A stretch of DNA of 56,016 bases from a virus. Numbering within the stretch: the stretch's first letter is position 1; each line of letters opens with the position of its first letter. This document shows positions 1-56,016 of the stretch, one piece after another. The DNA is taken from IMG/VR virus record IMGVR_UViG_3300012925_000002; one strand, written 5' to 3'. A program made the translations under genes and the position numbers. The notes below the pieces were generated by a model that saw only the letters and a list, made by a program, of their open reading frames with translations, ran no database searches and had not been told where the DNA came from.

Positions 1-123
1 CGATCACCTCACGCAAGGGTTCCAGAGCGAGTTTGCGAAACGCGACACGGTCCTTGAAAACAACCGGGTCGAAACCTCAATGGCGATCGCGCACGCGTTC
101 CACAAGGATGGGTTCGAAAAAGC
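1..123. repeat. Terminal direct repeat, left copy (identical to 55894..56016)
   Basis: Read directly: 123/123 identical. Typical assembly overlap of a circular or terminally redundant molecule. Confidence 0.95.
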
Positions 124-517
124 CTTCGAGGCGATCAACAAGCTCAACCCGAACAACCCTGACGACCGGGTAACCGTCCAGCGCATCTACAAATCGCCCA
201 ATCCGGGCGAAGCCTTGGTGAGCTGGCACAAGCGTTCGCAAACCCTGGCGGAAGTCGGCGATGACCCGGCGGCCTACCGGGAGCGCGTCGCCAAGGAAAC
301 CCGCGAAGCCCTGATGAAGGACCCCGAGTTTAAAAAGCAGTTGATCGCCGAACTTCGAGGCGAGGCTGCGACCGGGGACAATGGTAATCCGCGTACCTCA
401 ACCCGCTTGCCTCAGTCTCTGCACCGCGCGAGCGGCTCCAATCTCGGGGCCGATCGAACCGATACGCGCGCGTCAGATAGTTCCGAGCAAGCGCTCGCCG
501 ACGCCGCCTGGCGCTGA
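2..517 (+). CDS. Scaffolding-like protein, C-terminal part (continues 55328..56016 across the junction)
   Basis: Same frame as the open frame starting at ATG 55328. The overlap joins them in frame (..FVDHLTQGFQSEF..). Lies between portal and capsid genes. Confidence 0.7.
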   Translation, partial: DHLTQGFQSEFAKRDTVLENNRVETSMAIAHAFHKDGFEKAFEAINKLNPNNPDDRVTVQRIYKSPNPGEALVSWHKRSQTLAEVGDDPAAYRERVAKETREALMKDPEFKKQLIAELRGEAATGDNGNPRTSTRLPQSLHRASGSNLGADRTDTRASDSSEQALADAAWR

Positions 518-636
518 TCCACTTCTCGATTTTGAGAGTGTCCGGCCGCCGCGCTTCATGCGCGGGCTGAAGCAGACTGCTTTGACGATTGAGAGTGCCG
601 ATCAGCGCGGGCCTTTGACAAAAGGACACCGCCAAC

Positions 637-1800
637 ATGGCGCTCACGACCACTGCCGCAAACAACAAACTCGTTGTCTACCGCAAGGAAGTCTACCGCG
701 AATACGTTCGCGAAAATCTGTTCTCGCCCTATATGGGAACGTCGCTGAACTCGATCATTCGGGTCATCACCGATCTCGACAAGGGCGGGAAGAACGGCGG
801 CGAGCAGATCAATATCCCGCTGCGCGCCCGTCTCAACTCGCAAGGCGTCGGCTCCGGCCAGTTGCGGGGCAACGAAGAATCCCTCGACAACCAGGGCACC
901 CGCTTCTGGATCGATTGGGCCCGCAACGCGGTCACGATCAACAATGCCGAGGAACAGAAGTCCTCCGTAGATCTGTGGGGCGAGGTCAAGCCCGCACTGG
1001 TCGATTGGGGTCAGGAAAAGCAGCGCGACGAAATCGTCGACGGCTTCTACGCGGTCCCCTCGCAGGCGGCTCCCGCCGGTCTTGGGTCTGCCAACGGCCA
1101 GCGCGTCAACGGCGTGCTATTCGATGCCGCGACCGCTGCCCAGCGCAATACCTGGATTACCGACAACGCCGATCGCCTTCTGATCGGCAGCGGCAATACG
1201 GCGAATCTGGTCGCCGGCAACTTCGCGGCTTCCATGGCCAACATTACCGGTGCCATGACGCTCTCGGGTGCGCTGGTCAACCGCATGAAGCGGTCGGCAA
1301 AGAAAGCCAACCCCCGGATACGCCCCTTCAAGCTGAAGGAAAACGGAACCGAGTGGTTTGTTCTCTTCGTGGGTCAAGAGCAGTTCCGCGACGCGCAGAA
1401 CGACGCGGACATCAAGGCCGCCAACCAGAACAGCCGCGCGCGCGAACAGCAGGGTTATCTGAAGAACCCGATCTTCGTCGACGGCGACTTGCTCTACAAC
1501 GGCGTGATCATCCGGGAAATTCCCGAACTCTCGTTGCGGCTGCCCGTGTTCTACCAGGGTGCTGGTGCTGCCGGCATTCAGGTCGCACCCGCGCATCTCT
1601 GCGGTCAGGGTGCGGTCGCCTGGTGTTGGGGCAAGATGCCGACGCCGACCTTCCTGAAGGAGGATGATTATCAGTTCCTCCGCGGCGCCGGCATCAAGAT
1701 GGCGTATGGCGTTGGCAAGATCGCCAAGCTCAACGCCGCCGGCAACTTCAAGGATTGGGGCGTCTATACCGGCTTCTTTGCCGCGGTCGCCGACAATTAA
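637..1800 (+). CDS. Major capsid protein (HK97-fold type, N4 gp56/DUF4043-like by eye)
   Basis: 387 aa directly after the scaffold gene. N-terminus MALTTTAANNKLVVYRKEVYREY.. resembles this capsid family. High GC3. Confidence 0.8.
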   Translation: MALTTTAANNKLVVYRKEVYREYVRENLFSPYMGTSLNSIIRVITDLDKGGKNGGEQINIPLRARLNSQGVGSGQLRGNEESLDNQGTRFWIDWARNAVTINNAEEQKSSVDLWGEVKPALVDWGQEKQRDEIVDGFYAVPSQAAPAGLGSANGQRVNGVLFDAATAAQRNTWITDNADRLLIGSGNTANLVAGNFAASMANITGAMTLSGALVNRMKRSAKKANPRIRPFKLKENGTEWFVLFVGQEQFRDAQNDADIKAANQNSRAREQQGYLKNPIFVDGDLLYNGVIIREIPELSLRLPVFYQGAGAAGIQVAPAHLCGQGAVAWCWGKMPTPTFLKEDDYQFLRGAGIKMAYGVGKIAKLNAAGNFKDWGVYTGFFAAVADN

Positions 1801-1884
1801 GGCCTGATGAATACCGGCGCGGCACCAACGCCGCGCCGCCTCATCTCTCAACCATCATTCATCGGGCCGAGGAGGCCTCTCATC

Positions 1885-2499
1885 ATGAAGACTAAACTCT
1901 TGCGCATGCTGGCGGGTATCAACGCTAATGTGCTTGTCGCGCTCGGCATCGCTTCGCTGGTCGCGGGCCCTGCACTTGCCACCACGCTGACGATCACGCC
2001 GCTGCAGAACCTGCCGCCGCGGGTGATGACGACGCAGCAGACACACTATGTCCGCTTTGCGATCGACTTTGGTGACTGTCCGCTTCGCGCGGCGGATACC
2101 GCGTGTTCGTACCGTGTCGCCTCGCTGCCCTACAACGCGTTCCTGGTGTCGATCTCAAAGCAGATCATCACCACCTTCAACCCGACCACGTCGGCGACGA
2201 TCGCATTCGGAACCTCCGGCCAGTCGGCTGGCCTGATGGCGGCATTCAACGTGTTCACGGGACAGGCGACGACCGCCGTCTATGACACGTCCTTCACCGG
2301 GGCCGGCGAACTCGTCACGGGTGCGAACGCAACTCCAACCGGCCAGAATGGCGGCTTCGACATCTACGCCACCTATACTGTCGGCGCCGCCGGCAGCCAG
2401 GGCACGCAGGGCAGGGCGATCTTTATCATCCAGTACATCGCGCCCAACGATGGCGACTGCATCTCCGTGCCGCTGGGTGCTACCGCCCCATCCTGCTGA
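1885..2499 (+). CDS. Exported hypothetical late protein (Sec signal peptide, 4 Cys)
   Basis: RBS GAGGAGG upstream of ATG 1885. N-terminus MKTKLLRMLAGINANVLVALGIASLVAGPALA|TT. Cys pairs GDC..TAC and GDC..PSC. Confidence 0.6.
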   Translation: MKTKLLRMLAGINANVLVALGIASLVAGPALATTLTITPLQNLPPRVMTTQQTHYVRFAIDFGDCPLRAADTACSYRVASLPYNAFLVSISKQIITTFNPTTSATIAFGTSGQSAGLMAAFNVFTGQATTAVYDTSFTGAGELVTGANATPTGQNGGFDIYATYTVGAAGSQGTQGRAIFIIQYIAPNDGDCISVPLGATAPSC

Positions 2500-2579
2500 C
2501 GCTCTCGATCCCGCCTCGTCCCATACGAAGCGGGATCGATCCTTAAGCCGCCTTTAATTTTTAAAGCAAGGAACCAATC

Positions 2580-3113
2580 ATGGCACGCATGCCGAAACCG
2601 ATGACCGAGGGCGATGAGCCCGAAATGAAGTCGTTGACTGAATCCGTGACCTATATTCCGGGATTGGGAGATCCAAACAGCGTGACATGGTGTGGTCACA
2701 CGTTCCGCGCCAACATCGCCAAGGAAATCACGGGGCATCCCGGCGGCTCGGAACGAGAACGGCTCAACCATCAGCTGATTGAGCGCGCGCGCGACAACAA
2801 ACATTTCAGTGTCGGCCAAGGACGCGCGCCAAGGCGCGATTCTCACGGGCGGCCCCAGACGGCGGAAGAATACCGCGCCTACATGGTGGGTTGGTTGCAG
2901 GACCCTGCAATCCAGCACGCTGATCAGTTGATCGAGCGGTTCGCGCAGGATCGCGATTTGCAGACTTCCTGCGAAGTCGGATCGGATGATTTTTCCTATC
3001 TCTCGACGCTGTTCATGCCAAAGCTGCATGAATTCGCCAAGGGTGACGAGTTGACCGAAGGGCAGGTTGCTAGCTTGTGGATCAACCACGGCATCAACCA
3101 GTTGCCCTGGTAA
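2580..3113 (+). CDS. Hypothetical virion-module protein
   Basis: 177-aa ORF in the late operon with good GC3. No recognisable motif. Confidence 0.6.
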   Translation: MARMPKPMTEGDEPEMKSLTESVTYIPGLGDPNSVTWCGHTFRANIAKEITGHPGGSERERLNHQLIERARDNKHFSVGQGRAPRRDSHGRPQTAEEYRAYMVGWLQDPAIQHADQLIERFAQDRDLQTSCEVGSDDFSYLSTLFMPKLHEFAKGDELTEGQVASLWINHGINQLPW

Positions 3114-3119
3114 CGATCG

Positions 3120-3521
3120 ATGGCGGTCACTTCTCCATACCGATCATCTTCCGACCTGATTACCGAGGCGCTCGCCAATCTTGGCGTGCTCGCCGCGGGT
3201 CAGGCGATCGACCCGGAAGATTTCAACTGGGTGAATGAGAAGCTGGACTCCATCTACCGCAAGCTTGCGGGGCTCGAAATCTGCTACGTTCCTGACCCGA
3301 ACAACATCCCGGGCGCGTGGTTTTCGGATCTTGCTGACATCGTTGCCGGCGAATGCGCCAGCAAGTTTGGCCTGGTCGGTCAGGAATTCATGGACAAGGT
3401 CAACAAGGGTCTTGGTGGTGTCGGCAGCGTCGATATCGGCGCCGGCACGGCGGCCAAGTCGCTCAAGATCATGTCGCGCGGCAAACCCACATATGAGCCG
3501 CTGCGGTTCTGCAACTTCTGA
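3120..3521 (+). CDS. Hypothetical protein (head-tail adaptor position)
   Basis: 133-aa ORF. TGATG coupling to the next gene. Function suggested by position only. Confidence 0.55.
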   Translation: MAVTSPYRSSSDLITEALANLGVLAAGQAIDPEDFNWVNEKLDSIYRKLAGLEICYVPDPNNIPGAWFSDLADIVAGECASKFGLVGQEFMDKVNKGLGGVGSVDIGAGTAAKSLKIMSRGKPTYEPLRFCNF

Positions 3522-5227
3522 TGGCCAGACCCTCGCCCATTCCGTTTCCGCTGTCGTCGTTTCCGGGCGCCAACCCGCAAGAGGGCGCCGGACGGCTGAT
3601 CAATTGCTACGCGGAGCCCTTGGGTGAAGCGTCCAAGCCGTCGGCGCCGGCGCCGGTTGTGTGGCGTGGATCGGCCGGGCTTTCGCAGCATGCGATCACG
3701 CCTCAAACCGGCTACCGCGGCGGCTTGTTGGTCAAGAATCTGTCGTATGAGGTGTTTCTCAATACCGCCGTGACGGTTGATGTGGCGGGGGTGACGAACA
3801 TCCTTGGCGCGTTTCCCGGCGCGAAGAAAGTCTCGATCGCGCGCAACCAGGCCGCCGCTCCCGATGTGGTCGCCGTCGATGTCGACAACGGGGCGTATCA
3901 ACTATCAACCGGTGGAGCGCCGGCATTCTACAACGCCGCCGGCATACTGCCGCAGCCCAACGGGGTGGCGTTCCAGGACGGCTATCTGTTCTTTACGATC
4001 GCCGACTGCCGAGTGTTTGCAACCGCGCTGAATTCGCTCGCGATGAACGCGCTGACCACGATCACGATTCAAGCCAAGTCCGACGTGACATTGCTGCGGC
4101 CGATTCCCTTCTCTGGCGTGATGCTGTTCTTTACCACGGGCCATTTCGAGGCATGGCAGGACGCCGCCAACGTGGCACCGAACTTCCCGTATGGCCGGCT
4201 GACCATCGGCGAGAAGGGCCTGATCCAGTCGGCCGCGATCGCAGGCTTTGAGACCGGTTTTTCCGAGCTGTTGTGGGTGGCACAGGATTTCCGGGTCTAT
4301 TGGATGCGGCCTGGCTCGCTCGATCCGGGCGATGCCGTCTCGCCGCCTGATCTCGACCGGCTGATCGAAGTGCAGGTGCGCGCCGGCAACCTGATCGAGG
4401 CGGGTTGTTACTCGGTTGGCGGCAAGAAGTTCTGGCATATCTCCTCGCCGGCATGGTCGTGGGAGATCAATCTCTCGACCCGGAAGTGGACCGAGCGCTG
4501 GTCGTGGAAGGCTGGACAATACGGCCGCTGGCGCGCCACTTGTGGTCATCCGGCGTTCAATAAATGGCTGGTCGGCGATCAGCAGTCCGGCAACATCCTG
4601 TTCGTCGATGACGTGAATTTCTCGGAAAACGGATCGCCGATGCTGTTCCGGATTGAATCCGGCCCCATTCGGGATTTCCCGCAACAGCAACGCATCGCGC
4701 GCGCCGACTTCGATTTCGTGATGGGCGTCGGCGCGGTGACGGGCAACTATCAGATGACGGTGCTCGGCACAGCTTCAGGGACCGGCGGCAATGTTCGCCT
4801 CACCGTCAACCAGACGTCGCAGGCCAAAAGCGGTGACGAAGTCCAGATCGCCAATGTCGGCGGTACTGTCGAAGCAAACGGTGTGTTTCCGATGACCGTG
4901 GTCGATGCCACGCACATTGAAATTCCCGTGAAATTCGTCAACGCCTATACCGCAGGCGGTACCGCGATCGATATCACGGCTCCCGTGGGTGCGGTCGATC
5001 CGCATGCGGCGATCTCGTGCTCGAAGGATGGCGGACTATCGTTCGATAACCCGTCGCTGCGCTCGATCGGACAACAGAGCAAGACCAAGCGATCTCGGGC
5101 TTCGGTAAAGAACCGGGGTCAAGGCGGCCCGATGGGCGTGCGCTGGCGGATCGATATCACCGATCCCGTCTATCGCGGCTTGATGGGGGCTTCGATGTCA
5201 TCCGACCCGCGTGAAGTCTCGCCATGA
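3521..5227 (+). CDS. Large virion protein, candidate tail-tube/head-completion protein
   Basis: 568 aa. N-terminus ..PFPLSSFPGANPQEGAGRLINCYAE.. is reminiscent of P22 gp10-type proteins. The functional call is tentative. Confidence 0.6.
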   Translation: MARPSPIPFPLSSFPGANPQEGAGRLINCYAEPLGEASKPSAPAPVVWRGSAGLSQHAITPQTGYRGGLLVKNLSYEVFLNTAVTVDVAGVTNILGAFPGAKKVSIARNQAAAPDVVAVDVDNGAYQLSTGGAPAFYNAAGILPQPNGVAFQDGYLFFTIADCRVFATALNSLAMNALTTITIQAKSDVTLLRPIPFSGVMLFFTTGHFEAWQDAANVAPNFPYGRLTIGEKGLIQSAAIAGFETGFSELLWVAQDFRVYWMRPGSLDPGDAVSPPDLDRLIEVQVRAGNLIEAGCYSVGGKKFWHISSPAWSWEINLSTRKWTERWSWKAGQYGRWRATCGHPAFNKWLVGDQQSGNILFVDDVNFSENGSPMLFRIESGPIRDFPQQQRIARADFDFVMGVGAVTGNYQMTVLGTASGTGGNVRLTVNQTSQAKSGDEVQIANVGGTVEANGVFPMTVVDATHIEIPVKFVNAYTAGGTAIDITAPVGAVDPHAAISCSKDGGLSFDNPSLRSIGQQSKTKRSRASVKNRGQGGPMGVRWRIDITDPVYRGLMGASMSSDPREVSP

Positions 5228-5463
5228 CGTTGCCGGTCAAGAATAGATTCGATCCTCAATACGCGCTCAATTCGGCGGGGGCCGCGTCGCAGACGTTTCG
5301 GGATTACCTGTCGAAACTTGACGCGTTGGTTGCGGCACTCGCCGCCGGCAACGTTTCGGCTAATCTCGTCAATGCCGTCGATGATGCCGCTGCTGCTCTC
5401 GCCGGCGTCAATGTCGGGCAGCAATACCGCAATGGTTCAATCCTGATGGTGAGGGTCGTTTGA
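5224..5463 (+). CDS. Hypothetical small late protein
   Basis: 79 aa. ATGA overlap with the upstream gene and TGATG overlap with the downstream gene. Confidence 0.5.
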   Translation: MTLPVKNRFDPQYALNSAGAASQTFRDYLSKLDALVAALAAGNVSANLVNAVDDAAAALAGVNVGQQYRNGSILMVRVV

Positions 5464-6344
5464 TGGGCATCTTCGATATTTTCACGACGGATGATCAAGA
5501 GAAGGCCGCGCAGGATCAGATCGCCGGCCTTAAGACCGGACAGTCGCAAGCGACCGGCAACATCAATTCGGCGATCGGCTCGCTCAACACCAACTATACT
5601 TCGGCGCTGCAGCCCTACCTGCAAAACCAGCAGATGGCGAATGCCGGCACCACACAACTTGGCAACGTGCTGGGCCTCAATGGTCAGGGCGGCAGCGATG
5701 CTGCGCTGACGGCGCTGCGCAACACGCCCGGCTATAAATTCCAGCAGGGTACGCTGGATGACAGCGTCAATGCCGCGGCTGCCGCCAACGGTACGCTTAA
5801 TTCCGGCAACCAGTTGCTTGCCTTGAACAAGGTCAACCAGAGCCTCGCGGACTCCACCTACAACAACTATGTCGGCCAGCTGCAGCCTTATTTGGGGGCA
5901 TCGAACGCGGCGGCGGCGGGTGGCGCGGGCGTTCAAACCGGGCTTGGAAACGCCGTGGCGGGCCAGCAGGATCAACTGGCCAATCTCAATTACTCGACCG
6001 CGACCGGCATCGGAAACGCCAATGCGAACGCTGATCTGGCGGGGCTCACGGCGAGCGGAAATATTATTAAGGCTGGCACCGGCGCTGCAAGCATGCTTGC
6101 GTCGATGTTCTCCGACGAACGGCTGAAGGAAGACATCGAAGAGGTCGGCTCGCTTCGCGACGGCCAGCCGGTCTACAAGTACCGCTATATCGGCAGTCCC
6201 GTGTTCCAGATCGGGCTGATGGCACAGGACGTGGAGAAGACGAATCCCGATGCCGTGACCGAGATCTCAGGCTTCAAGGCGGTCAATTACAACAAGGCGA
6301 CTGAGTATGCCGCCGATCTGTCGCGCTTTCTTGAGGCCGCTTGA
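5463..6344 (+). CDS. Tail fibre/needle protein with C-terminal intramolecular chaperone (peptidase S74) domain
   Basis: C-terminus ..MF|SDERLKEDIEEVGSLRDGQPVYKYRY..GLMAQDVEKTNPDAV.. is the classic S74 auto-cleaving chaperone signature. Confidence 0.8.
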   Translation: MGIFDIFTTDDQEKAAQDQIAGLKTGQSQATGNINSAIGSLNTNYTSALQPYLQNQQMANAGTTQLGNVLGLNGQGGSDAALTALRNTPGYKFQQGTLDDSVNAAAAANGTLNSGNQLLALNKVNQSLADSTYNNYVGQLQPYLGASNAAAAGGAGVQTGLGNAVAGQQDQLANLNYSTATGIGNANANADLAGLTASGNIIKAGTGAASMLASMFSDERLKEDIEEVGSLRDGQPVYKYRYIGSPVFQIGLMAQDVEKTNPDAVTEISGFKAVNYNKATEYAADLSRFLEAA

Positions 6345-8221
6345 TGGCCTTCGATAACGGCGTCGCGGTCCCGGGTGGTGCGAGTTACACGGCGCCGCTA
6401 CTCGACTTCACCGATATCGGAAAACTGCCGAGCGTCTACCGGCAGGCTGGATTTGACGCGCAACAGAAAGAGCAGAACAACCAGCAACAGCAGCTCAACG
6501 CACAGCGCATCGCCGATAATCAGCGGCAGGCCGAGATCGCCCAGACCTTCAAGGGCGGACTTCCGGTCGATCCCGCAACCGGCGCGATCGATTACAAAAA
6601 AGCAGTCGCGATGCTGGCGCAAAGGGGTGATACCGCCGCGCTGTGGAACGGCGCGGACGCCATGCTGTCGCAGAGCGCCACCAACATGTCGCCGATGCTC
6701 ACGGGCGGCTCGCAGCCGTCGCAGGGACGGCCGCAGGGCGCTCCGCAAGGCCAGCCAACCTCGCTCCCAGCAAAGCCCCTGCCACCGCCGGCCGCAGGAT
6801 CCCCGCAGGGCGATCCGGGCACGGGGACAATCGCCTCGATCGTGACAGATAGGTTGCCGGGGCAAGATGCCGTCACGGGCCAGACGATTGCCAAGATCGC
6901 GCAGACGATGGGTATTGATCCAAACGCCACGCTGACGCCGGGGCAGTTGCGCCGCGCGCAAGGCCTGATCCAGCGCTATGTGCCCACGACCGAGACTCCG
7001 GCGGGTAAGCCACAGGCTGCCGCGGATGCAGGGCCTGGCGGGCAGGACACGTCGTTCAAGGATCGGTTTGGTGGGACTGATGGCGGCACACTCCCGCCGT
7101 CGGCGAATGCCGTCCAGCCGGCGCCACCGGCTGCCGCACCCCCTTCAGCCGATGGTGGGCGGTCGCCGGCCGGACAGCCGCAGGCGGGTGCGCCGGCGCA
7201 GGCTCCGCAGCCTGCGCCAATTGGCGCACCCGCGGCTCAACCTCAAGCCCAGCCGCAACAGCAGCCGCTGCGGCCGCAGGTCCCATTGCCGAAAGGCTTT
7301 TCCGATCCGCAAGCGGCAATCCTGGCGCTGCGCACGGAAGCCGCAAGATTGTCGGCAAACCCACGGGCGCGCGGACAGGTCGATGAATTGAAGAATTGGG
7401 CAGAACGCATCGAGCAATCGATCCAGCCGGTCGAAATGAGCGCCGGCAAAACGATGCTGGATCCGAGAACCGGCCAGCCGCTATATCAGGGTAACCAGCC
7501 GACACTTTCTCCGGATGCGGTCAATGCCGCCGCGGAGCGCTACCTCGAAACCGGGCAGTTGCCGCCGAACCTCGGGCGCGGCGTGCAAGGCTCGGCCACG
7601 ATGAGTGCCATTCAAAACCACGCGACGGAACTGGCGCAGCAGCGCGGCATCGACATGGCGACGCTGCCGTCGAAGTGGCAGGACTTCAAAGCCCAGCAGG
7701 TTGCGAAGCAGCGCTTCACGTCCGGCCCGCAGGGGAACACCATTCGGTCATTCAATGTGTTGGTGGACCATCTCGATACGTTAAGTAATGCGGCTGCGGC
7801 ATTGAAGAACGGCGATATTCGTCGCTTCAATAGCTGGAAGCAGACATGGGCAGCCGAACAGGGCGAGACAGCCCCGACGAATTTCGATGGAGTGAAGGCT
7901 CTGGTTGGCGATGAAATTGTGAAAGCCGTGGTCGGCAGTGCCGGCGCACTGGCCGATCGCGAGGAAGTCAAGAAGGATCTCGATCGCGCGTCCTCGCCAA
8001 AGCAACTCGCCGAACTGGTCGAAAATTATAAGAAGCTTGCGCTCGGTCAGCTTCGCGGGCTGCGCAAGCAGTATGAGGTTGCGACCAAATCGAAGGATTT
8101 CGGCAACATGCTGCTACCTGGCACGCTTGCCGCGCTTGGTGGCAATAAGAGTGAGGAATCAGCGTCTGGCGTCTCGGTCAGCGGCACGACGCCCGGTGGC
8201 GTGAAGTGGAAAGTCGAATAA
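6344..8221 (+). CDS. Internal virion/ejection protein candidate with a long P/Q/A-rich tract
   Basis: ~625 aa after the needle gene. Low-complexity PQ/PA region at about aa 120-320. Function suggested by position only. Confidence 0.55.
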   Translation: MAFDNGVAVPGGASYTAPLLDFTDIGKLPSVYRQAGFDAQQKEQNNQQQQLNAQRIADNQRQAEIAQTFKGGLPVDPATGAIDYKKAVAMLAQRGDTAALWNGADAMLSQSATNMSPMLTGGSQPSQGRPQGAPQGQPTSLPAKPLPPPAAGSPQGDPGTGTIASIVTDRLPGQDAVTGQTIAKIAQTMGIDPNATLTPGQLRRAQGLIQRYVPTTETPAGKPQAAADAGPGGQDTSFKDRFGGTDGGTLPPSANAVQPAPPAAAPPSADGGRSPAGQPQAGAPAQAPQPAPIGAPAAQPQAQPQQQPLRPQVPLPKGFSDPQAAILALRTEAARLSANPRARGQVDELKNWAERIEQSIQPVEMSAGKTMLDPRTGQPLYQGNQPTLSPDAVNAAAERYLETGQLPPNLGRGVQGSATMSAIQNHATELAQQRGIDMATLPSKWQDFKAQQVAKQRFTSGPQGNTIRSFNVLVDHLDTLSNAAAALKNGDIRRFNSWKQTWAAEQGETAPTNFDGVKALVGDEIVKAVVGSAGALADREEVKKDLDRASSPKQLAELVENYKKLALGQLRGLRKQYEVATKSKDFGNMLLPGTLAALGGNKSEESASGVSVSGTTPGGVKWKVE

Positions 8222-8222
8222 G

Positions 8223-10823
8223 ATGCCAACGCTTAACATCGAAGGCAAAAAGATCAATGTCGACGACAGCTTTTTGCAAATGTCGAGTGAGCAGCAACAT
8301 GCTGCGGTCGATGAGATTGTGAAGTCTCAAAAGGGTTCGTCTGCCACCGGTAAAAGCATCACCGAGCGTATGCAATATGCGTGGGATAATGCAACAAAGG
8401 GCGGCCCGTTGTGGCTCGCCAAAGAGTTCGTCCAGGGAGCTAGGGGGGCTGTTGAAGGGTCAATAGCTGCGACGTCCACTCCTCAAACCGAGGAAGAACA
8501 ATTTCAACAGAATGAAGGTCGTAAACAGGGCCCGGGAGAAGCATTTCGAGCTGCATCCGTTATTGGGCCGGCCGCTCCAAAAGGCACAGGGGGGATATTC
8601 GCGGCGCCGATGGCGGCCCCGTCCGCAGCAGCGCGTATGCCCGTTGCCGCGGCCACGGGCTCACCAGCTAAGGTTGAGGGCCTGCCTGTACTTCAAGCCG
8701 CAGAGCGCTTGTCGGATGTCACTGGATCAGACGTTGCCGTACCTCGAGCTATTGCGAGCGATAGCACTGCGGTGCAGCGCGCCGGGCAGGGTGTGCGCAA
8801 CGTTCCGCTGGTGGGAGATGCAATCCCGAAGGCAACACAAAACCTAACGGACAGTCTTTCCGGCGCCACCCGAAGCATTGCCGATCAATATGGTTCTGGC
8901 TCCGGTCCGAACATAGCAAACCGGATTGGCCGATCGGTCGTGGATGCGGCGGAATCAGAAACCGCAGCCGCAAGCGGTGTAGCGCGGCAATCCGATGAGG
9001 TTGTGCGCGCGGCATGGCAGCGCGATGTTGATGCAGCGCACCGAAATGTAGCCGGTCGTGAGACTCAATCGCTCGAAGATGTTCGCGCCGCGGTCGGCGA
9101 TATGTCGCCGCAGGATATGGGGGTGAGGCTGATCGATAGATTGCGCACCTCGGAGCGTGAAGCCAGAATAAATAAGGACACTCTATATGACCAAGCCGGT
9201 CGTGCGGATGCATCGATCCGGGTCGAAGAAGTACACAACGCCAGACCGTATATTGTCGAGGGACTGGAAAACGCGGGCGTCGTCATTGATGCACAACTTA
9301 CCCCTGCCGCCAATCGAATGCTCGACGAGGTTGAGCGAATTGCGCAGTTGAACATTCCAAACCGGGCACAGTTGGCAAGGCCGGCCGCGGCTGGTGACGA
9401 GCGCGTTGGCGTCACAGTGCAGGGGATCGAGCAGGCACGAAAGCGGCTTGTCAGCATTCGTCAGGCGGCCAACAACGATTCTGATCGCCGCGCATCCCGT
9501 CTTGTGATGGATCGTTTCGACGATTGGCAATCGCATGCCTTCGAGAACGCGCTGCTTTCGGGGGATGACCGTGCTCTCGCTGTATTTCGGCAAGCTCGAG
9601 CCGCAAACACGGAATGGCGCAATCGCTTCTTCAACGACGAAGACGATGCCGGTCGGTTGGTAAACCGGATCGTTACCGGCGAGGTGACGCCACAGGAGGT
9701 TGCCAACTACATGGTGGGTGCCGGCCAGGTCGGTGCCAAGGGTGTTTCCTCACGCCTTCTGACGGCGATCGAGAGGGCTACTGGCAATGACCCGGAAGCC
9801 ATGCAGGCCATTGACGGCGCAATCTGGAACAGGTTGTCCCAGACCACGGAAGGCACTCCAGCGAAACCGGCGACGACTACGGCAAAAGACATCATGGAAT
9901 TTCTGTACGGCTCGGGGCGCGACGTTGCCGAGCGTCGTTTCTCGCCAGAGCAGCGCCGGCTGATGCGAGCCTATGCCGACACCTTGCGTAATGGCCAAGA
10001 TGCGCGGCAATTGATTGGGGAATTGGCCGAGACGACGCGACCTGACGCTATGCCAGTACCGCATGGACCGATGAAACAGCTTGCGGATTCTGTGATCGGG
10101 CGCGGTCAAAAGAGCGACGAGGCGCTGTTTTCGGCAATCGATTCCTATGCGAAGTCAGGAAGTCGGGGGGATGTTGCAACACTCGCCAAACTTGTGCGGG
10201 CTATCCCCCAGGAAGATAGAACCGACCTAGCTGGCGCGATCATCCGCAACCTTGGTGTCTCTCCGCGCACGGGGCAGTTTTCTCCCGACGTTTTTGTGTC
10301 GCAATGGAGTTCTTACAGCCCGCAGGCCAAAGCGGTTCTGTTTGGGAACGCCGGGAAACAACGTCAAGCGCTCGACGACATTGCGATGATTTCGCAGCGG
10401 CTTAAGGAAGTAGGTTCGAAATTCGGGAATCCGTCTGGTTCGGGCCAGACGGTCAATGCTGCAGGGCTCGCCGCTACGGCTGTGACCGCAGGCACGGCAA
10501 TTGCGCATGGTGACATTGTCACGCCGATTGCGATCCTAGGCGGCGTGTTGGGCGGTACCGTCCTCGCCAAAGTGCTGGCGGCGCCCGCGACTGCATCGAG
10601 CGCGGCCAAATGGGCGGCGGCTTACGAGAGCCTGATCACGAAGCCTTCAGCCGGAACCGTTGGGCTATTCAGGATCGCGTCACGCAACCTTGCGGGAACG
10701 GCAAAGGCGATCGGCGTCAAGGCCTCACCCAACGACTTCATGAGGGGACTTCAGTTGCCCGACCATGTGATGCGGTCGCTGCAGGGCCCGATGCCAAGCA
10801 GCGCCCAGGACGAAAAGAGCTAA
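8223..10823 (+). CDS. Large internal virion/ejection protein candidate
   Basis: 866 aa. C-terminal Gly/Ala-rich hydrophobic segments (..AAGLAATAVTAGTAIA..ILGGVLGGTVLAKVLAA..). Function suggested by position only. Confidence 0.55.
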   Translation: MPTLNIEGKKINVDDSFLQMSSEQQHAAVDEIVKSQKGSSATGKSITERMQYAWDNATKGGPLWLAKEFVQGARGAVEGSIAATSTPQTEEEQFQQNEGRKQGPGEAFRAASVIGPAAPKGTGGIFAAPMAAPSAAARMPVAAATGSPAKVEGLPVLQAAERLSDVTGSDVAVPRAIASDSTAVQRAGQGVRNVPLVGDAIPKATQNLTDSLSGATRSIADQYGSGSGPNIANRIGRSVVDAAESETAAASGVARQSDEVVRAAWQRDVDAAHRNVAGRETQSLEDVRAAVGDMSPQDMGVRLIDRLRTSEREARINKDTLYDQAGRADASIRVEEVHNARPYIVEGLENAGVVIDAQLTPAANRMLDEVERIAQLNIPNRAQLARPAAAGDERVGVTVQGIEQARKRLVSIRQAANNDSDRRASRLVMDRFDDWQSHAFENALLSGDDRALAVFRQARAANTEWRNRFFNDEDDAGRLVNRIVTGEVTPQEVANYMVGAGQVGAKGVSSRLLTAIERATGNDPEAMQAIDGAIWNRLSQTTEGTPAKPATTTAKDIMEFLYGSGRDVAERRFSPEQRRLMRAYADTLRNGQDARQLIGELAETTRPDAMPVPHGPMKQLADSVIGRGQKSDEALFSAIDSYAKSGSRGDVATLAKLVRAIPQEDRTDLAGAIIRNLGVSPRTGQFSPDVFVSQWSSYSPQAKAVLFGNAGKQRQALDDIAMISQRLKEVGSKFGNPSGSGQTVNAAGLAATAVTAGTAIAHGDIVTPIAILGGVLGGTVLAKVLAAPATASSAAKWAAAYESLITKPSAGTVGLFRIASRNLAGTAKAIGVKASPNDFMRGLQLPDHVMRSLQGPMPSSAQDEKS

Positions 10824-10954
10824 CCCATAGGGGTAGCTGACACAGAGCCAAGCTGCGGCCATAGCGGCGGTCAAAGCGTATTGCATCCGACAAAACTACC
10901 CGCGGCACGGACTCCACGCAACCACGGCCCTCAATTCTCACGGGAAATCTTAAC

Positions 10955-12040
10955 ATGACGCTTCTCAAGCGGCTGAAATTGCTAGCAATTGTCGCTTTAT
11001 GCCTGGCGTCGGCGCCCGTCCATGCCGCCGGCACCACCCCGCTCGCCCTGGTCCCACAGGTTGATTCGTCCGGCAATGTCGCCTCGGGCTGCCTGCTCAG
11101 CTTCTTCGTTGCGGGTACGGTCGGCACGCCGCAGAATGCCTTTGCTGACTTTGGGCTGACCCAGCCGCTCTCCAACCCCTTAAGCTGCGACCAGGCAGGC
11201 CGGGTGCCCATGCACTGGCTGGCGGACGGGCTGATCCATATCCGTTTGACGGATTCAGGCGGCTCGCCGCTGGTCGATACCACGATGCAGGTGCTGGGCC
11301 CGTCGAGTGGTGGTGGTGGTGGTGGTGGCACGGTTGATCCGACAACGGTGCTTGCCACCGGCGATCTCAAGGCAAGGTACGGTACGGGCCCCCTCACAGG
11401 CTTTGCCCGCACCAATGGCCTGACGATCGGCAACGCAACAAGCGGCGCAACCGAGCGCGCGAATGCGGACACGCAGGCGCTGTTCATTTATCTCTATGGT
11501 GTCGATTCAAATCTCGTTGTAGCGCCTGGCGGCCGTAGCGGTAACGCGTTGAATGACTACAATGCGAACAAGACCATCGCGCTGCCCGATTGGTCGGGCC
11601 GCACGCTTGCAGCGCTTGATGACCAGGGCGCCGGCGCGAAAGGAAGACTGACCGCCACGTATTTCGGAACAACGAGCGTTGGCGGGTGTCTCGCAAGCAC
11701 ATTGGGATGCTTTGGCGGATCTGAAAGCCAGACGCTTGCCGTCAACCAATTGCCTGCGGGGATCACGTCAAGTGCCCTCAACTCCATATCGGTCGCTCCG
11801 GGAGGTGGTGGTACCGGCATTCCATTAACCTCGACGCCTGCGAACGTCAGCGCCGCTTCGGTAGCGAACTGCGGCGGCGGGGGTTGCGTTGTTGTTCCGG
11901 CCTCGAATTCTGGCAGTTGGGGCGCCACTTCGACGTTTAGCGGCAACAATACCATCCATGTCACGTCAGACAACACCAGCGGCGCGGCGCACCCGATCGT
12001 ATCTCCGGTAGGGCTCGCAACCATCTACATCAAGCTCTGA
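10955..12040 (+). CDS. Tail-fibre-like protein with collar-like domain and Sec signal peptide
   Basis: MTLLKRLKLLAIVALCLASAPVHA|AG. Gly6 linker. ..NKTIALPDWSGRTLAALDD.. resembles the phage tail-collar motif ALPDLRGR. 6 Cys in the mature part. Confidence 0.65.
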   Translation: MTLLKRLKLLAIVALCLASAPVHAAGTTPLALVPQVDSSGNVASGCLLSFFVAGTVGTPQNAFADFGLTQPLSNPLSCDQAGRVPMHWLADGLIHIRLTDSGGSPLVDTTMQVLGPSSGGGGGGGTVDPTTVLATGDLKARYGTGPLTGFARTNGLTIGNATSGATERANADTQALFIYLYGVDSNLVVAPGGRSGNALNDYNANKTIALPDWSGRTLAALDDQGAGAKGRLTATYFGTTSVGGCLASTLGCFGGSESQTLAVNQLPAGITSSALNSISVAPGGGGTGIPLTSTPANVSAASVANCGGGGCVVVPASNSGSWGATSTFSGNNTIHVTSDNTSGAAHPIVSPVGLATIYIKL

Positions 12041-12747
12041 TGTACGCGAACCCCGTTCTTTTCCCCGAGCAGACCAACCGCGAAGACTTTCTTCGCACGG
12101 TCAGTCTGTTCGATGACGATACCGGCGAGGCGATCGATCTTTCGGGGCGGACATTGGCGCAACCGGGAGATTTTGCCGGCAGCAATTGGACGGTGACCTC
12201 GGGCGTCATCGTCACCGCATCAGTCACGCCACTCACAATCAAGGACTATCCGTTCGGCAACGAGATGCAGGCGATCGCGCCTGTGGTCGAGCTCAACCTT
12301 GCAATCCTGGCTGGGGCGTCCGTGACAATCGCTGACCCGACCGGCAAAAACACCATGACCGGCTACGTGACCAGCTACGTGCCTTCGACCGGCGTCATGG
12401 TCTGCCAGATCGGTTCTGCGTTCCAATTCGAGATCCGGGGCTACCACCATCATCATGACGGCGGTTTTGGCGGGTTTTCGTCGGTCGGATCGATCGGCGA
12501 GGGCGGACCAATCATTGCAGCCCAGCTCGGCAACATGCTGACCGTCGTCGATCTTGGGCGCGTCGAGATCAGAATTCCGGCGTCGCTCATGGCTAAACTG
12601 GGGCACAAGACGTATGGCGCCGCGATGACAATGTTCGATGGTGCCGACACACGACAATTGTTTGTCGGCAAGCTGCCGATCATCAGCGGTGGTGTCACCT
12701 CCATGCCGGTTGCTCAACCTGCCTCCAACCCCTACGGCCTGCCATGA
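12040..12747 (+). CDS. Hypothetical late protein
   Basis: 235 aa. TGATG coupling to the upstream gene. No signal peptide. Confidence 0.55.
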   Translation: MYANPVLFPEQTNREDFLRTVSLFDDDTGEAIDLSGRTLAQPGDFAGSNWTVTSGVIVTASVTPLTIKDYPFGNEMQAIAPVVELNLAILAGASVTIADPTGKNTMTGYVTSYVPSTGVMVCQIGSAFQFEIRGYHHHHDGGFGGFSSVGSIGEGGPIIAAQLGNMLTVVDLGRVEIRIPASLMAKLGHKTYGAAMTMFDGADTRQLFVGKLPIISGGVTSMPVAQPASNPYGLP

Positions 12748-13286
12748 CGCTGCCAGCCAACATCCGCGTCAATACGGCGGCGCCGTTTCCGTCCAGGGTG
12801 ACGGGGTCAGGGCTTGTTGCTATTGCAAAGAACAATGGCGTTTGGACAGTCTCGATCAACTTTGCCGGCGTTGCAAAAACAGCTGTTCTGCCGGATCCGG
12901 CCAATACCTACGTTCCGGCGTGGAACGCATTGACCAATGTCGTCTCGATGGTGCCGATATCAGGCATCGACGCCGCGAGCCGCACGGTGAAAATCCTGAC
13001 CGGTGTCGGTGCGTTCACCTCACCCTATGCGGCGCTACCCGGCGATGACGTGCTGATTGTCAAACAGGCTGCGGGCGCGCCTTTCGCGGTCACGGTCGAT
13101 TGGTCGGCGCGGCTCAAGCCACTGCGCGTGGTCGACGGCAAGGGCGATGCGGCGATCAACAACATCACCATCACGCCGACTGCTGGCCAGACCCAATTTG
13201 CGGTGGTGAACTACTCCTACCCGATCGACGGCAATGGCGGATCGATCACGCTGACACCGCTGCCGGACGGCACCGGCGCTTACTAA
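12744..13286 (+). CDS. Hypothetical late protein
   Basis: 180 aa. ATGA overlap with the upstream gene. Confidence 0.55.
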   Translation: MTLPANIRVNTAAPFPSRVTGSGLVAIAKNNGVWTVSINFAGVAKTAVLPDPANTYVPAWNALTNVVSMVPISGIDAASRTVKILTGVGAFTSPYAALPGDDVLIVKQAAGAPFAVTVDWSARLKPLRVVDGKGDAAINNITITPTAGQTQFAVVNYSYPIDGNGGSITLTPLPDGTGAY

Positions 13287-13309
13287 AATCATCCAAGGAA
13301 TTTTTCAAC

Positions 13310-14773
13310 ATGAAGTTTCGCAGCATTCTTGTGCTGGCGCTTACGCTTTGCTGCGCGCCCGTGCACGCGCAGGTGACACCGGGCACGTCGCCTTTGACGG
13401 GACCGAAGGGCGGCACCAACAACGCGTTCATGCAGTTTACCGGGCCTGCCTCTTCGGTGAAGACCTACGCGCTTCCGAACACATCGGATACGCTCGCAAC
13501 GCTTGCCGCAAGCCAGGCGCTGACGAACAAGACAATCAACTGCGCCAGCAATACATGCAGCGTTCGGCTCGGTTCGGACGTCACCGGAAACCTGCCGGCC
13601 GCCAATTTGAATTCGGGGGCTGGCGCTTCTGCCTCGACCTTCTGGCGCGGGGATGGAGTATGGGCATCGCCTTTTCCTGGCTCCATAGGAACTCCGCTTT
13701 CCGCACCCACGACGCTCACGAACGCGGCTTGCAATACGATTGTGCCGCTGGCTGGCGCGGCGTTCTATGACGTCACGCTGACGGCAACATCGAATTACAC
13801 AACCGTTCCGTGCGTGATCGAGTTTCAGAACATCGATACGCGTGGAAAGCGCATCGTCGCACCTGGTGTCACCACGACGCGACTGCAGCCGGGCCAGTCT
13901 CTTAAGTATGAGGTCATCTCATCGGCTTGGAATGTGCCTGATTTGCAGCGCGTACAGCGATGGGCTGCAAATACCTATACCATTTATGTCGGAGGCGCTT
14001 CGCCGAGCGATACGGTCTCCGACGGGCTTGGTGGATGTGCCGGGTCTGGCAATTTTGCGACGCCGGCAGCTGCGCTGCAGTACGCCAAATTCAACATGGA
14101 CACGCAGGGCAACCCTGTGTTGGTGCAACTCTGCAATGGTACCTATCTCACTGCATCGACCATCAACTTCTTCGGCTCTCCTCTCGGCTATCATCTCGTG
14201 ACACTTCAGGGGGATTGCTCCAGCCTTCCTGCGACTGAGACCAATGTCGTCGTTCGCTATACGGGATTAGCGGGCGGGACATTGTTTCAGTCGCGCGATC
14301 TCGGGATTGCGATCGTGCAGTGTCTGACGGTGGATACCGTCAATACTCAGACTGATAAAGCTTTTTTTGCCGGGCAAGGCAGTGTGCTGGACGTAAACAG
14401 CGTCCGCACCGGAAACTTCTTGAGCATATTCGATGTAGATAATTTGGGCTCAACCAACATCTCCCAAGTCGGGACTCCTGGAGCTGGCAATCCCGGCATC
14501 TCCGCGGTGGTCGATTTCGGCAATTTTGCCCGGCTATTCGGTGCCACAAAATTTCTGTCTGGAACATGGATTGATGTAACGGGGCGCGCCATCGGGCAGA
14601 AATTCATCGACATAAAGGGCGCGGGAGCGAACGCCAATTTTAGCGGAGGCTTCAACGGCACCGCTACGGGGGCGCAGGGCAGTTGCGTCGATTACGGCGT
14701 CCTGACCATGAACGGGCTAACCATTCCGGGCACAGGCGCAGCCTACACCGCTACGAATTGCCAGACGCACTGA
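13310..14773 (+). CDS. Tail-fibre-like protein with Sec signal peptide
   Basis: RBS AAGGAA. MKFRSILVLALTLCCAPVHA|QV. Fibre hallmarks ..ALTNKTI.., ..VTGNLPAANL.., ..TFWRGDGVWASP... 10 Cys in the mature part. Confidence 0.7.
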   Translation: MKFRSILVLALTLCCAPVHAQVTPGTSPLTGPKGGTNNAFMQFTGPASSVKTYALPNTSDTLATLAASQALTNKTINCASNTCSVRLGSDVTGNLPAANLNSGAGASASTFWRGDGVWASPFPGSIGTPLSAPTTLTNAACNTIVPLAGAAFYDVTLTATSNYTTVPCVIEFQNIDTRGKRIVAPGVTTTRLQPGQSLKYEVISSAWNVPDLQRVQRWAANTYTIYVGGASPSDTVSDGLGGCAGSGNFATPAAALQYAKFNMDTQGNPVLVQLCNGTYLTASTINFFGSPLGYHLVTLQGDCSSLPATETNVVVRYTGLAGGTLFQSRDLGIAIVQCLTVDTVNTQTDKAFFAGQGSVLDVNSVRTGNFLSIFDVDNLGSTNISQVGTPGAGNPGISAVVDFGNFARLFGATKFLSGTWIDVTGRAIGQKFIDIKGAGANANFSGGFNGTATGAQGSCVDYGVLTMNGLTIPGTGAAYTATNCQTH

Positions 14774-14843
14774 GAGAAGCGGATCTGCCAGCTCGCGCTT
14801 GACACGCTCAATCGGCGCGGCTCATCACCAGAGGACATCCAAA

Positions 14844-15311
14844 ATGAGAATGATTTCCCGCTTTTTCGTGGCGCTTGTGTTTGCGCTGTTGTGGTCGAGT
14901 GCATCCTTCGCACAATCGAGCTTCCCGACCGTTGGCGGCAGCAATGTCGATGGCAAGGTCGAGATGTGCTGGAATGGTACTGTGGCAGTGCCGTGTGGTG
15001 GTGCGGCGAGCGCCGCGCCGACCAATATCTCAGCCGCAACCAGCGGTACACCGAGTACGGCCACAGCGCTGCTGGCCAGCGGCACGCACAACAAGGTCAT
15101 CCTCAAGGTAGAGGGCGCCACCGCGGTCTGCTTTTCGCAGTTCGGCACGGCCGTGATCGGCGCGGCCGGCACCTGGTGCCTGAAGGGGGCGTCCAGCGCC
15201 AATGCCGGCGACGGCGGCTCGTATTCGACGCCTGACGGCATGACCGAGCCGAACGCGATTTCAATGATCAGTACGGGTACATCGGTGCTGGTGACCGGGT
15301 GGTGGCAGTGA
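14844..15311 (+). CDS. Exported hypothetical protein (4 Cys)
   Basis: RBS GAGGA. MRMISRFFVALVFALLWSSASFA|QS. Confidence 0.55.
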   Translation: MRMISRFFVALVFALLWSSASFAQSSFPTVGGSNVDGKVEMCWNGTVAVPCGGAASAAPTNISAATSGTPSTATALLASGTHNKVILKVEGATAVCFSQFGTAVIGAAGTWCLKGASSANAGDGGSYSTPDGMTEPNAISMISTGTSVLVTGWWQ

Positions 15312-15526
15312 TGCCCCGACGTTGGATTGCCGGCGGCACCGCGCTGCTGCTGGCGGCGCTGGCGGGAGGCGCGGCATTCGCGCAGTTCAACGGCTGCCCG
15401 GCAGGATTTTGCGGTGTGTCCGCGGGCGTGACCCCACCACCGCCTACTTGCTCCAACTCGCTCGATTTAACCGATCAATGCAACAGCCAATACGCGGGAG
15501 CGTTGGCGGGAGGACTTGCCCCATGA
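15311..15526 (+). CDS. Small exported Cys-rich protein (71 aa)
   Basis: ATGA overlaps on both sides. MPRRWIAGGTALLLAALAGGAAFA|QFNGCPAGFCG..TCSNSLDLTDQC. Confidence 0.5.
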   Translation: MPRRWIAGGTALLLAALAGGAAFAQFNGCPAGFCGVSAGVTPPPPTCSNSLDLTDQCNSQYAGALAGGLAP

Positions 15527-15996
15527 AACGTCTCACAGCGCTACTGCTCTCATCCGCGCTTATTGCCCACGCGCTGATGACGTCCCCGGCATTTGCGGCC
15601 GACAACACCATCGTGCTGACGCCTGGGACTGGCGTCACGATGAAATCCCGCGATGTCGGCTCCGGCGTGCAGTCGCCGCAGCCTTCCGCGTATTTCGGCG
15701 CGGCGCAGCTCTCCAGCGCGGTGGTCAGCGCGGCCTCGAGCGGCAACAACACGCTGGTGACCCGATCTGTCGGCATCATCAAGGTCTACGGCATCTTCTT
15801 TGCCTGCGCCTCGGCGGTGGTGGCCACGCTGCAGAACGGGACCTCGACCGGCGTCACCGGCGCCATGACGGTCAACACCTTCATGCTGCCGATTTCCGGC
15901 GAGCCGTACTTCACGACCACCAGCACCAACAATTTCGTGCTGAACCTCGGCTCCGCAGTGCAGTGCTCCGGCACGGTCTATTACCTGGACAACTGA
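15523..15996 (+). CDS. Exported hypothetical protein (2 Cys)
   Basis: MKRLTALLLSSALIAHALMTSPAFA|AD. ATGA coupling. Confidence 0.55.
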   Translation: MKRLTALLLSSALIAHALMTSPAFAADNTIVLTPGTGVTMKSRDVGSGVQSPQPSAYFGAAQLSSAVVSAASSGNNTLVTRSVGIIKVYGIFFACASAVVATLQNGTSTGVTGAMTVNTFMLPISGEPYFTTTSTNNFVLNLGSAVQCSGTVYYLDN

Positions 15997-15997
15997 C

Positions 15998-16930
15998 ATG
16001 AACCTGCGCAGCATTCTCGCATTTCTTTTCCTCGCGCTGCTTTACGTCTGCCCCGCCGATGCCGCATCGCGGTTCGGTGTCTGCACGGTTACCTGCACAT
16101 GGGATGGCGCCAGCACGGCGATGTGGTCGGCATCCACCGGCGGCGCCACCGGCGCGTCCGTGCCCGGCTCGGCTGATACCGTGACCTTCGACGCCGCTAC
16201 CTGCGTCGGCGGTGTAACCTGCACGATCACCGTCAACACCACGGTGGCGGTGCAGTCGATCACCTTCGGCGCCTGCACCGCATCGACGACCGGCTGCATT
16301 CTCGATTTCAGCGTCAACAACAATAATGTGACGCTGACGGCCAACGGTGGATTCAGCGGCACCGGCACCGGCACGCGCAACCTGAAGATGGGGAGCGGTA
16401 CATGGACGCTAAGCGGAATCGCCACTGCGTGGAACATGGCAACCACCACCAACCTGACATTCGCGGCGAATAGCTCGACCATCTCCATGACCGGCGTCAG
16501 TGCGGCCTTTTTCGTGGCGTTCAGCGGTGGCGGGCTTAGCTACAGCATCGTCAATTTCACCGCCAACAATGGCGTCAATGTCCTGGGGTCCAACACGTTC
16601 GCGACGCTGGGTATCACCGGGCCGAACATTCTGGAATTCCCGACCAGCGGGACGACGACGGTCACCAATGCCTTCACTTTGACGGGTACGACGACCAAGC
16701 TGATCTCTTTCATGACCAACAACGTCATCACGCCGGCGCACACGATCAGCGTCGGCAGCGGCACGGCGACATGCATGTGGTGCTCGTTCCGCTCGATGAC
16801 GTTCTCGGGCGGCGCGACGTTTACCGCCTCCAACAGCTTTGACATGGGGTCCAACACCGGCATCACGATCACGGCGCCATCGGGCGGCGGGGCTTCCCAG
16901 AGTATCGATGTGCGACCGGGGATTCAATAA
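15998..16930 (+). CDS. Exported repeat/beta-helix-like protein (8 paired Cys)
   Basis: MNLRSILAFLFLALLYVCPADA|AS. Cys pairs CTVTC, CVGGVTC, CTASTTGC, CMWC. T/G/N-rich repeats. Confidence 0.6.
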   Translation: MNLRSILAFLFLALLYVCPADAASRFGVCTVTCTWDGASTAMWSASTGGATGASVPGSADTVTFDAATCVGGVTCTITVNTTVAVQSITFGACTASTTGCILDFSVNNNNVTLTANGGFSGTGTGTRNLKMGSGTWTLSGIATAWNMATTTNLTFAANSSTISMTGVSAAFFVAFSGGGLSYSIVNFTANNGVNVLGSNTFATLGITGPNILEFPTSGTTTVTNAFTLTGTTTKLISFMTNNVITPAHTISVGSGTATCMWCSFRSMTFSGGATFTASNSFDMGSNTGITITAPSGGGASQSIDVRPGIQ

Positions 16931-16931
16931 G

Positions 16932-18809
16932 ATGTTCAGAATTCTTCTTTCCTTCCTGTTGGCGATTGTCGCTCCGGCGCAGGTATCGGCGCAATTTGCC
17001 AACAGCTATGGCACATCCGGATTTACCTCCGGCGGCAGCGGCGGTAGCGTAACGCCGACGACAATCTCCGGCGCAACCCGCGCGCAGGTGCCGTTCGATA
17101 CCGGAGCGGTCGGCACCAACCATATTATTTCGACCCGCATCTATGACTTTCCGATGCAGACCTGCACGGCTCCGCAGGCCGATTACGCCAACATCTGGGT
17201 CAATGCCGCGATCGCAGGTGCGGGCCAGGAAACCGCACTCGGCACCTCGACCAATCTCAAAATCTCCTATCTGACCGGGGTCAACGCCACCCAAGCCAAT
17301 ACAGCGGCCGGCTACAACCAGTCCGGCGCGACATTGGTTCAGGTGACGTGGAGCAATGTCGTCAACGACAGCACGGCGGCTGGTAATATCCAGAAGCTGG
17401 ATGACACGGTGACGCCATCGACGCTGACGCCAAAAACCTTCGCGCAGATGCAGGCCGATGGCGGCGCGATCTCCGGCAACACGCTGACGGTGCCGAGCGG
17501 CTACGTCGTCACTCACGACCCCGCGGTGGGCGTGACGCTGACGGCCCAGACCGCCTATGCGATCCAGCTCGAGAGCGACCGGCCGGTGCAGCAGACCGCA
17601 CTGACGGCGGTTCAGGTCGGTACTACAGTCACGATCACGGTCGCAAGCACGGCGAACTACCGCACCGGCAACAAGCTGAACTTCTCCGGCTTCACGCCAT
17701 CGACCTATAACACCACGGCCTCGACGCCGGCGACGATCACGGTGGTGGATGGCACCACGTTGACTTATCAGCGTACCGCCGGCCTTGGCGCCGTCACGGT
17801 GCTCGGCAACATCCAGTCCACCAAACCCAACACGGTACGATCGCAATCGACGGTTGCCACCAACGGGTTTGGCGACATCCAGGCCACCTCAACCGCCGCG
17901 GCCTCGACCCCGAACACCAGCACGAACTGGTCGGCCTTCAACACCAGCATCACTGGCGACAACGCCAGCATGGAAGGTGTCGCCCGCGTCGCCTGCACCT
18001 CTGCGGCCGGCAAGAAGGTAATTGCCTTGTTCGGCGACAGTATCGCGGCGCAAGTCAACGATGCCAACCAAGCCAATCCGACCGGTAGCGTGATCAAGGG
18101 CGATCAATACGGCGCCACCGGCGCTTTCAAGCGCGCCTTCACGCTGGCTGGTTATCCGTTTTATTCGGTGGCCGTGCCTGGAACGGCGGCCAACACCGAA
18201 AACAGCTTCGGCGGCGGCCTGGTCCGGCAGTATCTCGCGCGGGGTGCGCACGGCCTGATGGTGGAGATGGTCCATAACGACGTCTCCGCGGCGGCAAACG
18301 GCGCGGCGCTCATTGCCATCGAAAAGACCTATTGGGCGACGCTGCGGGCGGCTGTGCCAACCTCTACCCGGCTGGTTGCGATCACGATGTCGCCGCTCAC
18401 GACACAGGTCAGCGGCAGTCAATGGAATGCGCGCAATGCCGGTGCCCAGTCGTGCACCGGTAGTTTTGCTTTGAGTGGCTTCGTCTACACGAGCTGGAAT
18501 CCGTACATCCTCGGCACGCTGGTGCCCGCCAATGGCGATCCGGATGCGGGGATTGATTTTGCGCAGTACCTGTCGAACGTGGGCGGCGGCGGCGCGACTG
18601 TTCCGATCGATTGCCTCTGGGTGGCAGACGGCACTCCGTTTTTCGGCACCGGCGACGGCACCCACGGCACGCTGAACACCTACTCTGCGGCGGCTGTGCC
18701 GATCGCGGCCGACCTGCCGACCAAGTTCTTCGTCAACTGGCTGCTCAAGCGCGACCTCGTTCCGGCATCGAACGACAACGATCCGATCTGGCTCGCCAAG
18801 GCGGCCTGA
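16932..18809 (+). CDS. Exported fibre/spike-like protein with C-terminal SGNH (GDSL) hydrolase domain
   Basis: MFRILLSFLLAIVAPAQVSA|QF. SGNH block I ..VIALFGDSIAAQ.., ..MVHNDV.., block V ..GDGTHGT.. (DxxH). Confidence 0.7.
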   Translation: MFRILLSFLLAIVAPAQVSAQFANSYGTSGFTSGGSGGSVTPTTISGATRAQVPFDTGAVGTNHIISTRIYDFPMQTCTAPQADYANIWVNAAIAGAGQETALGTSTNLKISYLTGVNATQANTAAGYNQSGATLVQVTWSNVVNDSTAAGNIQKLDDTVTPSTLTPKTFAQMQADGGAISGNTLTVPSGYVVTHDPAVGVTLTAQTAYAIQLESDRPVQQTALTAVQVGTTVTITVASTANYRTGNKLNFSGFTPSTYNTTASTPATITVVDGTTLTYQRTAGLGAVTVLGNIQSTKPNTVRSQSTVATNGFGDIQATSTAAASTPNTSTNWSAFNTSITGDNASMEGVARVACTSAAGKKVIALFGDSIAAQVNDANQANPTGSVIKGDQYGATGAFKRAFTLAGYPFYSVAVPGTAANTENSFGGGLVRQYLARGAHGLMVEMVHNDVSAAANGAALIAIEKTYWATLRAAVPTSTRLVAITMSPLTTQVSGSQWNARNAGAQSCTGSFALSGFVYTSWNPYILGTLVPANGDPDAGIDFAQYLSNVGGGGATVPIDCLWVADGTPFFGTGDGTHGTLNTYSAAAVPIAADLPTKFFVNWLLKRDLVPASNDNDPIWLAKAA

Positions 18810-18842
18810 TCCTTTTCCCTCATCATCCACTGGAGCAGATGC

Positions 18843-19715
18843 ATGCAACACCCCTACGCGGTGCTGGAGAGCGAGTACGCGGCCTATCTGGCGCATTTGT
18901 CGGTGACGCCTTCCAAGACCGGCGCGATCGATGCGGCAGCGAAGCGGATCCTGCGGCCTGAGAACATGGACGTCTACCAGGCCGCGGTTGAGGGCACGCA
19001 GATCCCGGCTGCCTTCATCGGCGTGCTCGAGCTGCGTGAAAGCAACTGCGATCCGACCCGGGCGCTGGGGCAGGGCGACCGCTGGGACCGCGTCTCCGTC
19101 AACGTGCCGCGCGGCAAAGGGCCGTTCAAATCCCGCCTCGACGCGATGAAATTCTACATCCATTACGACGGCATCGACGACAACACCCATCCGTGGGCGA
19201 TGGAGTATGGTTGCTACAGAGGCGAGGGATGGAATGGCTGGGGCCCGCGCATGCGCGGCCGACCGACCGGTTACCTCTGGGCCGGCACCTCGATCTACGA
19301 CAGACCGACGGGTGCGGGCGGCAAGTACGTCTCTGACGGCGTCTGGTCGCCGACCACTTATGACGTGCAGCTCGGCATCGTGCCGGTGCTGCTGCGGATC
19401 GCGCAGCTGCGGCCGGAATTTGCGATCGGCACGGCGCTGCCGCATCTCGAAGCGCCGGTGATCGTTCCGCAGATTGCGCCCGTTCCGCAGGGCCTCGGAG
19501 TCGGACTGCTCGATACCAGCGATATCGACAGCGTCAAGGCGCTGGAGCTCGCGCTCAACGCTTCGGGAGTGCTGTCCGCGCCGATCGTCGTCAACGGCAA
19601 TTACGACCGTGAGACGGCTAACGCGGTTCGCGCCTACCAGAAAGCCAGGGGCCTGCATGTCGACGGCCTGGCTGGACCCGAAACCATCGACAGTCTCGGA
19701 TTGGAGCGGGCATGA
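18843..19715 (+). CDS. Endolysin: lysozyme-like N-domain + PG_binding_1 C-domain
   Basis: C-terminus ..AVRAYQKARGLHVDGLAGPETIDSL.. is the peptidoglycan-binding repeat. N-domain has ..LELRESNCDP... Confidence 0.75.
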   Translation: MQHPYAVLESEYAAYLAHLSVTPSKTGAIDAAAKRILRPENMDVYQAAVEGTQIPAAFIGVLELRESNCDPTRALGQGDRWDRVSVNVPRGKGPFKSRLDAMKFYIHYDGIDDNTHPWAMEYGCYRGEGWNGWGPRMRGRPTGYLWAGTSIYDRPTGAGGKYVSDGVWSPTTYDVQLGIVPVLLRIAQLRPEFAIGTALPHLEAPVIVPQIAPVPQGLGVGLLDTSDIDSVKALELALNASGVLSAPIVVNGNYDRETANAVRAYQKARGLHVDGLAGPETIDSLGLERA

Positions 19716-20002
19716 ACCGGTTTCTCCTCGCAATGGCACTGGCGGCTCTCGCCGGCACTGCACTCGCCCAGAACTTCGGCGCGCCGCGCGGCGACTATGC
19801 CCGCTCGATCGGTGAGAGCTATCAAAGCGAGCCCCGCTGTCGCGCTCTCGACTGCGTGTACCCCGGCGACCCCGTGCGGTCCGGCAATCCGATGATACAG
19901 GTGTGCCCGGATGGTTGGGGCTACGGCCCGACGCGCTCCGGGGAAATTCCGAAGTGCGTCGCATCCGAAGACGACAAGAACGCCCGGGACGGCCTGAAAT
20001 GA
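19712..20002 (+). CDS. Small exported protein (4 Cys), lysis-region
   Basis: MNRFLLAMALAALAGTALA|QN. No lipobox, so not an obvious o-spanin. Confidence 0.5.
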   Translation: MNRFLLAMALAALAGTALAQNFGAPRGDYARSIGESYQSEPRCRALDCVYPGDPVRSGNPMIQVCPDGWGYGPTRSGEIPKCVASEDDKNARDGLK

Positions 20003-20463
20003 TCACGCTCCGCTTCGTCACCGGATCGAGCCTGTCCTCGAAGCTGATCCGCCTTCAGGCCGGCGTCTCGATGCCGTTCACGCCAAGCCACGTCGAGGCG
20101 CTGACTCCGGACGGGCGGGATTGCGTCGGCGCGCATATCGATCTCGGGGTGGCGGCGCGCCCGGTCGGCTATGACGTCGATACGCTGCTGACGCTGCCGG
20201 ATGGCTCCAAGTCCGAACGGCTGGTGCACCTGCCGTGCAGTGATGAGCAGGAATCTAAATTCTACGGCTTCGTGCATTCGAAGATCGGTACCGCCTATGA
20301 CCACAAGGCCATCTTCGGCTTTGTCGATCCCGGCCATCATCACGACGTCGATCACATCATCTGTTCGGCGTTCATGGTGTGGGCGTTGCGGACCTGCGGC
20401 TATTTCCCGATGCCGCTGACGGTGCCGTTCCATCACATCTCGCCAAGAGACTTAGAGACTTGA
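19999..20463 (+). CDS. Permuted papain-like (YiiX/C92, NlpC/P60-related) amidase candidate
   Basis: ATGA coupling. ..PSHVEAL.. then ..GTAYDHK.. then ..HIICSAFMVWAL.. follows the His..YD..CS order of the C92 family. Confidence 0.55.
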   Translation: MITLRFVTGSSLSSKLIRLQAGVSMPFTPSHVEALTPDGRDCVGAHIDLGVAARPVGYDVDTLLTLPDGSKSERLVHLPCSDEQESKFYGFVHSKIGTAYDHKAIFGFVDPGHHHDVDHIICSAFMVWALRTCGYFPMPLTVPFHHISPRDLET

Positions 20464-20499
20464 TGCTGATCCTCTCAAGCCACGTTCAAATCGATCATT

Positions 20500-20633
20500 G
20501 AAGGCTGGTTCAATCCGACACGGAACAAACTGCTTCTGGTTTGCGATCACCTGGGCAGGGCGTTCGCTGATGCCTGACTTCTCCACTGCTGAAGCGCCGG
20601 CAGTGCCGCGCTGAATCAAACCTTTCCCTCACC
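20500..20633 (+). repeat. Bipartite junction repeat, copy A (5' and 3' halves contiguous)
   Basis: ~85% identical to 22338..22471. Flanked by exact 12-nt direct repeats TCAAATCGATCA (20486-20497 and 20634-20645). Confidence 0.85.
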
Positions 20634-20667
20634 TCAAATCGATCACCTAGAAAAAGGAACCTAAAAC

Positions 20668-21438
20668 ATGCCGCAGATTGATCCGAAATTCACCTTCTGG
20701 TTCGGTATCTGGACCAACCTTCTTGTCTTCATTGCCGGCTACGGCATCGATCATGCTCCAACGATCATTCAGCAGTACGCACCCTCCGTGCAGTGGGTGG
20801 TCGGGATGATTGCACAAGCCAATGGCGTGATCCTGACGGCGCTGATCGGCATCTCCTCGAGCAAGGTGGGACCGCTGGTCAGTGTGCCGGCGAGCGCCAT
20901 CAAGCCGGCCGTCATCCTCGCGATCCTGCTCGGCGGCATGTTCGCCTTTCCGGGCGACGCTTCCGCGGAGATCCGGCTGAAGCCGCTCATCGCTACCGCG
21001 TCGGCGGTACCCCGCACGGATCCGCTGACGAAGTTCATGGGCGATCTCGCCGCGATCAAAAAGGAAGTGGTCGACGGCATCGTTGCCGACTTCAACGCGG
21101 CGGACGCCGACGCGGCAACGCTGACGAATGCCAGCGACCCGACCAGCTTCAGCGATCCGATCAGCCATGCCTGCTACCCGGCCGCGGTCAAATTTCTGCT
21201 ATCGCTGCCGACGGCGTCCGCTCCAACCGGCCAGTTCATCCTGGTGCAGCTGTTCCAGAAGAAGCGTGACTTCGTAGCCCAGATCAAGGCGGGGCTGCCG
21301 GTCTATCTTAAGCTCGGCTGCGCGCCATTGTTGGGCGATGAGGCTGCGATCTTCGCCAAGCTGATGGGGCTGGTCGGCGTCAAGGTCGGGCTCGATGCCT
21401 TGGCGCCGGGGCTTGGGCTCGCGATGCCGATACTGTAG
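20668..21438 (+). CDS. Membrane protein (3 N-terminal TM segments), holin-region candidate
   Basis: Hydrophobic segments FWFGIWTNLLVFIAGYGI, WVVGMIAQANGVILTALIGI, IKPAVILAILLGGMFAF. Confidence 0.6.
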   Translation: MPQIDPKFTFWFGIWTNLLVFIAGYGIDHAPTIIQQYAPSVQWVVGMIAQANGVILTALIGISSSKVGPLVSVPASAIKPAVILAILLGGMFAFPGDASAEIRLKPLIATASAVPRTDPLTKFMGDLAAIKKEVVDGIVADFNAADADAATLTNASDPTSFSDPISHACYPAAVKFLLSLPTASAPTGQFILVQLFQKKRDFVAQIKAGLPVYLKLGCAPLLGDEAAIFAKLMGLVGVKVGLDALAPGLGLAMPIL

Positions 21439-21454
21439 CCGGCTGGCCCCGCCG

Positions 21455-21814
21455 ATGCCCGACAGCATGCATGAGGTGAGCCGCTCGATCGGCTCGCTCG
21501 AGGCCTCGGTCACCAATTTGACCGAGACCTGGCAGCGGCAGGACCGCGAAGCCACGGAAGGCCGAAGGCGGCTCCATGAGAAAATGGATGGCCTGAAATC
21601 GCAACAGGAGGCGCTCGCTTCAACCGTTGCGCTACAGACCAAAAAGCTTGCGGAGGTCGAGCCGGCGATCAAGCGTTTCGAGGCGGAACGACAGCGGCAG
21701 GCGGGTGCCCGCTCGCTTGCCAAACTGCTGTGGGGTGGTGTCCTCGCCTTCGCGGCCGGGCTTGGTTACATCGCGCACGAGCTGATGGTCATCCTCTGGC
21801 CGCCGAAGCACTGA
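21455..21814 (+). CDS. Coiled-coil protein with C-terminal TM anchor (DUF1515-like by eye)
   Basis: ..LLWGGVLAFAAGLGYIAHELMVILW at the C-terminus. Heptad-like middle region. Confidence 0.5.
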   Translation: MPDSMHEVSRSIGSLEASVTNLTETWQRQDREATEGRRRLHEKMDGLKSQQEALASTVALQTKKLAEVEPAIKRFEAERQRQAGARSLAKLLWGGVLAFAAGLGYIAHELMVILWPPKH

Positions 21815-22329
21815 TGATGGAACCTCGCAAACTGGCTCTCACGCTGCTCGTGACACTCGCGCTCGGCGCCGTCGCATTTGTCGTCGAAACGTTGGTCGAT
21901 CGCTTCCGGCCAAACATGGGCCTGGTCGGGCGGTTCTTCATCATGCTGATGCTCGTGCTTGTTGTCGGGCTCGCTGCGATCGGGCTGGCGCACGCCCATG
22001 ACGAAGGACAATGGGGCAAATCGGATCCGGCCGTGCGTGATTGGTATCAGGGCCTGATGCAGCCGGACAATCCCAGCGTCTCTTGCTGCGGTGAAGCGGA
22101 CGCCTATTGGGCGGACGAGATCCATATCCGGGACGGCAAAACCTACGTCACCATCACGGATCCGCGCGACGATGCGCCGCTGCATCGACCGCATGTCGAA
22201 AACGGCACCGAGATCGAGATCCCGGACCACAAGTTGAAATGGGACCGGGGGAATCCGACCGGGCATGGCGTGCTGTTCTTGAGCCGGGGGCTTTACGTTT
22301 ATTGCTACGTGCAGCCGGGTGGGGTGTGA
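21814..22329 (+). CDS. Membrane protein with periplasmic Cys-containing domain
   Basis: TGATG coupling. Two N-terminal hydrophobic segments. ..SCCGEADAYWADE... Confidence 0.55.
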   Translation: MMEPRKLALTLLVTLALGAVAFVVETLVDRFRPNMGLVGRFFIMLMLVLVVGLAAIGLAHAHDEGQWGKSDPAVRDWYQGLMQPDNPSVSCCGEADAYWADEIHIRDGKTYVTITDPRDDAPLHRPHVENGTEIEIPDHKLKWDRGNPTGHGVLFLSRGLYVYCYVQPGGV

Positions 22330-22337
22330 GGTCGGAA

Positions 22338-22471
22338 GAAGGCTTGATTCAATCGGACACGGAGCAAGCTGCTTCTGGTTTGCGATCACCTGCGCAGCGC
22401 ATTCGCTGATGCCTGACTTCTCCGCTGCCGAAGCATCGAAGGTGCCGCGCTGAATCATATTCTTCCTCACC
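22338..22471 (+). repeat. Bipartite junction repeat, copy B (halves contiguous)
   Basis: 5' half 22338-22392 and 3' half 22410-22471. Aligns to copy A without internal indels. Confidence 0.85.
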
Positions 22472-22539
22472 GCACCATCATCATCGGCGCCCGCACCCAA
22501 TACGTCGTCAAAGTCTCCCCGGAAGACTACGACTTCCTG

Positions 22540-22869
22540 ATGCAGTGGAAGTGGACCTATGCCGTGTCCCATCCAATGCATGGCGGCCTGGTCTATGCCC
22601 GACGATCAATCCGCCAAGGCGACCAGAACGTCACGGTCCTGATGCATCGGGTCATCATCACCGAACGGATGGGGCTACCGCGACCCTCCGACAAACACTT
22701 CGTCGATCACGACAACGGCGCCAGCCTCGACAACCGCCGCGTCAACGATCGAGGCCGGGCCCAGCTCGCCTGGCTCACGGCCAAAGAGAACCGTGCCAAG
22801 CAATACGGCATCCGCGCAACCCCGGTAGTTCCGGCGTTCCGGGGCGTGATGAGCGATATCCCGTTTTGA
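22540..22869 (+). CDS. HNH (HNH_3-type) homing-endonuclease-like protein; true start probably upstream and non-canonical
   Basis: ..HRVIITERMG..FVDHDNGASLDNRRVN.. HNH motif. The frame is open from 22417 with family-like sequence before the first ATG. Confidence 0.7.
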   Translation: MQWKWTYAVSHPMHGGLVYARRSIRQGDQNVTVLMHRVIITERMGLPRPSDKHFVDHDNGASLDNRRVNDRGRAQLAWLTAKENRAKQYGIRATPVVPAFRGVMSDIPF

Positions 22870-22920
22870 GAGAAACCGCGCCGGCCGGATGCCGGCAATC
22901 CCGCAAGAGGAAGAACCACC

Positions 22921-23253
22921 ATGCCACTCGCTGCAACTGAGGCCTCGATCGAGGCCGAACTGCAAACCAAGGGCCTCAATGCCCCACGCCTCACGCCCAC
23001 GCTGATCGATGCTGCGATCGTGTCGGAGGCCTATCACGTCTTTCCGGGCACCACGATGACGGTCTGTGCGCTGACCTTGCGCAATGGTTTCATCGTTCTC
23101 GGAGAAAGTGCCGCGGCTAGCTACGCCAACTTCGATGAGTCGATCGGCCGGCGCATCGCCCGCGACAATGCCCGGAACAAGATTTGGGCGCTGGAGGGAT
23201 ATTTGCTGCGCGAGCGGCTTTCGGCCGACAAACGCCTGGAACAGGGCTGGTAG
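22921..23253 (+). CDS. N4 gp49 / Sf6 gp66 family protein
   Basis: ..TMTVCALTLRNGFIVLGESAAASYANFDESIGRRIARDNARNKIWALEGYLL.. matches the family pattern from memory. Confidence 0.7.
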   Translation: MPLAATEASIEAELQTKGLNAPRLTPTLIDAAIVSEAYHVFPGTTMTVCALTLRNGFIVLGESAAASYANFDESIGRRIARDNARNKIWALEGYLLRERLSADKRLEQGW

Positions 23254-23329
23254 ATTCCGAAAACCGCACCCGGGAACTGCTCCCCGGAGCGGAACCTTGC
23301 GGTCGAATTAGAACCCCGATCGCCCTTGA

Positions 23330-23362
23330 CCCGCTGTCCTTAGCCGGACGGCGGGTCTTTTT
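23330..23362 (+). terminator. Intrinsic terminator ending the late operon
   Basis: CCCGCTGTCC-ttagcc-GGACGGCGGG (10-bp stem, one G-U) followed by TCTTTTT. Confidence 0.75.
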
Positions 23363-23390
23363 GTCAGCGTGCGGACAGAATGCGAACGGG

Positions 23391-23409
23391 TCTGGGATTT
23401 ATTCTGGGA
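23391..23409 (+). promoter_or_regulatory. Candidate integrase arm-type sites (P arm): TCTGGGA x2, 12-nt register
   Basis: TCTGGGAtttatTCTGGGA. The same pair with the same spacing occurs at 23645-23663 on the other side of the core. Confidence 0.5.
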
Positions 23410-23536
23410 CTTTGCGTCCGCTAGCGCGGTGTTACGTCCGCTTTGATCCCGTTGCGTTCGCGGCGAGGGGTGATTTCCTCCAAGGCCGAAAACGAACGAA
23501 AACCCAACAAAATCAACATTTGATGATGATTTCCTC

Positions 23537-23582
23537 TGGCGCACTCGGAGAGATTCGAACTCCCGACCCTCGGAATCGAAAG
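23537..23582 (-). other. attP core: 3' fragment of a tRNA gene (T-arm, acceptor 3' strand, CCA)
   Basis: The minus strand reads ..GGGAGTTCGAATCTCTCCGAGTGCGCCA. No matching 5' acceptor strand or D-arm, so not a full tRNA. A possible anticodon loop TTTCGAT would imply Arg-UCG (weak). Confidence 0.7.
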
Positions 23583-23600
23583 ACGGGGGTCGTGTAGGAT

Positions 23601-24758
23601 TTACGCTTTGTCCTTCAATGGCTTGGCATCCGGCAGAGTTCCGCTCTGGGATTTTTTCTGGGATTCCACGCTTTCCATGCCAGCGCGCAGATCGGCGAAA
23701 GTGGTATCGGTATAGAACATCGCGGTCGTTCTGATCTCGGTGTGCCGCAATAGCGTCTGCACGAGCTTCAGGTTACCCGTGGCGCGCAGGGTGCGCTGGC
23801 CTGTCGTGTGACGCGTATCGTGCAAGCGCGCATCCACGCCCGCCTTGGCCCATTTGCGGCGCCGGTTGGTGCCGATGCCATAATAGGTCATCGGGTAGCG
23901 TTGGCCCTTGATGAACTTGCGGTCGGTCTTCGGGCAGCGCCTGGTGCGCTGGGCAACGAAGGTAAACACCCAAAGCTTGTCGTGGCCGCGCAGGCGCCAA
24001 AGGATTTCATAGGCCCGCATGGTCAGCGGCAGAATGGCCGGCACGCCGCCTTTGCCGACGATCCGGATGATACGCTGATCAAAATCCACCTGCGGCCACG
24101 TCAGAAGCATTTCCTTTCGCCGCAGGCCCATGATCTCGGCAAATTCCCGAAGCCCGGCGAATTCGCGGCTCTCGACGGCGTCGAGTATGGCATCTTCCGC
24201 AGGGGTAATCTCGCGAACCGGCTGCTTGCGTTCGGGGAGAAAGTGCTCTTTCCAGTCCGGTTCCTTCAGGATCGTGACCGACCATGCCTTGCGCGCCTTG
24301 TTCATGACGCGGCGCAAGAGTGATGGAACGGTCTTGTTGACCGTGCGGTTGCCGATCGGTCGATAAAGCTGGGTGCCCTTGGCGTCCCGGCCGGCGCGCA
24401 TGACGCCTTTCCTGCGGGCCTCGACGGCCGCGGAGACCATATCGTCGTTGATGTCGTGCAGCGCAACCTCAGGGCCGATCTGGGTTTTCAGCCAGTCCAA
24501 TGCCCGCTCCAGATCCGGGTCGCTGCCGTGCTGGCCGACCTGATCCCACCATCGATCGCACGCCGCGCCGACCGTCATCGGCCGCCGGCCGGCCTCAAGG
24601 GATTCCTTGACTAGGCGCCGGGCTTCGGCTTTGCGGCCGTCTTCGAACTCACGAGCCTTACGTTCATTCGCAAGGGACGTGGTCCCGTAAAAGCGATGAC
24701 CCTTGATCTGGAAATCGAATTGGAAATAGGGCGAACCTCGGACCCGAAAGACTGACAT
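23601..24758 (-). CDS. int: Tyrosine integrase
   Basis: 385 aa. ..HDTRHT.. and ..LLRHTEIRTTAMFY.. catalytic box. N-terminus SPYFQFDFQIKGHRFYG is an arm-binding type. Adjacent to the tRNA fragment. Confidence 0.9.
   Translation of the reverse strand: MSVFRVRGSPYFQFDFQIKGHRFYGTTSLANERKAREFEDGRKAEARRLVKESLEAGRRPMTVGAACDRWWDQVGQHGSDPDLERALDWLKTQIGPEVALHDINDDMVSAAVEARRKGVMRAGRDAKGTQLYRPIGNRTVNKTVPSLLRRVMNKARKAWSVTILKEPDWKEHFLPERKQPVREITPAEDAILDAVESREFAGLREFAEIMGLRRKEMLLTWPQVDFDQRIIRIVGKGGVPAILPLTMRAYEILWRLRGHDKLWVFTFVAQRTRRCPKTDRKFIKGQRYPMTYYGIGTNRRRKWAKAGVDARLHDTRHTTGQRTLRATGNLKLVQTLLRHTEIRTTAMFYTDTTFADLRAGMESVESQKKSQSGTLPDAKPLKDKA
23645..23663 (+). promoter_or_regulatory. Candidate integrase arm-type sites (P' arm), inside the int 3' end
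   Basis: TCTGGGAtttttTCTGGGA. Confidence 0.45.
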
Positions 24759-24994
24759 GCCACCCCCGTACGCCGGTAGAACTCGACCACGTCGGCAAGG
24801 GTACAGACGTAGTGCCGCCGCTCAAGGCCGGTTCCCTTGATATGCACCGGGAGATTTTGGGCCTCCCGGTGCCTGGTAAGCGTCTTTAAGTCCATCCGGA
24901 GTGCCTTGGCTAGCGCCGGCATCGTCAAGTGAGGGGACCCCGCAAAGGCGGCTCGGACTTCCTCGGGGATGAGATCGATGGCCGCGAAGGTCAT
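24611..24994 (-). CDS. Excisionase-like HTH protein; the frame overlaps int by 148 nt
   Basis: ATGA coupling to the upstream gene. ..MPALAKALRMDLKTLTRHREA.. is HTH-like. There is no in-frame stop before 24611. Confidence 0.45.
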   Translation of the reverse strand: MTFAAIDLIPEEVRAAFAGSPHLTMPALAKALRMDLKTLTRHREAQNLPVHIKGTGLERRHYVCTLADVVEFYRRTGVACQSFGSEVRPISNSISRSRVIAFTGPRPLRMNVRLVSSKTAAKPKPGA

Positions 24995-25470
24995 TTGCAA
25001 CCCGCCTCTATCCAAAGGGCCAACCGTCCTTCGTGCCGATACCATTCGCCTTGTGTGCGATATGTGGCAAACCGGTGGTGCAACTGTCGCTCGCGGGCGC
25101 GGCCCGGACCTTCGATGACCTTGTGCACCTTCATCCGGAGGGGCAAGCCCGTCTGTAAGCTCGCCAGCCGATGGTAAAGGTGGCTTGAAAAGCCAATCTT
25201 GATGAATTCCATGAACTGAATCACGTAAATGCCATAGAGTCGCTCTTTGTCGGGCGCGCGAGAACGCAGGACAAGGCTCGCACGCGACCAAAATTCGCCA
25301 TTTAGTGGCGCCGGGATCCTGTTGAGCAGGCGATAGTAATTGAAGTCTTCGATCGATAGGCGAAGGTGAGCGGCGGCTTGCTCGATGTTGAGCCAGTCAG
25401 CGGTTGGGTGCAGACCGATCGATTGGAGGGCAGGGCGTTCCTGACCGCTGGCAAGGGCTTGGCGGGGCAT
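24991..25470 (-). CDS. HTH + T5orf172 (MUG113/GIY-YIG-related) domain protein
   Basis: ..LNIEQAAAHLRLSIEDF.. then ..YGIYVIQFMEFIKIGFSS..LQTG..ERQLHHRFATYRTQGEWY... Confidence 0.65.
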   Translation of the reverse strand: MPRQALASGQERPALQSIGLHPTADWLNIEQAAAHLRLSIEDFNYYRLLNRIPAPLNGEFWSRASLVLRSRAPDKERLYGIYVIQFMEFIKIGFSSHLYHRLASLQTGLPLRMKVHKVIEGPGRARERQLHHRFATYRTQGEWYRHEGRLALWIEAGCK

Positions 25471-25471
25471 T

Positions 25472-25660
25472 TTAGGAGGGTTTCCCCATATCTGGCTCGG
25501 ATATGGCCGCTTCGGCGGCCTTCCCGGATTCCTCCAGCACGGCCGTCATGCTCTCTTCGCACTCAGAGAGCGGCAGGGTGTTGAGGCCGAATTTGAATAG
25601 TTCCCGCCGGTCAAGAAGCTGCCGCTGCAGGGCTACGGCCATCAATGTGATTACGGTCAT
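25472..25660 (-). CDS. Hypothetical small protein (62 aa)
   Basis: Strong RBS GGAAGGAGGG before ATG 25660. Confidence 0.45.
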   Translation of the reverse strand: MTVITLMAVALQRQLLDRRELFKFGLNTLPLSECEESMTAVLEESGKAAEAAISEPDMGKPS

Positions 25661-25701
25661 GTTTCCCTCCTTCCAGCCTGCGCCAATTGGCGCAGCCTCC
25701 G

Positions 25702-26091
25702 TTAGTGTTCGGACGATCTCCGCATCGCTTCCAGGATCGGAAGGTTTGCTTCGGTCGGAACATAGATCGTCTCGCCATCGCGATGCTTCATCATCTCGAT
25801 CCATTGCCAGCGCAGATAAAGGTCATGCTGTTTGAGGTGTTCGCCGATGATCGTTATTTGTTGAGAAACCGCCTCGGCTTCGATGATTGCCGCTTGTTTG
25901 TTCAATTGCGCGGCCTGTAGGCGACCATTGGCCTCGGCGATCTGAATTTGTTGTTCGAAATTGGCTTGAGCCAAATCGGCTTCGCCAGCCTTGCGAGAAC
26001 TCCAGACGTTCCATGTCGGGAAAAACCAAAGCGAAAAGCCGATGATAATAACAATGCCGGTAGCGGCCGTAAAAAGTACGTTTTCCATCAT
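25702..26091 (-). CDS. N-terminally anchored coiled-coil membrane protein (SPFH C-terminal-like); lower-GC moron candidate
   Basis: TM segment FTAATGIVIIIGFSLWFF. ..AAIIEAEAVSQQ..YLRWQWIEMM... Visibly more AT-rich than the flanking sequence. Confidence 0.55.
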   Translation of the reverse strand: MMENVLFTAATGIVIIIGFSLWFFPTWNVWSSRKAGEADLAQANFEQQIQIAEANGRLQAAQLNKQAAIIEAEAVSQQITIIGEHLKQHDLYLRWQWIEMMKHRDGETIYVPTEANLPILEAMRRSSEH

Positions 26092-26142
26092 ATATTCCTC
26101 TTCTGTTTATGCTTACGTGTGATCGGCGTAGTCTTCGTTGTT

Positions 26143-26430
26143 TCATCGCAAGGTTGCAGCTCCCGCAGGATTAGCCCCGCGCTCGGCACACATCGCGGCC
26201 GGCGAGCCGCAGCTGGACACCGGAAACGTGCCGTAGATGCGCCTGGCGCCGATTGCCGGCGTATGGTCGACGAAAGTGCCGGACTTCGCCTTCTCGCGGC
26301 CACGCTTGACGGCGCGACCCATCGCCAGAACGAAGGCCTCGTTACTGGCGATCGCGGCGTCATGGGTGCTGGCTTCCAACAGGGTGATGTGCTCGTCGAA
26401 GTTGATGCGGGTGAATTTGCTGATCGTCAT
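26143..26430 (-). CDS. Hypothetical protein
   Basis: 95-aa ORF in the early-left operon. Confidence 0.5.
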   Translation of the reverse strand: MTISKFTRINFDEHITLLEASTHDAAIASNEAFVLAMGRAVKRGREKAKSGTFVDHTPAIGARRIYGTFPVSSCGSPAAMCAERGANPAGAATLR

Positions 26431-26460
26431 GGGGTTGAGGGCTTTCGGGTTTTAGGGGAA

Positions 26461-26513
26461 GATTTGGTTCAAGCGACCATCGGAGCAACCGGCCCTTGGT
26501 TTGCGATCACCTG
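26461..26513 (+). repeat. Junction repeat, 5' half, copy D (inverted relative to copy C; overlaps the DHH gene 3' end)
   Basis: ..GGTTCAAGCGACCATCGGAGCAA..TTGGTTTGCGATCACCTGG. Its complement encodes the last 16 codons and the stop of the DHH gene. Confidence 0.8.
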
Positions 26514-27395
26514 GTAGCCCGCCGCGTTGCGATGACCGCCGCCGCCGAATTTCTTGGCGATCTCGGAGACGTCAAGCCGATGATTCTCGGAGCGCAGCGA
26601 ATACTGGATCATGCCATCGCGGCGCCGGAACCAGCATGCGGTGAAGGGCGCGCCGGGAAAGCGCGATAGCAGCGCGTGAGCCATGTCGCTGGCGTAGTGA
26701 TAGGGGACGTTGACGACGGGAACCGAATGTCCGTCGATCGTGTCCATGTAGCAATCGGCCATGAACTTCCGGATGTTGGCATTGTGCGCACGGAGGATCA
26801 CGGCGCCGTCTGAGATCAAGTGCGACGTCGACTCCCGTTCGGCGAGCTTATCCCAGAGGTTGAATTCCTGCTCATAGGTGAGGAGGGCGGCAGAGAATTG
26901 CTTCGTCGCTTCGCCAAACTCGAATTTCCAGAGGTCGCGATCCTGAATTAATTCAAGGAACAGCGGAACGGTTTTTTCGGGACGGGCAAACTTCCACGCC
27001 ATCACGGCGCCGGATTGGGTCATGTCGAACCAAGCAACGATGGGCGGATCGTAGGCGTGGGCTGGATCGTATAGGTGGTTAACCAAAAACTCCGGCGTTG
27101 CCGACTGACCATTCCCGAGGTGAACGTCCCAAGGTGCGAGCTCGGCTTCGGCGGTTTTGTGGTGGTCGATCACAATGACGGATTTTGCGACCGCAGCCAG
27201 TACGCGCATCGGCTCGCGCTTAAACGAGAAATCGACGAACAAAACATTCTTGTCTCGCGCCTCCTCGCCGTCGATGGCTTCGCCGTAGATGCCGGGCACA
27301 AACCGGCAATCCGGCCAGCGCTTCCAGATCGCCCATGCTGCGCCGAAACCATCGTCACAGCCGCCGTGGTAGATGCAAATGTCTGGCTTCCACAT
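26469..27395 (-). CDS. DHH/DHHA1 family phosphoesterase
   Basis: Motifs ..YHGGCDDGFGAA.., ..VLFVDFS.., ..VIDHHKT.., ..QDRDLW.., and DHHA1 ..FGGGGHRNAAG... Confidence 0.8.
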   Translation of the reverse strand: MWKPDICIYHGGCDDGFGAAWAIWKRWPDCRFVPGIYGEAIDGEEARDKNVLFVDFSFKREPMRVLAAVAKSVIVIDHHKTAEAELAPWDVHLGNGQSATPEFLVNHLYDPAHAYDPPIVAWFDMTQSGAVMAWKFARPEKTVPLFLELIQDRDLWKFEFGEATKQFSAALLTYEQEFNLWDKLAERESTSHLISDGAVILRAHNANIRKFMADCYMDTIDGHSVPVVNVPYHYASDMAHALLSRFPGAPFTACWFRRRDGMIQYSLRSENHRLDVSEIAKKFGGGGHRNAAGYQVIANQGPVAPMVA

Positions 27396-27415
27396 ATCTC
27401 AAATTCCTCTCTGTT

Positions 27416-27470
27416 CAGGTGATCGCAAACCAGAACCAGTTTGCTCCGTATCCGATTGAATCAGGCCTTA
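27416..27470 (-). repeat. Junction repeat, 5' half, copy C (minus orientation, just upstream of the DHH gene)
   Basis: The minus strand reads AAGGCCTGATTCAATCGGATACGGAGCAAACTGGTTCTGGTTTGCGATCACCTG, then 23 nt, then the DHH ATG. Confidence 0.85.
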
Positions 27471-27682
27471 GAAGCTGCAACGCCAGTAACTCGACGCCGC
27501 TCGCATTGAAAATAGTCTTTGTACTCCCATGGCGCAGAGACTGTTGCCGCGCCCTCGGAAATAAGTTCGTCAACCCACTTGATTTCCTGCGGATTGGCCC
27601 ATTCCTCTTGAGTCAAGGTTTCCCCGCGAGTGAAGCCTTCGCGCATCTGCTCTTTTGTCATCAAGATTGGGCGTTCGTTCAT
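27461..27682 (-). CDS. Hypothetical protein
   Basis: 73 aa. Its stop codon lies inside the boundary of repeat copy C. Confidence 0.55.
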   Translation of the reverse strand: MNERPILMTKEQMREGFTRGETLTQEEWANPQEIKWVDELISEGAATVSAPWEYKDYFQCERRRVTGVAASKA

Positions 27683-27707
27683 TTCTCGCTCCCTGCTTTG
27701 ATGGGGG

Positions 27708-28184
27708 TCATATCCTGCTCCGTTCCGCTATCGCCACAAAAACAACCGCCCGCATCGCGACCAAATCGCCGCGCTGCGCATACAACTTCTCGCACGTGAT
27801 CAACGGATTGATCCCAAGATCCTGCCAGAACGCATGCTCGCCGCGCGAATGCTGCGACGTCGCAAACAGTCGATGATCTCCCGAACACAGCGGCAAAGCC
27901 CAGCGGTCCTCGGGCTTCTTGCCAAGCCCTGAGGCCTTCCCGAACGCCGCGCTCGCCATCCGGACGTGTGCCGCTTCACACGGCTCCATCCCGCAGCTAA
28001 GGCACGGGCACTGCCGCACCATCGCGAGATACGCGCCATCCCGCTCGCAACAGGTCTTGTGCACACGCGGCGCGGGGGCTGGGACGCGCTTGAGCATGCT
28101 GCCGACCGGGGCGAGCGGGAAGAGACGTTGGGGGCGGGGAAGGGTCACGACTTCGCCTCCGCGTCGAGATACCGAAGCTTCCAC
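27708..28184 (-). CDS. Cys/His-rich DUF968-like (HNH-related) protein; start uncertain
   Basis: ..QCPCLSCG..CEAAHVR..GLGKKPEDRWALPLCSGDH..HAFW... Start is GTG 28184 or ATG 28097. Confidence 0.5.
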   Translation of the reverse strand: MEASVSRRGGEVVTLPRPQRLFPLAPVGSMLKRVPAPAPRVHKTCCERDGAYLAMVRQCPCLSCGMEPCEAAHVRMASAAFGKASGLGKKPEDRWALPLCSGDHRLFATSQHSRGEHAFWQDLGINPLITCEKLYAQRGDLVAMRAVVFVAIAERSRI

Positions 28185-28354
28185 GTCGGATGGAACGGCA
28201 TGCTGTGTTTGGCGCTATCGAGCTTGACGCTCAAATGACTGCCGCTCGCGCCGCAGATCGTGCCGAGTTCGGGCTTGCCGTCACCCATGTATTCGACGCG
28301 GCCTCCGCGAGCGGCAGGCACGTTGTAGTTTTTTCTGATCCAATCGAGGCTCAC
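28145..28354 (-). CDS. Hypothetical protein
   Basis: 69 aa. GTGA overlap with the upstream gene. Confidence 0.5.
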   Translation of the reverse strand: MSLDWIRKNYNVPAARGGRVEYMGDGKPELGTICGASGSHLSVKLDSAKHSMPFHPTWKLRYLDAEAKS

Positions 28355-28590
28355 GACTTGCTCATCTCCCGCGCCACCACATCCTGCATCGCCACCTGGC
28401 GCGCGTCATCGACCATCAGGGCGACGTCAAAGGCATTGTAGCGTCCGCCCCACATCAAGACGCGGATCGCATCGTTTTCGTTGCCGACCGCGTCGTGCTT
28501 GATCAGATCGGCGGCCATGAGGCTCACGACATCCGATCGTCGCGTCGAAAGGTTGCCCTCGATCATGGTGAAGACGCGAGCGACCTTCAT
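28351..28590 (-). CDS. Hypothetical protein
   Basis: ATGA overlap with the upstream stop supports ATG 28590 over the longer ORF start at 28635. Confidence 0.5.
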   Translation of the reverse strand: MKVARVFTMIEGNLSTRRSDVVSLMAADLIKHDAVGNENDAIRVLMWGGRYNAFDVALMVDDARQVAMQDVVAREMSKS

Positions 28591-28787
28591 AGCCAAAACA
28601 CCTTCGAGCAATGCCGGCACACGATATCGCCGCAAGAGACGATCATGCTGTGGCCGGCCGGGTTGAGGCAGTCGCTCTCGATCCGGAACGGATCGGCGGG
28701 CGCGCAGGCGAAGATTGCCGCGATCTCCGCTGGATCGCCCCGATAGGTCGTGACGCGGACGCGATCGATGGTATCAAGTACGGGCAT
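28587..28787 (-). CDS. Hypothetical Cys-rich small protein
   Basis: Strong RBS GGAGGGG. High GC3. C-terminus ..VSCGDIVCRHCSKVFWL. Confidence 0.55.
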   Translation of the reverse strand: MPVLDTIDRVRVTTYRGDPAEIAAIFACAPADPFRIESDCLNPAGHSMIVSCGDIVCRHCSKVFWL

Positions 28788-29024
28788 GGTGCCCCTCCGG
28801 GTTGTTGAAAATTGAACATCGAAGGACAGACGAAGCCCGTGTCACACTTACTGGGGCCGGATCGACGGTGTGTGCTCGTGACCCGACACTTCGCAAGGAT
28901 TGCCTCATTGAAGTGCTCGTCTGTCCATCGATACTCAATTCGGGTGAAGAGGTCGGCGGCGACGGCCTCGCTAGAACCGTCGCCGCGCCTTTCCCTCGCC
29001 GTGTCCGCCAAGAAGGTAGCTGGT

Positions 29025-30677
29025 TTAACCGGCCGCGACCGCAAATTCCGGCTGGCCGTCGAGCACGGCGGCGGCCACAAGCTGCGGCTCGGTATCCATG
29101 TCGAGCAACCGCGAAGTGCAGCGCTTGGCGAGCTTGAGCGCCTTTGCCCAGGTCGGTGGCGAAGCCAGCGGTTTTGCCGGGATCATGATGGCCTGCTGCT
29201 TTTGCCCGAAGGAGACGAAATCCATGCAATCGTCGAACGCCTTGGTCAGATCAGCAAGCCAGCGGGATTCATCGAATGCGGGCTCAACCGGTGCGGCGAC
29301 CTTGGCGGCTTCCACCACGATACGCGAGGCCAAAAGCTCCGCAGAGGGCGTGATGTCCTTGAGGGGCGCGAAGTCGGGCAGGCTGTCGTTGAGGTCGTTG
29401 GACTGATTGTCCTTCGCTATCGCGGATGCGTATTTCGAGGGCTTGCCCTCCAGTGCCTGGTAGAGGCTGTCGTAGCCGGCGCGCAGGTCGCGTAGTGGCA
29501 TCACCTCCTCGATTTCGGCCCATGAGGCATTGAAAGCGGCCAGGAGAGACTTCACCTTGCCGGTTTTTTCCTGTGCGGTCTGGCCGGGGAAATGCAACAG
29601 CAGAAGGTCCTTGATCTCGTCCTGGACGACGCGCCGCTGCACCGGCTGCCAGTCGCGCTTGTCGATCGTGATCATGTGTTGGCTGTTGCGGCTAGTGTCG
29701 ACGCCCATCTGCCGGCCGCCCAGATTGAGCATCTGGATATGCGGCAGAAATTCATCGAAGCCCGGATCTTCGAACGACTGGCCATCAAGCAGCGCGGCGC
29801 GGTCCTTGAGGATGGTGGCGGTGCGCCAGACGCGCTTGATCTTGTTGCCCTCGATCTCCTGCTGGCGCTCCATCAAGACCAGCAGCGACGGCTCGTAGCC
29901 CATCTCGCCTTCGGCCTTCATCTTGACGCCGGTCTTTTCGAGGTTCTTCTTCTGGGTTTCGTCATCGACGGTGTAGTCATATTCGAAGCCGGCGCGGCCG
30001 CACAGCGCGATATGCGCCGACGAATTGACGTAGCGGTCGGTGAACTTCGCCCACTCGGATTTAAGCCAGCCCCAATCCTCGAACTGCAGGCGGGTGCGGT
30101 TCCTTTTCCTCATGTAGGATGTGGTGAGCTCCATCCAGAAATGTGTGATGGAATCGATGATCAGCGCGGAGCCGTTCGCCTCGGCATCATCGACAGCCGT
30201 CAGAAGATCGGCGAAGGAGCGCGTCTTGGCGGCTTCCAACTTGATGCCGGCAGTCTTGAAATGCGGGATCAACCAGTCACTACCCGTTTCGGTATCGAGA
30301 AACATCACGGGTTTGTTGGCGTAGCTGATGCCGTGTTCGCGCATGTACTGCACAAGGCCGATGACGACCTTGCTGGCGGTCTTGGTTTTGCCGGAGCCCT
30401 GAAAGCCCAACAGGCCGAGCTTCATGTAGGCAGACGTGACTTCGGCGGGCTTGAACAGCGATGACATGCGTGACGTTCCTTCTGATGCGACCTTGGCGGC
30501 GGTCGTTGGCCGGGAGGGATGAGTGGATTGAGAAAACGGATTGGCGAGGCCGCTGGCTCTGCGCTCGAAGGCCTCCATCCGCGCCACGCCGGACGCGACG
30601 TAGGCGGGATCCGGCTCGCGCATGCGGGCGGCGAATTGCTCGGCGAGGAGGTTGTGGTTGGTGCGGTCGTGCATCAC
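29025..30677 (-). CDS. AAA_24 / Sak4-like P-loop ATPase (recombination/replication accessory)
   Basis: Walker A ..LLGFQGSGKTKTA.. then ..PVMFLDTETGSDW.., typical of AAA_24 phage ATPases. Long extra N- and C-terminal regions. Confidence 0.7.
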   Translation of the reverse strand: MMHDRTNHNLLAEQFAARMREPDPAYVASGVARMEAFERRASGLANPFSQSTHPSRPTTAAKVASEGTSRMSSLFKPAEVTSAYMKLGLLGFQGSGKTKTASKVVIGLVQYMREHGISYANKPVMFLDTETGSDWLIPHFKTAGIKLEAAKTRSFADLLTAVDDAEANGSALIIDSITHFWMELTTSYMRKRNRTRLQFEDWGWLKSEWAKFTDRYVNSSAHIALCGRAGFEYDYTVDDETQKKNLEKTGVKMKAEGEMGYEPSLLVLMERQQEIEGNKIKRVWRTATILKDRAALLDGQSFEDPGFDEFLPHIQMLNLGGRQMGVDTSRNSQHMITIDKRDWQPVQRRVVQDEIKDLLLLHFPGQTAQEKTGKVKSLLAAFNASWAEIEEVMPLRDLRAGYDSLYQALEGKPSKYASAIAKDNQSNDLNDSLPDFAPLKDITPSAELLASRIVVEAAKVAAPVEPAFDESRWLADLTKAFDDCMDFVSFGQKQQAIMIPAKPLASPPTWAKALKLAKRCTSRLLDMDTEPQLVAAAVLDGQPEFAVAAG

Positions 30678-31105
30678 GGTTTCTCCGGCTGGTACGTGAT
30701 GATGTTCTCGGAGAGACGCTTCATCGTGTCCAAGAGCGGATTCATGTAATCAACGGTGATGCCAGCGGCTTTGCCGGTATCGATCAGCTTTCCAAGCTGC
30801 CCCATAAACTCTTGGATTCTAGCTTGCTCGGCGCTCGGCAGTGCGTCGATGAACGCCACGGCCTTATTGAACGCTTGAGGGAAATCGTTTCCCATGAAGT
30901 GCTCGTAATTCTTGTCCCAATCGTTGGCAGTCAGACTCTTCCGCCAGCTCATGGCGACCCAAACGTTGGCGTTAGCTTCGATCCGACAATCAACGGAAGG
31001 TGCGACCTTGCCCTTGGCGCTCAGCTTCGCCGGCAGCGGATTGATCGCGGCGTAGATGTCATCGATCGTTATCGTTTTGGTCGACTTGCTCTTGGCGGCC
31101 ATCAC
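30674..31105 (-). CDS. Hypothetical protein
   Basis: 143 aa. Overlap-coupled in the early-left operon. Confidence 0.55.
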   Translation of the reverse strand: MMAAKSKSTKTITIDDIYAAINPLPAKLSAKGKVAPSVDCRIEANANVWVAMSWRKSLTANDWDKNYEHFMGNDFPQAFNKAVAFIDALPSAEQARIQEFMGQLGKLIDTGKAAGITVDYMNPLLDTMKRLSENIITYQPEKP

Positions 31106-31467
31106 ATCGCCCTCCGCATCGAACGGCGATCTTCGCGCAGCGCCTCCGCGGCTTCCTCTACCGCGCCCGTTTCATTGCCATCGATCGCGCCGGTAAAGGA
31201 CCCCGCGAACAGGCCGAAATGGATTCCGACTGTCGAATTGTCGCGGACTTCGTGACCAACCGCGGCGAGCCATTCGTCGAAAATCAGGGCCGCATCGCGG
31301 ATATGTTGCGCTACGCCTTCGTGGTGGCCCGGCGAGGGGAATGACGGATAGGCTTTTGGGGCTTTCAGCTCGAGCAGGCGCTTGATCAGGGCCAGACGTG
31401 CAGCCTCGATCGGGTTGCTCTTGGCGGGGACGGCGGGAAGGGTGGTGGTGAGGGCGAGGTCCGACAT
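31102..31467 (-). CDS. Hypothetical protein
   Basis: TGATG coupling favours ATG 31467 (MSDLALTTT..). Confidence 0.55.
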   Translation of the reverse strand: MSDLALTTTLPAVPAKSNPIEAARLALIKRLLELKAPKAYPSFPSPGHHEGVAQHIRDAALIFDEWLAAVGHEVRDNSTVGIHFGLFAGSFTGAIDGNETGAVEEAAEALREDRRSMRRAM

Positions 31468-31685
31468 CACACGGCCTCCACGATGACGCGAGCGGCGGCC
31501 TTGCGGACCAGCTCAGTGCTGGCGTTCTTCTTGGGCGCCCAAGTGCCCTTGCGTCCGCTCACGAGTTTTACCTCGATGCCGTTCCAGACATGGGCGAGGT
31601 TGGCGTCACCGGTTTCGGTGACTTGATAGAAGCGGTTATCGGAGGTTTGGATGATCTTGGTGGTGAGGGCGAGGTCGGCGGACAT
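31467..31685 (-). CDS. Hypothetical protein, first gene of the early-left operon
   Basis: GGAG lies 7 nt before ATG 31685 (MSADLALTTK..). The longer ORF starts at 31697. Confidence 0.55.
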   Translation of the reverse strand: MSADLALTTKIIQTSDNRFYQVTETGDANLAHVWNGIEVKLVSGRKGTWAPKKNASTELVRKAAARVIVEAV

Positions 31686-31714
31686 CGGCGGCTCCATCGG
31701 GGTTTCGATGGGGC

Positions 31715-31744
31715 TAATCTGGTTCAGAACTTCTGAAACGTCAA
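31715..31744 (-). promoter_or_regulatory. Early-left promoter (PL-like) with operator in the spacer
   Basis: Minus strand: TTGACG, 18-nt spacer, AGATTA. The spacer holds the perfect palindrome TTCAGAAcTTCTGAA (31723-31737). Confidence 0.6.
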
Positions 31745-31752
31745 CAGATAAT

Positions 31753-31767
31753 TTCAGAACATATGAA
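31753..31767. promoter_or_regulatory. Second, imperfect operator copy
   Basis: TTCAGAAcATATGAA (12/14 to the palindrome), 30 nt from the first site. Confidence 0.45.
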
Positions 31768-31918
31768 AATAAATGGTGGCCGTAGTTCCATGGCCTCTGA
31801 AGAACGCAACTTTACATAGGTTAATCAGCGTGTCACGCTTCTGTCCGCTACCTGACACAAAACGGGCGCCATCGCGGAATGTTCCTGAAACGTTCCAAGA
31901 AAATATTGCGAGGGTTCG

Positions 31919-32107
31919 ATGGGAATGGGAATGATCTTAGGATGGCACAGGCGTGCCGCGGTTATCCTGGCTGGCCAGTTGCCGGAAGATCCCAATGAAG
32001 CGCTGTTGGTGCTCGAGGCCGCCAAGGAACTGGTCGAAAAGTTCCTGATGGGTCACGCCGAAAAGGCCGAGACCACGAGCAACATCATCCCGTTCCGGCC
32101 CGGCTAG
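31919..32107 (+). CDS. Hypothetical small protein between PL and the repressor gene
   Basis: 62 aa with good GC3. Convergent with the repressor gene. Confidence 0.45.
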   Translation: MGMGMILGWHRRAAVILAGQLPEDPNEALLVLEAAKELVEKFLMGHAEKAETTSNIIPFRPG

Positions 32108-32403
32108 CCGCTCTGCTTTTCGGCGATCTCGACTTCTTCAAGCCGGCGACGCAGGTCCACGGTGAGGCCGTCGGTAACGCCTCTCAAAATATAGTCGGTG
32201 GTGAGGCCCGGGACGCGATTCGCCATCTGAATGGCCGCATCTCGCGAAATAAGCACGCCGTTTTCGTAGTTGGAGAGCTGCGGCAGGGTCCATCCCATCC
32301 GTTTTGCCCACCTGGAAGAGTTCGTTTCGGCCTCTGCGAGCCGGATCTGGCGTAGCCGCTGGGCCATCGGACTGAATTTTCCACCGCTTTGTTTCGTATG
32401 CAT
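32104..32403 (-). CDS. CI-like repressor, HTH_XRE only (no S24 peptidase domain)
   Basis: ..RLRQIRLAEAETNSSRWAKRMGWTLPQLSNYENG... 99 aa. Divergent from the Cro-like gene. Confidence 0.7.
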   Translation of the reverse strand: MHTKQSGGKFSPMAQRLRQIRLAEAETNSSRWAKRMGWTLPQLSNYENGVLISRDAAIQMANRVPGLTTDYILRGVTDGLTVDLRRRLEEVEIAEKQSG

Positions 32404-32571
32404 CGTTAGGCTTCCATTGTCTCCGTTGGCATACTTACAGGCGCGACCGGCTGATTTAACGGGCAGAAAAGCGCTGTTTTTACCATATTAGCCGAAGGTC
32501 GCATTCGAGCGGCTCCCTTTCTTAAGGATCGTACATATGGGGGGAAATTCATATTTATTTCTCATGAAGGA

Positions 32572-32601
32572 TTGACCGTTCAGAGAATCTGAAAATATAA
32601 C
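32572..32601 (+). promoter_or_regulatory. Early-right promoter (PR-like) with operator in the spacer
   Basis: TTGACC, 18-nt spacer, TATAAC. The spacer holds TTCAGAGaATCTGAA (32579-32593). The ATG lies 6 nt after the -10, so the mRNA is probably leaderless. Confidence 0.6.
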
Positions 32602-32606
32602 GGGGC

Positions 32607-32834
32607 ATGGTCCAACTTGATTCAGTCGATGAAGTCGTGGAGGCGCTCGGGGGAACCAAGGCAGTCGCCACCTTGTTCGGGCGCACGGATCCTGCGGTTT
32701 CGAACTGGCGAAAGGACGCTCGGTTCCCAACCTATACGTTCGATGTCATCGAGGACGAACTCCAGAAAATCGGCAAATGCGCGCCGCGCTCGCTATGGGC
32801 CTGGGCCGTCAAGCATATCGAGGTCGCCTCATGA
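32607..32834 (+). CDS. Cro-like / YdaS-type HTH regulator
   Basis: ..VVEALGGTKAVATLFGRTDPAVSNWRKDARFP... Confidence 0.65.
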   Translation: MVQLDSVDEVVEALGGTKAVATLFGRTDPAVSNWRKDARFPTYTFDVIEDELQKIGKCAPRSLWAWAVKHIEVAS

Positions 32835-33337
32835 CCTCGTATATTTATTTCATTCAGGCGGCGAACGGCGGTCCGATCAAAATCGGCACCACGAGCTTCA
32901 ACCCGTTCCGCCGGATGGCGAAAATCCAAAGCGACTGTCCTTGGCCGGTAACATTGCTTGGCGCGATTGAGGGCACTCTTTCGCAGGAAAAACAAATCCA
33001 TCGGACCCTGCGTTATTTCCGAACGAGTGGCGAATGGTTTAGTGCCCATCCGAAGGTCCTTGCTGCTGTAGATGCAGCCCTTCAATTGGGTAAGCGCGCT
33101 GAGTTTCCGACCAAACGAAATGCTCCTCTCAGCGAGCGCAACCAGAACACGGTCAGTTCGCTTGTCGAGGCGCTCGGGGGCACCAATGCCGTCGCCAAGC
33201 TTACCGGCAACCGGCAATCTGTTGTCTCGAATTGGCGGAAGCGCGGAAGATTTCTGGCGCGGACGTTCGTAAGGCTCAGTTCCACGCTTCAACAGCATAA
33301 TTTGGTTGCTCCCAATTCCTTGTGGAGCATGCCATGA
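32831..33337 (+). CDS. T5orf172 domain fused to a second Cro-like HTH
   Basis: ATGA coupling. ..YIYFIQAANGGPIKIGTT..IQSD..EKQIHRTLRYFRTSGEWF.. then ..LVEALGGTNAVAKLTGNRQSVVSNWRKRGRF.., paralogous to the upstream gene. Confidence 0.65.
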   Translation: MTSYIYFIQAANGGPIKIGTTSFNPFRRMAKIQSDCPWPVTLLGAIEGTLSQEKQIHRTLRYFRTSGEWFSAHPKVLAAVDAALQLGKRAEFPTKRNAPLSERNQNTVSSLVEALGGTNAVAKLTGNRQSVVSNWRKRGRFLARTFVRLSSTLQQHNLVAPNSLWSMP

Positions 33338-33525
33338 GCGCCAATGGTAATTGCTCGTTCTGTGGCAAGTCTGCGGCCCAGGTGTTTCGGCTGATCACCT
33401 CCGACGGCTGCAAGATCTGCAGCGAGTGCGTCGGACGCATGGCCAACATGATCGCGGAAGAACTGCATCAAGTCGCAAAGGACCTGACGTTTCCGCCTCC
33501 GGGCCCCGGAGGGAATAAGCCGTGA
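33334..33525 (+). CDS. Stand-alone ClpX-type zinc-binding domain protein
   Basis: ..CSFCGKSAAQVFRLITSDGCKICSECVGRMANMIAEEL.. compared with E. coli ClpX ..[38 protein letters not shown]... Confidence 0.7.
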   Translation: MSANGNCSFCGKSAAQVFRLITSDGCKICSECVGRMANMIAEELHQVAKDLTFPPPGPGGNKP

Positions 33526-33536
33526 ACGATAGCGCC

Positions 33537-33722
33537 CTAGTCCGGCATGCCCATGCCCCTGCCCTGCTGATCCAGCATGCATCCGGGATTTTCGATGCGG
33601 CCGTCGGGTTGGATGATCTTGTGGCAGATGGAATGGTAGGTCATTCCGCTGAAAAGCACGCTGAGCGCAATGAGTGCTGCGATGGCCAGCAGCCCGAGCA
33701 GGATGTCGCGAAGTCGGTTCAT
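33537..33722 (-). CDS. Antisense-oriented small membrane protein (61 aa)
   Basis: High GC3 on the minus strand. RBS AAGAG. TM segment ILLGLLAIAALIALSVLF. 3 Cys. Confidence 0.5.
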   Translation of the reverse strand: MNRLRDILLGLLAIAALIALSVLFSGMTYHSICHKIIQPDGRIENPGCMLDQQGRGMGMPD

Positions 33723-33808
33723 GGCGGGGCTCTTTCACAGTTGCGGTTCCTGAGAAGTACACGGTTTTCGGTAAATATCGCGTTAGTTGCGTTGCGTGGA
33801 GAAAGTTT

Positions 33809-34096
33809 ATGCACGGTACTATACAGAGGCGGGCGGTTGATGCTCGCGAAATCGACCGACCGGATGGGCCGGCGACCGACCGAATGGTCGGAGACGTTCT
33901 CACCGGGATTGTTTGGCACCTCTGGGGTGAATGTGCGCCGGCCAAACTCGCGGCGATCATCAAATGCGATCCGCGCACGGTCGAACGCTACATGGAAGGC
34001 GCGCGCGATTGGTCCGGCGACGCGCTTGCTGCCGTCGTCGCCGAAATTCTCCGTCGCCACTCCATGCGAAATTTCAAGATCGTTCCAAAGCGGTGA
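33809..34096 (+). CDS. Hypothetical HTH-like protein
   Basis: RBS GGAGAAAG. ..AKLAAIIKCDPRTVERYMEG... Confidence 0.5.
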   Translation: MHGTIQRRAVDAREIDRPDGPATDRMVGDVLTGIVWHLWGECAPAKLAAIIKCDPRTVERYMEGARDWSGDALAAVVAEILRRHSMRNFKIVPKR

Positions 34097-34276
34097 CAAG
34101 CCTGAGAGACGCTCACCTAATTCCAGTTCGGGCGACGGCCTTGGCATCCAACAGCCCGGGTCAATGACATGGGGCGGACAGTCAAGGTCGCCAGCTCCAT
34201 CGGGAAGGGCGCGTGATCGCGCTAAATGCCCCGCCGTCGCCCGATCCCTTACACCGTTTTGCCGGAGGGCTTTTTG

Positions 34277-34948
34277 ATGGTTCACCTTGCCACTGAAGCC
34301 GCGTCGGCGCCTATCGGTCAGGCTGCAGCGGAAGATGCTTCGCCACTGGACCTGCAGCCATTCTGCAGCACGGATGAAGTCCGGCCTTACCTGATGAAGC
34401 CGTTTTCGCGGCACGGATTCACCTGGGCCACCAACGGGCATATTCTGGTTCGTGTGACACTGCGGTCCGACATTTCAGATGTCGACAAAAAGTTCAACAT
34501 CGCCGGACCGTTGCAAGACTTTGAGAGCGCATCGTTCTTTAAGCCTGAATATTTTCTGCCGCCGCCGGTGCCTGCGCCTGTTGGATGCGCCGCATGCGAC
34601 GGGCGAGGACATGAACATGATTGCCCGAGTTGTGGATGTATCTGCGGGGCCTGTGACGGCAAGGGCGAAGTTAACCCCGAAAATAACATGTCGGTATCGA
34701 TCGGCCCGACGCCTTTTAGTCTCAAGTATATCCGCCAGATTCTTTCGCTTCCCGGCATTGAGATCGAGACGCTGGCGGCTGATCAAAGCATGAAACCACT
34801 TTTCTTCCGCTTCGATGGCGGTATTGGCGCCCTGATGCCCCTTCGGTCACCGCACACTGATCATGTCGACCTCACGCGGAAATCTGATGAAGCCTCATCG
34901 CTGCCGCCTGACTTCTCCACTGCCGAAGCGCCGGCAGTGCCGCGCTGA
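34277..34948 (+). CDS. Beta-clamp (DnaN) domain-like protein with inserted CxxC zinc-ribbon
   Basis: RBS GGAGGG. ..TDEVRPYLMKPF..FTWATNGHILVRV.. (DnaN ..TRYYLNG..VATDGHRLA..). ..FSLKYIRQIL..PLFFRF..GALMPLR.. (DnaN C-terminus ..MPMRL). CAACDGRG..CPSCGCICGACDGKG. Confidence 0.55.
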   Translation: MVHLATEAASAPIGQAAAEDASPLDLQPFCSTDEVRPYLMKPFSRHGFTWATNGHILVRVTLRSDISDVDKKFNIAGPLQDFESASFFKPEYFLPPPVPAPVGCAACDGRGHEHDCPSCGCICGACDGKGEVNPENNMSVSIGPTPFSLKYIRQILSLPGIEIETLAADQSMKPLFFRFDGGIGALMPLRSPHTDHVDLTRKSDEASSLPPDFSTAEAPAVPR

Positions 34949-34990
34949 ATCAAATCTGGTTTCTTAGTTTCCACGCGTATCCGCGTTCCA
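34901..34990 (+). repeat. Junction repeat, orphan 3' half, copy F'
   Basis: CTGCCGCCTGACTTCTCCACTGCCGAAGCGCCGGCAGTGCCGCGCTGAATCAAATCTGGTTT... It supplies the last ~16 codons and the stop of the preceding gene. Confidence 0.85.
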
Positions 34991-35086
34991 GTTGCATCAC
35001 CTGGCGTAAAATCCTCTTAAGCCGTTTTGCCCGTCCGGTCATCTTCCGGACGCAAGAACGCTTGTCTCTTGTTTTCGGAGCGCCCG

Positions 35087-35317
35087 ATGCCATCGGCCCA
35101 TAACCTCATCTCGCTTGCGCTGATCCACATCTCGATCGGCGCCGCAGTCTGGATGCTGCTCTACGGCCTTGGCCTGGTCGACTACCAGCGCAAAAGATGG
35201 GCCGCGCGCGGGCAGGAACTGACGCCAGTGGCATTCGGGCTGGCGATTTTGATGGTGATCGTGCTGTGGCCGAAATTTGTGGTGGCGTTCGTTAACGCGC
35301 GGATGGTGCGGCGATGA
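35087..35317 (+). CDS. Small membrane protein (2 TM)
   Basis: ..LISLALIHISIGAAVWMLLYGL.. and ..VAFGLAILMVIVLW... Confidence 0.5.
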   Translation: MPSAHNLISLALIHISIGAAVWMLLYGLGLVDYQRKRWAARGQELTPVAFGLAILMVIVLWPKFVVAFVNARMVRR

Positions 35318-36675
35318 ACCCCTTCCTCGCAGCGGGCGGCTTGTTGATGCCGGGCTCCCCGCGCCCGAAGCATCATCCGTTCGCAAATCTGTTCCCGATG
35401 CTGGCGGATGAACGTCGGGAGAGTTTCCGCGCCTCTCTTGCCGAAGGCCAAAACCACCCGATCATTCTGCACAAGGGTTTCGTCCTCGACGGCCGCAATC
35501 GCGAGCGCGAACTCGCCGAACTCGGAAAGCCGGTTGCCTACGCGATTTTTACAGGGACCGACGAATTCGCGCTCAAATTTGTCATCGCCGAAAATCTTGA
35601 GCGGCGCGATCTCACCGACAAGCAACGGGCGTTGATCGCGGCCTCGATCGCAACGCTAAGGCTTGGTGCCAATCAACATTCGCGGCAGGCTGCGCCAATT
35701 GGCGGACCCTCGCTTGATTTCGGAGAGCAAGATCAGCACGCGACGGAGGAAAGATCGTCGCCGCTTTCCCTGGGCGAAGCCTCGACGCTGATGAATGTGC
35801 CGCGCCGCAGCGTCGAACGTGCCGCGGTCATCGAAGCTGGCGCCACGCCAGAATTGATGGAGGCGGTCAGGACCGGGCCCGTGTCGCTCGATACGGGGGC
35901 TGCGTTGGCGCGCCTTCCATCGGAAGAGCAGAAGGCCATTCTCGACGCGCTCCCCCGCGATGAGGCCGGCAAACTCACGGCGGAAGCCAAGAAAGAAATC
36001 CGTAAAGCCGCGAAGGAGGTCCGCGTCGAGGACCAGGCCGAGAAAAAGCGCAAGCGCGGCGAGCGGGAGCAAAAGCTCGGCGCCAAAATCCGCGCACTGC
36101 CGGATATCAAGGCCGGCCTGATCCTCTCGGACTTCGAATGGCACTTCAAGGTGCGCTCGGAGGAAACCGGGATGGATCGCCACGCCTCCAACCACTACGT
36201 CACGGCCAAGGAAGCCTCGACGCCGGAAGCGATCGTCGAACGCCAGCGCGAGCGCATGAGCATCGCCGCGGAAGATTGTATCCATCTGATGTGGTGTCCG
36301 GCGTCGTTTTCGGCGATCGCTCACAAGGTGATGGAGCTACAGGGTTTTACCTACGTCTCGCAATTCTGCTGGATCAAGCCTTCGATCGGCACAGGTTTTT
36401 GGGTGCGGGACAGGCATGAACTGCTGTTGATCGGCGTCAAGGGCAAGGTGCCGTGCCCCGCGATGGGCGACCAATTCGATTCAGCGATCGAGGCACCCAA
36501 GGGTGATCATTCCGAGAAGCCGGATTTCCAGTACGAAATCGCGGAACATTATTTCCCAAGCCTGCCCAAGGTCGAGTTGAACGCGCGGCGGGCGCGGGAT
36601 GGATGGATATCGTGGGGGAACGAAGCGCCGGAGCAACCGTCGCTCGAAATCGACAGTGAGGAGCAAGCCGCATGA
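35314..36675 (+). CDS. ParB-like N-domain fused to an MT-A70 family methyltransferase domain (motif IV reads DFEW)
   Basis: ..HPIILHKGFVLDGRNRE.. (ParB N). ..LILSDFEWHF..NHYVT..GFWVRDRHELLLIG..DHSEKPD..VELNARR..GWISWGNE.. (MT-A70). Confidence 0.8.
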   Translation: MNPFLAAGGLLMPGSPRPKHHPFANLFPMLADERRESFRASLAEGQNHPIILHKGFVLDGRNRERELAELGKPVAYAIFTGTDEFALKFVIAENLERRDLTDKQRALIAASIATLRLGANQHSRQAAPIGGPSLDFGEQDQHATEERSSPLSLGEASTLMNVPRRSVERAAVIEAGATPELMEAVRTGPVSLDTGAALARLPSEEQKAILDALPRDEAGKLTAEAKKEIRKAAKEVRVEDQAEKKRKRGEREQKLGAKIRALPDIKAGLILSDFEWHFKVRSEETGMDRHASNHYVTAKEASTPEAIVERQRERMSIAAEDCIHLMWCPASFSAIAHKVMELQGFTYVSQFCWIKPSIGTGFWVRDRHELLLIGVKGKVPCPAMGDQFDSAIEAPKGDHSEKPDFQYEIAEHYFPSLPKVELNARRARDGWISWGNEAPEQPSLEIDSEEQAA

Positions 36676-36935
36676 GCCTCTGGGTCCGACTAATCGGCGG
36701 TCCGCACGAAGGCCGCGTCCAGAAGGTCGATGACGACCAGGCCGAGGTCGTGCTGACAGATACCGTGCCCGTGCGCGCCGCACACCGAAACTTCGGGCTT
36801 GCAGCGGCATCCATCGAGATCAAGCAGACGCGCTACACGCGGCGTGTCGTCAGTACACCGGATGGCAGTATCGTCTATTTCGCCCGCGCGGAATTGAGCG
36901 ACTTCGAAGCGTTGCGGCATGTGTTGGGACCATAG
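36672..36935 (+). CDS. Hypothetical protein
   Basis: 87 aa. ATGA coupling. Confidence 0.5.
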   Translation: MSLWVRLIGGPHEGRVQKVDDDQAEVVLTDTVPVRAAHRNFGLAAASIEIKQTRYTRRVVSTPDGSIVYFARAELSDFEALRHVLGP

Positions 36936-36950
36936 GGAAAAGGATTTCAC

Positions 36951-37487
36951 GTGAAACAAACGAAGCTGATGTCCTTCCTCGAAACCGCGCTCTCGACCGC
37001 GATCGGCTTTGCTGTTGCGCTGGCAACACAAATCTTCGTCTTCCCGCTATTCGGTTTTCATCCGCAGTTTCATGAAAACCTGCTGATCACGCTGATCTTC
37101 ACGGCTGTCTCGATTGCGCGGCAATTTGTGGTGCGCAGGATGTTCGAAGCGCTGCATATTCGCAGGCCGTTGTCGCCTGCGGTGCAAGCCGTGATCGCCG
37201 AGCGCTTCCGGCAAAAGGAAGTCGAGGGCTGGGATGAAGCGCACGATGACGCGCACCTGCCGGGCGAACTGGCGCAGGCTGGCGCAGCCTATGCGCTCGC
37301 GATGAACAGCGTCGTTATTTCCAAGTACGGCACGACGACACCTTTTAACGGACGTGACATCTGGCCTTGGACTTCCGATTGGTGGAAGGCAAAGGATACG
37401 CGCCGCAATTTGGTCAAGGCGGCTGCGCTGATCCTGGCAGAACTGGAAAAATTCGATCGCGCGCGGAAAACAGGAAGAGGGCGGTAA
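36951..37487 (+). CDS. Hypothetical protein with N-terminal membrane segments
   Basis: 178 aa. ..AIGFAVALATQIFVFPLFGF.. and ..LLITLIFTAVSIA... Confidence 0.5.
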   Translation: MKQTKLMSFLETALSTAIGFAVALATQIFVFPLFGFHPQFHENLLITLIFTAVSIARQFVVRRMFEALHIRRPLSPAVQAVIAERFRQKEVEGWDEAHDDAHLPGELAQAGAAYALAMNSVVISKYGTTTPFNGRDIWPWTSDWWKAKDTRRNLVKAAALILAELEKFDRARKTGRGR

Positions 37488-37672
37488 TGGTTTGGACAAT
37501 GGTATCAATTCCGTTCTGGCTGTTGGGGCTGTTTTGCGGCGTGTGCTCCGTCACCGCCATCACGCATCGCTATCCTTACGAGACGCCAGTGCAGGTCTGC
37601 GGTCAGAGCTTGATCTCGCTGCTTCTCTGCGGCGCGTTGTGGGTGATCGCGGCAAAAGTGGCGGGGGTTTGA
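37487..37672 (+). CDS. Small membrane protein
   Basis: TAATG coupling. Two hydrophobic segments. Confidence 0.45.
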   Translation: MVWTMVSIPFWLLGLFCGVCSVTAITHRYPYETPVQVCGQSLISLLLCGALWVIAAKVAGV

Positions 37673-38445
37673 TGAAGCCGCAAAAACAGCTCTTCCGCCA
37701 TCGCCCCACCGAGGGCATCTTCGGCGACTGCCATCGGACCGCAATCGCCTGCGTGCTCGATATGGACGCCAAGGACGTGCCGCACTTCATGGACGCTTCG
37801 GCGTATGAGAAGGGTGGCGGTAGCATCGCGCAGGCAAAACTTGAGGCGTGGCTGAACGCGCGCGGCATCGTCAGCATCGCGATCGCCTATCCCGCGGCGG
37901 ATGTAGAAGTTGAGCAAATTCTCAACTCGGTGATGTGGTGCAACCCTGCGACGAAGCCCGTGTTCATTCTTTCCGGGCTATCGAAGATCGGTGCCAACCA
38001 TTGCGTGGTGTGCTGTGACGGCGAGGTGGTCTGCGATCCGACCTTGGACGAACCCGGCATCATCGGCCCCTGCGATGACGGGTTCTACTGGCTGACGTTC
38101 TTCGGCTCGCTCGCCGCAACCGACAGCCCGGCAAAGCACAAGCGCGATGCAGCGGGAAAACGCGACCGGCTGGATGTTGCGGCTTCGCTGTTGTCGGGTG
38201 ATCTGATCGCCGCCGGCATGCCGAAGGGGTCGTTCTACATCACGATCGGGGACGGGGAATTGCACGTCTATGCGAAAGCGGAAGCCTTGGCAGGGGCAGC
38301 AAGAGAACGGGTGACGATGCCTTGCGTCTATCCGGTTGAGTGGCATGTGCAGCAGGGCAGGGAAGTGCTGGTTCAAGCTGTCTCTGCCGTTGTGGAGACG
38401 GAATGCGATCACCCTGGCGGCGTGGAGGTGGAGGTGGTTGAATGA
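37672..38445 (+). CDS. Hypothetical protein; possible Cys/His peptidase-like fold
   Basis: TGATG coupling. ..FGDCHRTAIACVL.. and ..GANHCVVC... The functional idea is weak. Confidence 0.5.
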   Translation: MKPQKQLFRHRPTEGIFGDCHRTAIACVLDMDAKDVPHFMDASAYEKGGGSIAQAKLEAWLNARGIVSIAIAYPAADVEVEQILNSVMWCNPATKPVFILSGLSKIGANHCVVCCDGEVVCDPTLDEPGIIGPCDDGFYWLTFFGSLAATDSPAKHKRDAAGKRDRLDVAASLLSGDLIAAGMPKGSFYITIGDGELHVYAKAEALAGAARERVTMPCVYPVEWHVQQGREVLVQAVSAVVETECDHPGGVEVEVVE

Positions 38446-38690
38446 AGATGCCTCAAATCATCAGCATTACCGGGCCGCTACCTCGCGAGCTCGCCAATGC
38501 AGTCTCTTCGGCAATTCACTTCGCGCTTCAGCGCGGCATGGCGATCGATGAAGCTTGCTGCGTCGTCGCCGGCATCGCTGCCGATTACGCCCGTGTCGAA
38601 TATGGAGATGAGTATCTCGATAACCTCGCGGCCGTGATCAAGGCCCATGCAGGCAGGCCGCTTCCGCGGGGCGCGAAAGGCAAAAAGTGA
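38442..38690 (+). CDS. Hypothetical protein
   Basis: 82 aa. ATGA coupling. Confidence 0.5.
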   Translation: MKMPQIISITGPLPRELANAVSSAIHFALQRGMAIDEACCVVAGIAADYARVEYGDEYLDNLAAVIKAHAGRPLPRGAKGKK

Positions 38691-39220
38691 ATGTGGCTCT
38701 ACATCCCCGACGCTTCAACCTCATCAGCCTCTGCACCGGAGGCGGCGGCCTCGATCTCGGCGTCGAGCTGGCAATGCCAGATGCTCGCTCAGTCGTGTGT
38801 GTGGAGAGGGAAGCATTCGCGGCCTCACAACTGGTCTGCGCGATACAAAAAGGTCTCCTGGCTGAAGCCGCTATTTGGAGCGATGTTGGAACCTTCGACG
38901 GCCGCCCATGGCGCGGCCTCGTGGATGGCGTCATTGGCGGCATCCCGTGCCAGCCTCATTCCCTCGCCGGAAAACGACGCGGCAGCGATGACGAGCGCGA
39001 CCTCTGGAGTGATGCGCGGCGCATCATCGTGCAGTCCGGAGCCTGGTTCGTCCTCATCGAAAACGTCCCCGGCATGCTTTCGGCGAAGCCCGGCCTCGAT
39101 CCGGGAGCGCTCCGGGTCCGCCGTGACCTACAAAGACTGGGTTTCCGGGTTGAGGCGGGACTGTTTACGGCGGCAGAGGTTGGCGCGAGCCACAAGAGAG
39201 AACGGTTGTTTATCCTCGCT
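38687..39220 (+). CDS. C5-cytosine DNA methyltransferase, N-terminal catalytic half (motifs I-VIII); continues in the +1 frame
   Basis: GTG start (GTGA coupling). ..LCTGGGGLDLG.. (I), ..GGIPCQPHS.. (IV), ..ENVPGML.. (VI), ..HKRERLFILA.. (VIII). Beyond ~39220 this frame loses protein-like character. Confidence 0.7.
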
Positions 39221-39221
39221 G

Positions 39222-41930
39222 TGGCCGACAATGGACGCGGCGGTCAGCAACGATGGCGAGCAGCCGGAAACGTTCTTCGCGCGCCGGCAGGAAATCAAGG
39301 CGAAGGGCATCAACGGCAACGGCATGGGGACGCCACTCGCGATAGCGGCGAAGGCTTGGCCGACTCCGTCGGCGAAGCTTGGGGACGATCGGAGGGGTTT
39401 TCCGTCGCCGGAATTGGCGGCGGCGCGGATCAAGAGCGGTCGCAGCAATCTCGACGATGCCGTGTCGAACTGGCCAACTCCGACCTCACGCGACTGGAAG
39501 GATACCGGCAATCTGGCGAACGTGCCGGAGAACGGCCTTCTGGGCCGGGTTGCGGCGAACTGGTCCACCCCGAGGGCGACGGACGGCGAGAAGGGCGGAC
39601 CGAACCAGAGCTTTGGAGCGGGCGGGACGCCGCTGCCGGCGCAAGCGATGCAATGGTCAACGCCGACGGTCAACGGCAACACCAACCGCAAGGGATCGTC
39701 GCCGACTTCGCAGGACGGTCTGAGGACGCCAGGCGGTCGACCGCTTTTCCCTCCCGGCCCATCCGATCTATCCGGTTGGCGGGGTGCCCTCGAAAGAGCG
39801 CCGGAGCTTGAACCCGCTTTTCGTCGAGTGGCTGATGGGCTGGCCTCCCGGCTGGACGTTGCTCGCGTGGACCGACTTCGCATGCTCGGCAACGGCGTTG
39901 TCCCGCTGGAAGCAGCGTATGCGATCCGAACTCTCTGGGCTCGGTTCGGGATGCAATCCATGACCGCAACAGCCCGCGCCACCTCTCAGCCCGAAACCTT
40001 CTACTTCGACCGCGAGCGTTCGCCCGGCGTCACTATCACGCTGCCGTCGATCGATGTCGACGAAGACCGCAACCAGTACCTGCGCGAGGGCATCGCAAAG
40101 ATGATCCGCCGCGCCCGCCGCTACATGCGCGCCAAGGATGGCGAAGGAACACGATGGACCGAAGGCTATGCCGGACGGATCATCGAATGGGCATTGCTGT
40201 TGAAGGAAGAAGGGCTGGTTCAAGCGGCCACTGCCGATGTGGGAGCGCCTATCGATCACCCGGGCAGGGAAGTTGCCGCAAGTGACGAAGACAGGGTGAT
40301 CGAAGATTCTACCAGCGATCACGCTGGCAGCTTGAATCAACCTATTACCGACGCCGAAAAAGATACTCTCGGTATAACCGATCCCATCGTCCACTCCCTG
40401 ATCGAGACCCACCGCACCCGCAAAATCTTCCCCGCCGGGCATACTTTCGCGATGACCAACCCCGTCATCAACGGCCACATGGTCACCTTAGGCACCTGCA
40501 GCTGCGGCGAAACCTTCTCCTATGCCTATGGCAGCGCCGGCCACGAACGGATGGATGCCGCGATCGAGGCGCACTGGCAGAAGTTCGATGCGACCGCAGA
40601 CAAGATCGACGGGCGCGGCGAGCCGATCGGCGGCGAGGCGCCGGCCGTCAAACCGAAACGAAAAAAGAAATCCCAACCCGACGCGATAGGCCAACCCGCG
40701 TCGATCGCGTCCGCGCCTGATAGTGCAGGCATCCACGGCGCGGACGCCCCTTCTTCCGATATCGCAGACGCGGCCCCACGCGCCATGCGATCAGAGCCCG
40801 CGCCTCACGCGCCCCCATCCGGCGCGGGCTCGACCCTTTTAGAGGATGCGCCAATTGGCGCAGGCTTGGTTGCGGCAGACATGGCGGCCGAACCACAGGA
40901 CGATTGGTCGGAGCTATTGCGGGCGGCGACGGACCTGGCGTGGCGGGAGCCGCAGCCGATCACGGAAACGCAAAAGATGCTGCTGGACTTCGGCAAGGTC
41001 TACGCGCATCCGAGGGAGGTTGAGCGTCCGGTCCTGCGATATCTGGGCGGCAAGTTCAGGCTTGCGCCTTGGATCATTTCCCATTTCCCTCCGCATCGGG
41101 TCTATGTTGAGCCATTCGGCGGCGCGGCGTCCGTTCTGCTGCGCAAGCCGCGATCGGCCGGCGAGTGCTATAACGACATCGATGGCAATTTGGTGAATCT
41201 CTTCGCCGTATTGCGGGACTTGGAGATGGCGTCCGAGCTGTGCCGGCGCCTGGTGCTGACGCCCTTTGCGCGCGACGAATACGATTCGGCATTCGAGACT
41301 ACGGAAGACCCGATAGAACGCGCGAGGCGGCTGATCGTCCGCTCCTACATGGGGCACGGCTCTTCATCTGCTATTTCCGAGAGATCGACGGGGTTTCGGG
41401 CCTCGCTCGTAAACAGGGGTGGCGCGCTGCCTGCGGGCGAGTGGCCCGGCATGCCCGGGGCCCTGCAGGCGATCACTGATCGCATTCAAGGCGTGCTGTT
41501 GGAATGCCGTCCCGCACTGCAAGTGATCGAGCGGTACGACGCTGCCGATACGCTGATTTATCTGGATCCGCCTTACGTGCAGGAAACCCGTTCGGCCAAG
41601 CGGCGCGGCGGACGCGCGTTCCACGCCTATGCCTTCGAGCTATCTGACGATGATCATGTCGCACTATTGGACCGCGTGCTGCAGGCGCGCGCGATGATCG
41701 TAATCTCGGGATATTCGAGTGCACTTTATGAAGAGAAGCTTTCCGCCTGGCGCCGCGAGGTGGTCGAGACGCACGCCGACGGCGCGCTTGATCGAACCGA
41801 AGTGCTTTGGCTCAATCCGCGGTGCGCCGAAGCCCTCGATGAACTCAATCCACCATTGTTCAACATGGCGGAATTGATCGCGGCCAATACCCCCCCCCCC
41901 CCTCGACGACAGCAACCTAGCGGAGGCTGA
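39222..41930 (+). CDS. C5-MTase C-terminal half (WPTP repeats, motif X) fused to an unknown middle region and a D12/Dam-class N6-adenine MTase
   Basis: Frame +1: ..LWPTMDA.., ..AWPTPSA.., ..NWPTPTSRDWKD.., ..RMLGNGVVP... There is no stop until 41930. C-terminus ..RYLGGKFRL..YVEPFGGAASVLL..YNDIDGNLVNLF..LIYLDPPYV... Confidence 0.7.
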   Translation, partial: WPTMDAAVSNDGEQPETFFARRQEIKAKGINGNGMGTPLAIAAKAWPTPSAKLGDDRRGFPSPELAAARIKSGRSNLDDAVSNWPTPTSRDWKDTGNLANVPENGLLGRVAANWSTPRATDGEKGGPNQSFGAGGTPLPAQAMQWSTPTVNGNTNRKGSSPTSQDGLRTPGGRPLFPPGPSDLSGWRGALERAPELEPAFRRVADGLASRLDVARVDRLRMLGNGVVPLEAAYAIRTLWARFGMQSMTATARATSQPETFYFDRERSPGVTITLPSIDVDEDRNQYLREGIAKMIRRARRYMRAKDGEGTRWTEGYAGRIIEWALLLKEEGLVQAATADVGAPIDHPGREVAASDEDRVIEDSTSDHAGSLNQPITDAEKDTLGITDPIVHSLIETHRTRKIFPAGHTFAMTNPVINGHMVTLGTCSCGETFSYAYGSAGHERMDAAIEAHWQKFDATADKIDGRGEPIGGEAPAVKPKRKKKSQPDAIGQPASIASAPDSAGIHGADAPSSDIADAAPRAMRSEPAPHAPPSGAGSTLLEDAPIGAGLVAADMAAEPQDDWSELLRAATDLAWREPQPITETQKMLLDFGKVYAHPREVERPVLRYLGGKFRLAPWIISHFPPHRVYVEPFGGAASVLLRKPRSAGECYNDIDGNLVNLFAVLRDLEMASELCRRLVLTPFARDEYDSAFETTEDPIERARRLIVRSYMGHGSSSAISERSTGFRASLVNRGGALPAGEWPGMPGALQAITDRIQGVLLECRPALQVIERYDAADTLIYLDPPYVQETRSAKRRGGRAFHAYAFELSDDDHVALLDRVLQARAMIVISGYSSALYEEKLSAWRREVVETHADGALDRTEVLWLNPRCAEALDELNPPLFNMAELIAANTPPPPRRQQPSGG
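41890..41902 (+). repeat. Homopolymeric C13 tract
   Basis: Read directly. Lies 26 nt before the MTase stop and ~20 nt upstream of the next gene's RBS. Confidence 0.9.
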
Positions 41931-41933
41931 CGC

Positions 41934-42083
41934 ATGACAAAATTCTTTTCGCCGTTCGAAACTGGACATAGGCCCATCGCAGGTTGGCGCTGGTACTGGC
42001 GCCTCCTGCGCGCATATCCCGAGATGGATCGACGGGTTGAGCATGACTGCTTCGCCGCGATGCCGGGGCTCGTCTGGGCATGA
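41934..42083 (+). CDS. Hypothetical 49-aa protein
   Basis: GGAGG lies 7 nt upstream of the ATG. ATGA overlap with the next gene. Below the ORF-track length cutoff. Confidence 0.5.
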   Translation: MTKFFSPFETGHRPIAGWRWYWRLLRAYPEMDRRVEHDCFAAMPGLVWA

Positions 42084-42292
42084 CTCAATCTACCCGCCAT
42101 CGCTGGGGCAAGCCGAACCGCCTAGCCCAAAAAACCGAGCGCGAATGCACGCGTAATTGCGGAACCATCAAGGTCACGATGCATCCGGACGGCCGTGAAG
42201 GACGGGAGCACTGGGTCGAATTCTGGAAGGACGGGGAGAAGATCGAGGGGAAGGGGACGCCGGTGTGTGAGCCGGTTGAGGTGGAAGCATGA
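42080..42292 (+). CDS. Hypothetical protein
   Basis: 70 aa, overlap-coupled. Confidence 0.5.
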   Translation: MTQSTRHRWGKPNRLAQKTERECTRNCGTIKVTMHPDGREGREHWVEFWKDGEKIEGKGTPVCEPVEVEA

Positions 42293-42507
42293 AGCTAGCC
42301 TCCGATCGCCACTTCATCATCGATGACCTCGCCAAGGTGCTGCGCAAGCCATCGGCTTCACCCACGGTAACGCCTTCAGAAGTGATTGCGATCGTGCTGA
42401 CGACAACACGGTGGAAGCCGAACCGGATTCTGGATCCAGATGATGCCGTGGTGCAGTCAATATTATCGAGTTTGACCGAGGCTGGATGGAAGATCGAGCC
42501 GTTGTGA
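42289..42507 (+). CDS. Hypothetical protein
   Basis: 72 aa. ATGA coupling. Confidence 0.5.
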   Translation: MKLASDRHFIIDDLAKVLRKPSASPTVTPSEVIAIVLTTTRWKPNRILDPDDAVVQSILSSLTEAGWKIEPL

Positions 42508-42797
42508 TGATGGAGGAAGAGAAGATGATTCAATCGGACAGGGAGCCAACTGTGGCTGGTTTGCGATCACCTGCGAGCGAGGCCGCTGCCGCGCACGATT
42601 ACGATATGTCGATCCATACTAACCCCGACGCGCGGGCGTGGGCTGCATTCTTTATGAAATGCAATCCGAATTCGAGCGTCCCGGAAGACATCATGGTCAC
42701 GTGGTTCGCCAACGCTATGATGGCGATGCATGATCATATGCGGCCCGATCTCGCGCCGGTTGTCCTGCCGGACGGATCGGCTTTTTGCCCCGCCTAG
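42507..42797 (+). CDS. Hypothetical protein lying between the split halves of junction repeat copy E
   Basis: TGATG coupling favours start 42507. Alternative start ATG 42606 (MSIHTNPD..) lies downstream of the repeat. Confidence 0.45.
   Translation: MMEEEKMIQSDREPTVAGLRSPASEAAAAHDYDMSIHTNPDARAWAAFFMKCNPNSSVPEDIMVTWFANAMMAMHDHMRPDLAPVVLPDGSAFCPA
42519..42573 (+). repeat. Junction repeat, 5' half, copy E
   Basis: GAAGATGATTCAATCGGACAGGGAGCCAACTGTGGCTGGTTTGCGATCACCTG. Confidence 0.85.
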
Positions 42798-42807
42798 AAG
42801 CGGGTCG

Positions 42808-42890
42808 AGCTGCCGCCTGACTTCTCCGCGGCCGAAGCGCCGGCAGTGCCGCGCTGAATCAAATCTGGTTCCTGTTGCGTCCCGCGTCCC
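42808..42890 (+). repeat. Junction repeat, 3' half, copy E'
   Basis: GCTGCCGCCTGACTTCTCCGCGGCCGAAGCGCCGGCAGTGCCGCGCTGAATCAAATCTGGTTCC... Shares an extended tail with copy F'. Confidence 0.85.
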
Positions 42891-42919
42891 AAAAAATTGA
42901 AACCCGAAAGGAGACCGCG

Positions 42920-43195
42920 ATGCTTGCGCGCGCAGAACCTGCCGTCAAAGACGAACCCTCAACCCGCTTCGCCAAGGACCAGCTGAAATCGATCATCGAG
43001 CGCATCGAGCGGCTCGAAGAGGAAAAACAGCAAATCTCCGATGACATCCGCGAGGTTTACGCGGAGGCCAAGGGTAACGGCTACGACGTCAAGGCACTTC
43101 GCACCATCGTGAAGATGCGAAAGCAGGACCCGAACGAGCGGGCGGAATCCGAGACGATCCTGGAGACGTATATGCAGGCATTGGGGATGTTGTGA
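42920..43195 (+). CDS. gapR: GapR / DUF2312 (UPF0335) nucleoid-associated protein homologue
   Basis: ..[61 protein letters not shown]... Confidence 0.75.
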
Positions 43196-43446
43196 TGGCG
43201 AGGCGCCAAGACATACCGGCCGCAATCGTCGATTTCGGTGGGTTGTCGAACAAGATTTCAATCTATGGAGACCATGAGACTTTCGGCTTTCCCACAGTCG
43301 AAATGCAGGGCGAGTTCTCGCTGATGAAATACATGCGTCCCGAGGATGCCGACCGTCTGGCCGAAGGTCTTACGCGGGCTGCTCGAATGGCGCGCGGGGA
43401 AGTGCCGCCGACCGTGCTGGATGCGTTTCTCGAAAAACGGAAGTGA
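43195..43446 (+). CDS. Hypothetical protein
   Basis: 83 aa. TGATG coupling. Confidence 0.5.
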   Translation: MARRQDIPAAIVDFGGLSNKISIYGDHETFGFPTVEMQGEFSLMKYMRPEDADRLAEGLTRAARMARGEVPPTVLDAFLEKRK

Positions 43447-43458
43447 TGGGGGAGAACG

Positions 43459-44175
43459 ATGACAAATCTATCGCGACGTGAAGTCCTGATCGGTGCGGCA
43501 GCGGCTGCCGCAGTCGCTTGCATGCCTTCCGCAGCAGTTGCTGCCCCTGAGGCAACCATGGCACCACCGCTTCCGGTTGAGCCCACCAAGGGATGGTGGG
43601 GCTATAGCATCCAAGACGGGGAATACTGGAACGGTCCTTTCGATACGCGCGAGGATGCTCTCGCAGAAGCGCAGCGCGACTATCCGGATGAAGCCTGTTC
43701 GACCGGCTTCTGCATTCCCCACGAACTGGACGTGCCGGACCTGCGCGAAATGTTTGTGCTTTGGCTACACGATGGTTGTACTAAAGGCGACATCTATGCC
43801 GACATCGTTTGGCACTTCGAAGGGGCGAACGAAGATCATAATTACGAAGGCGAGGTAGGTGATGAATTCGCGGCTGCGAATTGGGGTCCGCTACTCGCGG
43901 ACCTCAAAGACATCTTCGCCGCAGCGCTATTTCGGCATGGCCGCCCCGATCTGATTCCGCCAATTATTGAGGGGGCGCGCCGCAAAGAGCCGCTGGTAGC
44001 GGACGATCTTGATCCGCTGTTGGTCGCGTTGGAAAATGATGCACCTTTCGAAGCTGAACTCACGGCCGCCGCCGAAGCGTGGTTAGTCGCCCAAAACCTT
44101 AAGGATGCGTCGCGCTGCCTCTACCTCTCTGACACTCATCACCACGCGGCAGCGTTAGAGCCGGAGGCATCATGA
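43459..44175 (+). CDS. Hypothetical protein with a Tat-type signal peptide
   Basis: MTNLSRREVLIGAAAAAAVACMPSAAVA|AP (twin-arginine SRRxVL). Confidence 0.55.
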   Translation: MTNLSRREVLIGAAAAAAVACMPSAAVAAPEATMAPPLPVEPTKGWWGYSIQDGEYWNGPFDTREDALAEAQRDYPDEACSTGFCIPHELDVPDLREMFVLWLHDGCTKGDIYADIVWHFEGANEDHNYEGEVGDEFAAANWGPLLADLKDIFAAALFRHGRPDLIPPIIEGARRKEPLVADDLDPLLVALENDAPFEAELTAAAEAWLVAQNLKDASRCLYLSDTHHHAAALEPEAS

Positions 44176-44354
44176 TCGACCGGCAAAACGGCGGCATCCT
44201 CCATGTCGAATGCGACAGCTACGATGAGGTACTGGATACCGACACAAAAGACTTTTCCGAGTGCCGCACCATCATGCAGCGCGAGGGCTGGAAGGTCAGA
44301 AAATTCGGCGGCGAGTGGATTCACGGCTGCCCGGCTTGCGGGGTGCCGACGTGA
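44172..44354 (+). CDS. Hypothetical small protein
   Basis: 60 aa. ATGA coupling. C-terminal CPAC. Confidence 0.45.
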   Translation: MIDRQNGGILHVECDSYDEVLDTDTKDFSECRTIMQREGWKVRKFGGEWIHGCPACGVPT

Positions 44355-44848
44355 AAGAGCGCGCGCCGCAACAGCCCTGGACCGACGATGACAAAGCCAC
44401 GCTCGTGCGAATGCACGGTCAAGGCCTCGACATGGTCGATATCGCAGCCTTCCTCGGACGCTCCAAGGGGACCTGCCACACCATGCTATCCCGGATACGG
44501 CGAGGGCGGGTTGTCGGCAAAACCACTACCCGAACCCGCCGCGACTGGACTGACGCCGACATTGCGGAAATGAACCGGCTCCGCGAAGTCGAACACGCGA
44601 CCTGGTCGGAGATCGACACGCGGCTCGGCCGTCCCGCTGGCTCGTCCTGTGGCAGGTATCACGGCGCGCGGCATAGCAATGTGCCGCCCGGCGGCATGGT
44701 GCTGCGCCCCGAGGTTATCGCGGCGTTGCTCGATCGCGACGCGCGCAAGAAATTGGAACATCCAACGCTGACCGCAGCGTTCTTCGGCGACCCGCTGCCG
44801 GGCCGCTCCGCGCTTGATGAGCGAAGGCTGAAAGAGGCGGGGCAATGA
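44351..44848 (+). CDS. GcrA-like / Myb-SANT-like HTH protein (two repeats)
   Basis: GTGA coupling. ..PWTDDDKATLVRMHGQGLDMVDIAAFLGRSKG.. and ..DWTDADIAEMNRLREVEHATWSEIDTRLGR... Confidence 0.5.
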   Translation: MKERAPQQPWTDDDKATLVRMHGQGLDMVDIAAFLGRSKGTCHTMLSRIRRGRVVGKTTTRTRRDWTDADIAEMNRLREVEHATWSEIDTRLGRPAGSSCGRYHGARHSNVPPGGMVLRPEVIAALLDRDARKKLEHPTLTAAFFGDPLPGRSALDERRLKEAGQ

Positions 44849-45057
44849 TCCTCAAATCCGAAACCGTCGGTTTCACGCGCGGCGGCATGCTCTTCCTGGA
44901 ACCGCCAACGCGCTGGCGTGTCTGGCAGCGCGACATCTGGACATGTTGCTCCCCCAGCCTCGCATCGTCTCATGCCGCAGTCCCTTCGTCGCCTCGCGAG
45001 GGCGAAAATCCTTCCGCTTGTCCCCGTTCTCCGACTTCTGCACAGGACCAAATTTGA
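44845..45057 (+). CDS. Hypothetical 70-aa protein
   Basis: ATGA overlap upstream and TTGA overlap downstream. GC3 is strong only in the first ~30 codons. Confidence 0.35.
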   Translation: MILKSETVGFTRGGMLFLEPPTRWRVWQRDIWTCCSPSLASSHAAVPSSPREGENPSACPRSPTSAQDQI

Positions 45058-46229
45058 GCCACCCCCGTTTTTCCATCATCCCAGCCGGCGCCGTCACCGA
45101 TCGTTCGCTGGAACCGCGCGACCTTCAGGTGCTCTGCCTGTTGGGCCGTCATACCGACAAGGCCGGATGGTGCACGCGCAGCCAAGTGAAGATGGCAAGC
45201 GAGATTTCGTGTTCCCGCGCCTCCTTACAAAATTCGCTGGAACGGCTCTATGAAGCAAAATGGGTCGAAAAAAAGCGGCGAGATATCGAGGTCGAGGAGG
45301 CCGGCGGCCGTCCGTCGCGCTCCTATGCATATCGCGTATTGCTCGATCGCGACGATTATGCCTTCGAAAGCATCACCCCGGACGCAGATGAAGAGACCGA
45401 GCCGAGCCATGCAGAAACCGTATCCGAAGAGGGGGGGTGCCAACCGGTTGGCACCCCCCAGAATTCAGAGGAGGGGGTGCCAACAGATCAGCACCCGGGT
45501 GCCAATGCATGGGATGGCACGGGTGCCAATCCATACGTTGGCACCAAGAACGTCCCCTTAGAACGTCCCCTCATTGAACGTGAGAGAGATGCGCGCGCGA
45601 AGGATCGAAAAGTAAAATTCCTGAATTCGTTCGAAGCGAGGTGGCCAACAGCGGCTGCGGATGATCGCCAGCGAACCGCCTATGCCGCCGAAGCGCTGAC
45701 GGAGCCCGAGGAGGTCGATGCGCTCGCCGGCATCATGCCGTTCCTCGAAAATCTCAAACGCCTCGGGCGGAAAAACGTTCCGGCAGGCTGGAACTACCTC
45801 GAGCAAAAACGCTGGACGCTGCTGGAGGCGCAGAAAGCGGCTGGCATCGCGCCGAACGCAGTGTTCGCCCGCGACAGCATCGAGGCCAAGGCGCTGATGG
45901 CGCTGCACGAGATCGCCGGCTGTGCCCAAGGGTTCCGCGCGATCTACGCCCGTTCCGATGGCGTATCGTACCGCAAACCGATGACGCCGCAACTGCTGGC
46001 GCTGGCGCAGATACCGCCCGCTTCGGAATGGGTGATCGCGACGCGCCAAGGCGCCGGTTCATGGGAAGCGCTGTTGCGCGAAACCGTGTCGATCGCGGTT
46101 CGCAAACACTTCAAGGAAGGCGATCGCGTGCCCTGGCCATGGGCACCGTCGGTCACGGGCAAAATCTACACAGCCGAGGCTAGCCCGGCGGGCGAAATGA
46201 ACGAGGCGGAACTGGCGGATTTCAAGTGA
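45054..46229 (+). CDS. Replication-initiator-like winged-HTH protein (TTG start; the longer ORF starts at 44943)
   Basis: ..PRFSIIPAGAVTDRSLEPRDLQVLCLLGRHTDKAGWCTRSQVKMASEISCSRASLQNSLERLYEAKWV... Confidence 0.6.
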   Translation: MSHPRFSIIPAGAVTDRSLEPRDLQVLCLLGRHTDKAGWCTRSQVKMASEISCSRASLQNSLERLYEAKWVEKKRRDIEVEEAGGRPSRSYAYRVLLDRDDYAFESITPDADEETEPSHAETVSEEGGCQPVGTPQNSEEGVPTDQHPGANAWDGTGANPYVGTKNVPLERPLIERERDARAKDRKVKFLNSFEARWPTAAADDRQRTAYAAEALTEPEEVDALAGIMPFLENLKRLGRKNVPAGWNYLEQKRWTLLEAQKAAGIAPNAVFARDSIEAKALMALHEIAGCAQGFRAIYARSDGVSYRKPMTPQLLALAQIPPASEWVIATRQGAGSWEALLRETVSIAVRKHFKEGDRVPWPWAPSVTGKIYTAEASPAGEMNEAELADFK

Positions 46230-46246
46230 AAACGGAGGGCAAAAGC

Positions 46247-46918
46247 ATGGCTACCAGCGCACCAACCCTGTACAAAATCGGCCAGTTCGTCGGCTACGTG
46301 CCGATCGAGGAAACGATCGATCTGACGCCAGCGCCAGATGCCACCTATTTCATCCTGCACACGGAGCCCGGCCGCGAGATGACGGCTCAAGCCAACCTGA
46401 TCCTTCGCAAGGTTCCGTTCTACCTGCCGACGATCCTTAGAGCAGCCCGCATTTCGGCGCGCCGGCATGCCGAAGGCGAGGATCATCCTGACGTTGCGAT
46501 GCCGCTGTTTCCCCGGATGATCCTGGTCAGCGAAAAGGTCGTCGAAGCAAAGCATGACTGCATCCGCTCCACCCCGGGCATGCTCTCCAACCCATTCATG
46601 AAGTTCGGTGAGGATTTTGCCATCGTGCGGCCGATCGCCATGCAGGTGATCCAGTACATCGAAGCCGGCGAGCGCGAGATGTATTATCGCAAAAAAGGCC
46701 GCAAAAACGCTCCGGTTTACATCCCGAAAGTGGGCGAAACCGTCAGGTTTTTGGTGGAAGAGGTGTTGGGTGGACGCCGCGGCGTCGTCGCCGACATAGA
46801 CGATGATGGACGAATCAGCCTACTGATGGAAATCATGAAGCGCACGGTTCGCGTCAAGACGACGGCGGACCGGATCGAGCCAGTTACAGCGGACCCTGCC
46901 GCTGGAATGGCGAGATAG
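46247..46918 (+). CDS. NusG/RfaH-like transcription antiterminator (NGN + KOW)
   Basis: RBS GGAGGG. ..YFILHTEPGREMTAQANL.. (NGN). ..VGETVRFLVEEVLGGRRGVVADIDDDGRISLLMEI.. (KOW). Confidence 0.7.
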   Translation: MATSAPTLYKIGQFVGYVPIEETIDLTPAPDATYFILHTEPGREMTAQANLILRKVPFYLPTILRAARISARRHAEGEDHPDVAMPLFPRMILVSEKVVEAKHDCIRSTPGMLSNPFMKFGEDFAIVRPIAMQVIQYIEAGEREMYYRKKGRKNAPVYIPKVGETVRFLVEEVLGGRRGVVADIDDDGRISLLMEIMKRTVRVKTTADRIEPVTADPAAGMAR

Positions 46919-46998
46919 CTGGAAGCTCTAGCTCGCGCAACTCGCTTATAGGCGAGTAGCGGAGCTTTCGGGGTCCGGTAGCGGTAGGGATCGCCAGT

Positions 46999-47040
46999 GG
47001 GGGAGAGCCGGATCAACTTTGCGGGAAGACCGGCTCCCCC
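46999..47040 (+). promoter_or_regulatory. Strong GC hairpin after the NusG-like gene
   Basis: GGGGGAGAGCCGG..CCGGCTCCCCC (11 bp plus a bulge). The T-run is displaced, so it is not a canonical terminator. Confidence 0.45.
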
Positions 47041-47063
47041 GCCAATAGATTTTGAGGAGCGTC

Positions 47064-47270
47064 ATGGCTGAAAAATCTCTTGTTGAGATATTCGCGCTAG
47101 CTGCGAGATCCCCGGTTCAGCTTGCTCTCGATACCGAGCCTGACCAAGCCAGTCGCGAAGCGCGCTGGAAAACAATGGGCGAAGCTTGGGATCGTATCGC
47201 TCAAGAGTTTGAGCGATGCAGGCACCAAGGCCTGCCGATGCCATCTTGGTCTCTTGGAGAGCCGCTTTAA
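47064..47270 (+). CDS. Hypothetical 68-aa protein
   Basis: GAGGAG lies 5 nt before the ATG. Confidence 0.45.
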   Translation: MAEKSLVEIFALAARSPVQLALDTEPDQASREARWKTMGEAWDRIAQEFERCRHQGLPMPSWSLGEPL

Positions 47271-47294
47271 GGCCGCGAATTTCCGCTTCGCATA

Positions 47295-47323
47295 AGCCCC
47301 GGCGGAAACGCGTGGGGCTTTTT
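47295..47323 (+). terminator. Intrinsic terminator T1
   Basis: AGCCCC-N13-GGGGCT followed by TTTTT. Confidence 0.7.
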
Positions 47324-47438
47324 GCATTTATAGACAGCCGTACTGAGCGGCCTCAGTCCCGGGAGATCGTCATGTAACAGCCCCTTCCTGATGTACTTTG
47401 GAGAGTATTAGCATTTTGGCCGCTTTCGAAAGCGGCAT

Positions 47439-47465
47439 AGCCCGGCCCTCAGTGCCGGGCTTTTT
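47439..47465 (+). terminator. Intrinsic terminator T2
   Basis: AGCCCGGC-cctcagt-GCCGGGCT followed by TTTTT. Preceded by the 18-nt perfect palindrome GCCGCTTTCGAAAGCGGC (47419-47436). Confidence 0.75.
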
Positions 47466-47534
47466 CATTTGCATAGGGTGTGCGGTAGCTACGGAGCCTC
47501 CGCTGCCCTCCTTGGGCGTTTCCTCCCTAGACTT

Positions 47535-47579
47535 GGGCCGCTTGTACGGAGCCCTCCAAAGCAAGCGGCCCGATTTTCT
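47535..47579 (+). terminator. Intrinsic terminator-like hairpin T3
   Basis: GGGCCGCTTG-N17-CAAGCGGCCC followed by GATTTTCT. Confidence 0.55.
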
Positions 47580-47630
47580 ATTGCGGCGAAACTGAGTCAG
47601 CCCGGAATGTTTTGGAATCCACTCACGCCC

Positions 47631-48263
47631 ATGTCCGACGTTGCGCATCCCACAATCCAGCCGCCGAAGAAAATCAGCGTGCAGAAGAAGGCCTACGCCT
47701 TCGAGCGCTCGCTCGGCATTCCGCCGGCGGAAGCCTGTCGACGCGCCGGCGGCAAGGTCGAGAACGGCCTGGCCACCAAGTGGGAGAACGATAATGCCGT
47801 GCTGGCGCAGATTGCCTATTACCGTTCGCTCGGTCAGGATGAGGCGATGATCGCGGCCAAGCGCGCCCGGCTGGAAGAGCGGCTGGAGCGCGCGGCTTAT
47901 GGGAACATCTTTGATTTTGCGACGATGGTCGACCGCGTCATCATCATTCAGAAGGGCGAGGATGATACCGAAGAAAAGGTCGTCAAGTCGCCGCTGATCG
48001 ACTGGGATAAGGTCGCGGCATCCGAGTACGGCGCGATCATTGCCGGCTTCAAGTTCGACAAGGATACCGGGGTTCTGGTTGACTTCGAGCGCGACAACGC
48101 GTTGCAGGCCATCGCGCAACTGCGCGACATGCACGGCTTCAAGTCGGTCACCAAGACCGCCCTGACCGATCCGAGCGGCAAGGGACCAGCTTCACTGTAT
48201 TTGATCTCGGAAAAGCCGATGTCGGAAGCGGATTGGGAAGCTCAGCGCGCCGCTCCTGGCTAG
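47631..48263 (+). CDS. terS: Terminase small subunit candidate
   Basis: 210 aa directly upstream of terL. ..RDNALQAIAQLRDMHGF.. resembles a small-terminase C-terminus. The longer ORF starts at 47469. Confidence 0.6.
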   Translation: MSDVAHPTIQPPKKISVQKKAYAFERSLGIPPAEACRRAGGKVENGLATKWENDNAVLAQIAYYRSLGQDEAMIAAKRARLEERLERAAYGNIFDFATMVDRVIIIQKGEDDTEEKVVKSPLIDWDKVAASEYGAIIAGFKFDKDTGVLVDFERDNALQAIAQLRDMHGFKSVTKTALTDPSGKGPASLYLISEKPMSEADWEAQRAAPG

Positions 48264-48266
48264 ACC

Positions 48267-49805
48267 ATGAACGTTCCTGCGCCGCTGGTCGATGCCCATG
48301 TGGCCCACGACCGCGACCGTTCCTGGTCGCCACAGGAAGGCCCGCAAGACGACCTGTGTTGTTGCCCGTTTGCAGAAGTCCTGTTCGGCGGTGCCCGAGG
48401 CGGCGGCAAGACCGATGGCGTTCTGGGCAAATGGGCGTTGAAAGAACGCCGCTACGGCGCACACTTCAACGCCATCATGTTTCGCCGAACGTCGGTCTCT
48501 GCCGAAGATGCAATCGACCGCTCCAAGGAAATCTACACCCCGCTGGGTGGCCGCTACATCGAAAATCGCGGATGGCTGATGCCAAACGGCGGCAAGGTCC
48601 GGTTCAAGTATCTCGAAAGCGTGCAGGATGCCGATGAATACCAGGGCCGCAACGTCACCGATGCGTGGGTTGAGGAAGCCGGCCAGTATCCTGCCCCGGC
48701 TCCGATCGAGCGGCTGTTCGGCGTCTTACGTTCCGCGCACAGTGTTCCCGTTCAACTGATCCTGACCGCCAACCCCGGCGGTGCCGGGCAGCACTGGATC
48801 CGGCAACGCTACCAACTGCATCCGTTTCCGCTGCATCCGAAGGTGTTGCGCCGCAAGCTGCCGAACGGCGATGAGCATCGGATTGCCGTGATCCCGTCGC
48901 GGATATCCAATAACCGCATCCTGCTCAATAGTGATCCCGGCTACATCTCGCGGCTTCATCTGGTTGGCTCTGCTCAGCTCGTCAAAGCCTGGCTGGAAGG
49001 CGACTGGACCGCCATCGAAGGCGCATTCTTTGCCGAATGGAGCAACGAACAGCACGTCGTCGCACCGTTCTTGATCCCGGGACATTGGTTGCGGTTTCGG
49101 TCCGGTGACTGGGGGTCGTACGCGCCTTTTTCTATCGGATGGTGGGCGGTCGCTGGCGAAGACTTTAGGTTACCGGACGGGCGCGTCATTCCGCGCGGGT
49201 CCCTCGTTCGGTACCGCGAGTGGTATGGCGCGGTTGGCGGCAAGCTAACTGCCGAACAGGTTGGTAGGGGTATTGTAAGCCGCGAACGCGACGACCGCAG
49301 TAAACTCAGCTACGGCGTGCTCGATCCGTCCGCATTCGCCGAAGACGGCGGCCCGTCGATAGCTGAGCGCATCAATGATGAGTTGCTCGCCGAAACCGCA
49401 AAGCTTGCGAGCTTTATACGAGCCGACAACGCGCGCGTTACCCGACAGACGGGAGATCGCGAAAAGGCCGGCGCGATGGGTGGTTGGGATCAGATGCGAT
49501 CGCGGTTGGTCGGAACGGCCAAGCGTCTCGAAGACGGTTCGATCAACTGGTCGACCGGGCGTCCGGCCTTATATGTGTTTTCAACGTGCAGTGACTTCAT
49601 CCGGACGGTTCCGGTCCTGCAGCACGACAAGAACCGCGCTGAAGATCTCGATACCGATGCCGAAGATCACGCCGCCGACGATGGCCGCTATGCGTGTCTA
49701 TCCCGCCCCTGGATCAAGTCGTTGCCGAAAGACGAGGGCCAGAAGCGCGACGCCTTCCGCGAAGCGCGCGATGAACGTTACGATGAATCAACCGCCACGA
49801 TTTGA
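48267..49805 (+). CDS. terL: Terminase large subunit
   Basis: Walker A ..FGGARGGGKTDG.., Walker B ..DAWVEEAG.., nuclease ..SGDWGS.. and ..EDHAADDGRY... Confidence 0.9.
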   Translation: MNVPAPLVDAHVAHDRDRSWSPQEGPQDDLCCCPFAEVLFGGARGGGKTDGVLGKWALKERRYGAHFNAIMFRRTSVSAEDAIDRSKEIYTPLGGRYIENRGWLMPNGGKVRFKYLESVQDADEYQGRNVTDAWVEEAGQYPAPAPIERLFGVLRSAHSVPVQLILTANPGGAGQHWIRQRYQLHPFPLHPKVLRRKLPNGDEHRIAVIPSRISNNRILLNSDPGYISRLHLVGSAQLVKAWLEGDWTAIEGAFFAEWSNEQHVVAPFLIPGHWLRFRSGDWGSYAPFSIGWWAVAGEDFRLPDGRVIPRGSLVRYREWYGAVGGKLTAEQVGRGIVSRERDDRSKLSYGVLDPSAFAEDGGPSIAERINDELLAETAKLASFIRADNARVTRQTGDREKAGAMGGWDQMRSRLVGTAKRLEDGSINWSTGRPALYVFSTCSDFIRTVPVLQHDKNRAEDLDTDAEDHAADDGRYACLSRPWIKSLPKDEGQKRDAFREARDERYDESTATI

Positions 49806-49815
49806 GGAGAGTGTG

Positions 49816-50133
49816 ATGACCGATGAAACCCAACCCGCCGCAACCGTATCTGCGGCTTCCGACATCGCCGCATCCGAGAAGGAACTGCACGGCAACATCG
49901 CCGATTTGCAAGCGCAGCTGGCCGCAGCAATCGACGCCAAGAGCGTGACCGAGAAGGCGCTGGCTTCCGCGAATGCCCAGATCGATCGCAACACCGAGGC
50001 GCTGAAGGCATCCAACGATGACCGGGCCGAGCGCAGCAAGGCGCTGCTGGCAAGCTTCGAACACGCGGTCAGCACCAACTCGCCGATGACGCTCGCGATG
50101 GTGTCCGAGCTGAAGGCGCTGCTCGCCAGTTGA
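49816..50133 (+). CDS. Hypothetical coiled-coil protein
   Basis: RBS GAGGAG. 105 aa. Confidence 0.5.
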   Translation: MTDETQPAATVSAASDIAASEKELHGNIADLQAQLAAAIDAKSVTEKALASANAQIDRNTEALKASNDDRAERSKALLASFEHAVSTNSPMTLAMVSELKALLAS

Positions 50134-50255
50134 TGCCGGAAGACGCGGGCGGCGCGCTTCCGGTTGACGATCTCGACGCCGACGATCCGGACGAATGGCG
50201 CGACATCTGCGACGACGAAAGCTTCGATCCGCATGGGGAAGATGACGATGGCTGA
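50133..50255 (+). CDS. Hypothetical highly acidic 40-aa protein
   Basis: TGATG coupling. MPEDAGGALPVDDLDADDPDEWRDICDDESFDPHGEDDDG. Good GC3. Confidence 0.35.
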   Translation: MPEDAGGALPVDDLDADDPDEWRDICDDESFDPHGEDDDG

Positions 50256-50385
50256 CACCAATACCATCCACTTGCGTCGCCGTCCGTTCTTACAGCGCAT
50301 TGTCTGCATCTATCTCGGCTATCGCCGCATGCATTTTGGACCGTTCAAGGCTGCGCGGTTGGCGTGGCAGATGGCGAGGCTCTGA
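50248..50385 (+). CDS. Hypothetical 45-aa basic protein
   Basis: Overlaps the previous stop. MADTNTIHLRRRPFLQRIVCIYLGYRRMHFG... Confidence 0.35.
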   Translation: MADTNTIHLRRRPFLQRIVCIYLGYRRMHFGPFKAARLAWQMARL

Positions 50386-50558
50386 TGTCTGACACCACAA
50401 CGGCACCAAACAACAAGCCCGTCGATTTCGGCGACAAGGTCACCCGCGAAGTATCCGGCGCTGCGAAGAAGTCCGTGGTTCGCAAGGGTGCCAAGCGCGC
50501 GATCAAGCGCGGCATGATCTCCGAAAAGGCCGCCAAGCGCCACCTGAAGGATTACTGA
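50385..50558 (+). CDS. Hypothetical 57-aa lysine-rich protein
   Basis: TGATG coupling. Confidence 0.45.
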   Translation: MSDTTTAPNNKPVDFGDKVTREVSGAAKKSVVRKGAKRAIKRGMISEKAAKRHLKDY

Positions 50559-50559
50559 G

Positions 50560-50940
50560 GTGGGCTATGCCGAACCTGTTCTCGGAACGCGGATGCATTC
50601 GGCGGGACTGGTTCTGCAGGGCGTATTGACGCCAGCGCGTTGGCTGGAATTCCTCGCCGAAGTTGCAAAGGCGATCGGCATGTCGGCGGTGGATGAGGCC
50701 AAGGTCTGGACCTATCCGGCGCTCGACGGCAAGGGCGGCAGTGGCCAGACCATCGTACTGCCCGTCACGGAATCCTTTCTGGCACTCGATACCTGGGCGG
50801 ACCACCACGGCGCATACCTGCTCGTCTGCTCGTGCCGCTCCTATTACACGGCTGACATTGATCTAGTCGCGGAGCGGTTCGGCCTGAAGGTGGTTTTGCA
50901 TCCGTCGCGGCGGTTTTATCACGAACTCGATTTGAAGTGA
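50560..50940 (+). CDS. S-adenosylmethionine-decarboxylase-fold (SpeH/SpeD-like, pyruvoyl family) protein, divergent
   Basis: GTG start. ..GSGQTIVLPVTESFLALDTWADHHGAYLLVCSC.. compared with B. subtilis SpeH ..[32 protein letters not shown]... Confidence 0.5.
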   Translation: MGYAEPVLGTRMHSAGLVLQGVLTPARWLEFLAEVAKAIGMSAVDEAKVWTYPALDGKGGSGQTIVLPVTESFLALDTWADHHGAYLLVCSCRSYYTADIDLVAERFGLKVVLHPSRRFYHELDLK

Positions 50941-50944
50941 GCCG

Positions 50945-52282
50945 ATGAGCCTCAAATCCAAAACCGCGCTGGTCTGGGACAACGGCATCTTTACCGAGAT
51001 CGCCGTGACGCTCGCCAAGGATTTCGGTCGCATGCTCTACTACGTGCCATGGACCTCGGGTATGCCGAAGTCCAACGCGCTGATGATCGGCGAAGGCATC
51101 GATGGCGTCGAGCGCGTCGCATCGCCATGGGCTCATTTCGACGAGATCGACATCTGGATTTTCCCCGACGTTTACGAGGGCGATCTGCAGGAGTGGCTGG
51201 CCTCGCAGGGCAAGCGGGTGTGGGGCTGCCGGCTCGGCGCCGAACTCGAGATCGACCGCCCGACCTCGAAGGAAACATCCAAAAAGCTCGGCATCGACGT
51301 CGGGCCCTACAAGGTGATCACGGGGCTCGACGCGCTGCGCAAGCATCTCAAGGCCAATGACGACCAGTGGGTGAAAATCTCCGGCACCCGCGGCGACATG
51401 GAAACCTTCGGCGCCAAGTCTTACGAGAAGGTCGAGGTTCGTCTGGACGAACTCGAACACAATCTCGGCGCGCTGAAGAAGGTGATGAAGTTCACCGTCG
51501 AGCAAGGCATCAACGATGCGGTTGAGACCGGCTATGACGGCTACTGCATCGACGGCAAGTACCCGAAGGGCGCCATGACCGGCGTCGAGGTCAAGGACGA
51601 AGCCTATCTGATGAAGACGGTCGCCTGGCGCGATCTGCCCGAACCGGTACGGACCGTCAACGAAAAGCTGGCGCCGGCGCTCAAGCGCTACGGCTATCGC
51701 GGCTTCATCTCGACCGAAGTTCGCGTCACCAAGGACGGCAAGTCCTATCTGATCGATCCGTGTTGTCGCGCCGGCTCGCCGCCGAACGAGCTCTACCAGG
51801 TCATGATCAGCAACCTCGCCGACGTGATCTGGTACGGCGCCGAAGGCATCGTGATCGAGCCGGACTTCAAGGCTAAATGGGGTGCGGAAGTGCTCTTGAT
51901 CTCCGACTGGGCAGACGAGAACTGGATGCAAGTTTCGTTTCCGGAAAGTGTGCGAGAGAACGTCAAGCTCCGCAACTTCTGCTGCATCGAGGGCGAGTAC
52001 TACGTGATCCCGCAATGGACGGGATGCGCCGAGATTGGCGCCGTGGTCGGGATCGGCGATACGCCCGATGAAGCGATCGCAGAAGTCAAGCGGATCGCCG
52101 ATCTGGTCGAGGGACATCTGCTGGACAAGCCGATCGACGCGCTCGATATCGCGCGCGAGCAGCTCGAGCAGGTGCTCGGGCCCGACAAGCCGGAAACGAA
52201 AGACCAGCGCAAGGCGCGCGAGCTGCACAAGGCCGGCAAGATTTCGGACCGGCAGCTCGACAAGATGATGGCGCGAGGCTGA
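50945..52282 (+). CDS. ATP-grasp fold enzyme
   Basis: 445 aa. ..WVKISGTRGDMETF.., ..GYRGFISTEVRVTKDGKSYLIDPCCRAGSP.. resemble the ATP-grasp nucleotide/Mg-binding strands. Confidence 0.55.
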   Translation: MSLKSKTALVWDNGIFTEIAVTLAKDFGRMLYYVPWTSGMPKSNALMIGEGIDGVERVASPWAHFDEIDIWIFPDVYEGDLQEWLASQGKRVWGCRLGAELEIDRPTSKETSKKLGIDVGPYKVITGLDALRKHLKANDDQWVKISGTRGDMETFGAKSYEKVEVRLDELEHNLGALKKVMKFTVEQGINDAVETGYDGYCIDGKYPKGAMTGVEVKDEAYLMKTVAWRDLPEPVRTVNEKLAPALKRYGYRGFISTEVRVTKDGKSYLIDPCCRAGSPPNELYQVMISNLADVIWYGAEGIVIEPDFKAKWGAEVLLISDWADENWMQVSFPESVRENVKLRNFCCIEGEYYVIPQWTGCAEIGAVVGIGDTPDEAIAEVKRIADLVEGHLLDKPIDALDIAREQLEQVLGPDKPETKDQRKARELHKAGKISDRQLDKMMARG

Positions 52283-52578
52283 TGGCGATGCGCCGCGGCG
52301 GTCGATCCTACTGGCGCATGGTCCGCTTACGCGAACGCAACATGGCTGCTCGGCCAATAACGCCAAGCGAATACCGCGGCGAGAACGACTACGACCGCGC
52401 CGACATTATGGCCAAGATCGACTCATTGTCGATGGGTTGGCGGATGTTGATCAACCAGCATGGTTTTACGCCCGTGATGCAGGCGCGCAACTATTCGACC
52501 GATATCGCAATCGTCGAGAAGATGATGAATCAGCGTCACGAAATCCGGCAGGAACAACTCGCAAAAGGCAGGGCCTGA
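52282..52578 (+). CDS. Hypothetical protein
   Basis: TGATG coupling. 98 aa. Confidence 0.5.
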   Translation: MAMRRGGRSYWRMVRLRERNMAARPITPSEYRGENDYDRADIMAKIDSLSMGWRMLINQHGFTPVMQARNYSTDIAIVEKMMNQRHEIRQEQLAKGRA

Positions 52579-52627
52579 TTATGGCGAACTCGAAATCCGT
52601 TGGCGTGCCGATCGCTGGTGCAAGCAG

Positions 52628-52849
52628 GTGACCCGCGACGAATTCGAAGCTCTCATGGATGCAGATGCGTGGTCGCCGCAGCAGCGTGCGCGCTGGTGCG
52701 ATTACACGCCGGTCGTCGATGGTGCGACGTTGCGGCGCGAAATGTCTCGCCCTGACGGGATGATCGAAGTCAAGTTCGTCAATCCGCCGCAGTCCGTCTT
52801 GTCTTGGTTTGGGCTTCGCATCCTCTTGCGCAGTAGGCTCGCAGCGTAA
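52628..52849 (+). CDS. Hypothetical protein (GTG start)
   Basis: 73 aa. TAATG coupling to the portal gene. Confidence 0.45.
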   Translation: MTRDEFEALMDADAWSPQQRARWCDYTPVVDGATLRREMSRPDGMIEVKFVNPPQSVLSWFGLRILLRSRLAA

Positions 52850-54834
52850 TGCCACTGACGGAATATTCCCCTCTCGACGCCATGGACCGCGCGGATAACG
52901 CGCGCCTGGCGCCGCTCGTCGGGGACCGGCAGGACAACAATCCGGTCGAAGACAAGCGCGAGCGGGTGGTTGACGACGATGACGAGATGTTCCTGCCGGT
53001 ACGTACCTTACGCGTACAAGTGCAGGACTATCTCGACAGCAAGGTCGATGAGATCGAGGAACAGAAGGATTCCCGCCGCTATTATCACGGCGCGCAGCTC
53101 ACGGCAGACCAATACCGGATCCTCAAAGCCCGCCATCAACCCGTGCAGATCTGGCCGCGGGTCGGGCGCAAGATCAACGGCATCGTCGGCGTCGTCGAAC
53201 GTGCGCGTTGTGACCCCAAGGCAGAAGGGCGTGATCCGAAGTCGGAGGCGGGTGCGGAGATCGCGACCCAATCGATCCGGTCTGTGCTCGATGGCAACCA
53301 GTTCAAGAACGCGCTCGGACCGGTGGTATTGTTGCAGGCCGGCATTGAAGGCATCGCCGGCATCCAGTTGGTGCTGCAAAAGGGCGACAAGGGCGATCCG
53401 GACGTTGGTCTGCATTGGGTGATCGGCGACGAATATTTCTATGATCCCCGGTCCTACCAGTTCAATTTCCGCGACAGTCGCTACGAAGGCCTGATGAAGT
53501 GGATGGATCTCGACGCGGCGATCGAGATGTTTCCGGGCAAAGAAGACCTGCTCGAGGGCCTGTTCCAGGGTGACAGCGACCTCACCACCAATTCCGACCG
53601 GGAGATGAAGTGGATCATCTCGACCGAGCGCCGGCTGCGCATGGTCGAACACTGGTACAAGCACAAGGGACGATGGTGCTGGGCGTTCTACGTCGCCAAC
53701 GTGTTGCTCGATCAGGGCGTCTCGCCCTTCAAGGACGAGCGCGGCAATTCGGAATCCTCTTTCGAGATGTTTTCGGCTGCGATCGATCAGGACGGCGACC
53801 GCTATTCGTTCGTGCGTGGCTTCAAGGGTCCGCAGGACGCGCTCAATCAAGGCAAGTCGAAGACGTTGGCGCTGGCGAACTCGCGCCGCGTCATCATGGA
53901 AAAGGGTGCGGTCGATGACGTCGAGATCGCGCGGCGCGAAGTGGCGCGCCACGACGGGCTCGTCGAGATCAATCCGCAGAAGCAGTTCAAAGTCGATGAT
54001 ACCCATCCGGATATCGCGACGTTCACGAGCTTTACCGATGACGCCAAGGCCGAGCTCGATGGCTTTGCCAACTCCAACATCGCGGCCATCACGGGCCCGG
54101 GCGGCGTCGGCAACATCTCGGGCAGGGCGCTGGAATTGTTGCGCGAGCCTGGCATGGCCGAACTCGGGCCGTTCGTGCTGGCGCATCGGGCGTTCAAGCT
54201 TGGGCTCTATCGAAAAATCTGGAACGCGGTCTCCCGGCATTGGACCGCAGAGCGCTGGATTCGCGTCAACTCCAACGAGAAGATCGCGCAGTTCATCCAG
54301 TTGAACGGGCTCGACGTTGACGAATGGGGCCGTCCCACGATCGTCAACGCGGTCGGCTCGCTCGACGTGAACATCGTGCTCGACGAAGGCCCGGACGTGA
54401 TCTCGATGATGGATGAGACCTACGACATGCTCAAGGGCTACCCGCCCGGCACCTTCCCGCCGCAGGTCCTGATCGAGATGAATCCGCATCTGCCGCGCTC
54501 GGAGAAGGACCGCATTCTGAAAATGATGCAGCCACAGCAGAAGCCGCCGGACCCGATCGCCGAAGCCGTCAAGCGGCTGCATCTGGAAGGCCTCGCCGGC
54601 AAGAACGCGAAACAAGCTGCCGAGACGCAAAAGACGCTGGCCGGCGCCGACCAGGCCGCGGCTACCGCCGAAGAGAAGCGCGCCGGCATCGGGCATCAGA
54701 CGGACATGCGTGAACTATCGGCGCATGAATTCGTGCGGGATTCACTGTTTGAAGCCCATAAGATCATGGCGCCGTTCCTCAACCCGCCGCCGCAAGCCGG
54801 GCAGGGTGCGCCAATTGGCGCAGGCGCGGCCTGA
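52849..54834 (+). CDS. Portal protein
   Basis: 661 aa between the terminase and scaffold genes. ..RRYYHGAQLTADQYRILKARHQPVQIWPRVGRKING.. is portal-like. Confidence 0.8.
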   Translation: MPLTEYSPLDAMDRADNARLAPLVGDRQDNNPVEDKRERVVDDDDEMFLPVRTLRVQVQDYLDSKVDEIEEQKDSRRYYHGAQLTADQYRILKARHQPVQIWPRVGRKINGIVGVVERARCDPKAEGRDPKSEAGAEIATQSIRSVLDGNQFKNALGPVVLLQAGIEGIAGIQLVLQKGDKGDPDVGLHWVIGDEYFYDPRSYQFNFRDSRYEGLMKWMDLDAAIEMFPGKEDLLEGLFQGDSDLTTNSDREMKWIISTERRLRMVEHWYKHKGRWCWAFYVANVLLDQGVSPFKDERGNSESSFEMFSAAIDQDGDRYSFVRGFKGPQDALNQGKSKTLALANSRRVIMEKGAVDDVEIARREVARHDGLVEINPQKQFKVDDTHPDIATFTSFTDDAKAELDGFANSNIAAITGPGGVGNISGRALELLREPGMAELGPFVLAHRAFKLGLYRKIWNAVSRHWTAERWIRVNSNEKIAQFIQLNGLDVDEWGRPTIVNAVGSLDVNIVLDEGPDVISMMDETYDMLKGYPPGTFPPQVLIEMNPHLPRSEKDRILKMMQPQQKPPDPIAEAVKRLHLEGLAGKNAKQAAETQKTLAGADQAAATAEEKRAGIGHQTDMRELSAHEFVRDSLFEAHKIMAPFLNPPPQAGQGAPIGAGAA

Positions 54835-55139
54835 TGTCGATCAAAGGAAAACCGGCCGCGCCGGGCGCAATGCCGATGCTGAAGAACTCGGCCTCCGCAC
54901 CGCTGGTCTATTTCGACAACGCGCCGGTATTTGGCACCTACGCCGGCAATATCGAACTTGAACTTGCAGCAAGGCACCTGATGCCAAAGCCCGACGGCAG
55001 CGTGGTCGCCGAAATGTCGTGTGCGGCACACATACGTTGTTCGCCGCAAGCCGCGATCATGCTGATCGACGCGCTGCAAAAGGCGCTGGATATGCTGAGT
55101 AAGCAGCAAGAGGAACGAAGCGCTCTTCTCGCCAACTGA
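54834..55139 (+). CDS. Hypothetical protein
   Basis: 101 aa. TGATG coupling to the portal gene. Confidence 0.5.
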   Translation: MSIKGKPAAPGAMPMLKNSASAPLVYFDNAPVFGTYAGNIELELAARHLMPKPDGSVVAEMSCAAHIRCSPQAAIMLIDALQKALDMLSKQQEERSALLAN

Positions 55140-55327
55140 ATTCGTCCGCGCCACGAAACGGCGCATGGCATTTACGGGTTGCCACCTCTGAGCCCTGCGG
55201 CAGGCGTCCTCCATACGGCGCAACGCTTTTAATTCAGTCCCGGCGTGTTTCGCATCGGTCTTTTTTCGATGTTGAGCGAACTGGACTGCCGTCATCGCGA
55301 CGAAACGCGAAGTGAAGGACTGCCATC

Positions 55328-56016
55328 ATGATCAGGGAAGTAGACGCCATCTCCGATGCGATCATCGCAACCGAGCGTGAAATCGCAGGAGACGCGTGGG
55401 GTCAGGAAGATACTGATTTGGGCGATGCTACCGGAGACCGCGCGCTCGAGGATATCGGCGGGGGGCTCGAAGGCCAGCACGAGCAAGAGGATGCCGACGA
55501 CGCTGAAGGTGAGGAAGCCGAAGGCGAAGACGGTGAGGGTGAAGGCGAAGAAGCTGAAGGTCAAACGGAAGCGGAGATTGCTGCCGCAGCTGCTGCCAAG
55601 GCGGCGGGCGAGGTAGCTCCGAAGCCGGCCGCAAGGACTGAACCGGAAGGCCGCGTGCCTCCTGGCCGGTACCGTGAGGTGGCCGAGCGCGCGCGATCAG
55701 CGGAAGCCGAACGTGATGCGCTGAAAGCGGAGATCGAGAAATCCAAAGGCGACAGCACGTCGCTGAAGGGTCAACTCGATCTGGTCATGCGCGAGATCAA
55801 CGATCTCAAGCGTGGTGCCGTCCGCACGGAAGCGCCGAAGCCGGTTGAGCCCAAAGCCATTCCTGACATCTTCGAGGACCCGAAAGGGTTCGTCGATCAC
55901 CTCACGCAAGGGTTCCAGAGCGAGTTTGCGAAACGCGACACGGTCCTTGAAAACAACCGGGTCGAAACCTCAATGGCGATCGCGCACGCGTTCCACAAGG
56001 ATGGGTTCGAAAAAGC
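55328..56016 (+). CDS. Scaffolding-like protein, N-terminal part (open at the window end; continues at 2..517)
   Basis: From ATG 55328 there is no stop to the window end. Acidic E/D/G-rich N-terminus, then coiled-coil-like ..AEAERDALKAEIEKSKGDSTSLKGQLDLVMREINDLK... Confidence 0.7.
   Translation, partial: MIREVDAISDAIIATEREIAGDAWGQEDTDLGDATGDRALEDIGGGLEGQHEQEDADDAEGEEAEGEDGEGEGEEAEGQTEAEIAAAAAAKAAGEVAPKPAARTEPEGRVPPGRYREVAERARSAEAERDALKAEIEKSKGDSTSLKGQLDLVMREINDLKRGAVRTEAPKPVEPKAIPDIFEDPKGFVDHLTQGFQSEFAKRDTVLENNRVETSMAIAHAFHKDGFEK
55894..56016. repeat. Terminal direct repeat, right copy (identical to 1..123)
   Basis: Read directly. Confidence 0.95.

Follow-up and report, generated by a model that had tools for sequence, protein, structure and literature searches.

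The window analysed here is the whole 56,016-nt stretch of DNA, which derives from an uncultured, temperate phage of 60% GC and alphaproteobacterial appearance. In this phage and a few relatives, an imperfect palindrome of about 135 bp, composed of two arms of about 55-70 nt each, recurs at gene junctions; carriers of the family amount to about a dozen contigs only. The arms and the genes associated with them in the window are as follows.

20486..20497 (+): left copy of the direct repeat TCAAATCGATCA flanking A, a possible target-site duplication
20498..20559 (+): left arm of A (alpha), with SD-like GAAGG, CTG and the 21-codon ORF LVQSDTEQTASGLRSPGQGVR followed by a stop; nhmmer E 2.6e-20, arm HMM 20506-20554, E 1.6e-9
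20562..20633 (-): A', right arm (beta, inverted); nhmmer 20562-20629, E 8.7e-23, arm HMM on the minus strand at 20619-20575
20634..20645 (+): right copy of the direct repeat TCAAATCGATCA flanking A, a possible target-site duplication
22335..22398 (+): left arm of B (alpha), with GGAAGAAGG, TTG and the ORF LIQSDTEQAASGLRSPAQRIR followed by a stop; nhmmer E 5e-22
22401..22476 (-): B', right arm (beta), its hairpin degenerate (CGAAGGTG); nhmmer E 5.4e-22
22450..22869 (+): HNH_3 endonuclease frame, open from a CTG at 22450 in B'; Pfam HNH_3, phrog_959
26457..26518 (+): D, alpha arm, inverted relative to the DHH gene; nhmmer E 3e-17
26469..27395 (-): cargo gene between C and D, a DHH/DHHA1 phosphoesterase; phrog_4771, E 7e-87
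27411..27471 (-): C, alpha arm immediately upstream of the DHH gene; nhmmer 27471-27411 minus, E 1.5e-20
34262..34345 (+): gamma arm (diverged left arm), with GGAGGG, ATG and MVHLATEAASAPIGQAAAEDASP; arm HMM 34277-34326, E 1.8e-8
34346..34896 (+): cargo, the body of a clamp/processivity-factor-like ORF (ORF 34277-34948); phrog_37414, E 1e-22, and phrog_947
34897..34972 (-): F', right arm (beta); nhmmer E 3e-24
38362..38418 (+): G1, an old diverged arm forming the in-frame C-terminus of a 317-aa ORF; repeat search D12, arm HMM E 3e-5
40205..40349 (+): G2, a complete empty arm pair; arm HMM 40216-40263 (+), E 4e-7, and 40339-40292 (-), E 0.74, with TGAATCA at 40333
42517..42578 (+): left arm of E (alpha) with ATG, fused in frame to its cargo (MIQSDREPTVAGLRSPASEAAAAH joined to DYDMSIHT...); nhmmer E 7e-19
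42579..42806 (+): cargo gene of a widespread phage protein family of 68-76 aa, native start M[SAGE]DYDMSIHT
42807..42890 (-): E', right arm (beta) plus a locus-specific tail, upstream of a GapR-like gene; nhmmer 42807-42875, E 4e-22

A sequence-only reading of this DNA had described nine copies of a bipartite repeat at six module junctions. All nine are present where it placed them: nhmmer profiles built from the copies recover them at E 3e-17 to 3e-24, strong matches in the window are restricted to these nine (the next-best has E above 1e-3), and the repeat search finds them as families D1, D3, D4, D6, I1-I3 and I11. The inventory was incomplete, as it lacked the diverged arm G1 and the joined pair G2, which lies inside a 1079-aa methylase ORF. 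The bipartite division into 5' and 3' halves calls for revision. In a codon-by-codon alignment, the 5' half matches the reverse complement of the 3' half (Shine-Dalgarno sequence, xTG start, about 17-23 codons), all arm types (alpha, reverse-complemented 3' halves, gamma and G) stay in register in one frame with zero indels, and a single 51-nt arm profile detects every arm type, each on the appropriate strand. Judged from these alignments, the unit is one arm used in inverted pairs. The outer ends agree (GGGAAGATTTGGTTCAAGCG vs GGGAAGATTTGATTC-AGCG, z 7.2), and their complementarity had been recognized correctly.

Each arm is laid out as an SD-like GGAAG or GGAGG, an outer palindromic TGAWTCA, an xTG start overlapping the TGA, about 17-23 codons for an Ala/Ser/Pro/Glu-rich, linker-like peptide, and an inner box RTCACC. 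A strong SD and a start of the form xTGA are present in all left arms. On the same strand, the right arm closes each of the three frames with a TGA, in most cases includes a hairpin, and runs into the next gene through a CTGA stop/start overlap; A' on the plus strand, for example, has the TGA stops, the hairpin CACTGCTG/CGGCAGTG and TGAATCA. The hairpin proposed earlier, CACTGCCG-N6-CGGCAGTG, exists, with CACTGCTG in A, but it is destroyed in B.

The basic form is convergent, with the two arms pointing at each other across an interior that is either empty (about 17 nt) or filled with a gene or protein domain, the cargo. The empty units in the window are A and B, in which the earlier spacing of about 17 nt holds, and G2. 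The filled units are E/E', whose arms do lie about 235 nt apart with an ORF (the 68-aa gene) between them, C/D with the DHH gene, and the arm at 34277 with F', which enclose the clamp-like ORF. C and D had been listed as partnerless and are in fact mutual partners, inverted and flanking the DHH gene; F' likewise has a left partner, the diverged gamma arm at 34277-34345.

The arms are intimately connected with the reading frames around them. The outer end of B' overlaps the start of the HNH frame, and frame analysis found no ATG, GTG or TTG in that frame before the conserved VVKVSPEDYDFL; in the comparison of B with L033, a contig of a related phage, most of the codon differences from AAT CAT ATT onward are synonymous changes at third positions. 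In C, TGATTCA holds the stop of an upstream 73-aa ORF, and the 21-codon ORF of C stops 4 nt before the DHH ATG. At the other end of that gene, D encodes an extra C-terminal tail (...QVIANQGPVAPMVA and stop); the DHH homologues in L037-L040 and L073 stop 3-8 residues past GGGHRNAAG[FY]Q, without the D-encoded tail. The gamma arm (34262..34345) is the N-terminus of the clamp-like ORF and also heads unrelated ORFs in L006, L034, L126, L146 and L147, while F' on the plus strand gives the clamp-like ORF its final codons (15 residues) and stop. G2, read in frame, joins two methylase domains within the 1079-aa ORF as the linker GLVQAATADVGAPIDHPGREVAASDEDRVIEDSTSDHAGSLNQPITD. The 68-aa cargo body in E/E' is bracketed by the direct 8-mer GCTGCCGC. 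The 12-mer TCAAATCGATCA occurs only twice in the window (20486 and 20634), abutting A on each outer side.

TGAWTCA and GANTC sites are concentrated in the arms: 8 of the 12 TGAWTCA sites of the window lie inside them, and GANTC, otherwise depleted in the window genome, occurs 9 times in 877 nt of arms against about 1.3 expected at genome density (roughly sevenfold). The placement of a GATC in each 5' half and of GANTC at the ends was described accurately before. It had also been stated that conservation follows no reading frame. This is true of the alpha copies, which differ 41/40/41 times at the three codon positions, and untrue of the wider family, which aligns in one frame without indels. 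The alpha copies show no codon-position bias, and gamma arms that were ascertained independently all keep the 15-mer CCTATCGGTCACCCC unchanged even at third positions; the constraint therefore acts on the DNA.

Related phages, compared as end-states across different metagenomic contigs, differ exactly at the element in four places, being either empty versus filled or carrying unrelated cargo between conserved arms. The element is associated with mosaic breakpoints, and of the three earlier candidates it is the recombination linker or landing pad that these comparisons support. The slot upstream of the GapR-like gene is empty in L002 and holds the 68-aa gene in the window, another ORF in L006 and a 131-aa ORF in L126. 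The slot upstream of a 96-aa gene and a ParB-methylase is empty in L147 and contains the clamp-like ORF in the window, a DnaQ-like exonuclease in L034 and a 73-aa ORF in L028. The interior of the large methylase is empty in the window and L028, and in L110 the same arms enclose an in-frame PP-loop domain of about 290 aa. B and the HNH gene match L033 from the first base of the element (22339) at 82% nucleotide identity, and the DNA upstream is unrelated. L034 lacks the entire block 26431-27707 (DHH plus C/D). The cargo families also exist outside the arms: most of the 201 homologues of the 68-aa family have no arm, and DHH occurs without arms in L037-L040 and L073.

The positions of the cargo junctions within the arms vary between alleles, which is expected from homologous or illegitimate exchange and not from a fixed-site recombinase. 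In addition, arms are 91-92% identical between phages (91% for E' vs L002 and L006), compared with 82-84% for the neighbouring gene. Paralogous arms from the same genome or sample differ by few mismatches (2 for F'-E', 3 for L034-L002), and positional counterparts by more (10 for F'-L034, 7 for E'-L002), a pattern that fits gene conversion. The argument for concerted evolution is only partial, because L002, L033 and L034 come from one sample without proof of a single genome and because the three beta arms of the L028 phage are not homogenised.

The candidate explanation as a structured RNA fares poorly. No Rfam family matches the element even at E<=10, folding energies lie within 0.2-1.5 sd of shuffles, and hairpin covariation is weak, the hairpin being lost in 4 of 13 copies. 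For mobility of a MITE-like kind, another of the earlier proposals, the observations point both ways. The element would be a MITE, or a MIC-like non-autonomous transposon when it bears cargo, with the arms as terminal inverted repeats and subterminal binding sites; a transposase acting in trans from the host or another element would move empty and cargo-bearing units, and half copies would be products of decay or recombination. The ends are indeed inverted (a 7-bp perfect core, up to about 18/20 nt), the empty unit of about 135 bp is multicopy in both orientations, and non-orthologous sites are occupied: L028 has a solo inverted beta arm between the methylase and a homologue of the 178-aa gene, a site at which the window carries an 87-aa gene instead of an arm, and C/D is missing from L034 and from the relatives that have DHH. 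The GANTC sites at the tips, with GATC in a subterminal position, are reminiscent of methylation-controlled IS ends. Transposition is kept as a candidate because copy A has the 12-bp flanking duplication, which is unique to A in the window; when A is taken out together with one copy of the repeat, what is left is an intergenic spacer of ordinary length, 52 nt. The likeness to Correia/CREE and MIC231 lies in the small size, the terminal inverted repeats, the many copies in both orientations with no transposase of their own, the passenger-gene versions and the direct repeat flanking one copy (A). Phage genomes are known to carry MITEs, if rarely (PMC11602168), and MICs that transport passenger genes form an established class (PMC3913671). 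However, six of the seven units have no flanking duplication, so that no consistent target duplication exists, and the junctions are not fixed. No transposase was found among the ORFs scanned, where the sole recombinase is the phage integrase; searches of 72,556 plasmids and 50,697 phage records gave no related ends, and 185,579 species genomes no beta-arm pattern. Nor was there a match to a host REP, RIME or IS, or a parent IS. The empty site predicted for A was likewise absent from an IMG/VR search. Different cargo at the same slot with varying junctions is explained more simply by replacement than by repeated site-specific transposition, and transposition is on balance unlikely.

There are two further explanations. 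The arms could be cis-acting expression elements kept for their own function, with the variability of neighbouring cassettes incidental. They might form a module for translational coupling or a leader ORF, mark a place where mRNA is processed or stabilised, or bind or load a factor such as a methylation-sensitive GANTC reader or the phage's NusG-like protein (a NusG-like gene lies at 46226-46918 in the window). The SD and xTGA start of every left arm are consistent with this, as are the many arms that form 20-24-codon upstream ORFs ending at or beside the next start (A, B, C, L123, L129 and L028+, the last with ATGA overlaps on both sides). Right arms close three frames by TGA, and the upstream ORFs of L006, L028, L031 and L034 end at GCC-TGA; B-type right arms exchange the hairpin for AAGGTG, 5 nt before the CTG that opens the HNH frame. 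The GANTC enrichment, the nucleotide-invariant boxes and the conservation of arms beyond that of neighbouring coding DNA point the same way. Nevertheless, neither a sigma-70-like promoter nor an intrinsic terminator is predicted in any copy, and the RNA results above are no more favourable. Both orientations relative to transcription (D, L028+) and the in-frame linkers (G2, L110) misfit a strand-specific RNA or loading site, and close relatives have the same downstream genes without arms (DHH in L037, the 256-aa and 139-aa genes in L111). An expression element is on balance unlikely. Alternatively, selection could act on the peptide, an N-terminal tag of the form M-x-H-[RL]-[AT]-[ST]-E-x-A-S-A-P-I-G-[HQ]-P-A-x-E-[DN]-A-[SA]-P, with the empty element as a gene of 36-43 aa and the DNA repeats as a by-product; such a tag might signal targeting, processing or docking to a partner. 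The 23-aa peptide stands at the N-terminus of a dozen or more unrelated proteins (the clamp-like ORF, the DnaQ-like exonuclease, membrane and unknown proteins, P0121-P0131) and recurs as an interdomain segment, the arm variants keep one frame without indels, and in L002 and L147 the empty element is an uninterrupted ORF, of 36 and 43 aa respectively, with the ending ...LMPDFSAAKASAV[SP]R and a stop. Gamma arms also show a third-position excess (217/274/345) and 103 synonymous differences vs 38 and 94 in the other frames, but this signal is modest, frame +2 being nearly equal. The alpha copies lack coding bias, and a 2-nt difference in the spacer shortens the ORFs of A, B and L033 to 20-21 codons; the same sequence also serves, inverted and non-coding, as a right arm. 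The peptide is of low complexity with no Pfam or PHROG match, and the cargo families work elsewhere without it, so that a tag seems quite improbable.

Several known systems share individual traits with the arms. Rickettsia palindromic elements (RPEs) are imperfect palindromes of about 100-150 bp that can sit in frame within genes while the protein is kept, and their in-frame hydrophilic peptide insertions resemble G2 and L110. RPEs are chromosomal, Rickettsia-specific, cargo-free and not tied to gene starts or stops, whereas the arms carry cargo and gene start/stop signals and have no sequence similarity to them. Integron attC sites are imperfect palindromes of 57-141 bp bounding promoterless ORFs in empty and filled forms, and ORF-11 of attI1 can drive cassette translation. 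The arms likewise bound promoterless ORFs in empty and filled arrangements, with a short ORF at the insertion point, but they end in TGAWTCA, lack RYYYAAC/GTTRRRY core sites, IntI, attI and Pc, and hold their cargo inside the palindrome rather than between successive sites, with junctions that are not fixed. In cluster K mycobacteriophages, the SAS is a 13-bp motif upstream of the start, the ESAS adding nearby inverted repeats; MPMEs are ultra-small mobile elements of about 440 bp with short inverted ends and one conserved small ORF. These are comparable as phage-specific repeats at translation starts (SAS) and as tiny phage-borne mobile units (MPME); SAS is not tied to cassette replacement, MPMEs have no variable cargo, and neither resembles the arms in sequence.

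A published precedent is the promoter-early stem-loop (PeSL) of T4-type phages (Arbiol et al. 2010 PMC2839356; Comeau et al. 2014 PMC4122927). This motif spans an upstream stop, a stem-loop and a downstream SD and start, a composition that the arms share, and recombination at it gives rise to indels, replacements and mini-circles. Both are short repeats at gene junctions in plastic phage regions and beside split or fused multi-domain genes; indels and replacements between phages map to the motif, and recombination between copies has been proposed for both. The arms differ in having no predicted sigma-70 promoter or terminator, in forming a convergent inverted pair with internal cargo where PeSLs are direct motifs, in extending about 17-23 codons into coding sequence that is used as N-termini and interdomain linkers, and in residing in a temperate phage of 60% GC that looks alphaproteobacterial; there is no sequence similarity.

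Our preferred reading, held with middling confidence, is that these are PeSL-like homology arms whose own start and stop signals permit genes and domains to be replaced by recombination. Such swapping would probably occur by homologous recombination rather than through a dedicated enzyme. Homologous recombination accounts for replacement, not for how a gene first came to be flanked by arms, and it leaves the 12-bp repeat around A and the solo inverted arm of L028 unexplained; the high conservation of the boxes could instead reflect a protein-binding or expression function. Under the recombination reading, the left arm would furnish the DNA to its right with a ribosome-binding site, a start codon and an N-terminal extension that does no harm, or alternatively with a short upstream ORF for translational coupling, and the right arm would supply three-frame TGA stops, the usual hairpin and the CTGA overlap into the next gene; these translation signals are presumably used. 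The arms would further provide portable stretches of homology on which recombination functions of the phage itself could act: the window encodes an AAA_24/Sak4-like protein, L107 and L146 carry ERF, and L146 also YqaJ. A double crossover in both arms, or in one arm and a conserved neighbour gene, would replace the cargo between co-infecting phages or prophages. By the same process, a crossover between direct copies (A...B, for example) would delete or circularise the intervening block, and one between inverted copies (such as D...C) would invert it.

The repeats that punctuate this phage genome are built from a single arm of about 55-70 nt. Judged by their sequences, the 5' half (alpha) and the reverse-complemented 3' half (beta) are diverged versions of one another, an anatomy derived by comparing copies across related phages. 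The alpha, beta, gamma (diverged left arm) and G (old in-frame copy) variants align in register with no indels, on the frame xTG rTT CAn ... ACT GAr ... GCn TCG GCn CCT ATC GGT CAC CCn, and a single 51-nt profile recovers every copy, each on the expected strand. At the outer end lies an SD-like GGAAG or GGAGG followed by the 7-bp palindrome TGAWTCA (8 of its 12 sites in the window are in arms), and the arm ends fit the pattern GGRAAGATTTGRTTCA(N~30)RTCACC. The best extended end match is 18/20 nt (D against the + arm of related contig L028, z 7.2), some pairs being weaker. From the one-arm anatomy and these end matches it follows that every unit consists of two arms facing each other, and forms an imperfect palindrome of ~135 bp if empty. 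The window holds five alpha arms, four beta arms and diverged copies, disposed as follows.

20498-20633, A: left and right arms
22335-22476, B: left and right arms
26457-26518 and 27411-27471, D and C: arms on either side of the DHH gene
34277-34345, gamma arm: start of a clamp-like ORF (MVHLATEAASAPIGQAAAEDASP...)
34897-34972, F': right arm after the clamp-like ORF
38362-38418, G1: diverged copy
40205-40349, G2: complete empty arm pair, in frame inside the 1079-aa methylase
42517-42890, E/E': left and right arms enclosing a 68-aa gene

Strong profile matches (E 3e-17 to 3e-24) are confined to the nine sites at which the sequence-only reading had placed the family, and G1 and G2 must be added to that list. 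Its description of the 17-nt joint between the halves of A and B, the ~235-nt insert of E/E', the complementary outer ends, the GATC and GANTC sites, and a hairpin that has a wobble in A and is destroyed in B holds throughout. It had taken F' to lack a 5' partner, and C and D to lack 3' partners; the gamma arm is the partner of F', and C and D are partners of each other.

The arms lie in a 56-kb contig of 60.5% GC (ENA metagenome contig ERZ27253145 k141_851944), which is that of a temperate tailed phage. Because of an exact 123-nt terminal overlap (1-123 = 55894-56016) the window is taken as a circular assembly; the simplest account of the repeat is that a circular or circularly permuted genome was assembled with overlapping ends, and not that the phage has a biological terminal repeat. 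Capsid, P22-like portal and terminase genes are present. A leftward early operon encodes an AAA_24/Sak4-like protein and the DHH phosphoesterase, and a rightward one encodes the ParB-methylase, the 1079-aa multi-methylase, the GapR-like protein, a replication initiator and a NusG-like protein. Other features are these.

15315-15406 (+), tRNA-Ser(GCT) gene amid structural and tail genes
18843-19715, endolysin
22450-22869 (+), HNH_3 endonuclease reading frame
23601-24758 (-), integrase, a phage-type tyrosine recombinase
24991-25470 (-), ORF with MUG113/T5orf172 (GIY-YIG-related) domains, adjoining the integrase; a putative second nuclease of the accessory region, besides HNH
46226-46918 (+), 230-aa ORF with a NusG N-terminal (NGN) domain (Pfam E 1.7e-6)
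47498-47586 (+), Rfam suhB/mmgR (alpha-rhizobial sRNA) match, 59 bits, E 1e-9, with CCUCC-rich loops

Megablast of 20-43 kb found no close relative among GenBank phages. The sole match of this 23-kb region, at 39777-39935, lies within the 1079-aa methylase ORF: 159 nt with 92.5% identity to a cytosine methyltransferase gene in Synechococcus phages Yong-M2-251 and Ssp-JY39. This stretch looks like the trace of a recent gene-fragment exchange between very different phages. One cargo gene (a gene between arms) has an 89%-identical homologue in a Bradyrhizobium assembly, which together with the mmgR-like sRNA suggests a Rhizobiales host. Two terminator-like hairpins with T-runs, at ~47295-47325 and 47439-47470, precede the mmgR match, and all three lie in the stretch that separates the NusG-like gene from the terminase genes; the match could represent an mmgR-like sRNA carried by the phage or a terminated leader of the late operon resembling lambda 6S. 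The NusG-like ORF lies directly 5' of these terminators and of the late genes, a position that makes it a candidate for a late antiterminator of the NusG/RfaH type encoded by the phage itself. Large DNA methylase genes number at least two in this phage; over the whole window GANTC (the CcrM-type site) is depleted, with 86 sites where base composition predicts ~200, and GATC, with 510, is strongly enriched. A 14-bp perfect palindrome, GCGCCAATTGGCGC, occurs five times, once with 1 mismatch, against ~0.5 expected by chance (7214-7227, 25680-25693, 35692-35705, 40848-40861 and 54808-54821). Its copies are partly intragenic, in both methylase genes among others; it is unrelated to the arm family and may be bound by a protein, such as the ParB-domain protein or a regulator.

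At gene junctions the arms reach from the stop codon of the upstream gene to the SD and start of the downstream one. An SD and a start that overlaps a TGA (xTGA) lie in the left arm. In A, B and C this arm is a 21-codon ORF closing just 5' of the next feature; in E it continues in frame into a gene whose homologues have M[SAGE]DYDMSIHT as their native N-terminus, and the gamma copies are N-termini of unrelated proteins. The right arm has TGA stops in all three frames of the + strand; its GCC-TGA is the stop of upstream ORFs in four related contigs (L006, L028, L031 and L034), and in F' a different frame supplies the last 15 codons of an ORF. D gives the DHH protein a 10-residue extra tail absent from its relatives. 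The HNH_3 gene after B has no canonical start, with no ATG, GTG or TTG 5' of the conserved N-terminal motif. Because its frame is open back through B' (the right arm of B) to the UGA-C stop of box 3, and because B differs from related locus L033 mostly synonymously from AAT CAT ATT onward, the frame appears to start inside the arm, possibly at CTG 22450; readthrough and coupling are the other candidate means of initiation. The arms also explain features met in annotating these genomes: odd N-terminal extensions, absent start codons and gaps of ~200 nt.

Only a few contigs of uncultured phages carry the family, and comparing them reveals four slots with alternative content between conserved arms and flanks.

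Slot (i), 5' of the GapR-like gene: empty in L002; the 68-aa gene in the window; another ORF in L006; a 131-aa ORF in L126
Slot (ii), 5' of a 96-aa gene and the ParB-methylase: empty in L147; the clamp-like ORF in the window; a DnaQ-like exonuclease in L034; a 73-aa ORF in L028
Slot (iii), inside the large methylase: empty in the window and L028; a ~290-aa PP-loop (PAPS-reductase-like) domain in frame in L110
Slot (iv), B plus HNH: 82% identity to L033 from the first base of B onward; upstream DNA unrelated

In L147 a 43-aa ORF spans the empty arm pair. In L034 the entire D-DHH-C block is absent, and no arms were found in the five DHH-bearing relatives compared or at any of the 70 DHH relatives' loci fetched, which served as a negative control. 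The search for endolysin and ParB-methylase relatives yielded L110, the source of the domain-cassette allele, and also L111 and L112, in which there are no arms. The PP-loop domain of L110 (6350-7220 of IMGVR_UViG_3300020021_000044; SGGxTS motif, PAPS-reductase/DndC-like) is embedded, in frame, in a giant DNA-modification protein, with a methylase domain on either side; the window orthologue of this protein has no such domain. The position of the cargo-arm junction varies between alleles. Arms are 91-92% identical between phages, against 82-84% for the adjacent gene. F' and E' differ from each other by 2 nt and from their positional counterparts by 10 (F') and 7 (E'), the counterparts themselves differing by 3.

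Breakpoints between related phages are associated with the arms. Of the explanations offered by the sequence-only reading, the landing pad or linker is supported, the MITE is a less likely candidate, and the structured RNA is not supported. The best-supported reading, with about even odds, treats the arms as portable homology that brings its own signals for starting and stopping translation. The phage's own recombination functions, by homologous recombination as we infer, would act on the arms to replace, delete or invert DNA between or beside them, and selection would retain the in-frame outcomes because translation, presumably using the arm's signals, starts in the arm. On this reading the arms would work like the promoter-early stem-loop (PeSL) cassettes of T4-type phages (PMC2839356, PMC4122927). 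As with PeSLs, the elements run from upstream stop to downstream SD and start and are the places where related phages differ by indels or replacements, here in four slots. The PeSL has a strong sigma-70 early promoter, whereas no copy of the arm has a promoter-like site. The PeSL stem-loop acts as a terminator or attenuator; most beta arms have an 8-bp GC-rich hairpin, which has no T-run. No promoter (in a scan for the E. coli consensus only) or terminator was called inside any copy. Unlike the PeSL, the arms form an inverted pair reaching into coding sequence. In this last respect they are like the Rickettsia palindromic elements, which are palindromes of ~100-150 bp in frame in ORFs, as G2 is in the 1079-aa ORF, but the likeness is a resemblance only, with no sequence relation and in a different taxon.

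MITEs are elements of less than ~500 bp that encode no transposase, occur in multiple copies with terminal inverted repeats, and have a target-site duplication of constant length and a cognate IS. Transposition of this kind, or of the MIC kind, is unlikely here, although empty units are ~135 bp and multi-copy, their inverted ends share the TGAWTCA core, copies occur at new sites in both orientations, and A is flanked by a unique 12-bp direct repeat, TCAAATCGATCA. Against it, no flanking duplication of 7 bp or more exists at B, E/E', C/D, gamma/F', L002 or L033, cargo-arm junctions are variable, and neither a parent IS nor a transposase domain was found among the ORFs scanned, arm matches in plasmids and phages being at chance level. 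The predicted empty site of A has no exact match in IMG/VR. A cis-acting expression or binding element is likewise doubtful, although the SD and start in the arms, the stop architecture, the invariant boxes, the enrichment of GANTC in arms and the NusG-like gene in the window all speak for one. That the arm is a functional N-terminal tag or small gene is very improbable. These explanations and that of portable homology are not mutually exclusive.

There is only a slim chance that temperate alphaproteobacterial phages have a dedicated cassette system, driven by an enzyme, to which the arms belong and which plugs genes or domains in frame between them, maybe via the arm-embedded HNH. Such a system may be a phage counterpart of integrons or MICs, in which a nuclease or recombinase inserts promoterless genes and even single domains; the candidate enzyme would be the HNH whose frame starts in B' and which travels with the arm in L033. 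If so, the arm would provide SD, start, linker peptide, leaky UGA-C stops and a methylation (GANTC) switch, making a plug-in site for genes and domains and explaining the giant modular methylase fusions. Unlike integrons, the arms end in TGAWTCA, the cargo lies inside the palindrome and not between sites, and the sole tyrosine recombinase is the phage-type integrase, which adjoins no array. Integron attC sites themselves were rejected, there being neither R''/R' core sites (RYYYAAC ... GTTRRRY) nor an IntI integrase with attI and Pc.

Several other known elements were considered and set aside. A structured RNA, known or novel, has no support: Rfam over the whole window at gathering score gave no match on the repeats (only the mmgR match elsewhere) and copy A with flanks gave none at E<=10; the folding energies of six copies (z -0.17 to -1.53 against shuffles) were no better than those of shuffles; and the hairpin has 76.9% of its cells paired (shuffles, 74.2%), a single pair changed on both sides and a weak covariation score that 19 of 500 shuffles reached, its structure being lost in four copies (B of the window, L033 and both L028 copies). 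A host genomic repeat of the REP/BIME, RIME or ERIC-like type is also rejected. In a scan of 185,579 species genomes (GTDB), the exact two-box beta-arm pattern CCTGACTTCTC-N18-28-GCGCTGAATCA had a single match, a chance one in a Bacteroidales MAG rich in AT, and blastn of copy B against 72,556 plasmids gave no match. Blastn of the arm consensus against plasmids and phages gave chance-level matches only, none at a terminus, and copy A had no relative among GenBank phages. A literature search for the arm peptide strings turned up nothing relevant. DGR repeats do not fit, since copies differ beyond A positions and no RT occurs among the ORFs scanned; nor do N4-type hairpin promoters (no vRNAP, hairpin unconserved), or alphaproteobacterial LexA or sigma-54 boxes, whose motifs are different. 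A nut or ops-like antitermination site is rejected as the main explanation by the occurrence of arms in both orientations and their in-frame use, although a NusG-like gene is present.

Phage genomes are mosaics. Whether their modules are exchanged via special linkers, or whether illegitimate joins arise at random and selection filters them, is a matter of long debate. Few clear cases of linkers are known, the main one being the PeSLs of T4-like phages. The arm family would be a second and structurally different example, in temperate phages of soil alphaproteobacteria, in which several slots show both empty and filled alleles, the arms extend into coding sequence, and one joint serves both at gene junctions and at domain boundaries within a polyprotein-like methylase. 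The linker question can then be tested directly, by looking for circles, deletions, inversions and replacement at defined arms of 55-70 nt, and the arms hint at a natural design for recombineering cassettes.

Follow-up and report, generated by a model that had tools for sequence, protein, structure and literature searches.

Putative pyruvoyl decarboxylase and PurD-like ATP-grasp ligase genes paired in the late operon of a P22-like phage

Why should two genes with the appearance of metabolic enzymes be located between the terminase and portal genes of a phage? The question is raised by IMG/VR record IMGVR_UViG_3300012925_000002, a stretch of 56,016 nucleotides which is referred to as the window in the following. 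The phage is complete (about 55.9 kb), P22-like and temperate, and its host is probably Bradyrhizobium. The two open reading frames, encoding proteins of 126 aa (50560..50940, GTG start) and 445 aa (50945..52282, ATG start), are both on the plus strand and lie between the gene of the large terminase subunit TerL (48267..49805, plus strand; phrog_979, E 5e-24, with additional matches to Terminase_3 and Terminase_6N) and that of a P22-type portal protein (52849..54834, plus strand; PF16510, E 1e-71; phrog_156, E 5e-77). They are separated by the four nucleotides GCCG, in exact agreement with the distance given in a preliminary description of the sequence. The same description had called the pair atypical for a head module, an assessment that still stands; we found it upstream of P22-like portals and inside structural modules of dissimilar phages.

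A strong intrinsic-terminator-like hairpin (47439..47461, plus strand; 8-bp stem with 7 GC pairs and a T run) is situated 3' of a gene with NusG/antiterminator matches in Pfam and PHROG searches (46226-46918) and immediately 5' of the small-terminase gene. It is the sole terminator-like site on the plus strand within 44000-56016 and probably marks the start of an antiterminated operon, the late operon of the phage, in which both genes of the pair are placed. The genes on either side of the pair are conserved as well. Upstream, a basic protein of 64 aa (50364..50558, plus strand) belongs to family c38 (HMM E 3.8e-9; HMM matches in 41 loci), and a single nucleotide separates its stop from the GTG of the 126-aa reading frame. 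Downstream, the start of a 98-aa reading frame (52282..52578, plus strand; family c22, HMM E 1.2e-30) overlaps the stop of the 445-aa gene (TGATG); this protein had no significant match in Pfam or PHROG.

The 126-aa protein had been compared with small S-adenosylmethionine decarboxylases (AdoMetDC), and the resemblance exceeds chance. The protein matched the Pfam family AdoMet_dc (PF02675) with an E value of 6.9e-5 and 23.6 bits, slightly below the gathering score of 25, and of the 40 homologues listed 22 had a precomputed match to the same family. Its score with TIGR03330 was 12.4 bits, far from the NCBIfam equivalog cut-off of 75.65. The AF2 model had a pLDDT of 91.4, and its best four PDB matches in Foldseek were AdoMetDC of T. 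maritima (1vr7, 1tlu, 1tmi; E 9e-5 to 5e-4, TM 0.55-0.64, probability 1.00); an AdoMetDC/prozyme heterodimer (6bm7, 5tvm) was among the weaker ones. Searches at the sequence level returned less. phmmer with the protein alone found no significant match in the PDB, the family profile reached the AdoMetDC of Aquifex at an E value of only 1.3, two further PDB matches of the profile were false, being His-tag linkers (HHHSSGLVPRGSH), and tblastn against 50,697 deposited phage genomes gave no match. At the level of the predicted structure the AdoMetDC fold is confirmed, and we annotate the protein as class 1b SpeD-like, a putative pyruvoyl-dependent decarboxylase, on the basis of PF02675, AF2 and Foldseek.

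The peptide ..GSGQTIVLPVTE|SFLALDTWADHHGAYLLVCSC.. quoted in the preliminary description was found in the protein. As had been claimed, the Glu-Ser pair (E71-S72) and C92 are retained while both His residues of the canonical ESH...H are replaced, here by F73 and D77. Within the reading frame (plus strand) the predicted self-cleavage site E71|S72 is encoded by nt 50770-50775, D77, at the canonical His position, by nt 50788-50790 and C92 by nt 50833-50835. S72, D77, T78, W79, C90, S91 and C92 were invariant across 40 homologues, and so was the motif PITESFLALDTW..GAYL.VCSC around the Ser and the Cys, as expected of an active site. S72 corresponds to S63 of the T. maritima enzyme, the pyruvoyl-forming Ser, and C92, 20 residues after the Ser, to C83, the catalytic Cys; both have been named essential (PMC10407285). 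AdoMetDC homologues linked to ATP-grasp genes fall into three divergent clades, and the pyruvoyl-precursor Ser was retained in each of them. D77 aligns with T. maritima H68, five residues after the Ser, a residue that characterised class 1b enzymes require for both processing and catalysis. This position is an invariant Asp throughout the clade of the window, and the His is kept in the sister clades (the c29 and L075 types). Because an essential His has become an invariant Asp, autoprocessing of the 126-aa protein is not assured.

In summary, the protein resembles class 1b SpeD (PF02675) in its small alpha/beta fold, its size (about 120 aa), its occurrence in phages, the position of the Glu-Ser cleavage site, the Cys 20 residues downstream and the TW motif after the cleavage site. 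It differs in the Asp in place of H68 and the Phe in place of the His beside the Ser, in its sub-threshold scores and in its genetic surroundings, since SpeD genes are associated with the polyamine genes speE, hss or speY and the gene described here is obligately linked to an ATP-grasp gene in a late structural operon. Departures from AdoMetDC activity have a precedent in SpeDA and SpeDC, SpeD derivatives of phages and bacteria that decarboxylate arginine or ornithine (Li et al. 2023; PMC9992855, PMC10407285).

The 445-aa protein was modelled with a pLDDT of 95.8. The top 13 PDB matches of the model in Foldseek were all PurD (GAR synthetase), aligned over about 440 columns (2yw2: E 1.4e-20, TMq 0.72), and were followed by biotin carboxylases and PurK. 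A profile of the family found PurD among the PDB sequences with an E value of 1.4e-9, and phmmer with the protein alone gave no significant PDB match. Pfam, PHROG and NCBIfam searches yielded a weak purD match only and no Pfam or PHROG family. In BFVD there was no close viral structural relative (best TMq 0.45), and a DNA-binding domain could not be detected in the protein. As judged from the model, it is confirmed as a full-length ATP-grasp enzyme with PurD as its closest relative, and by its fold a putative ATP-dependent carboxylate-amine ligase. Profile and structure searches, which had been proposed as a check, back both the AdoMetDC and the ATP-grasp fold.

A bona fide PurD was rejected, since the TIGR00877 (purD) score was 13.1 bits where the cut-off is 288, and the E-x-N motif is altered; the identity to PurD structures is 13-17%. 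The original designation as an ATP-grasp-like ligase can therefore be sharpened to a PurD-like enzyme that falls outside PurD itself. In 378 sequences of the family E102, R105, K144, R149, E153, E186, E194, D198, E215, K217, E258, D271, R275 and N290 were invariant or nearly so, and K144, E186, E194, K217, E258, D271 and R275 were conserved in at least 360 of them. The motif D271-P-C273-C-R275 (51755..51769, plus strand) aligns with the Mg/phosphate motif E-x-N-x-R of ATP-grasp enzymes (IEFNCRFGDPE in PurD). Where the PurD signature is I-E-x-N-x-R-x-G-D-P-E, the phage protein reads I-D-P-C-C-R-A-G-S-P-P, and position 273 is Cys in 258, Thr in 97 and Asn in none of the 378 sequences. The third metal ligand, an Asn, is consequently absent, but otherwise the ATP-binding Lys and the acidic metal ligands are kept. 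In three homologues (P0163, P0179 and P0183) an intein is inserted exactly at this motif. Altogether, inteins of the family were found at two invariant motifs, with a third insertion site closer to the N-terminus. Their presence at two invariant ATP-grasp motifs points to a conserved, selected active site.

The likeness to PurD (A. aeolicus, 2yw2) extends over the pre-ATP-grasp, ATP-grasp and C-terminal regions (TM 0.72), and the LE-x-[SD]-[KR] motif, the strand with the ATP-binding Lys and the segment ...I-[ED]-x-x-x-R-x-G-x-P... can be aligned. PurD possesses an N-terminal motif of the GGREHA type, and at this position the phage protein has D-x-G-x-F-x-x-x-A. Further differences are D-x-C/T in place of E-x-N, R-x-G-S-P-P in place of RFGDPE, the lack of a purine-operon context and a phage-specific C-terminal tail. 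This tail (residues 412-445; 52178..52279, plus strand) is predicted to be helical and carries the motif HKAGKISDRQLDKMM. A C-terminal motif common to the ATP-grasp protein was also present in the 64-aa protein encoded upstream of the pair, as KRGMISEKAAKRHL, and in family c8 of related loci. In the form G-x-[IVLM]-S-[DEPA]-[KRQE] within the last 40 aa it occurred in 20 of 29 ATP-grasp proteins from loci with P22-like portals and in none of 44 others (Fisher p 2e-11), an association with the P22-portal lineage that is confounded by phylogeny.

The ATP-grasp family is large. It comprised 1254 clusters at 50% identity, and a single peptide pattern gave more than 200 matches in IMG/VR. It occurred in just three deposited phage genomes, unnamed or misnamed there, and some database records call homologues 'phosphoribosylamine-glycine ligase'. 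Some homologues carry a fused HAD phosphatase domain, which is of the polynucleotide-kinase type. A single-protein scan of genome contigs returned Bradyrhizobium sp. YR681 only.

Examination of co-occurrence, as suggested in the preliminary description, revealed a strict linkage. In all 25 loci retrieved with the 126-aa family the ATP-grasp gene was located directly 3' of the decarboxylase-like gene, and stop/start overlaps of 4 nt were typical for the pair in other loci, L003 being an example. Seen from the ATP-grasp gene the association is looser. An AdoMetDC-like gene adjoined it in 29 of 64 non-redundant loci with flanks, and in 18 of 20 within the subset with P22-like portals. In another 18 of the 64 the partner was c3 alone, an unrelated small protein. 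For the remaining 17, neither the decarboxylase nor c3 was detected by the first HMMs, and at least two of these were later shown to have a decarboxylase. With about a quarter of its loci lacking a detectable partner, the ligase does not depend strictly on a phage decarboxylase.

The partner itself differs among related phages. Sister phages with P22-like portals possess, in the same position, a version that contains His (IESGIQIHT...YCC), and that of locus L006 has a precomputed PF02675 match. A canonical AdoMet_dc was found in L075 and L082 (Pfam 6.5e-17, phrog_3125). In three loci (L059, L109 and L110) the ATP-grasp gene is directly followed by a gene for a non-homologous enzyme, the pyruvoyl arginine decarboxylase PvlArgDC (PF01862, E 4.9e-45), and relatives of these loci at 52-58% identity carry an AdoMetDC-like gene instead. 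The strict partnership of the family with pyruvoyl decarboxylases, which come in two unrelated folds, argues for a defined two-step chemistry, the formation of an amine and then of an amide. Less can be said about c3. It had no PDB, Pfam or PHROG match, and none of 120 homologues among the matches listed (184 at E <= 0.001) had an informative name or a Pfam match. Fusions to HAD or acylphosphatase domains were considered as substitutes for c3 and rejected, as the HAD-fused form still has c3 downstream. A distant ATP-grasp homologue paired with c3 was found in a cellular-looking chromosomal context.

In every locus examined the ATP-grasp gene was surrounded by a late or structural module of a phage, and a purine-biosynthesis context was not encountered. 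The gene precedes P22-type portals, closely follows the portal in viruses of Aquificae, and is also located beside Mu-type baseplate genes or directly after giant reading frames of 1000-2300 aa, one of which has a polyvalent-protein ART domain. Small reading frames 5' of the gene in the Aquificae viruses gave no alignment to the AdoMetDC-like family and no Pfam match. Among 131 neighbouring gene families there was no other recurrent metabolic enzyme, and no DNA-modification gene recurred beside the pair.

What could such a pair of proteins do? They form a widespread, undescribed phage module, which probably produces an amine and couples it to an acid; literature searches found no paper on a phage pair of a decarboxylase-like and an ATP-grasp protein. 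More specifically, we put the chances as about even that the two are functionally coupled, the pyruvoyl decarboxylase yielding an amine that the ATP-grasp enzyme ligates into an amide late in infection. The pair would be expressed at this stage together with the virion proteins. The 126-aa protein would cleave itself between Glu71 and Ser72, converting Ser72 to an N-terminal pyruvoyl group, and would then decarboxylate an amino acid to a primary amine. The best guess for the substrate is a basic amino acid, for example arginine, giving agmatine, or ornithine, giving putrescine; phage homologues of class 1b AdoMetDC function as AdoMetDC or as pyruvoyl arginine/ornithine decarboxylases (PMC9992855). 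Arginine in particular is a guess taken only from the one PvlArgDC lineage and the family annotation. The PurD-like enzyme would activate a carboxylate with ATP as an acyl-phosphate and couple it to the amine; the product would be an N-acylated amine or an amide of the polyamine type. Alternatively, it might move the amine onto the carboxyl group of a larger acceptor. The preliminary description had named three possible roles and had not settled on a pathway. Of these, a polyamine-type counter-ion and the ligation of an amide onto a virion protein agree with the data, the latter with weak added support from the C-terminal motif common to the ATP-grasp protein and small head-module neighbours; for DNA modification no support was found. 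In favour of coupling we counted both folds, the conserved pyruvoyl Ser and Cys, the conserved nucleotide- and metal-binding residues of the ATP-grasp enzyme, the placement in the late operon, translational coupling, obligate synteny and the exchange with other pyruvoyl decarboxylases. The His-to-Asp replacement, the sub-threshold family scores, the missing Mg-binding Asn and the partnerless ATP-grasp loci were counted against it.

Pathways built from a decarboxylase and an ATP-grasp amide ligase exist in cells: MfnA and MfnD join tyramine to glutamate in methanofuran synthesis, carnosine synthase uses beta-alanine, and glutathionylspermidine/trypanothione synthetase uses a polyamine. As proposed here, an amine or a beta- or gamma-amino acid made by a decarboxylase is joined to a carboxylate through an acyl-phosphate. 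Unlike the phage pair, they employ PLP-dependent or PanD-type decarboxylases and ATP-grasp enzymes of other clades, and they serve cellular cofactor or redox metabolism. To our knowledge none of them is phage-borne or part of a head module. LUZ24-like phages, too, encode ATP-grasp proteins, in clusters with amidoligase and glutamine amidotransferase, and a peptide-like metabolite or modification has been predicted as their product (Iyer et al. 2009, cited in PMC3890496). Unlike the 445-aa family, these proteins have about 290 aa, are encoded in the early region and have a GS-like amidoligase, GAT-II and GGCT as partners.

The mechanism outlined above has to be weighed against readings that differ in the acceptor or in the role of one partner. 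ATP-grasp enzymes that modify proteins, such as RimK, TTL and LysX, are well known and provide precedents for an enzyme whose acceptor is a protein and not a small molecule. If recruited by its C-terminal tail to the assembling procapsid, portal or scaffold, the PurD-like enzyme might join the decarboxylase-derived amine, as an amide, to Glu, Asp or C-terminal carboxyl groups on a virion or internal protein, altering its charge or its binding to DNA in the head. Such a reading, which we regard as unlikely but with a real chance of being correct, would suit the location of the gene inside structural modules of very dissimilar phages and the tail motif that the enzyme of the P22-portal lineage, and of this lineage only, has in common with the 64-aa protein and c8. 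The latter association suffers from the phylogenetic confounding mentioned above, the nearest structural relatives (PurD, PurK and biotin carboxylase) act on small molecules, and the distant homologue with c3 resides in a cellular-looking chromosomal context. A bolder form is doubtful, namely that the enzyme is docked to the procapsid or portal as a maturation enzyme, brought into the assembling head by the C-terminal peptide common to small head-module neighbours, and uses ATP to amidate acidic groups on internal virion proteins or on adducts of the packaged DNA with a locally made agmatine- or putrescine-type amine. If true, it would constitute a previously unknown enzymatic charge-editing step in phage head assembly, widespread in uncultured phages and with a cellular ancestor in the pair of ATP-grasp enzyme and c3. 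The 126-aa protein might also be no enzyme at all. Small neighbouring proteins are frequent substrates of ATP-grasp enzymes, and the 126-aa protein could be one of these, for example with ligation onto the new C-terminal carboxylate of Glu71 after cleavage, or else a regulatory or structural subunit that does not undergo processing, comparable to the AdoMetDC prozyme of trypanosomatids, to which the clade-wide loss of H68 and the weaker fold matches 6bm7 and 5tvm would correspond. We give little credence to either version; the invariant Ser, Cys and surrounding motif look like an active site, sister phages have His-containing versions, and the replacement of the partner in one lineage by PvlArgDC, which is a true enzyme family and has a different fold, speaks against a structural or substrate role.

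Two auxiliary metabolic genes might simply lie side by side, a decarboxylase of the polyamine pathway and a PurD that boosts purine synthesis. Participation of phage SpeD homologues in polyamine synthesis is documented (PMC9992855), structure and profile searches with the 445-aa protein both place PurD first, and the name carried by some homologues would agree with this. We find the idea very improbable in view of the TIGR00877 score and the low identity to PurD, the family-wide changes to D-x-C/T and R-x-G-S-P-P, the linkage in 25 of 25 loci, mostly with overlapping stop and start codons, the exchange of the partner for analogous pyruvoyl decarboxylases, and the position in a late structural operon and not among early metabolic genes. 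DNA hypermodification, finally, would have the ATP-grasp enzyme join the decarboxylase-derived amine to a carboxyl-bearing base near the time of packaging. CmoX and CmoY set the precedent for an ATP-dependent amide bond on a carboxyl handle in phage DNA, forming carboxymethylcytosine-glycine amide (PMC12783734); the phage encodes several DNA methyltransferases, and the HAD fusions of some ATP-grasp homologues are of the polynucleotide-kinase type. CmoY, however, is an AMP-forming, asparagine-synthetase-like ligase and not an ATP-grasp enzyme, and the system needs CmoA and a CmoX of the SPPC type with R350 (PMC12783734). The C5-methyltransferase of the window has an ordinary PCQ motif (GGIPCQP), the genes scanned included no base-synthesis gene and no CmoA, and a CmoX/CmoY-type system was rejected on these grounds. 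As neither thymidylate-synthase-like, kinase or transglycosylase genes among the genes scanned, nor a recurrent DNA-modification gene among the 131 neighbour families, nor a DNA-binding domain in the ATP-grasp protein was detected, hypermodification in general appears scarcely credible.

A functional coupling of decarboxylase and ligase would be of interest for several reasons. Amine-then-amide chemistry carried out when and where virions are assembled is not known from any described phage pathway. Uncultured phages carry the ATP-grasp family very frequently, yet there is no Pfam or PHROG family for it. For enzymology, the pair offers a new variant of the ATP-grasp active site (D-x-C/T for E-x-N) and a putative pyruvoyl enzyme with Asp in place of His. 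A prophage of Bradyrhizobium sp. YR681 is a possible culturable entry point. Knowing the product would provide an annotation for thousands of genes in phages and widen their polyamine repertoire beyond simple biosynthesis, and it could possibly reveal a new modification of virions, DNA or small molecules.

The window begins and ends with the same 123 bases (1-123 and 55894-56016), where the assembly of a circular sequence overlaps itself. The unique sequence of about 55,893 bp is therefore a complete phage genome, and a scaffold-like ORF starting at 55328 crosses the circular junction and continues at the window's start. This temperate, P22-like phage encodes an integrase (23601-24758, minus strand), a major head protein (637-1800; phrog_334), a P22 gp10-type head-closure protein, an ejection-type protein, a large terminase (48267-49805, plus strand) and a P22-type portal (52849-54834, plus strand). 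A search of 185,579 species representatives gave a Bradyrhizobium sp. YR681 prophage (78% identity) as the sole genome match. The early or lysogeny region carries, on the minus strand, a T5orf172/MUG113 (GIY-YIG-like) domain protein (24991-25470) and a weakly matching DHH/DHHA1 phosphoesterase (26469-27395). A large DNA methyltransferase gene (38687-41930) is seemingly split over two reading frames. The frame of 38687 holds the N-terminal half of a C5-cytosine methyltransferase (FxGxG, GGIPCQP, ENV and QKRERLF), and that of 38691 the target-recognition region, motif X (LGNGVVP) and a C-terminal D12-class N6-adenine methyltransferase. Either a frameshift, programmed recoding or a sequencing error could explain the split. 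A separate MT-A70 methyltransferase lies at 35314-36675.

The genes for the 126-aa AdoMetDC-fold protein (50560-50940) and the 445-aa ATP-grasp protein (50945-52282) are embedded in a plus-strand gene run. Its order is a NusG-like transcription antiterminator (46226-46918; PF02357, phrog_6386), a strong terminator hairpin (47439-47461) directly before the small-terminase gene, the large terminase, small ORFs, a 64-aa ORF (50364-50558), the pair, 98-aa and 73-aa ORFs, the portal, the scaffold-like gene and the major head protein. The layout of antiterminator gene and hairpin before the terminase resembles that of late-operon control by lambda Q or P22 gp23, except that the antiterminator of the window belongs to the NusG family. 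No second plus-strand terminator-like site was found downstream of the hairpin along the late gene run, and the junctions are tight: TGA-G-GTG upstream of the 126-aa gene, TGA-GCCG-ATG between the pair and TGATG 3' of the 445-aa gene. Together with the shared strand, these features place the pair on the late, virion-assembly transcript.

The 126-aa protein matched Pfam AdoMet_dc at E 6.9e-5 (23.6 bits, with a gathering score of 25). The 40 database homologues listed were 53-100% identical to it, and 22 of them had a precomputed PF02675 match. An AF2 model built from these 40 sequences (pLDDT 91.4) gave T. maritima AdoMetDC as its best four PDB matches (TM 0.55-0.64, probability 1.00). In the T. 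maritima enzyme S63, H68 and C83 are essential for processing and catalysis (PMC10407285). The equivalents of S63 and C83, S72 and C92, are invariant in the window family; the H68 position is occupied by an invariant Asp (D77), and Phe replaces the His beside the pyruvoyl-site Ser. The segment PITESFLALDTW.DH.GAYL.VCSC is nearly frozen across the family, which argues for an active site rather than a decaying pseudoenzyme. The protein is AdoMetDC-fold and probably pyruvoyl-dependent, and we keep it outside the characterised AdoMetDC, ADC and ODC groups.

The 445-aa protein matched no Pfam or PHROG family, and NCBIfam yielded just a 13-bit purD match. A 77-sequence profile of its family found PurD structures at E 1.4e-9. 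The AF2 model (pLDDT 95.8) matched PurD across its whole length; the best 13 structure matches were all PurD (2yw2: E 1.4e-20, TMq 0.72), followed by biotin carboxylases and PurK. In 378 homologues E102, R105, K144, R149, E153, E186, E194, D198, E215, K217, E258, D271, R275, P279 and N290 are invariant or nearly so. The PurD motif I-E-F-N-C-R-F-G-D-P-E aligns with I-D-P-C-C-R-A-G-S-P-P in the 445-aa protein. At the PurD Asn position the 378 aligned homologues have Cys (258) or Thr (97) and never Asn. The protein thus belongs to an ATP-grasp family of its own, one whose metal site is systematically altered, and is not a GAR synthetase.

ORFs were called in 104 loci and searched with HMMs built from alignments, and neighbouring genes were clustered; linkage was counted in 64 non-redundant loci whose flanks each span at least 1.5 kb. 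An AdoMetDC-like gene adjoins the ATP-grasp gene in 29 of the 64, usually with a 4-nt overlap at the ATP-grasp start; of the 20 loci that have a P22-like portal, 18 show this adjacency. The reverse test was cleaner: each of the 25 loci found with the AdoMetDC-like protein as query had the ATP-grasp gene downstream. The partner is not uniform. The window type carries ES-F...D. In close relatives with a P22-like portal a sister type retains the canonical His (IESGIQIHT...YCC), and in loci L075 and L082 the partner is a canonical AdoMet_dc (Pfam 6.5e-17, phrog_3125). Loci L059, L109 and L110, which form one lineage, have in place of the AdoMetDC-like partner an unrelated pyruvoyl arginine decarboxylase, PvlArgDC (PF01862, E 4.9e-45), directly 3' of the ATP-grasp gene; the AdoMetDC-like gene is present in their relatives at 52-58% identity. 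That an enzyme without homology but with matching chemistry can replace the partner is the strongest evidence for pyruvoyl-dependent decarboxylation as the partner's role. Pfam searches across 131 families of neighbouring genes revealed no other recurring enzyme, the rest being structural proteins and unknowns.

Roughly one locus in three (23/64) has a member of another neighbour family, c3, next to the ATP-grasp gene. Its members (e.g. L088:6621-6995, L012:6616-6981, L081:8244-8954 and about 30 other loci) are some 125 aa long, with invariant H47, E51 and H96 and the motif EPGD..APY..EH. c3 had no match in Pfam, PHROGs or the PDB and was absent from the window in an HMM search of its ORFs. 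It sometimes accompanies the decarboxylase, in the order c3, decarboxylase, ATP-grasp or with the first two exchanged, and in one clade is fused to an Erv1/Alr (sulfhydryl-oxidase) domain. In the MAG GCA_964464925.1 a distant ATP-grasp homologue (24% identity, E 5e-11, motif FFEKCERFG) and c3 form a two-gene unit (L106:7715-9393, L107:1047-2713) in a cellular-looking, chromosomal setting with GAPDH, an isocitrate-type dehydrogenase, purH, NorB and NrfA. The setting suggests that the ATP-grasp and c3 module arose in cells or has a cellular counterpart, and this core module may thus predate its phage career. The first HMMs detected neither partner in 17 of the 64 loci, at least two of which (L075/L082 and L059) proved to have a pyruvoyl decarboxylase after all. 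In many of the others, from distant phage lineages, the ATP-grasp gene directly follows giant ORFs of 1000-2300 aa; such ORFs occur at L081:1-6882, L093, L084:2744-6898, L088:2803-6621 and L075:3-6596. One of them has a weak match to ART-PolyVal, the polyvalent-protein ART domain, with LPD23 nearby, which suggests a link to polyvalent or internal virion proteins.

An exhaustive search placed 1254 clusters (50% identity) in the ATP-grasp family at E <= 1e-3 and 756 at E <= 1e-30, and a single peptide pattern pulled out 205 IMG/VR loci. Only 3 of 50,697 deposited phage genomes have a member; all are Aquificae hot-spring viruses, with the gene two small ORFs downstream of the portal. BFVD held no close structural match. 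Some homologues (P0163, P0179, P0183, P0195, P0208, P0262, P0281) carry insertions of about 330-340 aa after G-x-E-x-K-D and within I-D-P-C|C, both invariant motifs, and at a further N-terminal site, making three or more sites. These insertions start with Cys, close with [SG]N just before a Cys and have weak LAGLIDADG or intein Pfam matches; they look like inteins. A few homologues (P0189, P0194, P0227, P0254, P0307, P0275) are fused to N-terminal HAD-phosphatase domains (PNKP/GmhB type) or, in one case, to an acylphosphatase domain (PF00708, E 6e-14), a hint that the substrate, the product or an intermediate is phosphorylated.

The 445-aa protein ends in a helical tail, ...HKAGKISDRQLDKMMARG (52178-52279), and the basic 64-aa ORF upstream of the pair ends in ...KRGMISEKAAKRHLKDY. 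The same ending occurs in 13 of 14 members of c8, a family of small ORFs located between the ATP-grasp and portal genes of related loci (among them L009, L017, L019, L022, L025 and L027). Common to the three is [KR]-x-G-x-I-S-[DEP]-[KQ]-x-x-x-K-[LM]. The motif is confined to the P22-portal lineage, its tail version being present in 20 of 29 ATP-grasp proteins adjacent to a P22-like portal and in 0 of 44 others, a comparison confounded by phylogeny (Fisher p 2e-11). That three neighbouring gene families of the head module share a C-terminal peptide suggests that they bind the same partner, and the motif may be a docking peptide.

What is observed, from the folds and conserved residues to synteny and the exchange of partners, is best read as a coupled module of two enzymatic steps. 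The pyruvoyl decarboxylase would process itself despite the His-to-Asp change and make a primary amine, and the PurD-like ATP-grasp enzyme would join an amine to a carboxylate using ATP, both enzymes being made together with the virion genes. ATP-grasp amide ligases fed by decarboxylases exist in cellular metabolism. For the decarboxylase step we can offer a guess, arginine to agmatine, from the PvlArgDC replacement; the acceptor might be a small molecule, a protein or DNA, and may be a protein in the procapsid.

Some SpeD homologues of phages act in polyamine metabolism (PMC9992855), and the pair could be read as independent AMGs, a polyamine gene and PurD side by side. This is unlikely, since the 445-aa protein fails the PurD tests and the decarboxylase is linked to the ATP-grasp gene in 25 of 25 loci. 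That the 126-aa protein is a dead decarboxylase is likewise unlikely given the conservation pattern of its family and the replacement of the partner by PvlArgDC in one lineage. DNA hypermodification by the pair was rejected: the window genes scanned included no supporting genes, and the C5-methyltransferase has an ordinary PCQ motif rather than the SPPC of CmoX. In the searchable literature we found no account of the ATP-grasp family or its D-x-C/T active site, of the His-to-Asp AdoMetDC clade, or of an obligate AdoMetDC-like/ATP-grasp pairing within phage structural modules. The pair matters mainly because of how widespread the ATP-grasp family is and because the chemistry can be tested directly.
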